The notes under the pieces were generated by a model, which made no database searches, was not told where the DNA came from, and saw only the letters and a list, made by a program, of their open reading frames with translations. Shown piece after piece: positions 1 through 64,000 of a DNA stretch of 64,000 bases. Origin of the DNA: Octopus vulgaris (Eukaryota); assembly GCA_951406725.2 (NCBI GenBank), contig OX597831.1:1860001-1924000 (forward strand), written 5' to 3'. The stretch's first letter is position 1, and each line of letters begins with the position of its first letter. A program made the position numbers and the translations under genes.

Positions 1-1862
1 TGCCAGCTGAGTAGACTGGAGCAACGTGAAATGAAGTGTTTTGCTCAAGAGCACAACGTGTCGCCCGGTCCAGGAATCGAAACCACAATCTTACAATCAT
101 GATTGCTTACACCCTAACCACTAAGCCACGCACCTCCACACATCATTATGATATATTAAAAAATTTTTTTGAAGATAATTGTAAATAGTGACAAAAACCA
201 AAAAGATACGTATATTGTGTCCTTGAGCAAGACACTTTATTTCACATTGCTCCAGTCCAATCAGCTGGCTTAAAATGAGTTGTACCGATAATTCAAATGG
301 GCCAACTTTGTCACATCCTGTGTCATACTGAATCTCTCTGAGAACTATGTTAAGAGTATGCTTGTCTGCTGAGTGCTCGGCCACTTGCATGTTATTTCAA
401 GAGCAGACTGTTCCATTGATTGGATCAACTTTAGAACACTTGTTGTTGTAACCAACAGAACGCTGGTAGTAGGTGTATGCAGAACTATATTATGTTATGT
501 GCTCTTTCTTTGTAAGATGGTAGAATGTTATTTGGAAAAGATTTTGCTGCTCTTTCTAGTAGGTCAAGCAACCATATAAAGTCTTCCCGTTTGACAGAGT
601 TTATATCAGTTACATTTATGTATTTTAGAAGTGTAGGTCACAAACAGAAGAGAGGGAGTGAGAGAGAGAGAGACCAGAGGAGGTAGTTGTTGAGAGGAAG
701 ACACAGAATGTTCTCAATAGATAATGTGTGAAATAAAAGGAGAGAGAGAGAGAGAGAGAGAAAAGCAGCTTTTGAGAGAAAGAGAGTGAGATTAAGAGAG
801 AGAGAGGAGGAGGGGAAAGAAAGAGACCAGCTGTTAATGTGTAGGTGGAAGTCATATTAAAAGTCTAGTTGTGTCAAGTAAGGGTAAGATAAAAACAAAA
901 TCAGGGAAAGAGGGCAGGAGAGCATGAGTTTATAAGAGAGAGAGGGGAGAAAAAGTAAAGGGAAAGCATAAGGTTATGAGAGAGAGAGAAAAGTATAAAA
1001 GTTGTTTCAGAGGAAGAAAGCATCTAAGCATCATGACAAAAGGAGAAAGGGTGTAAAAGATAGGAAAAAAATACGAGATATAATGATGAGGTCAAATAAC
1101 AATTATACAACAAACATGTATGGCTCCTATGAGTTCAACAAGAGAAAACCTTTAGCATTCAGAGGCAGATTTTCTACAACTGGATACTTTGCATGTTACC
1201 AACCCTTACCTGTTTCCAAGGATTGCTAGACATATTTTTGCAACCTATCAGAAATGAATGACACTGCGCGCACACACACACACACAACACACAACAGTGA
1301 CCCCAATACTTATTTTTTAAACTTGGTACTTATTCTATTGATCACTTTTGCTGAAACGCTAAGTTACATAGATGTAAACAAGCCAAACATCAGTTGTTAA
1401 CTGTTAGGGAGGAGGCATACTCACAGACATATATGCGCATATACATACACACATCCATACAATGAGCTTCTGCGCAGTTTCTGTCTACCAAATCCACTCA
1501 CAAGGCATTGCTTGGTCAGGGGCTATAGTAGAGAACACTTGCCCAAGATGTCATGCAGTAGGACTGACCCTTAAACCTTCATACAGCCATGTTTACACCT
1601 AATAACTTTTTTTAAATACTTGAATTTTTCCCTGTCCAAAATTTACTGCCAAAAAAAGCTAGGTTGGTTTTGGAGACAACTTTGGAGGACCAAAAATTCC
1701 ATGTGAAATGAAGCAGGAATTGGAAAGATAGTGGCGATGCTTGAATGTTTACACTACATTTTTGCTCTATAAACTACATTGATTATTTTCCTAAATAACA
1801 GTAAATGTATTTGAGCCGTAATTGTTCATAGTCAAACACTGTCTGTCTGTCTGTCTTTTCAG

Positions 1863-2057
1863 ATGCTTCAGAGATTGCTGCTTCTAAAATAAAAACTATT
1901 GAACAACCCACTCCAGTGCTACATATCATGAACAATTTAAACGAAATGAAAAATAATCAGGAGAAAGTAACGGCCAAGACAGCTCTTCCGATTCCTTCTG
2001 ACCAAATGAAGTGCAACATCTTAAAGGCTAAACAACTTGAAGAACAAGCTCATTCAG
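1863..2057 (+). CDS. Internal coding exon of a + strand multi-exon gene (gene starts upstream of the window)
   Basis: Pyrimidine tract and ttttcAG acceptor at 1861-1862, GTTAGT donor at 2058. 195 nt open frame (xASEIAASKIKTIEQPTP...LEEQAHS), phase 1 to 1. Confidence 0.6.
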
Positions 2058-2187
2058 GTTAGTCAGTGTTTGGCTTCTTTTGTTGATAGCACTAACAGCA
2101 AACAGGGAATGGGCAAACAAAAGTGGAGCCTTGCTATGGAGAGTTCAATTGCATGGCAGCTGTATGATATACAGTGTTGCCTTTGTT

Positions 2188-3091
2188 GCCTCTATTGCAA
2201 GCAGACCTGGACACAATGCAGCAGTGGATCATGGACTGGCAACTCAAGCTGGCTGTGGACAAATGTACCACCATGCATTTTGGGAGTAGAAACCCAGCGT
2301 CCACTTACTCCCTCCACAACACTAATCTCAAAAAGTCTTCGTGTGAACATGACCTGGGTGTTATTGTCGACAGCAATTTGCATTGGACAAAACACATCGC
2401 TAAAATTGCCAAGAAGGCTGAGGGTGTCTTGGCATCACTCACCAAGTACTTTGTGAGCCGCTCTCCAGCTATCTATCTGCGGCTTTATATAGCTATGGTA
2501 AGACCTCACCTGGAATTTGCATCACCGATCTGGAACCCCTATCTTGCCCAGGATATTAATCGTCTGGAAGCTGTTCAGTGACGTGCAACCAAAAGAATAC
2601 CCTCCATCAGGCATTTTCCATATTCTGAGCGCCTTACTTCCCTGGGCATGGACACATTGAAACTCCGACGTCTGGCAGCTGACTTGGCAGACACCCATAA
2701 AATTATTAACCATCTTACAAACAATAACTCTGAGCACCTTTTCAAACTCCACCTGTCTAACACCCGTGGACATGTTTACAAAGTCAGAAAACAGCACAGC
2801 TCTCATGACTTTCGGAAACATTTTTTCATGCTAAGAGTTGCTGAAGCATGGAACAAACTGCTGGCATCAGTTGTTAGTTGTCGGAGCACTGCATCCTTCA
2901 AAACTTCCATGCTTCCTGAGATTCGCAACACTACACCTGATTTTCTCCCCTCCATACATGCGCAAGCATGTATCTGACTCATACACTGTTCACTTCCCAG
3001 ACATTTGTACATTAAGGCACGTGCTTTATACACACTTTTGACAAGTTGTGGTGCACCTGAGCACTGTATACTATAATTTCATTATTATTAT
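2188..3091 (+). mobile_element. 5'-truncated CR1-clade LINE (RT C-terminus and 3' tail)
   Basis: ORFs 2174-2581 and 2648-2977 carry DLGVIVD, LYIAMVRPHLEFASPIWNP and FFMLRVAEAWNKL. One in-frame stop, (ATT)n tail. Confidence 0.9.
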
Positions 3092-4622
3092 TAACAACAA
3101 ACAGGGAATGGGCAAACAAAAGTGGACCCTTGCTATGGAGAGTTCAATTGCATGGCAGCTGTATGATATACGGGGTTGCCTTTGTTAATATGGCAAGTAA
3201 TGAAACAGAGCAGTGGGATGAAAGAAATCTTCATCACCAACCTTTTAAGTAATGTAGTCTCAGGTTCAGTCCCATTGCACAACACCTTGGATAAGTGTCT
3301 TCTACAATAACTCTGGGTTAGTCACAATCTTGTGAGTGTTTTGATAGAGTGAAACTAGAAGAAGCTTGACAAATACATAAATGTGTGTGTGCGTGTACCC
3401 TCGACTTAACCTTATGTGGTCGTTGTACGAGAATATCACTGTTATACAAGCAAAGCTGTTTGTTTCCAGTCTTCTGTGAAAAAACATGTTTGGCAGCCAC
3501 AGGGGAAGTATTACCTTGCATGGAAATTGGAGGGTTGGCTACTGGAAGGGCATCTGACCATAGAAAAACTGCCTCAGCGAATCCTATCTGACACATGCAA
3601 GCTTGAAAAAGTGAATGTTAAAACGATGATGATGATGGTTTTTGAGCCAAGAAGAAAGCCTCAATATGCTAGAAATAGCAGTCAAGTTTTCTTCAAATCA
3701 GATACTATTCTTTTGAAAAAGACAAAGACACTGGATAATGTAGTCCTATATATACACATATGACAATTGGAATGTTTTTGATCACAGGTCTACTGGATCA
3801 GGGCTAACCTGAAGTTAAACAACAATGGAGCCTCTAAATGGTTTGCTTGACTTGCTTGAAATAGCAGCCAATTCTCTTTCAATTTACATCCTGTTGCTTT
3901 TATTTATTTTTTTCTTAGCAGAGAAGGCAGTGCTCATGACCCTTCACATGGCCTCAGAGTGGTGGCAGAAAGGAAGTGGGGAGAATGATATTTTCAAACC
4001 AAACCTGATCTGAATGCTTACAACATAGTGGTGTCAACTAAAGGTACCCAAGGACCAAATGGTGGTGTTAAACTAGGCAATGAATTAAGTCTGTAGTAGT
4101 AAGATATTTGGCTGCTATTTCTAACAGGTTGACCATGTAAGGGCTCCTTCATTGGCTCCTGCATTCTTTGAAATTTGTTGGTGGTGGTGTTATTATTTAG
4201 CCTTAGGTCTGTCTTAACAGAACCGACAGCTCTCTGATTAAAAGCCAATCCAGCCATGACCATTCTGTCATTTCTGGTATAGTGTAACCTGGTTAACATT
4301 AGCCAATGCTTCTTTTTATAAGACAATAGCTTGTAGTTCAAAGGAGATTTGGCTGCTATTACTAGCATGTTGAGTGACCATATAGAATCTACCTTATTTG
4401 TTGTTATTGCTGTTTCTTTTGCTGTTATTTTTTGTGGTTGTTTCTGCTCATCTTTTGTTGTTGTTGTCAGTTTTATCAAAGTAAAACTCTTGTAATTTCT
4501 TTTGTTCCAGTGAAAACAGAAGTTATCACAGAATTCTCTGCCAAGTAAGTTACTCATTAACACAGCTTTAATTAATTAATTAATTAAATACTTCCAACCC
4601 TGTATGCATATATATATATGTT

Positions 4623-4729
<107 letters not shown>

Positions 4730-5176
4730 CTGCGTATGTTTGTGTATGTGCATCTTAGTTTGTGTTCGGTATCTTTTTTGTTTCCCCCTCTGTTCAGTGA
4801 TGGAAATATATGCGGTACCCAGGGGTATGGCACTCCCCTACTTTTCAACTCTTAGAGAGAAGGGTAGCTCATAGTACCTACTCCTACTATTTCAGCCTCA
4901 GTCTTTTGGACCTTAACCATACCCTTGCTTCTAATACCGATTTCCACCACTGCCTATGTTTATTTACAAACCTCCTCCGCTATGAAGCTGGTGGTTTAGG
5001 GTCCACATGTTGCATGGTCTTTAATTAACTGTACGGTGTTGTGGCAGTTTACCTGTTGACCCTCTTTTGGCATGCGTCACACTTATTTGCATTGATTCAT
5101 GTGTTTCACATACACTGTAAGGGGAAGGGAGAGGGTTCAACTCAGCAAAGTTTGAGAAATAAGTTTGATTCCTTAA

Positions 5177-5396
5177 CCCTTTTGTTACCAACCCGGCTGA
5201 AACCGGCTTTGGCTCTGTGTACAAATGTCTTGTTTTCATAAGTTTTGAATTAAAATCTTCCACTAAACTTTAGTCACAATTTATGTTCCCAACACTAGCT
5301 TAATGATAACTAAGTAATTTTACTAAATTCTTTGTTATATTTAAAGTAACTGAAAGAAACACAGAGCATCTCAAAATAAATACAGTAACGAAAGGG
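5177..5396. mobile_element. TTAA-flanked (piggyBac/Kolobok-like) MITE
   Basis: TTAA|CCCTTT...AAAGGG|TTAA. Homologous copies at 44705-45089 and about 49630-49846, 51362-51550 and 19680-20040. Confidence 0.7.
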
Positions 5397-5664
5397 TTAA
5401 ACAAACAACAGATCTCGAATGATTTGAATTGAGTGCTTCAAGAATAGATAGTTCCTTGTTGATTTTGAACATACAAATTCTTCCATGAGAAAAAAAAATG
5501 TTTAAAAAAATGTATAAACAAAGTTGAGGAGGAAGGGCAGAGGGAAGGAAGAGTAAAAAAAATGTGATACGTTTATTTTTTTTGTCCTTTTTTTTTTTGT
5601 CTCACAACTCCGCATTTGCATTAAAGTATTTGTTACCAGTATTATGAGGTGATCTTCATTTCAG

Positions 5665-5853
5665 AGCTGAGATATCTAACAATGAAGAGGATGTTTACAA
5701 TGATGTTGATGTTGACAATGATAACGATGATGTCACTGACGCTGCAAACTCTTCAACAACAACTTCTAGCACTAATATAATGTCTGATAATGGACTGCAG
5801 GGAGAACACACTGAAGATGCCTTCTCAACCAATTGTAACTCTAATGAGAAAAG
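5665..5853 (+). CDS. Internal coding exon, acidic with an EEDVYNDVD tyrosine motif
   Basis: tttcAG acceptor and GTATCT donor at 5854. Open frame AEISNNEEDVYNDVDVDNDNDD...NSNEK ends in phase 2, matching the exon at 14284. The 5' phase fits the 1863 exon only if the AG at 5665-5666 is used. Confidence 0.65.
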
Positions 5854-5974
5854 GTATCTACATACTGCCCCTTTGGTAAATCTGGCGCTAACCTTAGATC
5901 TTAGAAAAGCCAGCCAGCCAACCAGCTATAGCCATTAACAACCAAGTAGTCTTCAGCAAACTAATTTAGATGCT

Positions 5975-6035
<61 letters not shown>

Positions 6036-6554
6036 CATTATTGATACTACTACTACTACTTTCTTCTTTTTGCAAATTAAACTGCTTCATTAATTAACAT
6101 ATGCTCGTTCACATCAGCTTGTTTATGTGTTGGATCCGAGATCAATGAACCATCAGAGACAACGTGATTAATGATGTGTGATGATTGAAGGATTTGCAAA
6201 AAGATGGTTTTATTAACAGAAAAATGTAGAAACTGCTGAAAATTCTCAGCAACATTTTTTACTTCTGCTGTTGCTAACCAATATTAACATTAACTGTTTG
6301 TGCTCATTACTAATGTAAATACTAATGATTTACTAATTAACTGCTTCAATACTTTAACATATACTAACCATGGTGATAGGTTTGTGTGGACATGTATTTA
6401 TATATATGTAAATTTTAATTTAGAGTATCTAAGAGATACCACCACGCTGGAAATAGCAGTCAAAACTTGACTCTAAAACCACATTAAATGTTCATACAGC
6501 ACCAGGAGAGAAGACAAAGAGACAAAATAAACTAGCAAAAAAATTACTGGATAA

Positions 6555-6611
6555 TTCCAGTTCCTGGATTTCTGGCTCTTCATAAGAAATGCTCTGCCTT
6601 CATCAGTGGAA
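6555..6611 (-). ncRNA. Hammerhead motif, family 1 left arm, probably inactive
   Basis: Reverse complement ttccaCTGATGAaggc...gccaGAAAtccaggaACtggaa. The U of the NUH triplet is mutated to A. Confidence 0.6.
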
Positions 6612-6751
6612 TATACTCAGATAGCACATAAATAGAAATATATATATATATATACAACATACGATATACTTACATACACAAATGTATGTATACATTCGTG
6701 TATGTATATATATATATATATATATTTGTATTTATGTGCTTTCTGAGTATA

Positions 6752-6808
6752 TTCCACTGATGAAGGCAGAGCATTTCTTATGCAGAGCCAGAAATCCGGG
6801 ATCTGGAA
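6752..6808 (+). ncRNA. Type I hammerhead ribozyme motif, family 1 (right arm of fold-back 6551-6810)
   Basis: TTCCA-CTGATGA-a-GGC...GCC-a-GAAA-tccggg-ATC-TGGAA. Stem I is ttcca/tggaa, stem III is short, cleavage triplet AUC. Confidence 0.75.
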
Positions 6809-7095
6809 ATATAAGTCTGAGATGACTGCATGAAATGATTTAAGCCAGCCTTAGGCAAACAGTAGCCCATGGGACCTTCTGAATGACATGCTGAAATGTC
6901 TTTAGTGGTGCAGCCCACCTGATGATGAACCATATCTCATACAGCTCACTTCTTGAGAAAGATTGCTTGTGCTTGATTTAAGCCATAACTGGGTGGGGAT
7001 TCCAGAAAAAAGCACTTCTGGTGAGAAAAAGTTGGAAAGATACTTAACTCGTCATTTGGTTTATACCATCACCTGGTCCTTGATTGCCTTTAGTG

Positions 7096-7324
7096 CAGTG
7101 TTTCTTAACCATTTTTTGCCTATAGACCCTTTTTTACTCTACTGGATCTTATTTTACTCTACTGGATCCCCCATATTTGTTATAATTAAATATTGTTAGG
7201 ACTTGTATTTAAAAATGCTATTAAAATATTTTGTGTAGAGTAGAAGTGTAACCAATTTATTGCAAATAAATTTTTAACAACAAAACTTTATACGGACCAT
7301 ATGGCCCTCAGTTGAGAACTACTG
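7096..7324. mobile_element. hAT-type MITE with an 8-bp TSD
   Basis: Ends CAGTGTTTCTTAAC / GTTGAGAACTACTG, flanked on both sides by CTTTAGTG. Confidence 0.8.
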
Positions 7325-8281
7325 CTTTAGTGGAATCCACTCTGATGCAAGCATTCAAGCCAGGTTTCCAGTTTCAGAACTTCATCACTTTCTCCTACCA
7401 ATCTTAATGGCCCTGAAAAAAAAAACGAAAACAAGGTTATGAGTTCTTCCCTCCTCTCTGCTTTAAAGGTAACCAAAGTGGTTTGAGGACAAGGGATAAG
7501 GTGGTCAAGCACAATAGGGATATTACACAGAGTGGTGGAAATGTTTGGGGGATGAGGTAGTTAGATCATGCTTGGGCAACTAAAATGGAGCAAGGGGTTC
7601 GTTCACATTATGCAGGGGTTTTTTTTAGGAGCAGCACTTTTCATGTATGTTATTGTGATTTTATGAGGATGGAAGTAGGGGCTTTCAAACTCAAGACCCT
7701 ACCTCCTCCCCAGGAGACACAAACTCTAGGTATACCACCACATCAACCCCTTCTCATGTCTCTAGTTCCAGACAGACTAGATTTTGCTATGTCCTCCATG
7801 CTACCTTACTAACAACCTCACCCTTATACTTACTATACCTTCTCCATCACTAATTTGTTTTTTCTAACAATCAACCAAGAATAATTCCAATCTTACAATC
7901 ACTTTTTTCCAGAAAATAAAACCAGGCACAAGAAGTTTCCAGGAAAATTTCAAATTTTTATTCATTGCCTATGTTATAAGAATTTAGAAATTCAAGAGAC
8001 AAGAAATAATTCCTTTTTCAATGGTGAAATGATTCATTCTCTGTGTGTTATCCTATGTACTCTTTTACTTCTTTCAGTCATTTGACTGTGGCCTTGCTGG
8101 AGCACTGCCTTTAATCCAGCAAATCAACCCCAGGACTTATTCTTTTGAAGCCTAGTACTTATTCTATCGGTCTCCTTTGCTGAACCGCTAAGTTACGGGG
8201 ACGTAAACACACCAGCATCGGTTGTCAAGTGATGTTGGTGGGGACAAACACAGACACACAAACATATACACATACATACAT

Positions 8282-8333
<52 letters not shown>

Positions 8334-8726
8334 GACGGGCTTCTTTCAGTTTCTGCCTACCAAATCCACTCACAAGGCTTTGGTCGGATCGAGGCTGAGC
8401 TGGCAGAATCGTTAGCACGTCGGGTGAAATGCTTAGCGTTATTTCGTCTGCCGCTACGTTCTGAGTTCGAATTCCGCCGAGGTCGACTTTGCCTTTCATC
8501 CTTTCGGGGTCGATAAATAAAGTACCAGTTTCGTACTGGGGTCGTTGTAATCGACTTAATCCCTTTGTCTGTCCTTATTTGTCCCCTCTGTGTTTAGCCC
8601 CTTGTGGGCAATAAAGAAATATATAGAAGACACTTGCCCAAGGTGCCACGCAGTGGGACTGAATCCAAAACCATGTGGTTTGTAAGCAAGCTACTTACCA
8701 CACAGCCACTCCTACATCTATAAAAA

Positions 8727-8832
8727 AAAATATGGAACACTTCACAAATCTGCGAGTCATCCTTGCGGAGGGGTCATACTAATCTTCTCAGTATCATTCC
8801 AATTTTAGAATATGTACCGCTGTAACTAGTAC
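8727..8832 (-). pseudogene. RNU6: U6 snRNA pseudogene (full length, diverged)
   Basis: Reverse complement aligns by eye with U6 along its length (...CTAAAATTGGAATGATACTGAGAAGATTAGTATGACCCC...GTTCCATATTTT). ACAGAGA box is ACTGAGA and the AGC triad is AGT. Confidence 0.9.
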
Positions 8833-9654
8833 TTTTTATGCACTTTTGGTTACTTTTTCTGATGTGTTGTAGTGCACCTGAGCATTGTATATGATAAGTT
8901 CATTATTATCATAAATAATACTAAGGTGGCAAACTGACGGAATTGTTAGCCTGCAAGGCACAATGTTTAGCAGCATTTCGTCCATCTTTACGTTCTGAGT
9001 TCAAATCCTGCCAAGATCAACTTTGCCTTTCATCCTTCTGGGGTTGATAAAATAAGTACCAGCTGAGCACTGGGGGTTGATGTAATCAACTTTCCCCCTC
9101 CCTCAAAATTGCTGGCCTCGTGCCAAAATTCAAAACCACTATTATAATTAACAGTATGCTTTTACTACTGAAAGGGATTTTTTAACCCAACATTCTACAT
9201 GCTATTATTTATAGCTTTATCTACTTCGAGATCCACCATTAAAAAGGAATTATTTGTTGGTTTTATTTAATATTGTCTATAGTTTTTGAATTTAAATGTG
9301 TTTTTGTTTTTGTGTTTACTTATGTGTATGTTTGTATGTGTGTTAATGTGGTAAGTAAAAGTGTGCCGTTTACCTCACCAAAATCAAGAAGTATAAGTAC
9401 TGAGCAGATTCAATGGATCATTTTCACTGGATAAATTCATAGGACTCTGTCCCAGTACTGCTGGACAACTGCTAATATTGCTGGACAACTTTTATCTGCT
9501 ACTCATATATTTATGGTTTTAAGTACTGTATGTCCATGAGAGATATTATCTACTGATGAATACCACAGTTAATTTGCATTAAGTATAATATGCAGATAGC
9601 TATTTTATTCTACTACTGCTTCTGTTGCATATAATACATTATTATTATTATTAT

Positions 9655-10170
9655 TGAGTGAGAGAGCAGTGCATGCCATCAAAGTGACCCTGGGGTAAAA
9701 TATACGAAGCCCAGTATACCTATTATGACTACCCGTCTGAGAAGGGTACACTAGGCACATGCATCACAACCATATGTGTGTGACATGGTGATCTCATATC
9801 AAGATAAACAGCACATGACCTTGCAGGTGGGGCCCAGTTAGAATTTTCTTCTGGTCGAGTAACCCATCCCGTTCAAAAGGTCCCTGAATAAGGGTTGTTT
9901 AAGGATGTTGAATGAAACACCCATGTTTTCAGAGGTGAATTATTCAAACCCCAAAGAATCCCTCTCAACACATGGCTATGATGCTCCCCCACTACTTCTG
10001 CTTGTGACCAGAGATGCACATATCGTCAGCCACTAAGGGACATGCTCAACTGGTTAAGGTCAAACAACTGACAAGCAAATCTGTGGTATTGAGCAGAATA
10101 TTTGCTGTAGCCCATCTTTTATACCAAGACAAAACAATGTACATGATGCTCCCCCACTACTTCTGCTTGT
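9655..10170. repeat. Interspersed repeat inserted in (ATT)n, partial second copy at 10697-10905
   Basis: Both copies begin gagtgagagagcagtgcatgccatcaaagtgac immediately after (ATT)n. Confidence 0.65.
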
Positions 10171-11169
10171 GATTATTTGTTATTATCAAGATGGCAAGCT
10201 GGCAGAATTGTTAGCATGCCAGACAAAATACTTAGCAGTATTTCATGTCTTTACAATCTGGGATCAACTTTGCCTTTCGTCCTTTTGAGGTTGATAGATT
10301 AAGTACCTTTCATCTTTTCAGGGTCAATGAAATAACTACACTGGAGTTGTTGTAATCAACTATCCCCCTCCCCCAAAATTTCAGACCTTGAGCCTTTTGT
10401 AGAAAGGATTATTATTATTATTACTATTATTATTATTATTAAGGCGAAAAGCATACTGAATGTTTAGCTGCATTTCGTCCCTCTTTACGTTCTGAGTTCA
10501 AATCCTGCCAAGATCAACTTTGCCTTTCATCCTTTCGGGGTCAATTAAAATAAGTACCAGTTGAGTACTGGGGTCGATGTAATTGACTAACACTCTCTAC
10601 CAAACTTGCTGTCCTTGGGCCAAAATTTGAAATCATCATCATTATTATTATTACTATTATTATTATTATTATTATCATTATTATTATTATTATTATTGAG
10701 TGAGAGAGCAGTGCATGCCATCAAAGTGACACTGGGGTAAAATATACGAAGCCCAGTATACCCATCATGACTACCTGTCTGATAAGGGTACACTAGGCAC
10801 ATGCATCACAACTATATGTGCGCGGCATGGTGATCTCATAACAAGATAAACAGCGCATGACCTTGTGGGTGGGGCCCAGTTAGAATTTTCTTCTGGTTGG
10901 GTAACCCTATTATTATTATTATTATCATTATTATTATTATTATTATTGATTCTCAGTGGTACAAGGCCTTGAGTTCTTTATTTTAACAGTGGTTTACTAA
11001 TGAATAAACTAACACTTTAGTATGTGTTTGCATGTGAGGGATTTAAACCAAAATGAGCAAAGAGAAATAACTCAGATTGGCCAGTGGCATGTTGTTGAAT
11101 GTGGCTGACAAATACAAGTGTATATTAGTTACAATTGACGGATATTTGTCCTCATCTCGTTTGTTGTTA

Positions 11170-11213
11170 ACATAACGTTTCAGCTGATATACCCTCCAGC
11201 CTTCATCAGGTGT
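11170..11213 (-). ncRNA. Minimal type I hammerhead ribozyme motif, family 2 (inverted arm)
   Basis: Reverse complement acacCTGATGAaggctggagggtatatcagctGAAAcgTTatgt, with palindromic AACGTT at stem III. Confidence 0.7.
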
Positions 11214-11388
11214 CTTGGGGAAATTTCGAACCCGGGTTTTCATTCCTAAGGGCATATGGCATAGTGGTTAAGAGCGTGGGCTATTAACCCCAAGATTCTG
11301 AGTTCAATTTCAGGCAGTGACCTGAATAATAATAATAATATCGAAAAAAACCTTAGGAATGAGAACCCATGTTCAAAATTTCCCCAAG

Positions 11389-11432
11389 ACACCTGATGAA
11401 GGCTGGAGGGTATACCAGCCGAAACATTGTGT
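11389..11432 (+). ncRNA. Minimal type I hammerhead ribozyme motif, family 2
   Basis: ACAC-CTGATGA-a-GGCTGG-agggtata-CCAGCC-GAAA-ca-TT-GTGT, with a perfect 6-bp stem II and stem I acac/gtgt. Confidence 0.75.
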
Positions 11433-12618
11433 TAACAACAAACAAGATGAGGACAAATATCCATCAATTGTAAATAATGTACATAATTCCTCATCTCTTA
11501 AATATAGAACTGTAAATACAAGTAAGTATATCAAATACCAGACAATATAAATTTTTCATTTATTAAAATTACCTCCACCTATGTGTGTCTGTGTGTGTTT
11601 GTATATATGTGGCAATATGTATACCCATTGATGTACAGAAAACTCGAGAAACAATACTCAATACAGGAAGTAGAGTATAATATTTCCTTATTAAGAGCTG
11701 AAACTGTCTCATTACAGCAGTCAAGAAGATACCAGTCGACTAAAGAAACCCAAATCTATCAGCTCAACTTCGTCCACATCCAGTTGTAACGGGTAACTAT
11801 TTGAGTTATTGCCTCTATTTCTTTTTTCTTTTACTTGTTTCAGCCATTTGATTATGGCCATGTTGGAGCACCACCTTGGAGACTCTTTTAAGCAAATGAA
11901 TCAACCCAGTACTTATTTATTCTATCAGTCTCTTTTGCCAAACCACTAAGTTACAGTGACCTTAGCACATCAGCACTGGCTGTCAAGCACACACACACAC
12001 ACACACACACATATACATACATATATGACTGGTTTCTTTCAGTTTCCATCTGTAAAATCCATTCACAAGGCTTTGGTCAACCCTGAGACTATAGTAGAAG
12101 ACACTTGCCCAAGGTGCCACGCAGTGGAAGTGAACACAGAACCATGTGGTTGAGAAGCAAGCTTCTTACCACACAGCCATGCCTGTTTATTTATTTTTAT
12201 TGATGATGAGAATTCTCTTGTGTATTATTACTAAATTCCATGAGTCACTAGGAGTTAGTTTGAACCATGCCATCACAGAGACTTTTTCTCTGAGCACTGA
12301 TAGAACTTGATCACTTGGTTACATCAACATCATATTTGATTAAAGATTTTAAATCCAAAAGAGCACACCCAGTAACAAGGGTCAATCAACAGTTACTTGC
12401 TATGAAGGTTATTTTATTTTAAATCTAGCACTCTAAGACTCAACCAGTGTCTATTTTTTTGTATATTGATCTAGACTTCCTTCTGTCTATTTATCTACCC
12501 AACCACCTATCTACATCTTCACTATCTATCTATCTATCTGTCTACCTATCCATCCACCCATTCATCCATCTCTATCTATCTATCTATCTATCTATCCATC
12601 TGTCTGTCTATCTATCTG

Positions 12619-12688
<70 letters not shown>

Positions 12689-13297
12689 CCCCACCTCCTT
12701 TCAGGGCAGCAAGCTAGCAGAATTGTTACCATGCAAGGCAAAAATGCTTCATCCATCTTTACATTCTGAGTTCAAATGATCCTGAGACTGATTTGCCTTT
12801 CATTTGATAAAATAAATACCACTTGTGCCAAAATTTGACACTAATGTTTCTATCTGTTTGTCTATTTATTGATATATCTGTCTACCAATATTTTTTTCTC
12901 TCTATTCTGCCAATGCAGTCAAGTCTTGAAACCTCCAACAACAACAAAACTAAAATGACGATGAAGATCATTCAACTACATTGATGTTATTGACCAAGAC
13001 ACATAATGTGAAACTGAGGCCCTTATCAAAGATAACAATGAACAGAGGTTCCTGGTGCTGCATAGTAAAATGCATCCTCAGTTTGTAGTTGTGTAAAATA
13101 GAAGTTGAACATTGATTTGGACTAAATAAAAACACATTGACATATCCATGTGTATTTTATCATTGTGAAATTCAGCCCAATGAGATAATTTTCAGCAGTC
13201 TGGAATGTGGATTAATCCAATAAATGGTGTTCTGATTTCACAACTCATCAGGATTTACTTGATGTTTGGAGAGGTAGATAAAGTGGTGCTATGTATA

Positions 13298-13893
13298 TAT
13301 TTCTTTACTGCCCACAAGGGGCTAAACACAGAGGGGACAAACAAGGACAGACAAAGGGATTAAGTCGATTACATCGACCCCAGTGCGTAACTGGAACTTT
13401 ATTTATCGACCCCGAAAGAATGAAAGGCAAAGTCGACTTTGGCGGAATTTGAACTCAGAACGTAACGACAGACGAAATACCTATTTCTTTACTACCCACA
13501 AGGGGCTAGACACAGAGGGGACAAACAAGGACAGACAAAGGGATTAAGTCGATTACATCGACACCAGTGCGAAACTGGTACTTTATTTATCGACCCCGAA
13601 AGGATGAAAGGCAAAGTTGACCTCGGTGGAATTTGAACTCAGAACGTAACGACAGACGAAATGACAGACGAAATACCTATTTCTTTATTACCCACAAGGG
13701 GACAAACAAGGACAGACATAGGTATTAAGTCGATTATATCGACCCCAGTGCAAAACTGGTACTTTATTTATCGACCCCGAAAGGATGAAAGGCAAAGTCG
13801 ACCTTGGCGGAATTTGAACTCAGAACGTAATGACAGGTAAAATACCTCTAAGCATTTCGCCCGGAGCACTAACGTTTCTGCCAGCTCCCCGCC
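13298..13893 (-). repeat. Tandem trimer of SINE family A (one head, three bodies)
   Basis: Three units of about 180 bp rejoined at gaaatac. Flanked by gtggtgctatgtata on both sides (TSD). Confidence 0.8.
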
Positions 13894-14283
13894 TTATAGT
13901 GGTGCTATGTATAGACACAGGGAATGGTCAGATGCGGAGTGTAGTTGTTAGTAGAATGGATAGAAACAGAGTGTAAATTTTAGAGGAATTGATAGATACA
14001 AGATGTAGGTGTTGATTCTATAGATGAAGTGTATTGATGTTAATTAGATAGACAAACATACCTTATCAATCAATGAATGAAGGAGCTGTAAATGTTCACT
14101 AAATTGCAATCACCTGGACAAAGACTGTGTTGGCTTCTGTTAACTTCTCTCGTGAGAACTGTGGTGTCCCAGGAAGAGGGTTACATGTTCCTAGATTTAT
14201 ACCTTGTCTATTATATCTACCATACCATTATATATTGCTATAAATGATCAGGGGAAACTCATGTCTTTATTATCTCCTTTCAG

Positions 14284-14359
14284 TTTTGAAACAGGAACTG
14301 ACCAGAAAAAAACAAATGAAGTTTTTGTGACAAATTCAAAAATATCAAAAATTCCTCAG
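14284..14359 (+). CDS. Small internal coding exon containing SKIP
   Basis: ctcctttcAG acceptor and GTAAAA donor. (S)FETGTDQKKTNEVFVTNSKISKIPQ, phase 2 to 0, compatible with both neighbouring exons. Confidence 0.65.
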
Positions 14360-15217
14360 GTAAAATCATTTCACTTTTGTTTTTTTAGACACTTCTTGAA
14401 GGAAATAATCTGGGGATGTTTACACAACTATGTTTGTGTTAGTGTGTGCAATGCACATGTGCACACATACGCATGCACTCACACATGCATACAAAGATGT
14501 GTAAACATATCACAGACAGAAGAGAAGTTTACATAAACCAGATGCAACAATTCCGGTTGGTAACATTTACATGTTATTCAGCCTAACAAAATCCCTTGTC
14601 CTGTTTTATGAGGGAGAAACCTTTTGATGACAGCTGCTAAGAGTTTTCAAACACTTCCAAAATTTAGTCTGTTTCAGATATCTCAAGGGCGACTATAAAC
14701 AGTAAATGCTATCTGGCTATGCCACTTCCCTAATTCTTATTAATAGTAGGTAGCTTACATATTGAAAACTGTTAGGCTGGAATTTTGAAAAAATTTTTTA
14801 CGAGGGACTCATCGATGGTGGTGAGTCTATAACGGGTGGGATGCTGTGTTTAGTTCCAAGGCAGAATTTACAAGTACTGAGAAAAATATAAAATCTTTAA
14901 TTTTACAAATTTGTAAGGCTTTTTTTTTATCTTTAACATGTTTCAGTCATTAGACTGTGGCCATGTTGGAGCACTGCCTTGAAGGGTTTTAGTCAAACAA
15001 ATTGACCCCAGTACTGATTTTTTTAAAGTCTACTACTTATTCTATTTATCTTATTCACTAAACTGCTAAGATATGGGGACACAAAAAAACCAACACTAGT
15101 TATCAAGCAACGGTGGAGACACACACATACAGATATTCTTTCAGTTTCCATTTACCAGATCCATTCACAAATCTTTGGTTGGCTTGGGGTTATAGTTGAA
15201 GATACTTGCCCTAGGTT

Positions 15218-15425
15218 CCTTGCAGTGGAGCTGAATCATGTGGTTGGTGACTTTTTACCACACAGCCGTGCTTACACCTTTCTGGTCCCTTGCAGTGGAG
15301 CTGAATCATGTGGTTGGTGACTTTTTACCACACAGCCGTGCTTACACCTTTCTGGTCCCTTGCAGTGGAGCTGAATCATGTGGTTGGTGACTTTTTACCA
15401 CACAGCCGTGCTTACACCTTTCTGG
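15218..15425 (+). repeat. Three tandem 70-bp units
   Basis: tgcagtggag recurs at 15221, 15291 and 15361 with essentially identical units covering a SINE head and its flank. Confidence 0.9.
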
Positions 15426-15484
15426 CCTTTCTCATTCTGATTCAATCCTGCCAAAGTCAGCTTTCGTTCTCCTAGGATTGATAC

Positions 15485-16200
15485 AAGAGTCAGCTGAGAA
15501 GTTCATAGGTTGACCAAAATACTCTCATGAAATATGACCAAATGAAATTTATTTTTCAACATAGTCCCCCTTGCAGTCCACACATTTCTTCCATCAGTGT
15601 TACAGTGCTTGGATCCCATTGGTGAAGAAGCTTTCATCTTGTTGGTCAAAAACATCATCAACAGCAGATATGACGTCATCATTCCTTCTTCTCAAGCCAC
15701 GCCTGGCTCACAGGGCTAGTTTCCCAGTTTCCTTGGCGTATAGGTTCCCCACCTGGACGGGATGCCGGTCCGTCGAAGGTGAGCTGCAAGATGCAGGAGG
15801 AAAGAGTGAGACAAAGTTGTGGCGAAAGAGTCAGCAGAAGTTCACCATTACCTTCTGCCGGAGCCGTGTGAAGCTTAGGTGTTTCGCTCATAAACACACA
15901 CATCACCCGGTCTGAGATTCGAACCCGCGATCCCTCGACCTTGAGTCTGCTGCTCTAACCACTAGGCCATGTGCCTCCATTTCATCATTGTTGCAATACT
16001 GGTTTCTAGCCAAGTGGGGTTTTTTCATATTGGGGAATAAATGAGAGTCAGGGAGGGTGATCAACCAGTTCAAAGCAACAGTTTATGCACAAAACCAGCA
16101 AAACCAAAGACGTGTGTGCTGGAGAATTATCCTGATAAAACAAGACTGCTTTCTTCAGTTTTCCTGTGTGTTTAGCCTTGATAGCCTGTCTCAACATTGC
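15485..16200. mobile_element. Mariner-like fragment interrupted by a SINE (about 15690-15980)
   Basis: Terminus gagtcagctgagaagttcatagg..ttttcaacatagtcccc resembles mariner ends; recognised by eye only. Confidence 0.4.
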
Positions 16201-17521
16201 AATGTCACTGTCCTACAAGCTGTGTCATTTGTTTCTAATTTTCCATGGAAACATGTCCAGCCATTATCTATTTCGAAGCAGTAGGATGGTTGGTCCCAGG
16301 AAGAGCATCTAGCTGTAGAAATTTGCCTCAATGAATCCCATCTGGCCTATGCAAGTCTGGAAAAGTGAACATTGAAATGATAATGACGATGCCAGAGAAA
16401 TAATTAACCCATTACAGGTTATAATTCAAGTACAAATATTATTTATACATTTTTACATTTACTTAGTTCCTAAGGACTCTTTGATTGTATTTCTCCTGTT
16501 ATATTATTTATTTTTATTTTATATAACAAAAGAAACACAAAAGTCTTTATAGTGTTATTTATATTAGATTTAAAAGCTCTGTTCTAAAAATGAGACACTG
16601 ACTATTAATGGGTTAATGAGTTGGAAGTGAAGATCAGCTTTTAGACCTAGCTGCATCTGTCCACAGTTGTTGTTGCTTAGACCTGTGAACAAAGGCATCA
16701 CGTCTGTGACAATACCTTCTTTAATAGAGGAGCATATATAAATATACACAGAGTTCAGACTTGGGGAGAGATAGGCTCTGCCTAGTTTAGAACAAATAAG
16801 ACCCACCATATTCCACAATCACAACACCTTCAAGAGTTAACACACATATGTATGTATATATATATATGCACTCACACACACACTTTATTTAATCCCCTCA
16901 TAGTCTGCCATAATCTACTTTGGTCCATAATTATCTACTGGGTTTCACAGCATTGAGCAGATGAGTGACATATCTCCAGGAGAGGTGGTCAGTCTGTTAT
17001 TGATAAGTTTTCACATGGGCAGAAAATAAACTCAGAACTCCGAGCTGACAAATTTAACAGCAGTTTCACTGTGCTGCCACTGCTTCCTGTACTGTTCTTG
17101 TTTAGCCCCAGGTCAGCCCCAATCCAACATATCTAATGATCAAATAGCCGTGACCGTCCCATTATTCTGTATATCTAGGAATGCGTTTTATGTTGTATTT
17201 CTTTTTTTCTGAAGTAAGGGTTTGATTTGAGGGAGAGTTGGCTGTTTATCTTAGCTGGTTGAGCTACTGTAGCATAGAGGTTCTCTTGGGTTAACCTTCG
17301 TAAACCTACTTAGCCCCCATAGGTAAACAATCCAAGTAAATTATTGGTTTTTAGAGAAGTTGTCATGTATTGAGGTAAGAAATAAATATTTCACTGCTTT
17401 CTTGTGCTTTTGTGTTTCCACAATCTTTTAAATTCTTTTATTATTTTTAATGTTGTTGTTGTTGTTTTTGTTGTTGCTTTCTCTTTGAAATAAAACAGTT
17501 ATTTCTCTTGTGCTTTCACAG

Positions 17522-18532
17522 CGGGATTCAGCAAGAACAAGGGTCTTGCTGTCTTCTGAAAAGGGGAAACCTCAACTACAGGAGGATCCGTCAAGACACA
17601 AGGACACAGCAGGGAAATTATCTTTCCCACCCAGCAGTCCCAACATCCCTAACAATAATTTCGACAGGGCTTCCATTTCCTCAAAGCCCCCTTCAGCTGA
17701 GATACTTATTAATTTCTCCCCAAATAGCAAGAATGGCAATGTGGATGAACCTCAGCCTACAGGAAGGAATCCATTCCGTTCTGGGAATTCTCAAATCCCT
17801 TCTCCATTGCAGAAGTCTCCTCCTTCCCAGATTCCTTCAGCACAGGTGACAGTCAATAAAGCTGGTCAACAAAATATTGCCAAAAACCACTCTCAGATCC
17901 GTGTGCCATCACAGATCCCATCTCTGCCACAAAATATGTCACCCACCCAGATCCCTACGCTCTCACAAAATTTGCCCCCAAGCAATATCCCTACTCCATC
18001 ACAGAGCTCCCCTCCCTCTCAAATCCCTTCTCTTTCACAAAATTCCCCTCCTTCTCTGATCCCTGCACCATCACAAAGCTCCTCTTCTACTCAAATCCCT
18101 GCATTTTCTCAGATACCCTCTCCCACATCAAATTCCAAAAATCCCTTTTACAATTCCAAAAACAGGGCTACAAACCCTTTTGCTAATGAAGACAACCAGA
18201 AAAGTCTTCCAAGATCTAAGAATCCGTTCGTCAGTCTGGCAAATGAGGAATCACAAAAGTCTAAGCTACCAGTTCTGAACACAACCAAACCTCAAGACCT
18301 TAATATTTCGGATAACCCTTCTCCTAAGAATTCTGACATGAATAGCCCAATAACAGCTGAACTTGATTCTATTGTCGCCACCCTTACCACTGCTGGAGAC
18401 AACAAGATGATGCCACCACCATCATCTTCCTCATCGGAGCCACAGAAAACTTCTGTTCACTCATCCGAGAGTTCTTCCGCTCCTCCCCCTGTCAGTCGAA
18501 TCGCCAAGCCTGCCAGTGATGTGGTTATCCAT
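17522..18532 (+). CDS. Large Ser/Pro-rich coding exon with 12-aa SxIP repeats and four NPF motifs
   Basis: Lies within the 406-aa ORF 17510-18730. tgctttcacAG acceptor, canonical GTAAGT donor at 18533, 1011 nt, phase 0 to 0. Confidence 0.85.
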
Positions 18533-20292
18533 GTAAGTTTCCTCATATCCATTCAGGTTGTCAAGTCTTTTCCAAACTGCTATGTTCATTTTCCACCCCC
18601 CTCAACTTCCTTCTTTTCCTTTCCTTATTCATTTGTACACTTCCTTGTCTTACCATTTTGTAGCATGGTTCTTCTAACGATAACATATAGCACTATTTCA
18701 CTCTTGTTCCAATTGTCTATTTCTAACTAACATGTCTCCAATTAAAACTAGCTGTAGCCTCCCTGTGCTGGTTATCTCCTTCCCTAATATTTATTAACCT
18801 ATTAAACAATTTACTCATCCAATGCCTGTGCATCTTGCTCTCCTTTCAACATTCTCACCCTCTTAATTAAACATTTGCTAATTTGCTCTACATAATGTTG
18901 TCTATGTCGTTATTGTTGTTGATATTGTTTAGCTCCAGTCAAACCCACACCAAGCAGACTTCTGGTCAAAAGCATCCCAACCATAACCTTCAAATTCTTT
19001 TGGTGGTGAGGGTGTTATTTAGGACTAATGTGTGGTCTTGCTTTCTTTTTTTTTAAGATGATGGGATGTGATTTAAGAGAGATTTGGCTGCTATCTAGCA
19101 GATCCAACAATCACAAAGAGGTTTTCATCTTTGGCTCTCCTGTTGCTTGTTGACTTTTTCCTTCTTGGAGGCATCTAACAAATTTGATTTGTTACATAGC
19201 TGACAAGGAGGAGAGAGAGAGAGAGAGAGATTTTTAGAACTGGAATGTTGTAGTACTGGAATGCATTAATGTATTGTTATGACACTGTTGTTGTGCTGCT
19301 GTAATGTGTTGTTGTGTTGGAATGTTTCGTTATTAATGTAGTACTGTATTGTGAGATGAATGAATTAAACCTTTGCATTCATAACATTTGTGTGGGGGAT
19401 AACATGACAAAAAAAAAAAACTTGAAAATCAGATTAGCAAGATAATTAGAAACTCCTGTTCAGAATAGAAACAAAAATGTTAAAATAGCAAAAAACATAA
19501 CAGAGAAGAGAAATCCCATACTGGTGGTGTTTAAGAAACTTCCTGTAATAGACAAAAGAACCATTGAAAAACCATTGTGGAAAGTTGGGGTAATCAAAGA
19601 GCTATTTATTTGTAATATTAAAGCAATAAACACTCTGACTTTGGTATAAATTTGGTAGGGTATCTCTTTCGGGTGTGAGTGTAACCCTTTTGATACCAAC
19701 TCACCCATGACCACCTCTGCTTCTATGATTCAAATTCTATTTGCTAAAGTGATCTGAATTAAAATCTTTCATTAAAATTCCATGTTAATTTATGTTCTAA
19801 ACATGAGGTTAATCCTTTTGATACTAATCTGCCTGAGACACACACACATACATGAGAGGCTTCTTTCAGTTTCCCTCTACCAAATCCACTCACAAGGCTT
19901 TTCCTCGGCTTACAACCAAGTTCCATTCTGACTGACCAGTCATAAGTCAATCTGGTCGTAAGTCACATTGGTCATAAGTCGAGAAGGTGTAATTGAAACA
20001 AAGGCAGTGTAGTTCAACAGAAATATGATAACAAAAGATTGAATATCCTTATATCTGATATATATTATCCGTCTGTTATATGGTGCTGTGGAAGTTAAGA
20101 ACATTAAAAGCATACATTTGGTTAAAAAAAGCTTCAGAGTTCAAACCCAGTTAAAGGATATGGCATTTGTTTAGGCATAGGGCATGTGAGAAGAGAGAAT
20201 TTAAGGAACAAATATGGGGGAATAGAAATATAATAGATGAAGTTAATATTTTGGAAAATGTTAAATATTTCTGTTTACTGATGCTCAAGGAA

Positions 20293-20327
<35 letters not shown>

Positions 20328-20330
<3 letters not shown>

Positions 20331-20696
20331 TATATAAAATCCGTTCTGTCTGTCTGTGTGTGTGGCTTCTAGGATCTCGGGCATCCTGCATCCGATTGCG
20401 CTCAAATTTGATATGTAGATACGACGGAATCAGGGCGTGTATAAGTCTTGAAAACAGTACAAAAATCAATTACAGGTGAGAATGCGATCGATAAAGCCGT
20501 GAGAAATCGTTTTTCTTTGGAATAGAAAAAAAGTCTATCTTTATTCCTTCTTTTGCTGGTGTCTCAAATGTAGGTTGAATCAGTGTTTCTCAAAGGGGGT
20601 GGCTATGGGACGGTCGGACAAGTTGTTTTGAGAAAATTTGGTTTAACTGTTTGACAACTCAGCACCGTCCATTGGCCGGTGGGGGGCGTTGTGCTC

Positions 20697-20697
<1 letters not shown>
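20328..20697 (+). mobile_element. Non-autonomous Helitron-like element in a (TA)n tract
   Basis: TC start, TATATAA followed by a (TCTG)n microsatellite, GC-rich subterminal segment, ends CTCG|T, no TSD. Confidence 0.5.
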
Positions 20698-20733
<36 letters not shown>

Positions 20734-22412
20734 GATGAATGCATGTTCGTCTTTTTATTTGAATTTTTTCCTGAGATTTCTAATGTCTTTTCTTCATCCT
20801 TTACATTCGAATTTTTTAAAAAGTCATATAGATATGAAAGCTTGTATTGAAATAATGTGTTGCTTGTCTGTCACAGCTAACATTGGCAACTATGTAAACC
20901 GAATTACAATAACCTTTTGCAATATGCAACAGAACATCTACAGCAGGACTGAACTCAAGGTCATTGGATTGGTTGTCCACTACCTTATACACTCAGCCAC
21001 TTCATGTTTACCCCTAGTGATATAACAAAGTCTCTAAGCAATAAACTATATATTTTCTTTCTTTTGGTCATAGATATTATACATTGTTCTGTTGTTTAAC
21101 TCTAAAGAGGCCTGATAGGTTAAACCTATGATCAAAGACATCCCAGCTATGACTATCCGGTCTTAAGGTGTGATTTGTGTAATTCTCAGCTCCCATCATG
21201 GTTCATGGAAGTTGTTTTTTAGCCCCAAGCTCAATCCTGACTGAGCAGACCTATGATCAATGACATTCCATTGGTGACCATCCTATCTTTTTAAGGTGTA
21301 TCTAGGACTACATTATAGCATGTGTCTTCTCTTTATTATAAGGGAAAAAGATATAATTTGTGATATATTTGGCTTCTATTTCAAGTAGGTTGAGTAACCT
21401 TGCTGAGGATCCTTAATTGTCTTATAAATGTTATACAAACTATGATGGTTGCTAATGGTATTATTTAACCCTGGGTCAGGCCTGAGTAAGCAGACCTATA
21501 ATCAAAGACATTCCAGCCACAATCATCTCTGTCTTTTTCTGACTTTGTGTACCTTACTCTTCTTTTTGTTTTAAGGGTATGATTTGGAGTAGGTTTGGCT
21601 GCTATTTCTAGCTGATTGCGCTACTTTGTAGTGCCTCCCTTATTAACTCATACATATCATGGGAGAAGGGTGTGGGAAGTAACCAGTTCTTAGCAACACA
21701 GTTAGAGAAGTAGACAGACAGACAGACAGAGAGCCACACAGGTATATGGACAGACAGACAGACACACACACACACACAGATAAAAAAAAAGGGGGGCTAT
21801 GCACTGGAAAGTATGGAAGGATGATTACCTTTGAACAAAAGTGAAGGGGGGGGTGGCCCTGTGTGGTCACATGATCACTTTTGCACTTCCCTCCATCCAC
21901 CCCCACTCTTTTTCTATTATTACCACATTCCACATTGGACATCAAAATAATCTTCAAATCATTAACCCATTATTAAACCTGGATGGATCTCTAACGAGGA
22001 AATTTGCATGCTTGATTAATTTTATTATGCTGTTGTTGCTTGTTTGTTTGTTATTGTTTTTATATCTTTGCTTGTTAACCCATTCTCTGCCTGTTTGAAA
22101 CTTTGCCTTTTGTTTTGGCTTATTTTTTTTATTTTTGTTTTCCCTTTTTGTGACTGTTTTTTTTTAAATTTATTTATATCTTTGCTTTAGCAATATTTTT
22201 TTTTTGTTTTGCTTTCTTTTAAAAAATATTTTGGGGATTATTTTTTTAATTCCACAGTTTCTAATGTCTTAAAAAAATCCTTTAGTTATCAAGTTGTATC
22301 AACTTATTAATTTAGAATTGCTTAACATAAATTAATTTGAATATATAATATGATTAATTGATGTGGATCCCCCGATCACAGATAATTCTGTGAACAGGGC
22401 AGTCACTTGTTT

Positions 22413-22480
<68 letters not shown>

Positions 22481-22483
<3 letters not shown>

Positions 22484-24502
22484 GGTGTCCACAAAAACAC
22501 TCCCTGATTTCTAACAGATATAACACGTAAACTTATTGTAATAATTTTTTACAGTTAGTAGCTTCAGATGCAGGATTTCATTCAGTTTCATGTAGTATAA
22601 GGGTAGCATTAAAAGCACCCAATGTGCGCCCCTCTGGTTGCTCAGAAAACATCAATATGATACTCCTGTTCGGTCCAGACGTTCAGCAGCGTATCTGGAG
22701 TTACCATGTGAACTGCTTCAGGGATTGAAATTTTGAGCTCCTCCAGGGTTGCAGGTGGTGGTGGTACGTAAACTGTGCTCTTCACGTACCCCCAAAGAAA
22801 GAAGTCACAACAGTTAGATCTGGTGACCTCGCAGGTCGCTTGCAGAACACCTAATCATTTCATCCAGCATGACCAATCCATCTGTTTGGCAAGTTCTCAG
22901 GGAGATGCCAGTGCTGTGGAACACCATCTTGCTGGAAAAGGTAGTCATAACCCTCAAGTAGCTAGTTGTGGAAACATGAAATTGGTCAGCACCTCCAGGT
23001 AACTTTGATCAGTAACAGTTCCTCCCTCAAAGAAGAAAGGGGGCCATACACTGTCCTCTCTGATACTGCACAAAACACATTAACTTTTGGTGAGTCTCGC
23101 TTAATTTCCTGGATATCACAGGAATATTCAAGCCTCCATATCTGTACATTATGCCTATTGACTTTACCATTCATCATCATCATCATTGTTTAACGTCTGT
23201 TTTCCATGCTAGCATGGGTTGGACGGTTCAACTGGGGTCTGGGAAGCCAGGAGGCTGTGCCAGGCTCCAGTCTGATCTGGCAGTGTTTCTACGGCTGGAT
23301 GCCCTTCCTAACGCCAACAACTCCGAGAGTGTAGTGGGTGCTTTTTATGTGCCACCTGCACAGGTGCCAGACGAGGCTGGCAAACGGCCATGATCGGATG
23401 GTGCTTTTTACGTGCCACCGGCACGGGGGCCAGGCGAGGCTGGCAACGGCCTCAAGTGAAATATTGCCTCATCACTGAAAATGATTTTTGACAGCAGGTT
23501 ATCATTATCTTCCATTAATTGCTGAATATTCTCACAAAATTCAAATCGCATTCCATTATTTTTCAGGTGGAGTTTTAGACTAACTGTAGCTTGTAAGGGT
23601 GAAACTTTAGGTGTTTGTCTAGGAGCTTGCAAACTGTTCTTTTGGGGAGGTGTAGTTCTCAGCTACCTCTTCATATTGACTTTTTGGGGCTGTGCACGAA
23701 TCTTCTTCTAACTCAATCAATAACTTCTGAGACTGATGGTCAGCCAGAATGTCCATTTCTCTTATCAAAGATACTCTTTTACTTGTTTCAGTCATTTGAC
23801 TGCGACCATGCTGGAGCACCGCCTTTAATCGAGCAACTCGACCCTAGGACTTATTCTTTTGTAAGCCCAGTACTTATTCTATCGGTCTCTTTTGCCGAAC
23901 CGCTAAGTAACGGGGGACATAAACACACCAGCATCGGTTGTCAAGCAATGCTAGGGGGGACAAACACAGACACACAAACACACACATGTATATACATATA
24001 TACGACGGGCTTCTTTTCAGTTTCCGTCTACCAAATCAACTCACAAGGATTTGGTCGGCCCGAGGCCATAGTAGAAGACACTTGCCCAAGGTGCCACGCA
24101 GTGGGACTGAACCCGGAACCATGTGGTTGGTAAACAAGCTACTTACCACACAGCCACTCCTGTGTGGGAAGTACATCCTTTCTGACGAAAACTGTTGTAC
24201 CATTTCCGAATGGACTTGGGTGTAGGTGGAATTGTATCTTACTTGAGTCTGAAAGCATGTTGCACAGCCACAATATTGTTTGATCTTGTAAATTCCAGTA
24301 CACACCAGCTGCATTGCTGTGGGGTGGCAACCATTTTTAGATTTCCTTGCACCCCTGTGGTTTTCAGGTCAAAGATGTCTAATCACCTGAAAAAACTGAA
24401 ATAATGTTGCTAGAGAATCAGTTCACAACATGTTTGTTAATATATTTGAATCAGATTAAATATCATAACATCATGAAATCATGGAGTGTTTTTGTGGATA
24501 CC

Positions 24503-24505
<3 letters not shown>
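22481..24505 (-). mobile_element. Degenerate Tc1/mariner transposon (maT/rosa-like) with TIRs and nested retroposons
   Basis: TIRs CAGGGTGTCCACAAAAACACTCC / GGAGTGTTTTTGTGGATACCCTG in a TA tract. Transposase remnants IIFSDEAIFHL, DSPKVNVFCAVS, ARSPDLT and DFFLWGYVK. Confidence 0.85.
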
Positions 24506-24540
<35 letters not shown>

Positions 24541-24669
24541 TATTTTTATTAAAGCTGCAAAAATATCACATTGTGATGTTTTTGCAGCTTTAATAAAAAA
24601 AAAGACATATTACTCTACCTTCGGTATTTGAGTACTGTTTTTTTCCACCTTATTTTGTATTTATGTGCT

Positions 24670-24693
24670 TGTGTGTGTGTATGTATATATGTG

Positions 24694-24738
<45 letters not shown>

Positions 24739-25148
24739 GTGTGTGTGTGTGTGTACATGTATATATATATATATATGTGTGTACATGTATATATATATAT
24801 ATATGTGTGTACATGTATATATATATATATATATATGTGTACATGTATATATATATATATATGTGTACATGTATATATATATATATGTGTGTACATGTAT
24901 ATATATGTGCATGTATATATGCATGTATATATCTACATGTTTATATGTATATATATGTACATGTATATATGTATATATATACACGTATATATGTATATAT
25001 ATATATATACATGTATATATATATATACACGTATATATATGTATATGTATATATATATACACGTATATATGTATATATATATGTGTACACTATATATGTT
25101 ATATATATATATATATATATGTACATGTATATATGTATATTCTATATG

Positions 25149-25185
<37 letters not shown>

Positions 25186-25190
25186 ATATA
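24670..25190. repeat. Compound (TA)n/(TG)n/TACATG microsatellite
   Basis: Directly visible. It is the source of many spurious YIYI/VCVC ORFs. Confidence 0.95.
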
Positions 25191-25899
25191 TTGGCTCATC
25201 CCATAAATGTAGTTTTTTCAATTGCATGAACTAGAAGTCAGAGAGGAACAGGATAAACTATCTGCATCAACTTGCTATAAAAGCAAGTAGTAATTCTACT
25301 TTGTATTTATTCTTAGAGCAAGTTTTGAAGAATGCAGTTCGATTTTTAACAATTATTTTTTCAAAGCTATAATGATGATATCTTTGGTGATTAGAAGAAG
25401 AAAGACATCCAACATGAAAGGGAAAAGACTTACTGCAGCAAACATTTGCATGGCAGATTCTTTATAGCTACCAATGAGTTTGAAGGAGAGAAGAGGTAGA
25501 ACTAGGCGGGAGCTGGCTGAAACGTTAGTGCGCGGGGCGAAATGCGTAGCTGTATTTCATCTGCCGTTATGTTCTGAGTTCAAATACCGCCGAGGTCGAC
25601 TTTGCCTTTCATCCTTTCGAGGTCGATAAATTAAGTACCAGTTTCGCACTGGGGTCGATGTAATCAACTTTAATCCCTTTGTCTGTCCTTGTTTGTTCCC
25701 TCTGTGTTTAGCCCCTTGTGGGTAGTAAAGAAATAGGTATTTCGTCAGCTGTTACGTTCTGAGTTCAAATTCCGCTAAGGTCGACCTTGCCTTTCATCCT
25801 TTCAGGGTCGATAAATTAAGTACCAGTTACACACTGGGGTCAATGTAATCAACTTAATCCCTTTGTCTGTCCTTGTGGGTAGTAAAGAAATAGGTAGAA

Positions 25900-26660
25900 C
25901 TGGTGGAAGAAAAACGGCCTGAAGAAGAGAGAGACTGAAGGAATGATTATTGGCTGCACAGGAACAAGAATTGCGAATGGGAAACATCAGGAAAATCACT
26001 GGCAAAGAGTGACATTGGCAGGAAGTGTAGGATGCACAGTGAAAGAGAAGAAATGATTGCACACATAGTTTCAGAAGGAATATAAGATCTGGAAACATGA
26101 TAGGGTGGCAAGTGTTGTGCATTAGAAAGTCTGTAAGGAATACAGCTGCCCTTCTGATGAAAAGTGGTATGACCACAAGGTAGAGAAGGTGCTGGAGAAT
26201 GAAAATACAAAGATCCTGTGGGATTGTAAATTGCTGACAGATAAGGTCATGGGGCACCCTCAGCTCGAGGTTGTTATCTTTTACAGAACATCTCATGAAT
26301 GTATGATGTTCTTTTAGTATTAGAGTGAAAGAGAAAGAACAGAAAAAGCTTGATGAGTAAAATGATTTGAGATACAAGATTGGGTTGCCATGGAAATGTA
26401 AGAGTGTAAAGGCAGCGCCACTTGTCACCAGTACATTGGGCACCATAAGCAGAAATTTCGAAAAATTAGGGGAACATCTTGGTTGAGATTATAAACTTTT
26501 CCGTTATGCAGAAAACCAGTTTATTAGCGACAACAAGAATCTTTAGAAAATGTGCTGGATATCTAAGGCCACGGGATGTGACTTGCTATTCAACTGAATG
26601 AACCGACATAACAGCTCAGACCAAGAGATAACGATAATTAATAATAATAATAATAACAAC
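25900..26660 (+). mobile_element. R4/Dong-like (RLE) non-LTR retrotransposon 3' remnant
   Basis: Frameshifted motifs AAQEQ, IAHIVS, KWYDHKVEKVLENENTKILWD and STLGTI. Ends in (TAA)n. Confidence 0.7.
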
Positions 26661-26928
26661 AATGGTTTCCAACTTTGGCACAAGGCCAGCAATTTTAGGG
26701 TGGGGGTTAAGTCAGTTATATTATTTTATCGACCCCAAAATGATGAAAGGTAAAGTCAAACTTAACAGAATTTGAGCTGAATTAAATTCTGCTAAGTACT
26801 TAGCCCAGTGCACTAATGATTGTGCCAGTTTGTCAATTAAATAATAATATTAATTGTTATAGTAATTGTGATAATAATGTTGATGATGACAATAAACTAA
26901 AAATTGTTTGTGTATGTTTATTTGACAG

Positions 26929-27114
26929 GAGACCTCATTCACTGGAACGAAGTGTGTGACTCGTAAAACCTCTACATCCAGTTCTAAGAGTTTACCTTGC
27001 AGGACAGCGTTGGTGAACCATAATATTCCACGAACACATTCAGCATCCACTTCACAAGATGCCAACTCACATTTCAAAGGCCAAAAGCGAACCACTCTGA
27101 CAACAGAATTGTGA
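26929..27114 (+). CDS. Terminal coding exon ending ...KRTTLTTEL-stop (class I PDZ-binding-like C-terminus)
   Basis: tttgacAG acceptor. Phase-0 open frame ETSFTGTKCVTRK...TTEL, TGA at 27112-27114, in frame with the 17522 exon. Confidence 0.75.
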   Translation, partial: ETSFTGTKCVTRKTSTSSSKSLPCRTALVNHNIPRTHSASTSQDANSHFKGQKRTTLTTEL

Positions 27115-27630
27115 AATGGACACATGGGGGCAGGGATATCATGACAAGAGTCTTGACCAGTGATACACACACACACACACACTCATGTGCTTATATGTAC
27201 CAACACACTATTTCATATATGTTTCCATGCATATACATACATACCTACAGAGATGTAAATACTGAAACAGACACACATCTACATACAAACACACATGAAC
27301 AGACAGATATATGCAAACATTCACAAGCTATATATGCACTATATACATTATGTGTGCATGTATGTACGTGTGTGTGTGTGTGTGTATGTGAAAACTCTGT
27401 TTCTCACATAACGGAAATGGAATGTACTGGTTGCCTAGCAACATTTCAATTTGACTGTAAATGTTTGAATCACATCTGCCTTAGCATTTAATATTATACA
27501 CACATGTACAGTTATGTATGGGCATGCAGCCACCCACACAAATACATATATACACACACACACTCCATATATATATATGTATGTATGTATGTATATGCCA
27601 CATATATTGTTCAGTTCCTACTTTAATGAC

Positions 27631-27664
<34 letters not shown>

Positions 27665-28169
27665 TATACACAAATATATATATATTTACATATACATACA
27701 TGTATGTATATATATAAATAAATAAATATACACACATACAAATACCTGTCTCTTCATATGCTACAAGCTAAACAAAAGATGATTGGTAAGACATGCTTAA
27801 AAGATTTAAACCCCGACCTCTGTATATGTGTGTGTTGAGAGAGAGAGAGAGAGATGGGAGGGAAGGAGGAAGGAAGTGTTCGTTTAATCTCTGTAAATCC
27901 TGTCTGTCTGTCATACCCCACTACACAACATCTACCTTTCCTCCTCCCTTTACAACTGTTAGCTTTGAACATCATGTTGTACCAAATCTATACACTAATC
28001 TACGCCTCCACTTCAAGAGAGAGAGAGAAAAAGTAGGAGTGGGAACCTCCACTCACTTACTCCTCCTCGAGGAAATAATGGCCAGGTGTGGGGAGTAGTG
28101 ATAAGACTGTATAAGATTTATATATTGGATTATTGAGTGGGACCAACTGATATTTTCTCCATTTATCTG

Positions 28170-28205
<36 letters not shown>

Positions 28206-28296
28206 TTCAGTGTGTATAAATGCATATCTGTCTATCTATGCTAAGTTATCTGTTAGTATATCAATCTCTCTCTCTCTCACTCCATGTGAGTATGTA

Positions 28297-28371
<75 letters not shown>

Positions 28372-28487
28372 TGGCCTGCTCACTTAGCCAGCGGGGTGGC
28401 GTCATTCGAAGGCTAAAACAATGCGAACGCATTGTGACCAGCGATGTGTAACAACATCTGATGGTCTGGTCGGTCACGTGATCATGT

Positions 28488-28529
<42 letters not shown>

Positions 28530-28876
28530 TAAACACATACAAAGGTAACTGATCAGTTGATCCCTTACCTGTGGAGATCAACTTACATATAATTGTATAA
28601 ATACAAACACCCTCTTTCCCCCTATATAATCATCATTGTCATTTCAAATGCAGTTTTCCATGTTTGCATCGGACAAACAGGATCTATTTAGACAGGGTTT
28701 TTTTTTTTTCATAGCTGGATGCCTTGCATGTCACCAGCCTAGATAATAATTCCCCACGGCCAGACATGGTAACGACACTGCTTGTATGACAGTGACACTG
28801 ACTCACAATTACTATGTGATGTGAAGACATATACACCTCTTCTTCTGTCTGACTCTCTCTCCTCCTCTCTCCCTAC

Positions 28877-28913
<37 letters not shown>

Positions 28914-29092
28914 TCAGTAAATGGTGGGGTTGTGTTGGAGGAAAAAATAATAAGGCAGAATGCTAAACTGAAAGTAAATTTTAATAAAAATGGGTGCATG
29001 AAAATTTTTTATTTTTTTTTTTATTTTTCATACACCCGTTTTTATTAAAATTTACTTTCAGCTTAGCATTCTGCCTTATCATTTTTTCCTTT

Positions 29093-29136
<44 letters not shown>

Positions 29137-30118
29137 TGTATGTATTCATCTATCAATCAGTTTCAAAGAAAGAAAGCTACTCGCAAGAATATTTGAATAA
29201 GTTTTCAAATACTGTGAACTAATGTAAGTTGTGTATATATATATATATATATATTATATCCTGTAGCAGACTGTTAAATTATATTTATTAAGTCTTTGGG
29301 TACCTTTAGTAGAGTTGCATGTATTTGGACTAGATCCCAGGTTTGAGGATTCCTTTCTCCCACAAATGCATGTCTATATGTGTGTGTATATGTTTATGTG
29401 TATGTATATATATTATACAAATGCATATATGATTGTGTGTGTGTATATACACATACACTCACACACAGTAGCTTTGCCACTTGTAAACTAATCTACTCAA
29501 GACAATAAGAAATATTACCTTGAAGACTTTGCTTTTTTTTTTATTCCTAGACGTCTTATTTTTGTTTTTTTTTATTTTATTTTATTTTAATTCTGAAGAA
29601 ATACACAAAAACAAAACCAAACATATTATGGGTTCATGGGTTCAATCTTTGCTGAGGTCTTCATTTATTCTTCAGTTGGTTGGGTGGGGGTCCATCTCAG
29701 TAATTCAAAGGTTGAAAGAATGGAAGATGAGAAGAAAATTATTTTAATCTTTTCCCCCTAATATTTTGTATCATCTTTTATGTATTTTCATAACTTCTAT
29801 CATTGTAGTTTTGTTTTTGTTATTATCAAGGACGGTGGCTGATTGGAGAAAATACCTTGTGGTGTTTCTGTTCTAAGTTCAAAACCCTTGCCAAAGGTTG
29901 TCTCTGCTTTTCAATCTTCTCAGATAGAGGTGGTACGATGGAGGGGGTCGATTAAAATAGTTATTCAATAAAATATTTGCAGCTTAATCAACTATATCCA
30001 GCCCCCACAACCCATGTATTTTCTATTGCACACATTAGTGACCATGTAATTCTGCCGAGGTCAACTTTACCTATCATTCTTTCGAGGTTGATAAAATAAA
30101 TACCAGTTGAACACTGCA

Positions 30119-30149
<31 letters not shown>

Positions 30150-33100
30150 GGGCAACAAGTTGGCAGGATTCAAGTACCACCAGTGTCGACTTGGTCTTTC
30201 ATCCTTTCAGGGTTGATAAAATAAGTACCAGTTGAACAGTAAGGTCAACGTAACCAACTTACCCCAATGTCCAAGCTTGCTGGCCTTGTGCCAAAATCTG
30301 AAATTACTATTATTATCATTATTAAGGTAGCATGCTGGACAATATGCTTAGCAGATTTTCTTCAGGCTTTTTGTTCTGATTTCAAATTCTGCTACGGTCA
30401 ACTTTGCCTTTCGTCCTTTATCTGCTGGTCAATAAAATAAGTACCAAATAAGTACTAGCGTTGATGAAATCTGCTGTCCCCCTGACCATCAAACTTCAGG
30501 CCTTGTGCCTAGAGTAGAAAAGATTCTTCTTGATATTATTATCGTGGTCATGTGTGCAGAGGTGGGTCGTGGTGTGGTGGTAAGTTCTTTGCAGTTTATA
30601 TATTCAGTGTTGCTGGAAGGCTTCTTCACACCCATCAGTGTTGGCTAAAAGGAAGTGTAATGAACCTCATCACTTTCCATTTTGATGTCTTTTTAAGATT
30701 ACTGGTTTTTTTCACTATCACTATCAAACAAAACATGTAAAAAAAAAAAATTGAAGTCTTTTTTTTAAACGTTGTTGTTGCAATATTTTAATTGTATTAA
30801 GTAACAAATTTGCTGTTCTCACATCACAGGTTAAATTTAGTATATTATTTGTATGTTAATTATAGTTGACAAAGTTTTGAAATCGCTTCATTCTGTGTAA
30901 CACACACACAAGCATATAACCATTCATGTAACATATCCACTAATGCACAAATATATACATGTATGTAACTGATGTATTAATCCAAACAAGTAGAAGAGTA
31001 GAAGAAATGAAGTTGAAAATGTACAAAGAATAAGAATTAATTAGAATTTAATTATACTTTGAAATAGAGGAATACAATTGATTTAGATTTTCAAAAGTGT
31101 ATAGTATATTGGAACTGTCACAAATTATGTCTGTTCTGGCTATTGTTACAAAAATTTTGTTTTTAAAAAATAATGTCTCTCAGAATACTATCTGTTAATG
31201 TACAAATTGATTGGTCAACTTCAGATTCTAAGCTCGTGACCGTTATGTGAGATGGTTACATAAAAGCTTTTCTCCATTGACTATGTCGTACGACAGAAAA
31301 GAGAGAAGTAAAGAAATGGGGGAACTTTTAAAATTATAATAAAAAAAAAAGTTATTCACTTAAAACTTTGCAATCAATAGTAACGTGTGTATAATTCTTA
31401 GACTTAGAATTTGCAAAGAATTGTGTTGACTCGTGTCTTCTCTAGATGATAACTAATTGGACAGACTTGCAATTCATGCAGCTGAAACCAAGGAAAGTTA
31501 TTTAATACTGTTAAATATAAAGAATAGTCTCCTATTAGTCCATGGCTTTCTGAACTAGTTCTTTCAGTTTTGGGACCAGGAATTGTCCAACAGACTTATC
31601 TCTTATTCTGTCACTAATGAATCTGGACAAAAGAGCTTTAGTTCCATTTATTGGAATTTTGTCCATTTAGTGAACAGCCTTCCAAACTTTATTCACATCA
31701 AACTCTAAGATGTCATCTTGCTGACTGATATCATCAGTGTTGATCATGTTTGGATCTTTCTCAATGAAGGTTTCATTACTTTCTCACCTTAAACAAAGGT
31801 ACTATTCTCCATCTTTCTCATTTTCCACTAAAAAAATTCGTGAGATGTATCCATTGATTGGTCTGTTACAATGACAAGTTTGATAGCAAACATTTCCAGT
31901 TCATTATTGTTCACCCCTTCCAGTTTGGGAAAATTTAGCACCCTTCTTCTTCCCCTACAAGCTCCTCCAATACATGAAATAAGTAAAATAGTTCTTGCTT
32001 TTAGTTATTGAAAATAGAAATGATTGAACGGTCTCCATGGATCTACAATAAAGACAATACAAATCTCGATTTCTTCATCATAAACTTCAAGTTCTTCATT
32101 ATTATCAAATAGGTATTTTGCCTTTTATTGTCCAACTAGCCAATGCTATGTGGTGTGACTGTCATCACAAAAAGAGAGATAATGGAGTTATTTCTTCCTT
32201 GGCCTGTCCAATGATGATCTGGTATGATTTCCAGATTTCTTCCAGTTTGTTACTCCAAGTTTCTGAGAACTTCCACACACAAGCAAGGACCACATCCAAA
32301 TCTGGAAATTTAATGGAATTCAAATTTAAATAAATCACACATTATATAAATTTGTATATAACGAAAAACACATGAAATAGATGAACATACACATATAAAA
32401 AAAAAAAAATCACACACACACACACCTCAGATATGCTAATGCCTGTACAATAGAACTGTGAAGTATGAAAAAGACTGCTGTTATTGTTGTAATTGTTATT
32501 GTTGTTGTCTTTAATGTCTAACATTTGACTCAGTTTCCATTTCATAATTTGAACCCTCGTCTATGTTCAGAATGATATGATAAATTATCTTTTTGTCCAA
32601 TTAGCCAATGCTGTATGGTGTGACTGTCTGACTGGCCACTGACCCAGCTAGGTGTTTTAGTCTGACCAACTACAGACATAAAAGGTAGACTGTCTAATTA
32701 TCAGTCAATGACTTTTTACATGTTCATTGTTTGGCCAACCACTGGACATGGATTGTCTGACGAACTGAAAACAAGGGCTGGTCCGACCAGTCAAAGACTT
32801 GTGGTAACCAATCATAAATTTGTTTGGTTTAACCAATCGACTGCTAACATGTTATAGTATGCTCTATAAGATCACCAAATTGACCACAATTATATTATTG
32901 ACCACTACCTTATGGTGAAAAATTGACCATTTTGATATGGTATGGACTAACTGACAGATCTTTATTTTCCCCTCCTGTTTTATCATTAACATTTTCTTTG
33001 CTATACTTTGCCTATCTGTGTGCGTGCGTGTGTGTGTGTGCGCGTGTATGTGTGCGTGCGTGTGTGTAATCTGTCCTTTTGATTTCTCTTTATACAACAA

Positions 33101-33273
33101 CTGCTATTATTGTTTTGTCTTGACATTTAAAAATTCATGGCTGATAAGAGTCCAGGACCAACTGAAACCCCCACCCTTGCCACCTCCACTTGGCCACCCT
33201 CCTGTGGTACATTATTATCTTCTGTGCTATTGAAGTAGGTTAACTATTGTAAATGTGAAACATACATGACTGG

Positions 33274-33310
33274 AATAAAGTTCAAACGAAATAAATATTA
33301 TTATAATAAA
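33274..33310 (+). other. Candidate polyadenylation signal cluster for the + strand gene (would imply a 3'UTR of about 6 kb)
   Basis: Three AATAAA hexamers followed by a GT/T-rich tract (ggttgtttgtttgtttttg). Earlier sites cannot be excluded. Confidence 0.3.
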
Positions 33311-34229
33311 TACTGCACGGTTGTTTGTTTGTTTTTGTCTATTATGGTAACTAACTCTTTTATCTTCTACTTATTTGCTTCAGTCATTAGACTGCAGCCA
33401 TGCTGGAGCACCAACTAGAATGGTTTAGTCAAACAAATGGTCCTACAGAACTATTATATAGTTCTATATTCTGATGGTCTCTTTTTATTGAACTGCTCAG
33501 TTATGGGGATACAAACCAAAACAAGTTGTCTGGTTGTGGAGGGAGACAAACACACACACACTCATAGATATCTATGTGTATGTGTGTATTATATATATAT
33601 ATGTAATGTGTAGTTGTGTGTGTGTGTGTATATATATATCATCATCGTTTAGCGTCCGCTTTCCATGCTATCATGGGTTGGACGGTTCAACTGGGGTCTG
33701 GAAAGCCAGAAGGCTGCACCAGGCCCAGTCTGATCTGGCAATGTTTCTACGGCTGGATGCCCTTCCTAACGCCAACCACTCCATGAGTGTAGTGGGTGCT
33801 TTTTACGTGCCAGAAGAGTCTGGCAAATGGCCACGATCGGATGGTTTTCCTTTTTATGTGCCACCGGCACAAGGGCCAAGCGAGGCTGGCAACGGCCACG
33901 AACGGATGGTGCTTTCTACATGCCACCGGTACAAGGCTAGTCGGGGCGGCGCTGGCAATGGCCACGTTCGGATGGTATATATATATATAATGTATGCATG
34001 TATACAATATATATAAAATGTATGTATGTATATAAATATGGGCTTTCAGTTTCTATCAAATCCACTCATGAAACATTGGTCACCCTGAGGCTATTGAAGA
34101 TGCTTGCCCAAGGTGCCATGCAGTAGAAGTGAGCCCAGAGCCATGTGATTGGGAAGCAGACTTCTTATCCAGCAACCACAGAATACAACGCTAGCCAGAT
34201 TCTTACATGAAGAGCTGATGTGATGAATC

Positions 34230-35360
34230 AAACAGTGAAAAACATAAACCAAAACATAAAAATAAATATAATATACAAAAAATATAAAATTTAAAATTTT
34301 TAATTTATATTTATAAATGTTTATATTTTTTTAAATATATATATATTTTAAATATAACTATCAAAAAGTATTAAAAAGTTTATATAATATAAGTAAAACC
34401 ACTACGTACGTTTCATGGCCATAACCCAATTCGAATTAAAATTCAAATTATAATTATAGTCAATCTTCAGGTTAATGATAATAGTTAAATAAATAAGCAA
34501 ATATATTTAAACAATATTTTTTAAGAAATAAATAAAATAATAATTTTTCTTATAAAAAACTCTATTATCAAATTAGAAACTTTAATGATTAGGATTATGT
34601 CATACAATCCAATTATAATGTTAAATATTAATTTTTAAGGTAAAAATAGATAAAAAATGTATTTATCTATTAAGATATAATATGGCTTTACAAAACATAA
34701 TAAACTCACGAATAACCTAATTTCAGTTATAGTCAATATCTAATTACCAAATTATTTAACAAAAAAATAATCACTATTCATATTTTTAAATTTAAGTTCA
34801 AATCTAATATATTTAAGAATAATAACTAAATTATTATCAATAAATATAATAATTAAGATCTAAAATTTTCTCTATCAATAAATATATATACATATAATGA
34901 AAACTAAATAAATTAATTATTCCATTATTACTTACAAAATATATTAAAGAATTAAAGATGAAAAAGCAAATTATAAACGTAAAACCTATCTTAAAAAAAA
35001 ACGTTTAACTATTTAACGATCAATATATCTCGTTGGCTAATTAATAACTTACAAAAACCGTATAGTTATAATCTAATAATGAAATACATATCGTCAACAA
35101 CAAAATATTTATACAATCAAATTATCAATCCTTAGTTATATAGTATGCAATATAACATAAATTATTAAAATAACTTTAATAAAAAGGTTTACTAAGCTTT
35201 CAAAAATCGTGTCATTAACTAAACTAATAATAAACAAATGGAAAATTCTTTTAACAATGAAAATTACGAATATATTTTATCAATGAAAAATACTAATACA
35301 AATTATCAATGGAAAATGGCTATATTTAAGCTATAATAGAACAAAGTCACTATTAGAGAT
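34230..35360 (-). mobile_element. Extremely AT-rich block, probably a decayed Penelope-like retroelement 3' region
   Basis: Hammerhead near the 3' end of the - strand. Weak remnants (RYID..., ...DRFYV) resemble a GIY-YIG segment. No intact ORF. Confidence 0.35.
34399..34474 (-). ncRNA. Hammerhead ribozyme motif, family 3, at the edge of an AT-rich block
   Basis: Reverse complement ac-CTGAAGA-t-TGACTATAA...TTATGGCCA-t-GAAA-CGTACG-TA-gtgg. Palindromic ACGTACGT stem III, GUA triplet, stem I partly eroded. Confidence 0.6.
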
Positions 35361-35361
35361 A

Positions 35362-35413
<52 letters not shown>

Positions 35414-35744
35414 GTTCCACTGCATGACACCTACTATAGCCTTGAGCTGACCAAAGCTTGTGAGTGGATTTGGTAGACAGAAATTGAAAGAAGCCCATTG
35501 TGTGTGTGTATACACACACAAATAAATTAGGGTACTGAAATACCAGTCAACACTCCAGAGCTGCAAATTTCTCACAATTAAGAAACGTGGTGAATGTAAA
35601 GAAATATAATAAAAATAGGCCTTACCTTTGCATAAACCACAAAGCAAGATCAGATATCTTGGTATCAACTGGTTTCACTAGAATCTGTTGCTTCATTAAA
35701 CAGAATAAAGCACAAAATAGACATAAAAATCAATATTAGATGAG

Positions 35745-38700
35745 CCATAAAGAATAAAAGGTGCACAGGTATATCAAAAGTGGCATTGGTGAATTTCAGG
35801 AAGCATGGAGTTTTTAAAGGCGGTAGTCTCCTAATAGCTAACAACTGACGTGAGTAGCTTGTTCCATTCTTCAACAACTGAGCATTGAATGAGGTTTCCA
35901 AAAAATCATGAGTGCTGCACTGATTTTTGATTTCACATGTGGTAAAGCTATTGAATTCCAAAAGAAGGTGGATAATCTTGTACCAAATCAGCAGCTATAT
36001 GTCAAAACTTTGTGTCATTTTCCAGAGCAGATATGGTGAGATACATTTAAGATACGGTAAGTGATTAGCTGAAGGTATTCATCTGGTTGCATGTCTTTAG
36101 ACAGATTCCAGCAGATCAATATTCTGAATAAGATGAGGGTTCTAGACTGGCGATGCAAACTTTTAAGTGTGGACGTACCATAGCTTTAAATAGATATTTG
36201 GGAGGTAGCCAACAAAGGTTTTACTGAGCAATGCTAAAATACTATTAGTCTTTTTGATAATTTCAGAAATGTGGTTTGCCCAGCACAGAGCATTGCTGAC
36301 AATGATGTCTAGGTCACATTCACCAGCAGACTTTTTAAAGTTGGTGTTGTGCAAGGAGTAGATAAATTCCAAATTTTTGCTTCCAAAATTTATAGTGTCT
36401 ATAGCTAACTTGAGTTGCTATTTAGTAATCCATTGTTGCATTCTGTCCAGGTCAGATTGCATGAAAGATCTATGGATCCATTCTTTTTATTTCAAAGTAC
36501 AGCTTAATGTTACCAGAACGCTTCTAGTTGACATCTATTTCCTTAATGCATGCAACAAATAACAGGAGACCAAAAACAAATCTTTGCAAGACAATAGTCA
36601 TTATTGTATAAGGTGCAGAATACTGTCTTGGTATCATATTTACCTATTTTTGATTGAGAATGGAGGACTCCAACCAGTTATACTTGATGTCTATTGCAGA
36701 GACTTTCACCATAAGTCATTTGAGTGGCATAGAATAAAAGCCTTTCACGAAATTGAGGTAGATAACTTCCACCCATGAATCACATCTATGATCCAAATAT
36801 CGTTTAAGAAATTCAATGAGTTGATCACAGCAGCTGGAGGTAGAGATAAGTTCAAATCACGGGGGCCAACAAAAGTTATGAGAGTTCCAGAAGTTCCAGG
36901 GTGTCTCTCTGACAGAACACTCCATCAAGCTGGTTACACAATTTGTGAGACTGATTGGACAGTAATTGACAGGAAAGCAATAACATTGGCAATTTTCTAC
37001 TGTTCTGAGGTAATGTAATTATTGAGGCAGAATTGGAAAAGTAGTGAAAGCTGATGCAGCAGAAAGAGCCTGATGACAGGTGGCAAGCTGGCAGAAACAT
37101 TATCACGCCAGGCGAAATGCTTAGCAGTATTTCATCTGCCGTTACGTTCTGAGCTCAAATTCCACCAAAGTCGACTTTGCCTTTCATCCTTTCGGGGTCG
37201 ATAAATTAAGTACCAGTTACGCACTAGGGTTGATGTAATCAACTTAATCCGTTTGTCTGTCCTTGTTTGTCCCCTCTATGTTTAGCCCCTTGTGGGCAAT
37301 AAAGAAATAAGAAAGAGCCTGGTGAATTTGAGAAGCAGATAAATAAGACCATCAAGACTAGGAGAGGCATAGTTAAACATATACTTAAGATGATGTTGCA
37401 GCAATGCAGGAGTAAATTGAACAGATGTTATGGAATTTGGTGTCAGTAGTGGTAAAGATGGATATCTGGATTTCCAACAATAAAATTCCAAATAACATTC
37501 AGTAACGGTGTGTGCACTCAAAATTTTAAACTGTGCAAGGATTTCAAACAAAGGCAATTGGAGTGTAAGGCCCTTTAACATCCAGATTGGTTGCTATACT
37601 TTGTTCAAGTACTGCTTTCTAATCACCTGCTTGATATGGTTTGACACGCTGTTGCGCTTTCCAGTTTTCTCTGTTCTGCATAGTCTAAATTCACGTGCAG
37701 CATCCTGACACTCTTTCCTGACAAAGCAGACAGTTGTAGCTCTTGATAGTGCACTTTCGGCGTTTCTAATGCGTTTACATAGAACTGATGTTTTGCATGC
37801 AGCCAAGACTGAATTAAGGATGTGCTGAAGAATAGTATTGACAACTCTGGAATCATAAAATGCAAGTCAGTTTGGGCAATGTAGCTCAATACAATAGTCA
37901 ATGCAAGCAGTTTGAAGCTGAAAACCCCATCACAGAGTGCAGAGTGTGCCCATGTTTCAATGACTGTGATGAAATCTGGGTCAATACTTTTGATGTAAGA
38001 GTCAAAAAGATGTACCTTGTTGCATAAACTATGGGCATTCAAGGACAGCAGTTTGTAACTGGATTTCAGATGGTGATGATATACAGAGGATGGCTGATTG
38101 TTCTTGTTTAGTTTCCCATGATTTTTGTATTGCCAGTTGTTGTGGGTGCAGTTTGCTCAGTCCAACTGATATCCCTTATCCACGACTCACCAGACTTGAT
38201 AAATTTCCATATTTGCCCATCATCGCGTAGGCTAAAGCTTTCCTGTGGCACAGAGTTGCGATTTAGGGAAGCTACAGATCTTAGCTTTGGGCGTACATCA
38301 GGTGGTAGGCCAGGACGTGTCCTAAAGGTATTTCTGTTTTCGCGCCGAGCCCTATCAGCAGCTAGATAGTATGCCTACGCCTCAGTAGAGTTTGAAAACA
38401 TCAGCCTGATCAACCTGGGTTTGGGATCCTGGTCGGCCAAGGCAGAAAGCACTTTTTGGAGGAACACAGCTTAGGTCTTTAGATGTGCTTCCAGTAAATG
38501 CCTGCAGATCTATCACATCTTCTGGTACTCCGATGGCAATTACCTCATGAGTGGTTGATTCAGCAACTTCCTCGATGCATCGAGGTTCCGTACGAGCTAA
38601 GGGTAAATTGCTGAGCAAGGCACTCCGATACGACCCCTCGTTGTGAGGTTTCACGCAACGCTAGTTTTTATTCCTGCTATTTCACGACTTAAAGCAGAAA

Positions 38701-39560
38701 TCATTTGTCTAATTTCCGCAACTTCTGTGCTGATGGTCGATTTCTGTTTTAGTTGAGAAGTATCGGGAGAGGAGGGCATGATTGGCTTTTGTTCCTGCTG
38801 ATGTACTTCAACTGGAATGATCAATTTTCGTTGTTGAAGAGCAATAGGGGAGGAAGACACAGGCAGCTTAAGTTTTTGTTTTTGTTGATGTTCTTCAACA
38901 GGAATGGCCGATTTTTGTTGCTGATGTTGAAGAGTGACAGGGGAGGAAGACATGAGAGGCTTTAACCTTTGCTGTTGTTCTTCATCAACAGGACTGGTTT
39001 TGGGAGACAAAGTACTCGGGTTTTTGCTGTTCAGCAGCAATGGCAGTGGAAGACACGGTTGTCGGATTTTGCTGTTGCTGTTCAGCAGCAATGGTAGCAG
39101 GGGACACACAAGTCAGGCACTGAAACGACCAGTTTTGTAGCTGGACCATTTCCCAGAGTTTATACATCATAGAAGTATGGTGTCCTTTCTCTTGACCTGG
39201 TATCTTTTGAAAGTTTGTGGCACATTGAAAGCAGATCGAAACACGACATTTACTGCATTCAACCCATCTATTTCAGAAGGAATTTTCGAGTCTTGTGCAT
39301 AGATGACAGATGTGATTTGTCGGGCAACGTTCTATTTTAGGACAGCGACCAGTTTTGTTGCACAGCTCATCCACGGATGATACCGTGGCAGTTTTGTTCT
39401 GTCTGCCCATCCGTACCGTAGTACAAGGTAAACAAAGAAAAAAAATGTGAAGATATAGCACACTTGTTAGGGAAATAAATAAGATGTTTTTATTTTTTGT
39501 TGTTATTGTTGTTAACTGTTTCCGCTTTCCTCATTGTATGTGTGTATACAAGATGCAATT
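35745..39560 (-). mobile_element. Near full-length degenerate CR1-clade LINE (PHD-like ORF1, APE, RT)
   Basis: ORF1 has CHLC..WVECSKC..CFQC..WSFQCLTC, a Gln-rich region and a coiled coil (38382-39410). APE start NAHSLCNK..ETW (37623-38042), RT C-terminus (36163-36372), 3' end homologous to 2188-3091. A SINE is inserted at about 37077-37310. Confidence 0.85.
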
Positions 39561-41170
39561 ATAATAATAATAATAATAAAACATTGTGTACAGTGCTCAG
39601 ATGCACTACAACTCATCTAAAGTGTATGTATAAAGTGTAATGTACAAGCGTCAGGAAAAGAACAGTGCATGAGTCATGACATACACATATGTGTATGAGT
39701 ATGGAAGGGGGACAATCAGGTGTAGTTTCGGCGGATTTCGGAAAGCATGAGGGCCTTAAAGGATGCAGTGTCATGGCAGTCAACAACTGACACAGGCAGT
39801 TTGTTCCATGCTTCAGCAACTCTGAGCGTGAAAAAATGTTTCCGAAAGTCATGGGAGCTGTGCTGCTATCTGACTTTGTAGGCATGTCCACGTGTGTTGA
39901 ACAACATGGAGATCAAAAAGGTGTTCAGTGTTGTTGTTGGTGAGGTGGTTGATAACTTTGTGGGTGTTTACCAAGTCCATCGCCAGACGCTGGAGCTTCA
40001 GTCAATCCATGCCCAGGGAAACAAGGCGCTCAGAGTATGGTAGGTGTCTGATGGAGGGTATGCGTTTGGTTGCACGTCTCTGAACAGATTCCAGGAGGTC
40101 AATGTTCTGAGCAAGATAGGGGTTCCAAACTGATGATGCGAATTCCAAGTGTGGTCATACCATAGCTGTATACAGCTTTAAATAGATGGCTGGAGAGCGG
40201 CTAACAAAAGTCTTGTTGAGTGATGCCAAGACACCCTCGGCCTTCTTGACAATTTTAGAGATATGCTTTGTCCAACGCAAATCACTGCTGACAGGTAGAG
40301 AGCACTCAGACCAGCTGGTATCTCTCTTCGACGTTTCACCAGTCTTAACAAATCTCCAGATTTGTCCATCCTCACGAAGACTGAAACTCTCTTGCAGAAC
40401 TGAGTTCCGGTTCAGGGAAATCGCTGCATGTAGCTTCGGACGTACATCGGGTGGTAAGCCTGGGCGTGTTCGGAAGGTAGTTCGATTTTCACGCCCAGCT
40501 TTAACTGAGGCCAGATGGTATGAGGTTGCCTCAGCGTGGTCTGAAAAAGACAGCTTGATGAGCCTGGATTTTGGGCCAGGTCGTCCAAGGCAGAGAGCAC
40601 CCGTTGGGGAACGCAGCCTAGGTCTTTGGCTGAGTTGGCAGCAAATGCCTGAAGATCAGCCATGTCTTCTGGTACTACAATGGCAATAACTTCGTGGGTA
40701 GCAGAATCCGCGGTCTTCTCAGTGTTTTTAGATGCAGCAAGAGGTACAGGGAGGTTCTTTAGCAGAGCTTTCGGATAAGACCCTTCATTGTGGTGTCCTA
40801 CCTGAATGCTTGCTTTTATTCCTGCTACTTCCCCTCTTAAAGCACAAATCGATTGTTGCAGTTCTGCAAGAATCGCACTGGTCAATTGGTGTTGTTGATG
40901 TTGTTGTTGCTGCTGCTGCTCTAGTTGTGGTTGATTTTGTTGTTGCTGCTGTTGTTGTTGATGTTGTTGCTGCTGTTGTTGTTGTTGCTGCTGCTGCTGC
41001 TCTAGTTGTGGTTGATTATGTGTGCAATCAAGAGATGTAAGGAGTCAATGGTTGGTGTGTTTATAATGTTCGCACTTGTTAGGGAGATAAATAAATAATA
41101 TCTTATTTTTCGTTGTTAACTGTTCCCGCTTTCCTCATTGTATGTGTGAATGAAAAAAGATACAATTATA
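39561..41170 (-). mobile_element. Second CR1 copy with a large internal deletion, head-to-tail with the previous copy
   Basis: 5'UTR matches 39461-39560. ORF1 remnant 40280-41015 is joined directly to the RT C-terminus near 40272. (TTA)n tail at 39561. Confidence 0.8.
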
Positions 41171-42595
41171 TATATAATCAAGAGATGTAAGGATAAAATG
41201 GTTGTTGTGTTTATAATGTGCGCACGATACTCACTGCACTGCCTCAGCGAAGAAGAAGAAAGTATGATTTAAAATCGCTTTGTGTATATATTCAGGTGTG
41301 GTGCGTGCTGATATATAAAACTGTGTGTATGGTTTTTCTAGAATTCGGAATGTACTTACAATTATCCTTACGAAGTAGAATGGTGTGTTTTCAATCGTGG
41401 TTGCTACACGTGGTAACACAAAGATTTAAAACGAGGAGATTAACAGGAGACACACAGTTATTTTCTTTTTGTAGAATCATTAAAGGTACTGTTCCATTAC
41501 CCAAGGAATGAGTTGTGTACTTACTTATTAAGTTGTGTCAGAGGGAAATACAATTCTCCTTACGAAGTAGAATGGCGTGTTTTCAATCGTGGTTGCTACA
41601 CGTGGTTACACAGAGATTTACGACAAGGAGACACACAGTTATTTTCTTTATGTAGAATCATTAAAGGTTCTGTTCCATTATCCAAGGAATGTGTTGTGTA
41701 CTTATTAAGTTTTGTGTGAGGGAAATATCAGGTTTTCAGGTCTTCTCTCTCTCTCCACCTGTCATTACTTGTCTGCTTCTTAGCACAGTGGCCAAAGTAC
41801 GTGTCGTCTCAGCACAGCACACTGGACATTAATCTAGTTTCAGCTCACGAGGTGTGGCCATATGTCTATGTTTGTTATGTAATTATATGATCGAATTTTT
41901 TAAAAAACTGAAACAGTATGTCTCTATTGCTACCTAACACATAAAAATTATATATTTCATACTGTTTTTAATATTTTGAATTTTAATAAATTCTGTAACG
42001 TGACCGAAAATTTAGATGTAAGGGAGATCACTGAGAAAGTGGAAAACAAAAAGAAGATTTTTCCAGGGAGGTTACTCTGTTTTACTATATTCCTAAAAGA
42101 CTGATTTTGATTTTTAAACGTGTGCGCTTGTGTGTGTGAGTCTGTGAACGCGTGCGCGCAACTGTCGAATTATCTAAGTATACATGCATACATCGAAGTA
42201 TCTAAGTATACATGCTGTGTGGTAAGTAGCTTGCTTACCAACCACATGGTTCCAGGTTCAGTGCCACTGCGTGACACCTTGAGCAAGTGTCTTCTACTAT
42301 AGCCTCGGACTATTGCCTTTCATCCTTTCGGGGTTGATAAATAAAGTACCGGTTACGCACTGGGTCGATGTAATCGACTTAATCCCTTTGTTTGTCTGCT
42401 CTATGTTTAGCCCCTTGTGGGCAATAAAGAAATATATATATATATATGTGTGTGTGTATGTGTAATATAATATAATTACGATTCAGTTAAATTAGGTTCT
42501 TAAATTGAGGCACCAAGCCAATTCGGTATAGTCCGTGCAGCTGGAAATTAGGTGAACAAAATGCAAATAAGCAACAAGGAAATTCAGGTATCAGT

Positions 42596-42680
42596 GCATT
42601 AAGGCTGTTTCCAGCAGCTTCATTTAATCAATCAATGAAAACATTACATCAATATGAAAGAAGCTGCTCTCCTCAGACGC
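42596..42680 (-). ncRNA. Hammerhead motif, family 4 left arm (stem III degenerate)
   Basis: Reverse complement gcgtCTGAGGAgAGCAGC...GCTGCTgGAAAcagcctTAatgc. Confidence 0.65.
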
Positions 42681-42738
42681 AGATGACCATATAGATTTCC
42701 AACATAAAGGATTAACCATTTTTAACATTTATAGCAAA

Positions 42739-43195
42739 CTAGCAGCATAGCCCGGCGTTGCCCGGGTATGTAAGAGCACCTAGTAGGCAACGACTAATCC
42801 CAATCTAGTCCTTTCCCTCTAGGGAACGAAGGCACATGTGTAGGTTGCAATGTCTTCTCTTCACTCGAATACTTCTGTGTATACGATGTTCCTAGCTGTC
42901 CCTTTGGGCGAAAACATGAAAACATCATTGCACCTCCCAACGCGTGAACAGCCCACGTACAGCCCAGAAAATGTGTTGCAAATACAAAGCTTAGATTCTC
43001 GATCCCATGTCGAATTTATCGATTTTTTCAGAACTGGGGGAACTTTTCAAAATTTTTGCTGCGTTAGTTTTGAATTATGACATTGGGCTATGTGTGTATC
43101 AAGTTTCATCAGAATCGGTTGAAAGCCGTGGTCAGGGTGAGGGTACAACCTGACAGACACACAGACAGACAAACTGCCGTTTATATAGAGAGAGA
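42739..43195 (-). mobile_element. Non-autonomous Helitron
   Basis: The - strand starts TC and ends CTAG, with a subterminal CCCGGgcaacgCCGGG hairpin. Inserted at an A|T site with no TSD; the empty site can be reconstructed from the opposite arm of the host palindrome. Confidence 0.85.
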
Positions 43196-43367
43196 TTTAT
43201 ATTAGTGCTAGAAACCAAAATAATTACATTGTTTCCTTATGTTATAGTTCTGCCCCGAATGTAACATAAGGAAACAAAGTAATTACTTTGGTGTCTAGTA
43301 CTGATATAAATTTACTATAAATGCTAAAATGGTCCATCTTTTATGTTGGAAATCTATATGGTCATTT

Positions 43368-43453
43368 GCGTCTGAGGAGAGTGGCTTCTTTCAAATTGAT
43401 GCAATGTTTTCATTGATTGGTTAAAATGCAGCCACTTGAAACGGCCGTAATGT
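43368..43453 (+). ncRNA. Type I hammerhead ribozyme motif, family 4 right arm
   Basis: GCGT-CTGAGGA-GAGTGGC...GCCACTT-GAAA-CGGCCG-TA-ATGT. 7-bp stem II, palindromic ACGGCCGT stem III, GUA triplet. Confidence 0.8.
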
Positions 43454-45366
43454 ATTGATACCTGGACATCCTTGTTATTTATTTGCATGTGTGTGTGTGT
43501 GTGTGCACATGCATACATATATATGAATGATTAAGAAAGATAGAAGATACGGGATTGTTTATTAATCACCACTATTGCTTCCGCTTATCTAGCATTGATC
43601 CCTCATGGGTGGGACATTTAACAACTCGTTTAGGAGTATCCATCGGTGTGGATGTGCCTCTTCAGCGGATAAGATGTATCTTGTTAAGATAATGACTGTT
43701 CCACATATCTTCTCAGTTTGTGTATAGAAAAGCAGAAAATTAAGGGATACAGCTTCATTATTATATAAAATCAATAATAAATAATAGATGCAACAAGAAA
43801 CGAATACACAATACAGTAAAAAATGTATTAAATATAACCATTAACAGATATGGATGTATAAACACCCTCTCTTAGGTTGTATGGTGCATGTACACTTGCT
43901 CCTACAAACATCCACCAAGATATAATCATACACTCACACAGCGAATTAAATAGCTACTTAGTGTTTATAAGAATGAGGAAGTTAGAGTTAAATTTAAGGT
44001 AAATTATGATTATTGGTTTGGCTAATGGTTACTTATTCTTTCCCACTGCATTGAGTGAAAGTCCATTTATAACTATGTAAGCATCTTGAGAGTCTTTCAG
44101 AAATTCTATTAATGATCTCATTGGTCCACAAAATAGACAGAGATTTCTCAGAGCAGAGTCTGCATCTCCTGGAATGGTCCCTTGTCATCCCCTCAGTGAA
44201 GCTCAATATCTGAGGATCCTTTCTCACCACTTCGTCCCACATCTTCTTGGGTCTACCCCTTCCTCAGGTTCCCTTCACAATTGGGATTTGAGAGAGATTT
44301 GGCTTCTATTTCTAGCAGGTTGAGTTAGTAGCATAGCTGGGGTGGGGTTAGAGGGGATGGTGGAGGTGGCTGTTTACTTTGGGTAACACTTTTATGAGTG
44401 CAACACATTTGTGTCAGCTGTATAAGCCTGTATAGGGTTGTATGAGTTGCTAATGCAAGGGCTTCCCCTGATGGCATGCACTCTAGCCATACAACGTACA
44501 CCACTAGGTTGAGTAAACATGCCACTACTCCATCATAGGCTTATAAATATTTCAATAAATCAATTTAGTAGCTCTTGTGGTATTCATTCATCTCCCAAGG
44601 GTATTTATGAAGAAAATGAAATACAGCTTTAGCACTAAATTTTAGGAACTTACCAGGAGTTGACACAAGCAAGTTTTATTTCATTTGAAAATCAAATGTT
44701 TTAACCCTTTTGTTAACATTTCTGCTGAAATGCATTGCTTTTGTTTCAATAATTTTGAAAGCAATGAAGAATTTTGTCAAATAACTTTATCATTATTAAG
44801 CTGCTGTTTGGAACATAAATTAACATGGCCGGTATAAATTAACATAAATTAACATGGCCGGTATAAATTAACATAAATTAACATGGTTCTGTTTATGTAC
44901 AATGCTTTTGTTCCAATTAATTTTGAAAATAATAAAAAAATTAGTAAAATAATTTTGTCATTATTAAACTGGTGTTTGGAACATAAATTAACAAGAAATT
45001 TTATGAAAGTTTTAATTTAAATCGCTTTAAAACAAAATGTTTGTATTATAGAACCAAGGGTGGTCTCAGACAGGTTGGTATCAAAAGGGTTAAATATTGG
45101 TTTTGTTTGAATATGGATGTAGCATAGCCCATGCAAAGCAAAGCTTTGCAATCAGTACACATCATCCTTGTTCATCATTCTCTTCATTCATCTCTACACT
45201 CCCATCTCTAATTACTTGTTACTCTACCTCACATACTCTGAGGAACCTGTCCACCTATCCTTCCGAATCCAGTCTGTATTTTCTCTTATACTCATCTTAT
45301 TGAGAGTACTCTCTGACATCTCATCCCCACTATATTTGTCTTCCTTCCAACCACTCATCTATATAA

Positions 45367-45889
45367 AGACTGTCCCAGAATTAACAATTTCAGTGAAATC
45401 AGACAATTTTTTTAAAAACACACTTTTATTTGTTAATCATGTTTAATATGTGTTAAAAGTGTATAAATTTTTTATTTTATTTATGATTTCATAATTTTTA
45501 TAATTTTTTTAGATTTTTATTTTCATTCCTGTTGGATCCTGCTTATTTGTCCACGACAACTATTTTTTCAATTTGGCTGCAATCATTTTCTCTACTTCCA
45601 TCCCCAGGAACAATAGTTCAGCTGAATTTAAAGAATGCATTCAGTTAGTAGTACAGGAGATAGCTCCTAAAATGCTTCAAAGTGTGTTTCACAACACTAA
45701 AGATAGATTTCAAATTTGTAGGGATACAGATGGATCACAAGTTGAAAATTTTCAATAAAGTTTTGACATAAGATTTATAAATCTAATCATTTTGGTTTCA
45801 TAATTAAGTAATAAACATAAAGTTCTGTCAGTTTTTGTTTTTTTTAAATTTGCCCAATTTCATTGAAATACTTAATTCTGGGACACTGT
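45367..45889 (+). mobile_element. Tc1/mariner deletion derivative
   Basis: TIRs tgtcccagaattaa / ttaattctgggaca. ORF 45573-45758 resembles a transposase C-terminus (KMLQSVFHN..DRFQIC..DGSQVE). Confidence 0.65.
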
Positions 45890-48800
45890 ATAATGAAGGG
45901 ATAGCCATGCATCTCCTCTATAGTAAGACAACTGTGCTTATTCCTATATCAGTAGCTGACATAAAGTCACCTCCCTCTCTACTATAACTCCACTCAGTCA
46001 AGATTTTTTAAATCTTTATTTTGCATTACTTGATGACCTCACCAGTGCTAGTGTCACACACATGCACACAAAGAAAAAAAGCACCCTGTACATTCTGTAA
46101 AGTGGTTGGCATTAGGAAAGGCATCCAGCTGTAAAAACCATAGCAAACCAAACATTGGAGCTCAATGCAGTCCTCCAGCTTATAGGATCCTGTCAAACCA
46201 TCTGTCATGGAAGATGGATATTAGATGAAGATAATGATGATGATGGTGATGACGATGATGATGGTGGTGGTAGTGATGATGACGACGACGATGGTGGTGG
46301 TGATGTATCCAAGGCCTAATTCTACATCATGGCATTTAGTCTTTTATCGTGGCTTGTGTCCACCCAATCCTTGCAAATGACTTGGGTATACCACACCCAT
46401 GTTAAAGCCAGTTGGATGGAATGTACCTGTAATTTAAAGGTCTAGCCTTGTCATCAAACACTTAGTCATACTGACTCCTGATTCTAGCTGAAGATTATGT
46501 TAATAGTACACTTGTCTGTGGAATACTCAACCACTTAACATGAAAAGTAGATAAATTCGGTCGATCAGCTGAATCTTTACCATTGTAAGCAACAGAGACT
46601 CATTTACGATATTTGAACATAGCAGATTAGTAGAATGTATGGAGCATTGAATCAAATACTTTGCAGCATCTCTCTCCATCTAGTTGTCCCATCCTTAGTG
46701 TCCTGCTGGGTCAAAGGTTTGAGGGATAAGAGCGTGTCCATGACAACACAAGCATCCAAAGCAATAAGTGAAAGCATGGTACAAGCTACCAGGTTATACT
46801 TGCTGTTAAGTGATGGCTACAAACACCTCCTTTCCTTGATTTTCAAATTTATTAACATTCCTTTTGTTATCAACTTGCTCTGACCACTGCCCTCCTGCTA
46901 TTACTAATTTCCCTCCTTATTACTCTCCTCATCCTCATCCTCCATGTTATATTAAATTTGTTCTCCCTTCCACTACTTCTAAGTCTATTTATCCAGCACT
47001 ACAAGTAAACCATTCCTCCAGAGCCTGTGAGGGAGTCTTTAATTGGTTGCCTGATCCAGTAGAAATAGCAGCCAAATGCTTTTAGAACCACACTATACAT
47101 CTTAGAAAAGACCAAGCTGGATAATAATAAAATGTAATCCTGGGTTTCTTGCACATAACAAAATAAATAAATAAACAGGATATTCATGGCTGGAATGCTT
47201 TTGATCACAGGTCTGCATCATCAGTGCCAACCTAGAGCTAAACGACAGCATCATTTCATCTCTCTCTGACAAAGTGTCCTTCCCAAAATATTGGCCCTTT
47301 AAGCATTCAGATTTCTGTCAAATGTAATGCTTATTTATTCACATTGATTTGAATTAGTCAAGCATTATCTTGTGGCTTAGAGATTTCAATGATATGATTG
47401 TTTATTTTTAGAATAATATTGTAGGCTAAGTGTGAGAGGCTGGATCTGGCTGATGCAAAGATAAAACAGATTATTTTGGCCAGATATGGCTGGTTTAAAT
47501 TCTAAAGGGTTAAACTTCTTTTCCTCAGTGCAAAATAACTTATTTTTGTTTGTGGTCTTTTCCTACTTAATGTTTCCTGATACAGACCGTTACTTAGCTT
47601 CCTAAGGATCTACTGTTTCATCAACACAGAAAACCTGGAGATTTTGTTGCTAAATGTCAGTTCAATTAGCTTATCTCTTAATTATGTGAGTTTTAATTTT
47701 GAAATTCAAATTTTCACTGCCCCCCCACCGCCACCATCACTGATTCAATTCATAACAAATATTGATTTTTAACAAAGATCACAAAATTTTAAGTGGAGAG
47801 ATACAACTGGTCATATTGACTCTAGTACATATATATCTGGTATTTTGTTTTACTGACAGACCCTGGAAGAATGAAAGGCAAATTTGACCTTGGTAAGATA
47901 GACTATTCGTTAGGGTGTTATACCCACTACTGTAAGGTTTTGGTTTCATTCCCCAAATTGGGCTGTGCATTTTGTTCTGGAGTAAAATACTTCATTTTAT
48001 ATGATGCTCCAGTCATCTCATCTGAGTAAAACACTTCATTTTATATGAAGCTCCAGTCATCTCATCTGAGAATGAATACCTATTTCTTTACTACCCACAA
48101 GAGGCTAAACACAGAGGGGACAAACGGATTAAGTCGATTACATCGACCCCAGTGCGTAACTGGTACTTATTTAATCAACCCCGAAAGGATGAAAGGCAAA
48201 GTCGACCTCGGCGGAATTTGAACTCAGAACGTAGCTGCAGACGAAATACCGCTAAGTATTTCGCCCGGCGTGCTAACGTATCTGCCAGCTTGCAGAATGA
48301 ATACCATCAGTGAATGGGGGCTGAAGTTAAACCCCGTGACAGGCTGGTGAATATTGTACTCCCTCAGTTGCTTATATGCCATGGAAACTGGGATGAGCTC
48401 CAATTTAATGAGATTATGGGATTGTGACAAAACCTATTTACTCAGAATTTATAAGATTTAAACACAGAACATAAAAGGTTATAATTAAATACTACACAGC
48501 AGTTTGTTTACTAATACTGTATTTTCTGGCATGCAAGTCAAATTTTTCAAACCAAAATTTACTGTTAAAAAAGGTAGCTTGTCTTATACACCGAGACAAC
48601 TCTAGAAGACCAAAAATTCCATGTGAATGCAGCAGGATGTGGAAAGATAGTAACAATGTGTGAATGTTTGCACATGGTTATGCTATACACTATGTTGACT
48701 TGTATGGAAGAAAATACAGTAATTTCTTATGTAGGCAGAAAGCCAGAAATGTGCAGGGAAAGGAACAATCAATTATATCAACCCCAGTATGTGACTGATA

Positions 48801-51800
48801 CTATATTTTATTGGCTTCAAGGTAGCGAGCTAGCAGAATCATTAGCACAATAGGCAAAATGTTTCACCTGTCTTTACGTTCTGAGTTCAAATGCTGCTGA
48901 GGTCGACCTTGTCTTTCATCCTTTTGGGGTTGATAAAATAAGTACCAGTAGAGTACTGGGGTCGATGAAATCAACTAGCCCCCTCTACTATAGTTTCAGG
49001 CTTTGTGTCTATAGTAGAAAGGATATTTTACTGGCTCCTGGAAGGGTCAAAGGTAAAATTCACCATGGTAAGACATTAAACCCTTATTGTGACATTTATT
49101 GTGTTTAGATGACCCATTAGCTAAGCAGTGATCCATCATCATCATTTAACATCTGTCTTCCATGCTGACAATGGTTGGATGGTTTGAATGGAGCTGGTCA
49201 AGTAGAAGACTACACCAAGCTAATGTGACTGTTTTGGTATGGTTTTTACAGCTGAATGCCCTTCCAAATGCCAACTACTTCATAGTAATTAATAATACAT
49301 TAAATACCTATTTCTTTATTACCCACAAGGGGCTAAACACAGAGGGGACAAACAAGGACAGACATAGGTATTAAGTCGATTACATCGACCCCAGTGTGTA
49401 ACTGGTACTTAATTTATCAACCCCGAAAGGATGAAAGGCAAAGTCGACTTCCAAATACCATCTAACTTATGGAACACATGGTATCACTTCTGTTGGTTTC
49501 AGTCATTGAATTGTGGCCATGCTGGGGTACTAAACCTTAGTGTATGATATTGCAATGCAGTTTTGTCTGGAATTCTACATAGGTGTTCCTGTTTAGTCAG
49601 TCTAACCATGACCACCACCATGAATACATTGTCTTTTCTAGTTTAAATTTTTTAATTGCCATATTTGTGTTTCAAATAATATTAAAAATAATGAAGAACT
49701 TAGTCAAATAACTTTGTCATGAAGCTAGTGTTTGGAACAAAACATGAAATTTTGATGAAACGCCTTACTTTATTAATACCACTTTAAAATAGGAAATTCA
49801 TGTTATAGAACCAGGAATACCAAGTGAGTTGGTATCATAAGGGTTAAAGACTAGCATGTAATTTGAGGGATTTTTAGCTGCAAATTTTAGCTGACTGAAC
49901 AGATACTTTCCTGCTGGCTCATGATTTCATGTAGAAGACTGTCCCAGTATTTACATCTACTTCATACATATCCTTTATTCTTTTTTGAGAAGATACGGAA
50001 TAGCTGTGGGGCTCTGAATCACAGGTTATTGGAGTATTGTATTTAGTCTTGCATATGATGCAGTAGGCTGACAGTATACTCTCTTTTACTTGTTTCAGTC
50101 ATTTTGACTGCGGCCATGCTGGAGTCCCACCTTTAGTTGAGCAAATCGACCCCAGGATTTATTCTTTGCAAGCCTAGTACTTATTCTATCGGTCTCTTTT
50201 CCCAAACCACTAAGTTACAGAGGCGTAAACACACCAGCATCGGTTGTCAAGCGATATTGGGGAGACAAACACAAACACACACATATATATATATACATAT
50301 ATACGACGGGCTTCTTTCAGTTTCTGTCTACCAAATCCACTCACAAGGCTTTGGTTGGCCTGGGGCTATAGTAGAAGACACTTGTCCAAGGTGCCAAGCA
50401 GTGGGACTGAACCTGGAACCATGTGGTTGGTAAGCAAGCTACTTACCACACAGCCATTCCTGATCTGATGTATTTGTTTAATCAGATTTAGTTTTCCTTG
50501 GATCATTTCTGCCTGTCAGTCCACCTGCCCACCTACCCATAGTCTGAGAGATATATCATTCACAAGGAATCAATTAGGGAAAAACACATACACTGCATAC
50601 ATATGTGTAAATATGATGGGCTTCTTTCAGTTTCTGTCAACCAAATCTACTCACCAGACACTGGTTAGCTTATGGTTGTAGTAAAAAATACTTGCCCAAG
50701 CTCAGTGGGAATGCATTTGAACCTACACAGTTGGGAAGCAAGCTTTTTAACCACATAAGCAATGTCACAATATTATAAAATTGGTTGGCATTAGGAAGGG
50801 CATCCAGCCATAGAAACCAAGCCAAAACAGTCTATGGAACCTGGTGAGGGCCTTTAGCCATGCTAGTTCCTGCCAAGTTGTCCAACCATGCCAGCAACAA
50901 AAAGCAACGTTAGATGATGATGATGACATTTTAATTCATATTTTTGGTTAATCTTAACAAATTTCTCTACTTTAAAGCAAGATCCATCACATATTAATAT
51001 TCCTTCTTCAGTTAAATTGCTATCACATATTCACATAACAATCAGTAAATGATTAATTAAAGAACGAAAATAGTTTGTTTCCCTAAGTTGTAAGAGGGAT
51101 AAAAATATATATTGCAGCACTTTAACTTTTATTTAAACAAAGTATAACATTTTCTTTAATATAGCAATAAACATTTAAAACAAAAAACAAAAACCCACAT
51201 AGGTATCAATAATCTGTCAGCAAAACAAAATTGTTTATAAAAAATATTCTTAATAGTTAAGTTGTATTAAATTGTCAGAACAGAAATAAAGTATTTTTCT
51301 AGCTAATTGTTCCCACAACCATTTTTTTTTTTCGTTTTAACAAACAAAATATCGATAAAAATTAACCCTTTTGCAACCATATTTCTGCTGGAGAACACTG
51401 CCTTTGTTTTTATTAATTTTGGAAATAATTTAGTAAACTAATTTTGTCATTATTAAGGTGATCTTTGAAAACATAATTAACATGAAATTTTAATGGAAAA
51501 TTTAAATTTAGATCGCTTTTAAGCAAAGAGTCTGTATCATAGAACCATGTTAAGCATCGACAACCTTTTCCAAAAACAGGTTGAATGACACTTAACACAT
51601 CGATAGGTGGACAGCATAACTAAAAAATTCAAGGTAATTTTTTTCATCATGTGTACCGTTACAGGCTACAGTCTGCCCGTAGCTGGGTTTTGTCTTTACT
51701 TTCACTCTCGTCAATCTGTCACTAGTAAGGTTTTGTTAGGCAACCAGCGAAGACATTTAGGGAGTCAGGGTACTTGGCTTGCAATATATGTTATTGTAGT

Positions 51801-52151
51801 TATCATTAGTAATAATCCTTGAAATGATTTTGTTTTTGGAATTTTTAAATTTTGTTTCTTGATAAAAACAACATAAAAACAAGTATAACACCAAATTCTA
51901 AACTTTTAGACGCAATTCTTCCTCCCAAAGAATGCCTAGGGACTCATTAAATGCTAGATTATTGAATATATACACCAGCAAAAAGGAAAAAAAATTACAA
52001 TGCATTTATAACTACAAGTCAATATAACAATCTTATATTAAATTTTTAGATAGAAAAGTTTGACAATGACTTCGAAGTTTCGATTTGCTCATCTTTGTCA
52101 GTTTGATGACGTCGAGCAAGCTGAGACTTTTGAGCCAATATTAACCTTTTC

Positions 52152-52660
52152 GGTTAAACTAAAGCGTTACACCACTCATAGAAACAACAAAAACAATGTG
52201 AGTAATAGGTGTAAAACAACTTCCTCTGAACGAATATAAAAAAAAAAAAAATGTGCGCACGCGAAAGGGGAGTGGGGGAGAGGCCTCGGAAAATTCACAT
52301 CGGGAGTTTCCGAAAGCGTCTGAGGGGCTGACCCGGGCACCAAAACAAAAAAAAAATAGTGTAATATGTGTAAAACAACTTGCTCTAAACGAATATGACA
52401 AAAAAAAAAACGCGCACTCGCGAAAGGGGGGTGGGGGAGAGGCCTCGGAAAATTCACATCGGGAATTTCCGAAAGCGTCTGAGGGGCTGACCCGGGCACC
52501 AAAACAAAAAAAAAAAAGTGTAATATGTGTAAAACAACTTGCTCTAAACGAATATGACAAAAAAAAAAAAATGCGCACTCGCGAAAGAGGAAGTTGTTTT
52601 ACACCTATTACACACATTTTTTTTTTGTTTCTTTGAGTGGTGTAACGCTTTAGTTTAACC
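52152..52660. mobile_element. MITE with long TIRs and an internal tandem duplication of about 180 bp
   Basis: GGTTAAACTAAAGCGTTACACCACTCA / TGAGTGGTGTAACGCTTTAGTTTAACC termini. Two near-identical CpG-rich internal units. Confidence 0.75.
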
Positions 52661-52946
52661 ACCTTTTCCATGTAAAATTTAACAAATATAGTAGTCTACT
52701 AAAAAAAATGTTGAGCAATCTTTCAGTGTATAAACTTTACATAGAAGCAAACATTCTCCCTCTCTTACACACACGTTTTTGGTGACACAAACAGGAAATT
52801 GAGCTAAAAACATGTTCAATCTTTTCTTATCAATCGGCAAAAATTGGAGTGATCTCTGCCGATTAACATGCATACGTAACTACACCGAAACTGGAAGCCA
52901 AATATTTTGATTTCACACTCGTGTGTGCGTATTATACACACACATA

Positions 52947-53158
52947 GGGCGGCGAGCTGGCAGAATCGTAGCCGTATTTCGTCTGCCGTTACGTTCTGAG
53001 TTCAAATGACGCCGTGGTCGACTTTGCCTTTCATCCTTTCGGGGTCGATAAACTAAGTACCAGTTACGCACTGGGGATCGATGTAATCGACTTAATCCGT
53101 TTGTCTGTCCTTGTTTGTCCCCTCTATGTTTAGCACCTTGTGGGTAGTAAAGAAATAG
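52947..53158 (+). mobile_element. tRNA-derived SINE family A with Meta-like core (representative copy)
   Basis: ggcggcgagctggcagaa head, gagttcaaa B-box, gcctttcatcctttcggggtcgataaa core. Copies at about 8393-8620, 25504-25895, 37077-37310, 48080-48292 and elsewhere. Confidence 0.8.
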
Positions 53159-54521
53159 GTATTATACACACACACACATATATATATATTACACGCGCAC
53201 ACATCTTTGCCGGCTGCCAAACACGTTGTGAGAAATTGATTCTAAGTGGAGGCCGGAACTCCAAAATCACCAACTTTTCATTCTCATGACACAAAATATA
53301 TTCCACAATATGGAATTTGTTCGTTAACGACGCAGAACATTACAAGTTTCCTCGGATTCCACTTACCGTCTCATTAAGTTGTTGAAACAGTTATATATAA
53401 CAACTAACGAATCCGTAGAAATTCCATGATTTATCAATTTTCTTCTTTCTATTTTGATACATAAAATAAATTTACAAGAACTCCATAGCATTGTTTCATT
53501 ATGATAGAGATAGCAATTTTGTCTTCGATTTCGTTGCACTTTTAAGGTTGATTTTAAAACGATTAACATTTTAGAAATACAAACGCCATGACCAAACCGA
53601 AGAATATGAATAACAGATGACAAATCTACACAGTTTGGTGTCACCGAATCGTAGTTTGAGAAGTATTTCATTCACAAGGAACCAACGAGAGAAAACTAAT
53701 TGAAATCTAGTAGAAATTCACCCATTCCTAACAGTTTGTTTAGTTATAAAGCCGACAACAATCTTAATGAGGTGGACTTTGATATGGAAATGCAGTGGAC
53801 CTGGGTGGGAGGAAATGTCATGGACACTGATTAATGTTAGTGAACACGAACTATAGAAAACATTTCAATGACGGTGGATTTATTTTTTAGGAAGCCCGTT
53901 GGTTCCGTTGGTTCTTAACTGACCTCCCTTATGACAAGTGTGTGTAAATACTGGTGTCTTGCTCCTTTAGTCCGCGGTGGTAAGCTTAAAACATTGCGTA
54001 AGCCTTAAGATTAATGACACAGGTGAAACAGTGCGTAACAGAGGAAACTAGTGATGGGGATATATATATAGAGAGATTTCGGCTAAACTAGCTAAATTCT
54101 GGGGTGATTTTCACTCGTTGGTTCAATATGAATTTAACTCCTCTAAACCACTGTTATTTTATTGTAGAAATATGAAGTTTTTACAACAAAAAATATAATA
54201 TTTCAGACAGCAGAAATTAATTATTTCATCAACCTCAACACAATGTAAACATTAAATAATATTATTGTAATGAATATTAATCAGCAGAATTAAATGTTTA
54301 TATAATTAAACATAACAATGAGCCACATTTATGGTACTTGATAAACAAAATCCACACCTTAAATTATTCCTTGTTCAGGTAGAAAACACTGAATTAACGC
54401 ACCGAAAACATGAAATAAAACAGTATCTTGTACAGATGTGACAAATATTGGAATTATCAGCCTCGGGAAATTGTTTAAAAAACTGTATTGGAGAAATCCT
54501 GTCGGTGTTGTTCCGCTCTTT

Positions 54522-55193
54522 TCATACAGGTAGGGTTTTCTCGGCTGTCTTTGAAGCTGCCGCATAAAACAGTTTGGAGAAGAATTTCAGTCCAGATTGT
54601 CCACCTGGAATGTAACTGACAACGAACCAAACCAGAGTAATGACCTGACCTGTAGCAAAAATCACCGTTAACATGGTATATTTTAACCAGACTGCGAAGT
54701 AAAGAGTTCCGAACAATGTTGTGAAGTACATGCATGTGAATGGGAGCCGACCAGCGGAAAATAAGTGGCGAAGATGATTTACGGGTCCCCAAAGGAGTGA
54801 GAAGCTCATTAAGAAAAAAAGACTCCCGAATGTAAATAACAGGGAGAATTTTCTGGCCCTCAGAACAATCAAAGGAATGTAGAGGAATGAGAGAGAGAAG
54901 AAAAGAGTACCCATCAGAAGAAAGGTAACAAAGCCAAGGATCCTCTGTTTTTTGGTGAGTGACGGCAGCAAGGGGTCCGACTGCGCTTTGGTGAACCAAC
55001 TGTTGGCATCGGTAGCCTCGCCGTTACGCTCTCCAGCACCCGATCGACTAAATAAGTATTTGAAGCCATTTTTAAGGGAACTCGATTCACTTGTGTTTAC
55101 ATTTTCTTCGTTTTTATCAAACGAAGAACTCATCATAATACTGCTGGAAGATCGAGACAGATATTCTTTTAAATCCTTGCCGAGGTCTGCCAT
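54522..55193 (-). CDS. SFT2D3: Vesicle transport protein SFT2C (Got1/Sft2 family), intronless
   Basis: Complete 223-aa ORF. MADL N-terminus, LPSLTKKQRILGF, ARKFSLLFTFGS, four hydrophobic segments and VSYIPGGQSGLKFF, all characteristic of SFT2C. Confidence 0.92.
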   Translation of the reverse strand: MADLGKDLKEYLSRSSSSIMMSSSFDKNEENVNTSESSSLKNGFKYLFSRSGAGERNGEATDANSWFTKAQSDPLLPSLTKKQRILGFVTFLLMGTLFFSLSFLYIPLIVLRARKFSLLFTFGSLFFLMSFSLLWGPVNHLRHLFSAGRLPFTCMYFTTLFGTLYFAVWLKYTMLTVIFATGQVITLVWFVVSYIPGGQSGLKFFSKLFYAAASKTAEKTLPV

Positions 55194-56185
55194 GTTGTCA
55201 AAGTTTCAAGGGAGACAATCACTAACTTCCACTCAACGGTGCTCTATCAACAAATAATATTTAGACCGCAAGTTTATGGTGTCTGCTATTGTTTTTAGCC
55301 CTAGGTCAGCTCAGATCCAGCTAACCTTATTATCAAAGACGATTCACTCGTCACAAGTTCGTTTTCTTTTCCTTTGGTATATCGGGATTTATAGTATTCT
55401 TTCAAGACAGGTGGCTATATATATGCACTTTCTGACAAGTTGTGGTGCACCTGAGCACTGTATACAATAATTTCATTATATTATATGATTGAAATATAGT
55501 CGAGCGATCACAAAGAGGTTCCTTAAATATAGGCTACTTAAATTGTTGTAGATTCCCATAAAAGCAAGACATTTTCACACACCTAATAAATATATCTTTT
55601 ATAAAGAGAATATTATGGAATATTTCTAAACACCCTAAGCAATAAGAGACCAAATAATACTACACTATTGACAACATAATGTTACCTTTGATTCTTTGAT
55701 CCTCGGTTAAATGAGCAGAAGCAATGTTGTATGGTTTTCTTTTTACTTTCCAGTTTTCACAACTAAAACTAATAGTGTCTAGATAAAATATCGTCATTGA
55801 ATAACGTAGTGGGTTTTGTATAATTACAGCTAGTTCTAACCCAACAATAAATCCTCTTTCTGGTTAAATAAATGCTTTGTCAGATCACTTTGCAATCTAT
55901 TTGGTTATTTGTTCAATTACTCATTTGCCTTCTTTCATCATTGTTACTAGTATAATCTTTTGTCTTCTTTGTATATGTATCTTCTTATCTGAGTATCTTT
56001 CTATTTGTCCATCATACTGTCTTACATCTGTCTGTTGGAATGTCTTTCCACCTGTCTGTGTTCATTCATTTCCCTATACCAAAGTTCAAGTAAGGTAATA
56101 CAAACAAAAAGTATAAAACTATATATGTAGATCTCTCTCTCTCTCTTTTTTTCAGTCTCTCTCTCTCAATCTATCTATCTATCTA

Positions 56186-56219
<34 letters not shown>

Positions 56220-58201
56220 CATCTATCTATCTATCTCCCTATACCTACTTGTATCCAGGTTATCTCAACACTACTATAGGCCCTCAAGCGTCACAATACA
56301 TTGAGTCCCTGACATATACAACTACTACATAGACTAATTAGTATTGAGCCCCCTAGACATGTAGGGCTCCTGGGAAACTGGCCTGTGTTACCATGCCTTA
56401 ACCCTTTTAGCATTAAACTGGCCATACCTGGCCCACATATTCTATCTGTTTTATGTTCAAACTGACCAGTCACAGCTATCCAGTTATGTCATTCTAAAAG
56501 TATTGAAGCAGATCTTTGAAATCTTGAGGCTACGGGGTAATGTATGATTAATTCAAAATAGCATGCTAAAACGTTAAGATATCACTTCATTAGTCTTTTG
56601 TAGCCAGTACTAAGAGATATTCTGTAGATATCTCTTATAGCAGTGGTTCTCAAACTGGGGTCCGCGATCCCCTAAGGGACAGTGAAGGGACACTGAAGTA
56701 TCGTGAAAACTGGTGGTTTGAGACAACTAAGTTTTAAAATTTCTGGACTTTTAATTTTTCGCATGCTATCTGCACAACAAGTGTGATTGGCCGATGGAAC
56801 ATATGCGAGTATAACGGTTGATTGTGCATGTTGATAAGCATGTCCAAATGAAACTCGCAACTCACCAGCTTTCGTTTTTGGTTGAAATAATGAACGATAG
56901 GAATCTAAGGGGTTACAGGACTAGGTATGTGACATTAGCTCAGGTTAAGGTGCTCAAGAAGCTGTGAGCAGTTATCCTTCATTTATAGACAGAATGTTTC
57001 TCAATAGGCAGAATGATTACAATGTACATATATCTATGATATCTGTAAGTATGAATGATATCTATACATGCAAGCATGGCTGTGATTAAGAAATTAGCCT
57101 TGAAACAATGTCATGTTGGCTTCAGTCCCACTCCACAGCACTTTGGGCAAATACCTTCAACTATTGCCCTAATCTGACCAGTACCCTGTGAGTGAATTTA
57201 GTAGGTGGAAACTGTGCAGAAGACTATCATGTATATGTGTGCATGCACACACACATGTGCATAAGTGTGTGTGTGCATGCATCTACATGTTTTTTATTGC
57301 TTTCTCTCCGTAACGTTTTGCCCCTGTAACTAAGCAGTTCAACAAGACAGAGGTCAGAAGAAAAAATACCAGACATTAAAATTACATGTCAGAGTTGACT
57401 TGATCAACTAAATCATTTATAGTGGTGCCCCAGTTTGGCCACAGTAAAATGACTGAAACCAGTAAAGTAATATATCTATAAGACACTGGTTTTCAAACTT
57501 TTCAAAAAATTTTACATGCCAGTCCCCTTATGGTTCTTTCGTTGATTCGCAGTCCCCTATTAAATGTAAGATAATTAACATGGAAAACAGGACATACATT
57601 CGTGTACTGTAATTTCCGGACTTTGAACCACACTGCCCATAGACCTGCAACCCCGAAACCATAACTTAATCCATGCAATACCGCATTGCGATACAATAAA
57701 TATAACTGAAAATATGGGGAATCAGTTGATCAATTGGATACAAAACAAATGAGAAACGAAAATAGTCCAAAAATATCTCCAGCATTCAGTATTAACAACT
57801 GCATAAGACCTATTTATCCCCATTTGGTAGAAGGACACCACGGGTCATACACCGAAAGCTACTGTATACATACGTACATAACCGTGGTTCTTGAGCTTTT
57901 GGCATCACCTTCCCCTTTCACCATGTTTGGGATGCTATTCCTCCCCCATTATCAGGCCATTCCTAATATTGATTGTCCAAAAGGAGTATTTCAACCAATT
58001 TAGCTATTTTCAGCAGAAGAATTTTAATAGCAAACTAAAATGTACAGAAGTTTCTGCCAATTGGACCACTCGGATGCACGGAAAACCACAATTTTAGTAG
58101 AAACACTATCTTCTTCTCCTCCCCTGAAGGCTTGCTGTCCATTTTCCTGAATTTATATAAGAAATTATTTATTCACAAACGCAGACCCTCTGTCATTTTA
58201 T

Positions 58202-58570
58202 TTACAGCAAAGTAACTAGCTCTTCTGGGTTCAGCTCTGTTCTGGAGAAAGCAACCATCATTTCTAAAGTGACATCCAGTTGATTTTGTGACTTAGTTTT
58301 GATGGCAAAGAGAGTGGAAAACGTGGTCTCACACTCATAGGTATTTGGAAATGACATCAGTAGTTTAAGAGAGATCTTTGCAACATCAAGATATGACCAT
58401 GCCATTTCAATCCAAAAGTTAGAACAGCACATTTCACAGAAAAAACATTTTGCACCTCGATCATTGACCAAATCAATGAACTGTTCTTGAATTAAATTGT
58501 CTTCTGTTGGCAGATCGCTAACAGAGAATACAAAGGGGTTCCTGATAAAGCAGAAGTATTTGAAACAAAG
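58202..58570 (-). mobile_element. hAT (Buster/Charlie-like) transposase C-terminal dimerization-domain remnant
   Basis: IRNPF..EQFIDL..FW..LLMSFPNTYECETTFSTL..KTK motif. A hAT-like terminus CAGTGGTTCTCAAACT lies at 56641. Confidence 0.75.
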
Positions 58571-59528
58571 GCATTGTATTTCAACAGAAACGTAGTAAAA
58601 CAAAAAGGGGTGGGGGACTAATTAATTTTTTTATGTTTGAAAATTTGGGGGAAAAGTGCATTTTCTACACAAATGATATGGTATAGGAAAACATTTATTT
58701 TGGTACTCTATTGTTTCTTCACTTTCCCACTTCACCATGTTCTTAAAAATGGTTACAAATTTTAGCACAAGGCCAGCAATTTGGGGAGAGGGAGATAATC
58801 AATTACATTGACCCCAGTACTTAACTGGTACTTATTTTATCAGCCCTGAAAGGATGAAAGACAAAGTGGACCTTGGTGTAATTTGCACTCAGAATGTAAA
58901 GATGGACAAAATACCACTAAGCATTTTTTTTTCCCAGAGTGCTAACGATTCTGCCAGCTCACTTTATATGTTCTTAACAATAAAAGGAAATAATGAGGGA
59001 CTCTCTGCGCAGTCGCTCAAATTTATAGAATTAGCAGTGAAATCTCCTTCAGTATCACACCTTCCTGCCTTAAAGACAGAAAGAACACATGAGATAATAA
59101 TGTACAAAAAGACAGATTGTTTACTTCAGGAATGTTTTTGAATGTTTGATCATAAGTCTACTTTAAGAAATGTTGATCTGATGAGTGGAGAAGGTAAAGA
59201 TGATCAACAAGTAAATGTATCATCAGTAATACTATTTGTTTCACTGACAAGAACATGGAAACAGGAGAAAAAACTCCAGTCTTAGTTACCAACAGAAATA
59301 AGGTGTAAAAAGTGCTTGGAACTAACAGTGGGAGACTAAGGAGAAACAGGAGTTACACTGAAACACTAGTATGCAACCCTTACATTTAAATCCATTGAAG
59401 ACAAAGTTTTTAATCCAGCACAACAAGCTTACAAGACAAGTGGCTATTTTCAGTGGTAACCTGTACTTCCCCATGATATGGTTAGAAAGTCAGTTATATA
59501 GACAGCTAGTTTGTGTGTATGTGTGTGA

Positions 59529-59603
<75 letters not shown>

Positions 59604-59607
59604 TATG

Positions 59608-60258
59608 CATATGGACGAGGACAGCTGCATAAAGAAGTGCCAATCCTGCATATGGGTAGGGATAGCAGTGCAAAGAAGTGTCAGTTCCTAACTGTGGAGG
59701 GAACCAGTGGAAGAGGTAGACCCAAGAAGACACAGGATGAGGTGGTAAAGTATGATCTTCAGATGTTGGGCCACACAGAGGTGATGACAAATGATTGAGA
59801 CTTTTGGTGGTTTGCTGTGCTTGAGAAGACTCTTCAGGCCAAATGAAATCGTAGTCATGGACAGTGCCGGTGACGCGTAAAAGGGTTAAGGCATGGTAAC
59901 ACAGGCCAGTTTCCCAGGAGCCCTACATGTCTAGGGGGCTCAATACTAATTAGTCTATGTAGTAGTTGTGTATGTCAGAGACTCAATGTATTGAGATGCT
60001 TGAGGGCCTATAGTAGTGTGATGGTAATAATAATGTACAAAGGCAACCATGACAGTGACACATAAAAGGCATCCGTGATGGCAACACATAAAAGGCACCC
60101 ACTAGACTCTTGGAATGGTTGGCATTAGGAAGGATATCCAACCGTAGAAACCAAGCCAAAATCTGACTGGAGTCTCTGATACAGCTCTCTGGTTTACAAG
60201 TTCCATTCGGATCATCTAACCCATGCCAGCATAGAAAATGGACACTAAATGATGATGA
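59608..60258 (+). mobile_element. RTE-clade LINE 3' end
   Basis: TVEGTSGRGRPKKTQDEVVKYDL C-terminal motif, 3'UTR with ggttggcattaggaagg and (GAT)n tail. Related pieces at about 23172-23450, 33638-33975, 44130-44290 and 46050-46240. Confidence 0.7.
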
Positions 60259-61396
60259 TATATATATGTTTATGTGTGTGTGTGTATATGTGTGTATGTA
60301 TGTGATTACTTACAGATAATTAAATAGACATACACTTATCCAGACATACTTATATAGATAAACAGTTATATAGACAGGCTGTTAAATATGCAGACTGTTA
60401 TATAGATAGATAGTTAGTTATCAAGACATACAGTTATATAGACAGGCTGTTAAATATGCAGACTGTTATATAGATAGATAGTTAGTTATCAAGACATACA
60501 GTTATATAGACAGAGAGATAGTTGTGCAAACATGAGTTAGTTATATTGACTGAGATAGTTAATTATACGCAATTGCAGCCAGAAAGTATTGCTTGACTGA
60601 TCAGGCTTGACTTGGGGCTAAACAACAACAAAATCTGGTTTCATCAAGAAATTAGAACTGTTTGCAAGCATAATTCAAAATAATTCAAAAAAATTTAAAT
60701 TTAAAGAACCGTTGAAAAAATTATCTGCTCGTATGAACCTATGGCAAACCAGTTGGAAATCTGCAACTGACGATGCTATTGTTCACAACTACATAGCATT
60801 AGAAAAATGATTTAAAAAATGATAAAAAAATTGTTATATTTATTTGTTTATTCAGGATGTAAATAATTACCAAGGGAAATAACTACAGTTGTATGTGCAA
60901 GGTTTGCCCTAGTAACAGGCTGACTGTTGCTTAACAACTCGCACCTGTACATGTTTATGTATATATGTGTGTCTGTGTGTTGAGACTTCTTTCGGTAGAG
61001 CCTTATCATTTGGGACTTCGGAAGTAACTTGGTTTGTCAGTTCTAGTCAAAGTAAGTGTCTTAAATCATCTTAATTATTATTTCATTAATTATGTAATAT
61101 ATCGAAACAAGATAAGGCCTTAGATAATTTTAGCGAGCACTCTCACTATAATATCAGTTGAGAGCTTTGCAACGTACTCGTATTAACGCTTGCATGCACT
61201 TAGAGAGATACCCGTTCACACACGTGTAAGGGTATCTTTATCTCCATTTCCTCCTACTCGTGTGTAAAATATACAAACTTATTTGTAGACTTTTTTCTTC
61301 TAACATATCTGTAACTGTACGCTCGAATATCTACAAATTTCGCAACTGTTGCCCAACACCCACGCTCGCATGGATGGTGCACACTTCTAAAGTTAT

Positions 61397-61453
<57 letters not shown>

Positions 61454-62152
61454 TAAATCTGTTCCCGTAGTTGCACTGACGCTATTTCGATTGTGGGACA
61501 TAATGCGTGTGTTGTTATTTGACTGCTAAATTGTCAAACTGGTCGCCGTTCCGTAATCCTTATTACTACGATACTGCCTCCACCTTCACTATGAAAGTTC
61601 TACTGTTCTATTCCAGCTTAACTAAACTTCACCACCAGATCGTTGTGTCTGTAATGGCATCTCTGTGTTTCTCCCTTTTACCAATTTCTATAGTAATCTG
61701 TAGAATTCTAGAAGACTAGAGATAAGTCAGAGTACATCGGCAAGAATCAGCATCGTATCAGATTCGGGGCAACCTAACTAATATATCCACACCCTCTTCT
61801 CTACAAATGAATTCAATTGTTTATCAGAAGGATATTTCTGACTTGGCAATCTTCAAAAACAGTTTCTTTGACTCGCTTTTTGACAAACCGTTCTGTTCTC
61901 AAGACAGTGCTAATGTATCCTTATATCCTGTACTTTTTATTCCTTTTCGAAATTAAACATAACAAATACAAATGCGAACTTTTTTCTTTTATTTACTGAA
62001 AAATGAAATGAAATTAGATACTCTGTATATACTAAACAATGTGTAATTATCGTTTATTTACAGAATGGATATCGTATGTATGTATATACATACATGCATA
62101 TATGTGTGTATGTATGCGCAAATATGTATACGTATGTGTGTGTGTGTGTGTG

Positions 62153-62197
<45 letters not shown>

Positions 62198-62256
62198 GCA
62201 TCCTTTTTGTCTCGGGAGACTATATATATATTTATATATACACATATATATAAGCA

Positions 62257-62632
62257 CAGGAGTGGCTGTGTGGTAAGTAGCTTGCTTACCAACCACATGG
62301 TTCTGGGATGTCCCATTGCGTGGCACCTAGGTAAGTGTCTTCTACTATAGCCTGGGGCCGATCAAAGCCTTGTGAGCGGATTTGGTAGACGGAAACTGAA
62401 AGAAGCTCGTCGTATATATGTAAATATATGTGTGTGCATATGTTTGTGTGTCTGTGTTTGTCCCCACCAACATCGCTTGGCAACCGATGCTGGTGAGTTT
62501 ACGTCCCCGTAACTTAGCGGTTCGGCAAAGGAGACCGATAAAATAAGTACTAGGCTTACAAAGAATAAGTTCTGGGGTCGATTTGCTAGACTAAAGGTGG
62601 CTGCAGTCAAATGACTGAAACAAGTAAAAGAG
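62257..62632 (+). mobile_element. tRNA-derived SINE family B (representative copy)
   Basis: A/B-box head tggctgtgtggtaag..., CORE-like segment, internal (TA/TG)n. Other copies on - at about 8066-8713, 11829-12185, 14925-15280, 23774-24161, 33360-34160 and 50079-50460. Confidence 0.8.
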
Positions 62633-63453
62633 AGAGATGTACATACATACACACATACACACACAATAGGTGGGAAGATATATACATGCACACATATTTT
62701 TTGCTATTACCATCAGGTTCAGCAAATGCATTGAAGCTTCTTTGCTTGATTGACTGGTTATTGTTGTTATTAAATCCCAGCTCAGTTCTGTTTGTGCGAA
62801 TTGTGATCAAAAACTTCCACTTATAACCATTTTGTATTTTTTTGCAAGTATAATGTAACCCAGTTTATATTATCCAATGTGTCCTTCCTTCTCTTTTTTT
62901 AAGACCATAGTGTGCAATTTCACTGAGGTATAGCTTCTCTTTTTTGCAGGTTGATGAGTCCTTCCTTCCTTTTCTTTTCTTTTTTTTTTTAAGGATCACA
63001 TTGTACAATTTCAAGGAGTTATAGCTTCTCTTTCCCACAAGTTGTCTACAACATTGGCAATGTTGTACATTTTCTGAAATGTTTGCTAAAATTTATTACT
63101 CTTTCTTAATTTGCAGTGAATTAAATAAAGAGATTGACTACTTCCCATATGACAATCTTTGATCAGAAGATAATGGCTGAGATGGTGGTTTGATCTTCGA
63201 TTGCTGTTGGTGTTGTCATTAACAGCCTTAGCTGTTATTGGTGTTTTGCATCCTCAAGAAATGTCGACATCCAAACGCAGTACAACAACTTCTGAAAGGT
63301 TTGTACTTGTTTACAGTTGAATAGCCAGTTATACATTCTTTGTACATGCCTATATCATTCATGATATAAAACTACTTTGGATATACTGAGTTGTATGTAT
63401 TCCATAATCATATTGTTATTATCAGAAATGTATACCTCTGTGTACATCCATTT

Positions 63454-63503
<50 letters not shown>

Positions 63504-63521
63504 TGTTGTTTGTTCCTTCTT

Positions 63522-63797
63522 GAGCCTTGCCTGGCTCATAAGAGCCGGTTTCCTTGGCATATAGGTTCCCCACCTGGACAGAATGCCAGTCCGTCACCAG
63601 GTGAGCTGCTAGATGCAGGAGGAAAGAGAGAAAGTTGCGGCGAAAGAGTCAGCAGAAGTTCACCATTACCTTCTGCTGGAGCCATGTGGAGCTTAGGTGT
63701 TTCACTCATAAACACACACATCGCCCGGCCTGAGATTCAAACCCGTGATCCCTCGACCATGAGTCTGCTGCTCTAACCACTAGGCCATGTACCTCCA
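63522..63797 (-). mobile_element. tRNA-derived SINE family D
   Basis: Head tggcctagtggttagagcagc...gggtttgaatc on the - strand. Near-identical copy at about 15690-15980. Confidence 0.75.
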
Positions 63798-64000
63798 CAT
63801 ATATATATATATATAAAGTCTTCTTTTTTCTGTCGAGGGCTTATATGCCCCTTTATTAGACTATTTTCTTTAGTCATTTGCATGGTGATTGCCATAAGCT
63901 TATATAAAAATACCACCATTATTATTATTTACAGGATTGTAAAAATGGCACTGTATAAAAAAACCATTCACACCAAAAGCATATATATATATATATATAT

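Follow-up and report, generated by a model that had tools for sequence, protein, structure and literature searches.

What kind of element carries seven hammerhead-ribozyme cores in 64 kb of octopus DNA, and do these ribozymes act on the gene in which some of them lie? Both questions are raised by the locus analyzed here (the window, the whole 64,000-nucleotide stretch of DNA under analysis). A first-pass annotation made from the letters of the sequence had seen in it several non-autonomous, Penelope-derived self-cleaving families inserting as inverted pairs, two of them intronic with a sense-strand hammerhead in the host pre-mRNA.

Seven hammerhead cores of four families

Each of the seven CUGANGA...GAAA cores was recovered where the first-pass annotation had placed it, with C3 at 6606(−), 6757(+), 11209(−), 11393(+), 34470(−), 42676(−) and 43372(+). 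The core coordinates in that annotation refer to the lower-numbered end of each stem I. The four elements, designated A, B, C and D, had also been described as distinct in sequence, and they showed no mutual similarity by BLASTN. The minimal type I features (CUGANGA, GAAA and NUH around stems I and II) were found, but the copies are not all intact: only A+, C− and D+, three of the seven, match the intact core and palindrome of their family. A− lacks U16.1, B+ lacks the CG palindrome (AACATT), D− lacks its palindrome, and the first pair of stem I is mismatched in B−. With a loose descriptor the window yielded three motifs, compared to an average of 0.025 (maximum 1) over 40 shuffles, and a strict descriptor detected one against none in the shuffles; both failed to pick up B and C. 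The Rfam hammerhead models, proposed at first pass as a check, did not match any of the seven cores and were absent from the 148 Rfam matches at E ≤ 5.

Stem II and the palindrome covary in family C, where CGUACG has become CGAUCG in 9/41, so the self-complementarity noted for stem III is indeed kept by compensatory change (UA to AU). Two-sided (covarying) cells numbered 36 in this family against 4.2 after shuffling, and a D-related copy with CGATCG shows a compensatory change of its palindrome as well. The covariation in family C suggests that the fold is under selection in master elements. Among individual copies, the arms keeping core plus palindrome were 20/31 in A, 26/105 in B, 13/40 in C and 8/47 in D, and the mismatch rate of the cores (4.5%) was similar to that of their flanks (4.6–6.0%), indicating equal decay. 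The self-duplex energy of the palindromic stem III was −9.9 kcal/mol for A+ and −14.1 kcal/mol for D+, and the probability of stem III in the monomer was approximately zero. Hammerheads would be maintained in masters as dimer- or protein-assisted ribozymes, and individual copies, including the intronic ones, would decay neutrally, locked by the antisense arm.

Penelope-like features of the four families

All four families are high-copy in the octopus genome. The locus sets used here are the best-scoring 20–30 of hundreds to thousands of candidates and therefore lean to younger copies. Every family has two fixed 3′ ends, which in A, B and D come with an optional tail that lies at one end of inverted insertions; in family C the two ends were judged by eye.

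The B insertion is enclosed by target-site duplications at 11110..11119 (+; AAATACAAGT) and 11514..11523 (+), and its arms pair at 121/133. The inverted, 5′-truncated arm (11119..11251, −) ends at the short 3′ end and has no tail; its hammerhead (11169..11214, −) retains the core and AACGUU and has a G-U at 10.1–11.1. The plus arm begins with a tRNA-like head (11250..11323, +), followed by an (AAT)n linker of variable length (11324..11342, +) and the first ~51 codons of the PLE-B open reading frame (11359..11512, +, with ATG at 11359). These codons include the hammerhead (11388..11433, +, with CUGAUGA at 11393 and the CG of the palindrome decayed to CA), the short end (~11484) and the PLE tail of ~26–28 nt (11485..11512, +), which occurs in this arm only. 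In sequence, B runs from RT and GIY-YIG to the stop codon, then over ~60 nt to the tRNA-like head and (AAT)n, and from the ATG through the hammerhead to the short end and the tail. In L144, L351, L363 and L366 the reading frame of the hammerhead and tail continues into the ORF, so the 3′ end of B is the ORF start, as in a pLTR from a partial tandem or circular permutation; partial tandems were found in L355 and L359. RT lies upstream in the sense of the B end in L011 and L025. Among the 30 best RT loci, the B head and/or hammerhead was downstream in 18 and an inverted 3′-end arm upstream in 14, while 12 had no B end within range. One locus (L126) retains an open stretch of 569 aa. Atlas look-alikes of the B protein were RVT_1/HTH_animal/GIY-YIG clusters at 0.96–0.97.

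Pfam matched RVT_1 alone in B, below the cut-off, and no domain in C, and the clade labels of both are therefore based on motifs read by eye against the descriptions in PMC8557442. By these motifs B, with a CCHH C-terminal endonuclease and no CX2-5CxxC linker, is a Penelope/Poseidon element. Family C is by the same reading a Neptune/Nematis-type PLE, as the broken copies L248, L249, L252 and L260 contain a GIY-YIG-type ORF and, upstream, a CxC..C..C motif, and RT-like ORFs are present in L306 and L308. In the window it is a single 5′-truncated 3′ end with an AT-rich 3′ UTR (~34226–35360, −), the 5′ end of which adjoins a (GA)n(TA)n repeat. Its hammerhead (34400..34473, −) consists of CUGAAGA, a long stem II and GAAA CGUACG UA, with a stem I of just 2 bp family-wide.

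Family D is a fold-back insertion on both strands (42474..43488, start approximate) with arms pairing at 153/179. Its minus arm, with the long end, is split (42474–42738 plus 43195–43249, −) by the later insertion of an unrelated dispersed repeat (42739..43195) with 90–100% matches in L045, L185, L186, L198 and L258; the plus arm (43249–43488, +) has the short end. The palindrome of stem III is lost in the minus hammerhead (42596..42680, −), and the plus one (43368..43453, +; CUGAGGA at 43372, an 8-bp stem II and GAAA CGGCCG UA) is intact. A decayed endonuclease-like match (E 1e-8) lies 1.8–2.0 kb upstream of family D; a search for its RT found none.

The family A fold-back (6410..6812, both strands; L031 mapped on the natural copy L035) is composed of a minus arm running to the short 3′ end of the family (6410–6711, −) and a plus arm ending just past the hammerhead (6666–6812, +), which pair at 103/111. 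The minus hammerhead (6555..6611, −, with position 17 at 6560) is predicted to be inactive from its U16.1 to A change. The plus hammerhead (6752..6808, +; CUGAUGA at 6757, GAAA UCCGGGA UC) equals the family majority, and stem II is GGC/GCC with one unpaired A on either side family-wide. The family is a non-coding tandem unit with a ~490-nt period. A head-to-tail partial unit lies upstream in 16 of its 29 loci, an arrangement shared with the partial tandems of PLE pLTRs and with non-LTR retrozymes, and two hammerhead regions were present only in L316 and L311. In none of the 29 loci was an ORF joined upstream, and no autonomous partner was found. Elements A, C and D thus extend beyond the limits first given for them.

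The PLE origin proposed at first pass is upheld by the RT and GIY-YIG ORFs joined to B and C and by the decayed endonuclease linked to D. The term non-autonomous, however, suits A only. We conclude with high confidence that the hammerheads are the 3′ ends (pLTRs) of Penelope-like elements (PLEs) and that each fold-back is a single event.

Fold-backs as single insertions

Genome-wide, the description of the elements as mostly fold-backs holds for B, with both strands in 20/29 other loci, but not for A (11/29), D (7/28) or C (~5/29). Of 29 B fold-backs, 26 joined a long and a short end, three joined two short ends and none joined two long ends (P 0.0015). The same long-plus-short arrangement was found in 8/8 D fold-backs, and exactly one short end was present in 11/11 from A, giving one long and one short end in 45/48 scored fold-backs and long plus long in none. 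Direct repeats of at least 7 bp flank 17/29 B fold-backs compared to 2.6% of mismatched flank pairs; the target duplications of A and D are unscorable because their flanks are TA repeats. Rather than an inverted pair, as first described, the structure is better read as a single insertion with an inverted, 5′-truncated second copy of its own 3′ end. Fold-backs including paired opposite-strand hammerheads are already published (PMC4209133, PMC8557442, PMC3846280).

By analogy with in vitro work on PAc (PMC11167929), the PLE protein would cut both target strands, and reverse transcription would be initiated at two positions within the RNA, each giving rise to one of the ends. One cDNA would be primed by each cut strand, and the two cDNAs would be joined head to head. 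The template would be uncleaved RNA, because the copies span the cleavage site. With internal priming, a Pol III transcript would need no poly(A) and may stop at any T-run downstream.

A tRNA-like head in family B

The first-pass annotation missed one feature of B, which by covariance modeling is a full-length tRNA-like segment between the ORF stop and the hammerhead. A search of the published literature found no PLE with a segment of this kind. A covariance model built from ten tRNAs of the octopus genome matched the head in 28/29 loci at E<0.01 over model positions 1–73, and the head at 11250..11323 was its best match in the window (23.4 bits, E 1.3e-5, positions 1–73). The one ORF-linked head run through the model (L131) scored weakly (E 0.48), Rfam did not recognize the head as a tRNA, and ARAGORN called a tRNA in one of four heads under relaxed settings only. 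Among seven isotypes sampled, the head is closest to tRNA-Arg. It contains motifs that we take to be an A-box and a B-box; their mismatch rates (8.4% and 4.3%) compared to the rest of the head (4.4%) show that the boxes are no better conserved.

The 5′ ends of the copies coincide with this segment. Of 29 head-bearing copies, 28 begin at −15 to +4 of the head, and in hammerhead-chosen loci the rate of 5′ ends per base was 0.044 at the head start versus 0.002 within the head and 0.0014 upstream. At the same point an independent run of DNA reads showed a roughly fivefold rise in depth, a crude measure. Among ORF-start copies reaching the head, two of four extend past it. Runs of four or more T are absent from the column majorities over ~2.5 kb of the B ORF sense strand (synonymous null P(0) = 0.003), compared to 2–7 runs per 0.6–0.95 kb in four single-copy retroelement stretches and two in 1.9 kb in a fifth. 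A within-amino-acid codon shuffle of one decayed B ORF gave no T-run deficit (3 vs 3.15). Three RNA runs from related or the same species showed no read-start pile-up at the B head; in these runs the two orientations over B were equal, and the head had no clear excess over the ORF relative to DNA. As to Pol III transcription, the runs are uninformative.

On this sequence evidence the B head is likely an RNA polymerase III promoter yielding SINE-like copies, and it is credible with reasonable confidence that the short B copies stem from Pol III transcripts. The short copies are estimated at ~42,000 (range 15,000–91,000), and none of the six B insertions in a 400-kb sample carried ORF sequence. 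They share the majority sequence of ORF-linked copies, with no clear diagnostic differences. Like tRNA-SINEs, they start at a tRNA-derived head with A and B boxes, but they have neither the LINE-derived, poly(A) or simple-repeat tail nor the separate lineage of a classical SINE, the tail being the PLE end. The short B copies are SINE-like in working, yet no classical SINE. Taken together, PLE 3′ ends, single-event fold-backs and a B head acting as Pol III promoter for SINE-like copies form a reading that we consider quite probable.

The PLE anatomy would also stand if the tRNA-like segment were a passenger, for example the remnant of an old SINE or tRNA that was taken up into the 3′ UTR of a master, with the 5′ pile-up arising from an internal Pol II start or from RT stop or self-priming at the small palindrome TGCCC-AC-GGGCA, which lies at that point. 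The D. virilis Penelope pLTR is described as having an internal, LINE-like promoter (PMC2377424), and A. vaga pLTRs as beginning with palindromes for which self-priming was proposed (PMC3846280). The lack of box conservation, of an RNA start pile-up at the head and of clear diagnostic differences also fits a passenger. However, the starts coincide with the first position of the tRNA model, which matches over its full length, the B ORF strand lacks TTTT where single-copy retroelement stretches have T-runs, and the palindrome is a mere ~5–7 bp. We regard the passenger explanation as unlikely, though by no means negligible.

It is less probable still that B began as a conventional tRNA-SINE of separate origin, which acquired its tail from a PLE 3′ end, much as SINEs take theirs from LINEs, before it was re-inserted into the PLE. 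Octopus tRNA-derived SINEs exist (cited in PMC10886601 and PMC4758252) and short copies outnumber ORF-linked ones, but the head lies at one fixed place in 17/30 RT loci and the short copies carry the ORF-linked majority sequence. Such an order of events may hold for the distant past, but would lead to the same present-day system.

A stronger form of the Pol III reading is put forward tentatively, as possible rather than probable. B would be a protein-coding Penelope made by Pol III from a tRNA-derived pLTR promoter, with a terminator-free unit of ~2.7 kb, and the promoter would make each 3′ end a ready-made SINE. PLE-mobilized tRNA-plus-hammerhead repeats, e.g. SM-alpha, require an autonomous parent, and B would then be one of the right kind.

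Host gene and predicted masking of the ribozymes

As first described, A and B are intronic, lying in one intron of a plus-strand gene for a band 4.1-like protein 5 (EPB41L5-like), between the exons at 5663–5851 and 11716–11793. Their plus hammerheads are sense to the host pre-mRNA. The last coding exon is at 26929–27111, which places C and D past the stop codon. The predicted pair probability of stems I and II in A+ and B+ falls from 0.75–1.0 to 0 in the fold-back context, and that of D+ stem II from 0.99 to 0. The suggested masking is therefore borne out in the folding model, with the antisense arm predicted to mask the intronic ribozymes fully. The RNA-seq check proposed at first pass, for read ends at cleavage sites, gave no pile-up at the B site in the three RNA runs, which consist of fragmented cDNA reads, in which cleavage could escape notice. 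Fold-back joints are contained in RNA reads. In evenly placed genome stretches totaling 400 kb the four families together had 11 insertions; the probability of at least four within 64 kb is then 0.10, and four such elements per 64 kb are ordinary for the octopus genome.

The first-pass picture, extended to four active, non-autonomous families able to cut or regulate host pre-mRNA, draws on the tandem-prone, non-autonomous A, on an intact, sense and intronic A+ and on the joints in RNA reads, but it is very improbable, as B and C belong to elements with ORFs, cores decay like flanks, only part of the arms keep core and palindrome, stems are predicted not to form in context, stem III is predicted to be all but absent in the monomer and the B cleavage site has no read ends.

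Comparison with known elements

Like B, PAc from Anolis carolinensis (Frangieh et al. 2024, PMC11167929) and D. virilis Penelope have a single ORF with RT and C-terminal GIY-YIG. In the account of PAc, Penelope/Poseidon PLEs further share with B a hammerhead that spans the pLTR–ORF junction and the first few codons, a pair of fixed ends that makes the tail optional, an inverted 5′-truncated copy and a short target duplication, and RNA-seq again has no read ends at the cleavage site (PMC11167929). B differs in having a tRNA-like segment in the pLTR where D. virilis Penelope has its LINE-like internal promoter (PMC2377424), and in the pile-up of its copies at the start of that segment.

The minimal PLE hammerheads described by Cervera and de la Peña (2014, PMC4209133) share the type I core, an extra base on the 5′ side of stem II, a stem III that is palindromic or missing, numerous families within one genome and mostly solo copies. 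Opposite-strand pairs 100–700 bp apart are in print there, stated for Schistosoma; Octopus is unnamed in the results and discussion of that paper. Differences are an additional A ahead of GAAA in family A and a very long stem II in C and D. Neptune/Nematis-type PLEs (Craig et al. 2021, PMC8557442) resemble C in a C-terminal GIY-YIG after a Cys-rich linker, ends adjoining (TA)n, and tandem and inverted structures with the tail on one end; the C 3′ UTR of ~2.7 kb is unlike those described, and D is linked to PLEs only via its decayed endonuclease. Animal non-LTR retrozymes (Cervera and de la Peña 2020, PMC7229834), for which a PLE origin has been proposed (Li, Clavereau and Pollet 2026, preprint 10.64898/2026.07.22.740005), are like A non-coding, AT-rich and hammerhead-bearing with head-to-tail partial tandems. 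A differs from their description in its unit of ~490 nt versus ~300, mostly as monomer or partial dimer, its PLE-type minimal hammerhead, its PLE ends and its inversions.

The SM-alpha and Sj-alpha SINEs of Schistosoma are, like B, short repeats with a Pol III promoter followed by a hammerhead, and are described as tandem satellites with no autonomous partner named in the review (PMC6765202). In B, by contrast, the tRNA-hammerhead module belongs to a PLE that encodes protein, and PLE ends are found on the copies. The TRIMp3 elements Helenus, Ajax and Cassandra (Kojima 2024, PMC10886601) also have a small-RNA-derived Pol III promoter in a terminal repeat, but they are non-autonomous LTR elements, and Penelope is unmentioned in that paper.

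Significance

The hammerheads and fold-backs are known PLE anatomy, and their novelty is mainly their scale in octopus, where descriptor-grade hammerhead motifs are estimated at ~56,000 (range 24,000–110,000). The one-long-one-short rule provides a quantitative target for models of PLE integration. The tens of thousands of transcribed 100–300-bp hairpins in octopus introns are candidate ADAR substrates. SINEs parasitize LINEs, and Pol III TRIMs parasitize LTR elements. A tRNA-headed, PLE-mobilized short element attached to its autonomous parent would fill the slot for the third retroelement class, and such a B element would show one route by which a SINE arises inside its host element. If the ORF itself were Pol III-made, its translation would also call for an explanation, the RNA being uncapped and having a ribozyme within its opening codons.

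Hammerhead cores in the window and across the genome

All seven hammerhead cores claimed by the first-pass annotation were found in the window, and the four repeat families that carry them (A to D, with hammerheads A+/A-, B+/B-, C- and D+/D- by strand) proved as distinct as proposed, their sequences being mutually unrelated. A loose type I descriptor gave three matches in the window, against 0.025 expected from 40 shuffles, and a strict one gave one match against none in 40 shuffles; both type I descriptors are blind to B and C, which have an overly short stem III or stem I. The Rfam scan named as a check did not bear the motifs out, with no hammerhead among its 148 window matches, and Rfam scans at the hammerhead sites and at the tRNA-like head of family B returned neither hammerhead nor tRNA. 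The inverted arms pair at 93% in A, 91% in B and 85% in D. Of the window's seven hammerheads, A+, C- and D+ alone are intact, matching both family core and palindrome. For the comparison with other copies, 1,173-1,552 first-look candidates were obtained per family; scoring was applied to 40 of these, and 30 loci were retained. Core and majority palindrome were retained in 20/31 arms of A, 26/105 of B, 8/47 of D and 13/40 of C, the last count covering the majority palindrome and excluding the second palindrome of that family.

To place these numbers in the 2.8-Gb genome of which the window is part, 40 evenly placed 10-kb stretches (400 kb) were sampled. They contained six insertions of B, two of A, two of C and one D-like, a density at which four elements per 64 kb are unremarkable (P 0.10); extrapolation gives approximately 42,000 B insertions genome-wide (15,000-91,000). 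A generic descriptor matched eight times in the 400 kb, mostly in further families, against 0, 0 and 0 in shuffled sequence, ruling out a chance origin of the motifs. At least four additional minimal-hammerhead families occur in this sample (L289, L291, L294, L299, L302, L304, L285), with the palindromes CG, CAATTG, CATATG, CCATGG and CGATCG, and in L291 the motif recurs on the opposite strand, 55 bases away. The CG palindrome of family B is its main decay point: 30 of the 67 arms scored read CA or TG there, which is consistent with CpG methylation of the copies. Six organisms share part of the sequence words of the window's B copy.

Family B and its reverse transcriptase

Two of the 29 other B loci extend into a sense reverse transcriptase (RT) ORF. 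A search with this ORF gave 6,653 candidates, of which 150 were scored and the 30 best loci examined. The B head and/or hammerhead lay downstream in 18 of these 30 and none was in range in the other 12; the head occupied a fixed position in 17, and an inverted 3'-end copy preceded a truncated ORF in 14. The B protein resembles RVT_1/HTH_animal/GIY-YIG clusters, Pfam reported RVT_1 alone, below its cut-off, and a PDB search gave only weak RT matches (E at least 0.014). In the endonuclease the CCHH residues are present and a Cys-rich linker is missing, the pattern described for Penelope/Poseidon Penelope-like elements (PLEs) (PMC8557442). A frame opening at window position 11359 passes through the hammerhead and the tail and on into the ORF, as in PAc, the Penelope/Poseidon PLE of Anolis carolinensis (PMC11167929).

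Seven of 29 copies collected from the start of the B ORF begin right at the tail (L345, L347, L353, L362, L364, L365, L369; about 1460-1503). This suggests unit-length insertions bounded by the tail, which resemble the 34-bp-flanked form of Penelope (PMC2377424).

A tRNA-like head upstream of the family B hammerhead

Approximately 60 nt downstream of the ORF stop lies a 74-nt head that matches, end to end, a tRNA model built from ten tRNAs of the same genome. The window copy (11250-11323, + strand) is the best match to this model in the window (E 1.3e-5), and 28 of 29 head loci scored E<0.01; the only ORF-linked head scored with the model gave E 0.48. Neither Rfam nor default ARAGORN matched the head, and default ARAGORN reported no tRNA in the window or in six B loci. 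The closest isotype was tRNA-Arg, among just seven isotypes sampled.

Copy boundaries coincide with this segment. Judged by eye, 28/29 of the copies found by the head begin between -15 and +4 of its start, and 22 of these 28 run through the hammerhead. Of 17 hammerhead-found copies that reach the head start, 14 stop there, at 20-30 times the rate on either side. Counter to this pattern, only four of 29 copies found from the ORF start reach the head start, two stopping and two passing (Fisher P 0.03 versus the short copies). Runs of four or more T were absent from the column majorities of the ORF over approximately 2.5 kb, where about five were expected (P(0) 0.003 under a synonymous null). Several points weigh against the promoter reading: a within-amino-acid shuffle of one decayed B copy showed no T-run deficit, the control retroelements were likewise single decayed copies, and the A and B boxes are not better conserved than the rest of the head. 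Most likely, the head serves as a Pol III promoter active at 3' ends, yielding short RNAs that the PLE protein would copy from internal start sites.

Three further tRNA-like heads, at 26754-26834 (-), 15891-15976 (-) and 63726-63793 (-), scored E 0.004-0.007 with model R1 and probably belong to other SINE families.

Fold-backs as single insertions

Every family has two 3' ends, a long one with the tail and a short one without it. Fold-backs, the inverted arm pairs of one family, combine a long and a short end in 26/29 cases in B, with 3/29 short and short and 0/29 long and long (P 0.0015), and in 8/8 cases in D. In A, exactly one short end was present in 11/11 fold-backs scored by eye, automated scoring having been dropped because of (TA)n match artefacts. 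At 17/29 B fold-backs the flanks carry direct repeats of 7 bp or more, versus 2.6% of mismatched pairs, and the window's B copy has AAATACAAGT at both flanks. End pairing and the flanking direct repeats together indicate that a fold-back is a single insertion. The earlier proposal that the elements insert as inverted pairs is better put as one insertion per fold-back; the claim that they occur mostly as fold-backs holds for B, with both strands at 20/29 loci, and fails for A (11/29), D (7/28) and C (about 5/29).

A DNA-transposon (MITE) origin of the fold-backs was rejected, since their two arms are not equal, show 5' truncation and run on into RT ORFs. Inverted 5'-truncated copies with a tail at one end have been published (PMC8557442, Fig. 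2 legend; PMC3846280), as have dual hammerheads on opposite strands 100-700 bp apart (PMC4209133). PAc is described as cutting and extending both strands and as starting at two internal sites (PMC11167929), and by extension from PAc each target strand may prime one cDNA. Because the arms overlap, this needs either two RNA molecules or a single one copied twice; speculatively, pairing through the palindromic stem III could supply the two RNAs.

Families A, C, and D

Family A is a non-coding, retrozyme-like unit of approximately 490 nt with a head-to-tail partial unit upstream at 16/29 loci and an ORF at 0/29, and it can be likened to the retrozymes of PMC7229834 and of preprint 10.64898/2026.07.22.740005. 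Tracing C upstream for 2.7 kb leads to an ORF of GIY-YIG type that has the linker CxC..C..C, and to RT-like ORFs, which makes C Neptune/Nematis-like by motif; Pfam was blank on family C, and pairwise comparison of its RT with that of B was not significant (E 0.14). What looked like a constant 5' boundary of C at about -900 was dropped because longer copies run on into an ORF, and an apparent downstream extension was actually another common repeat. At one locus D can be traced to a decayed endonuclease, in sequence common to others, and an RT search for D found none.

PLE-like ORFs beside two loci (L084 and L111) were separate insertions and were used purely as queries. Those at L244:4647-6465 (-) and L245:4600-6290 (-), one Neptune-like and one divergent, adjoin D and C copies and are not part of them. 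In long D and C copies (L181:3336-3847 and 7049-7540, oriented; L279) as much as 3-5 kb separates the inverted arms. Within the left arm of the window's D copy lies a dispersed repeat (42739-43195) that looks like a Helitron-associated element and has a GC-rich hairpin close to one of its ends.

Host gene and surrounding features

Exon mapping placed the host gene on the + strand, with exons at 1862-2056, 5663-5851, 11716-11793, 14285-14368, 17519-18562 and 26929-27111. The match of a 413-aa exon to band 4.1-like protein 5 is 97% for the Octopus vulgaris protein and 93% for that of O. bimaculoides. Two elements had been called intronic, and a single intron indeed contains both A, at 6.4-6.8 kb, and B, at 11.1-11.5 kb; C and D lie downstream of the host stop codon. 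The same intron contains a full-length U6 snRNA copy with several substitutions (8726-8832, -; 92.6 bits), probably a retrocopy.

Elsewhere in the window, an uninterrupted 227-aa Got1/Sft2-family ORF at 54522-55205 (-; Pfam E 1.4e-29) is either a single-exon gene or a retrocopy. Decayed LINE 3' fragments at 2025-2977 (+) and about 39613-40655 (-), approximately 81% alike and in opposite orientation, are presumably CR1-like, and a local tandem and inverted repeat at 52152-52695 has units of about 155 nt with open frames.

Ribozyme fold and transcripts

In family C, 97% of stem cells pair, with 36 two-sided changes versus 4.2 in shuffles, and the palindrome changes from CGUACG to CGAUCG in 9/41 sequences; its three covarying pairs do not exceed shuffles (34/500), and the sequences are related. 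Core columns of B mismatch at 4.5%, versus 4.6-6.0% in the flanks. As the core decays like its flanks, the fold appears to be kept in the masters, the source elements, and not in the copies. Predicted stem probabilities fall to 0 in the fold-back context, and the predicted stem III probability of the monomer is approximately 0.

Approximately 6% of each of three RNA runs, whose species may differ from that of the window, was compared with an ORF-linked B copy, giving 8,774-12,145 reads with equal orientations and opposite-strand joints. Read ends at the cleavage site, another check that had been named, were not borne out in B, with no pile-up of starts or ends in the three runs, which show neither cleavage nor a start site. 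The pattern fits read-through in host transcripts. PAc is alike in giving no such read ends and cleaved only with protein (PMC11167929). It is unlikely that the hammerheads cut the host pre-mRNA. Set against a DNA run, the RNA reads showed no surplus of A>G and T>C over C>T and G>A, and these differences were therefore not taken as editing.

Relation to known elements

Hammerheads in PLE ends and in inverted pairs are already known, and the original observation, though genuine, is for the most part not new in the form in which it was put. For a Pol III promoter ahead of a hammerhead there is a precedent, described for schistosome SINE-like repeats (review PMC6765202), and tRNA-like promoters within LTRs for TRIMp3 (PMC10886601). 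Penelope families are listed in a recent annotation of O. vulgaris repeats, whose main text makes no mention of ribozymes (PMC13282606). The literature searched contained no PLE with a tRNA-derived pseudo-LTR (the PLE 3' end) and no PLE-mobilised tRNA SINE; B may already be present in Repbase, Dfam, SINEBase or the repeat library of that annotation. The new part is the tRNA-headed Poseidon element together with its SINE-like offspring, a variant on a known theme.
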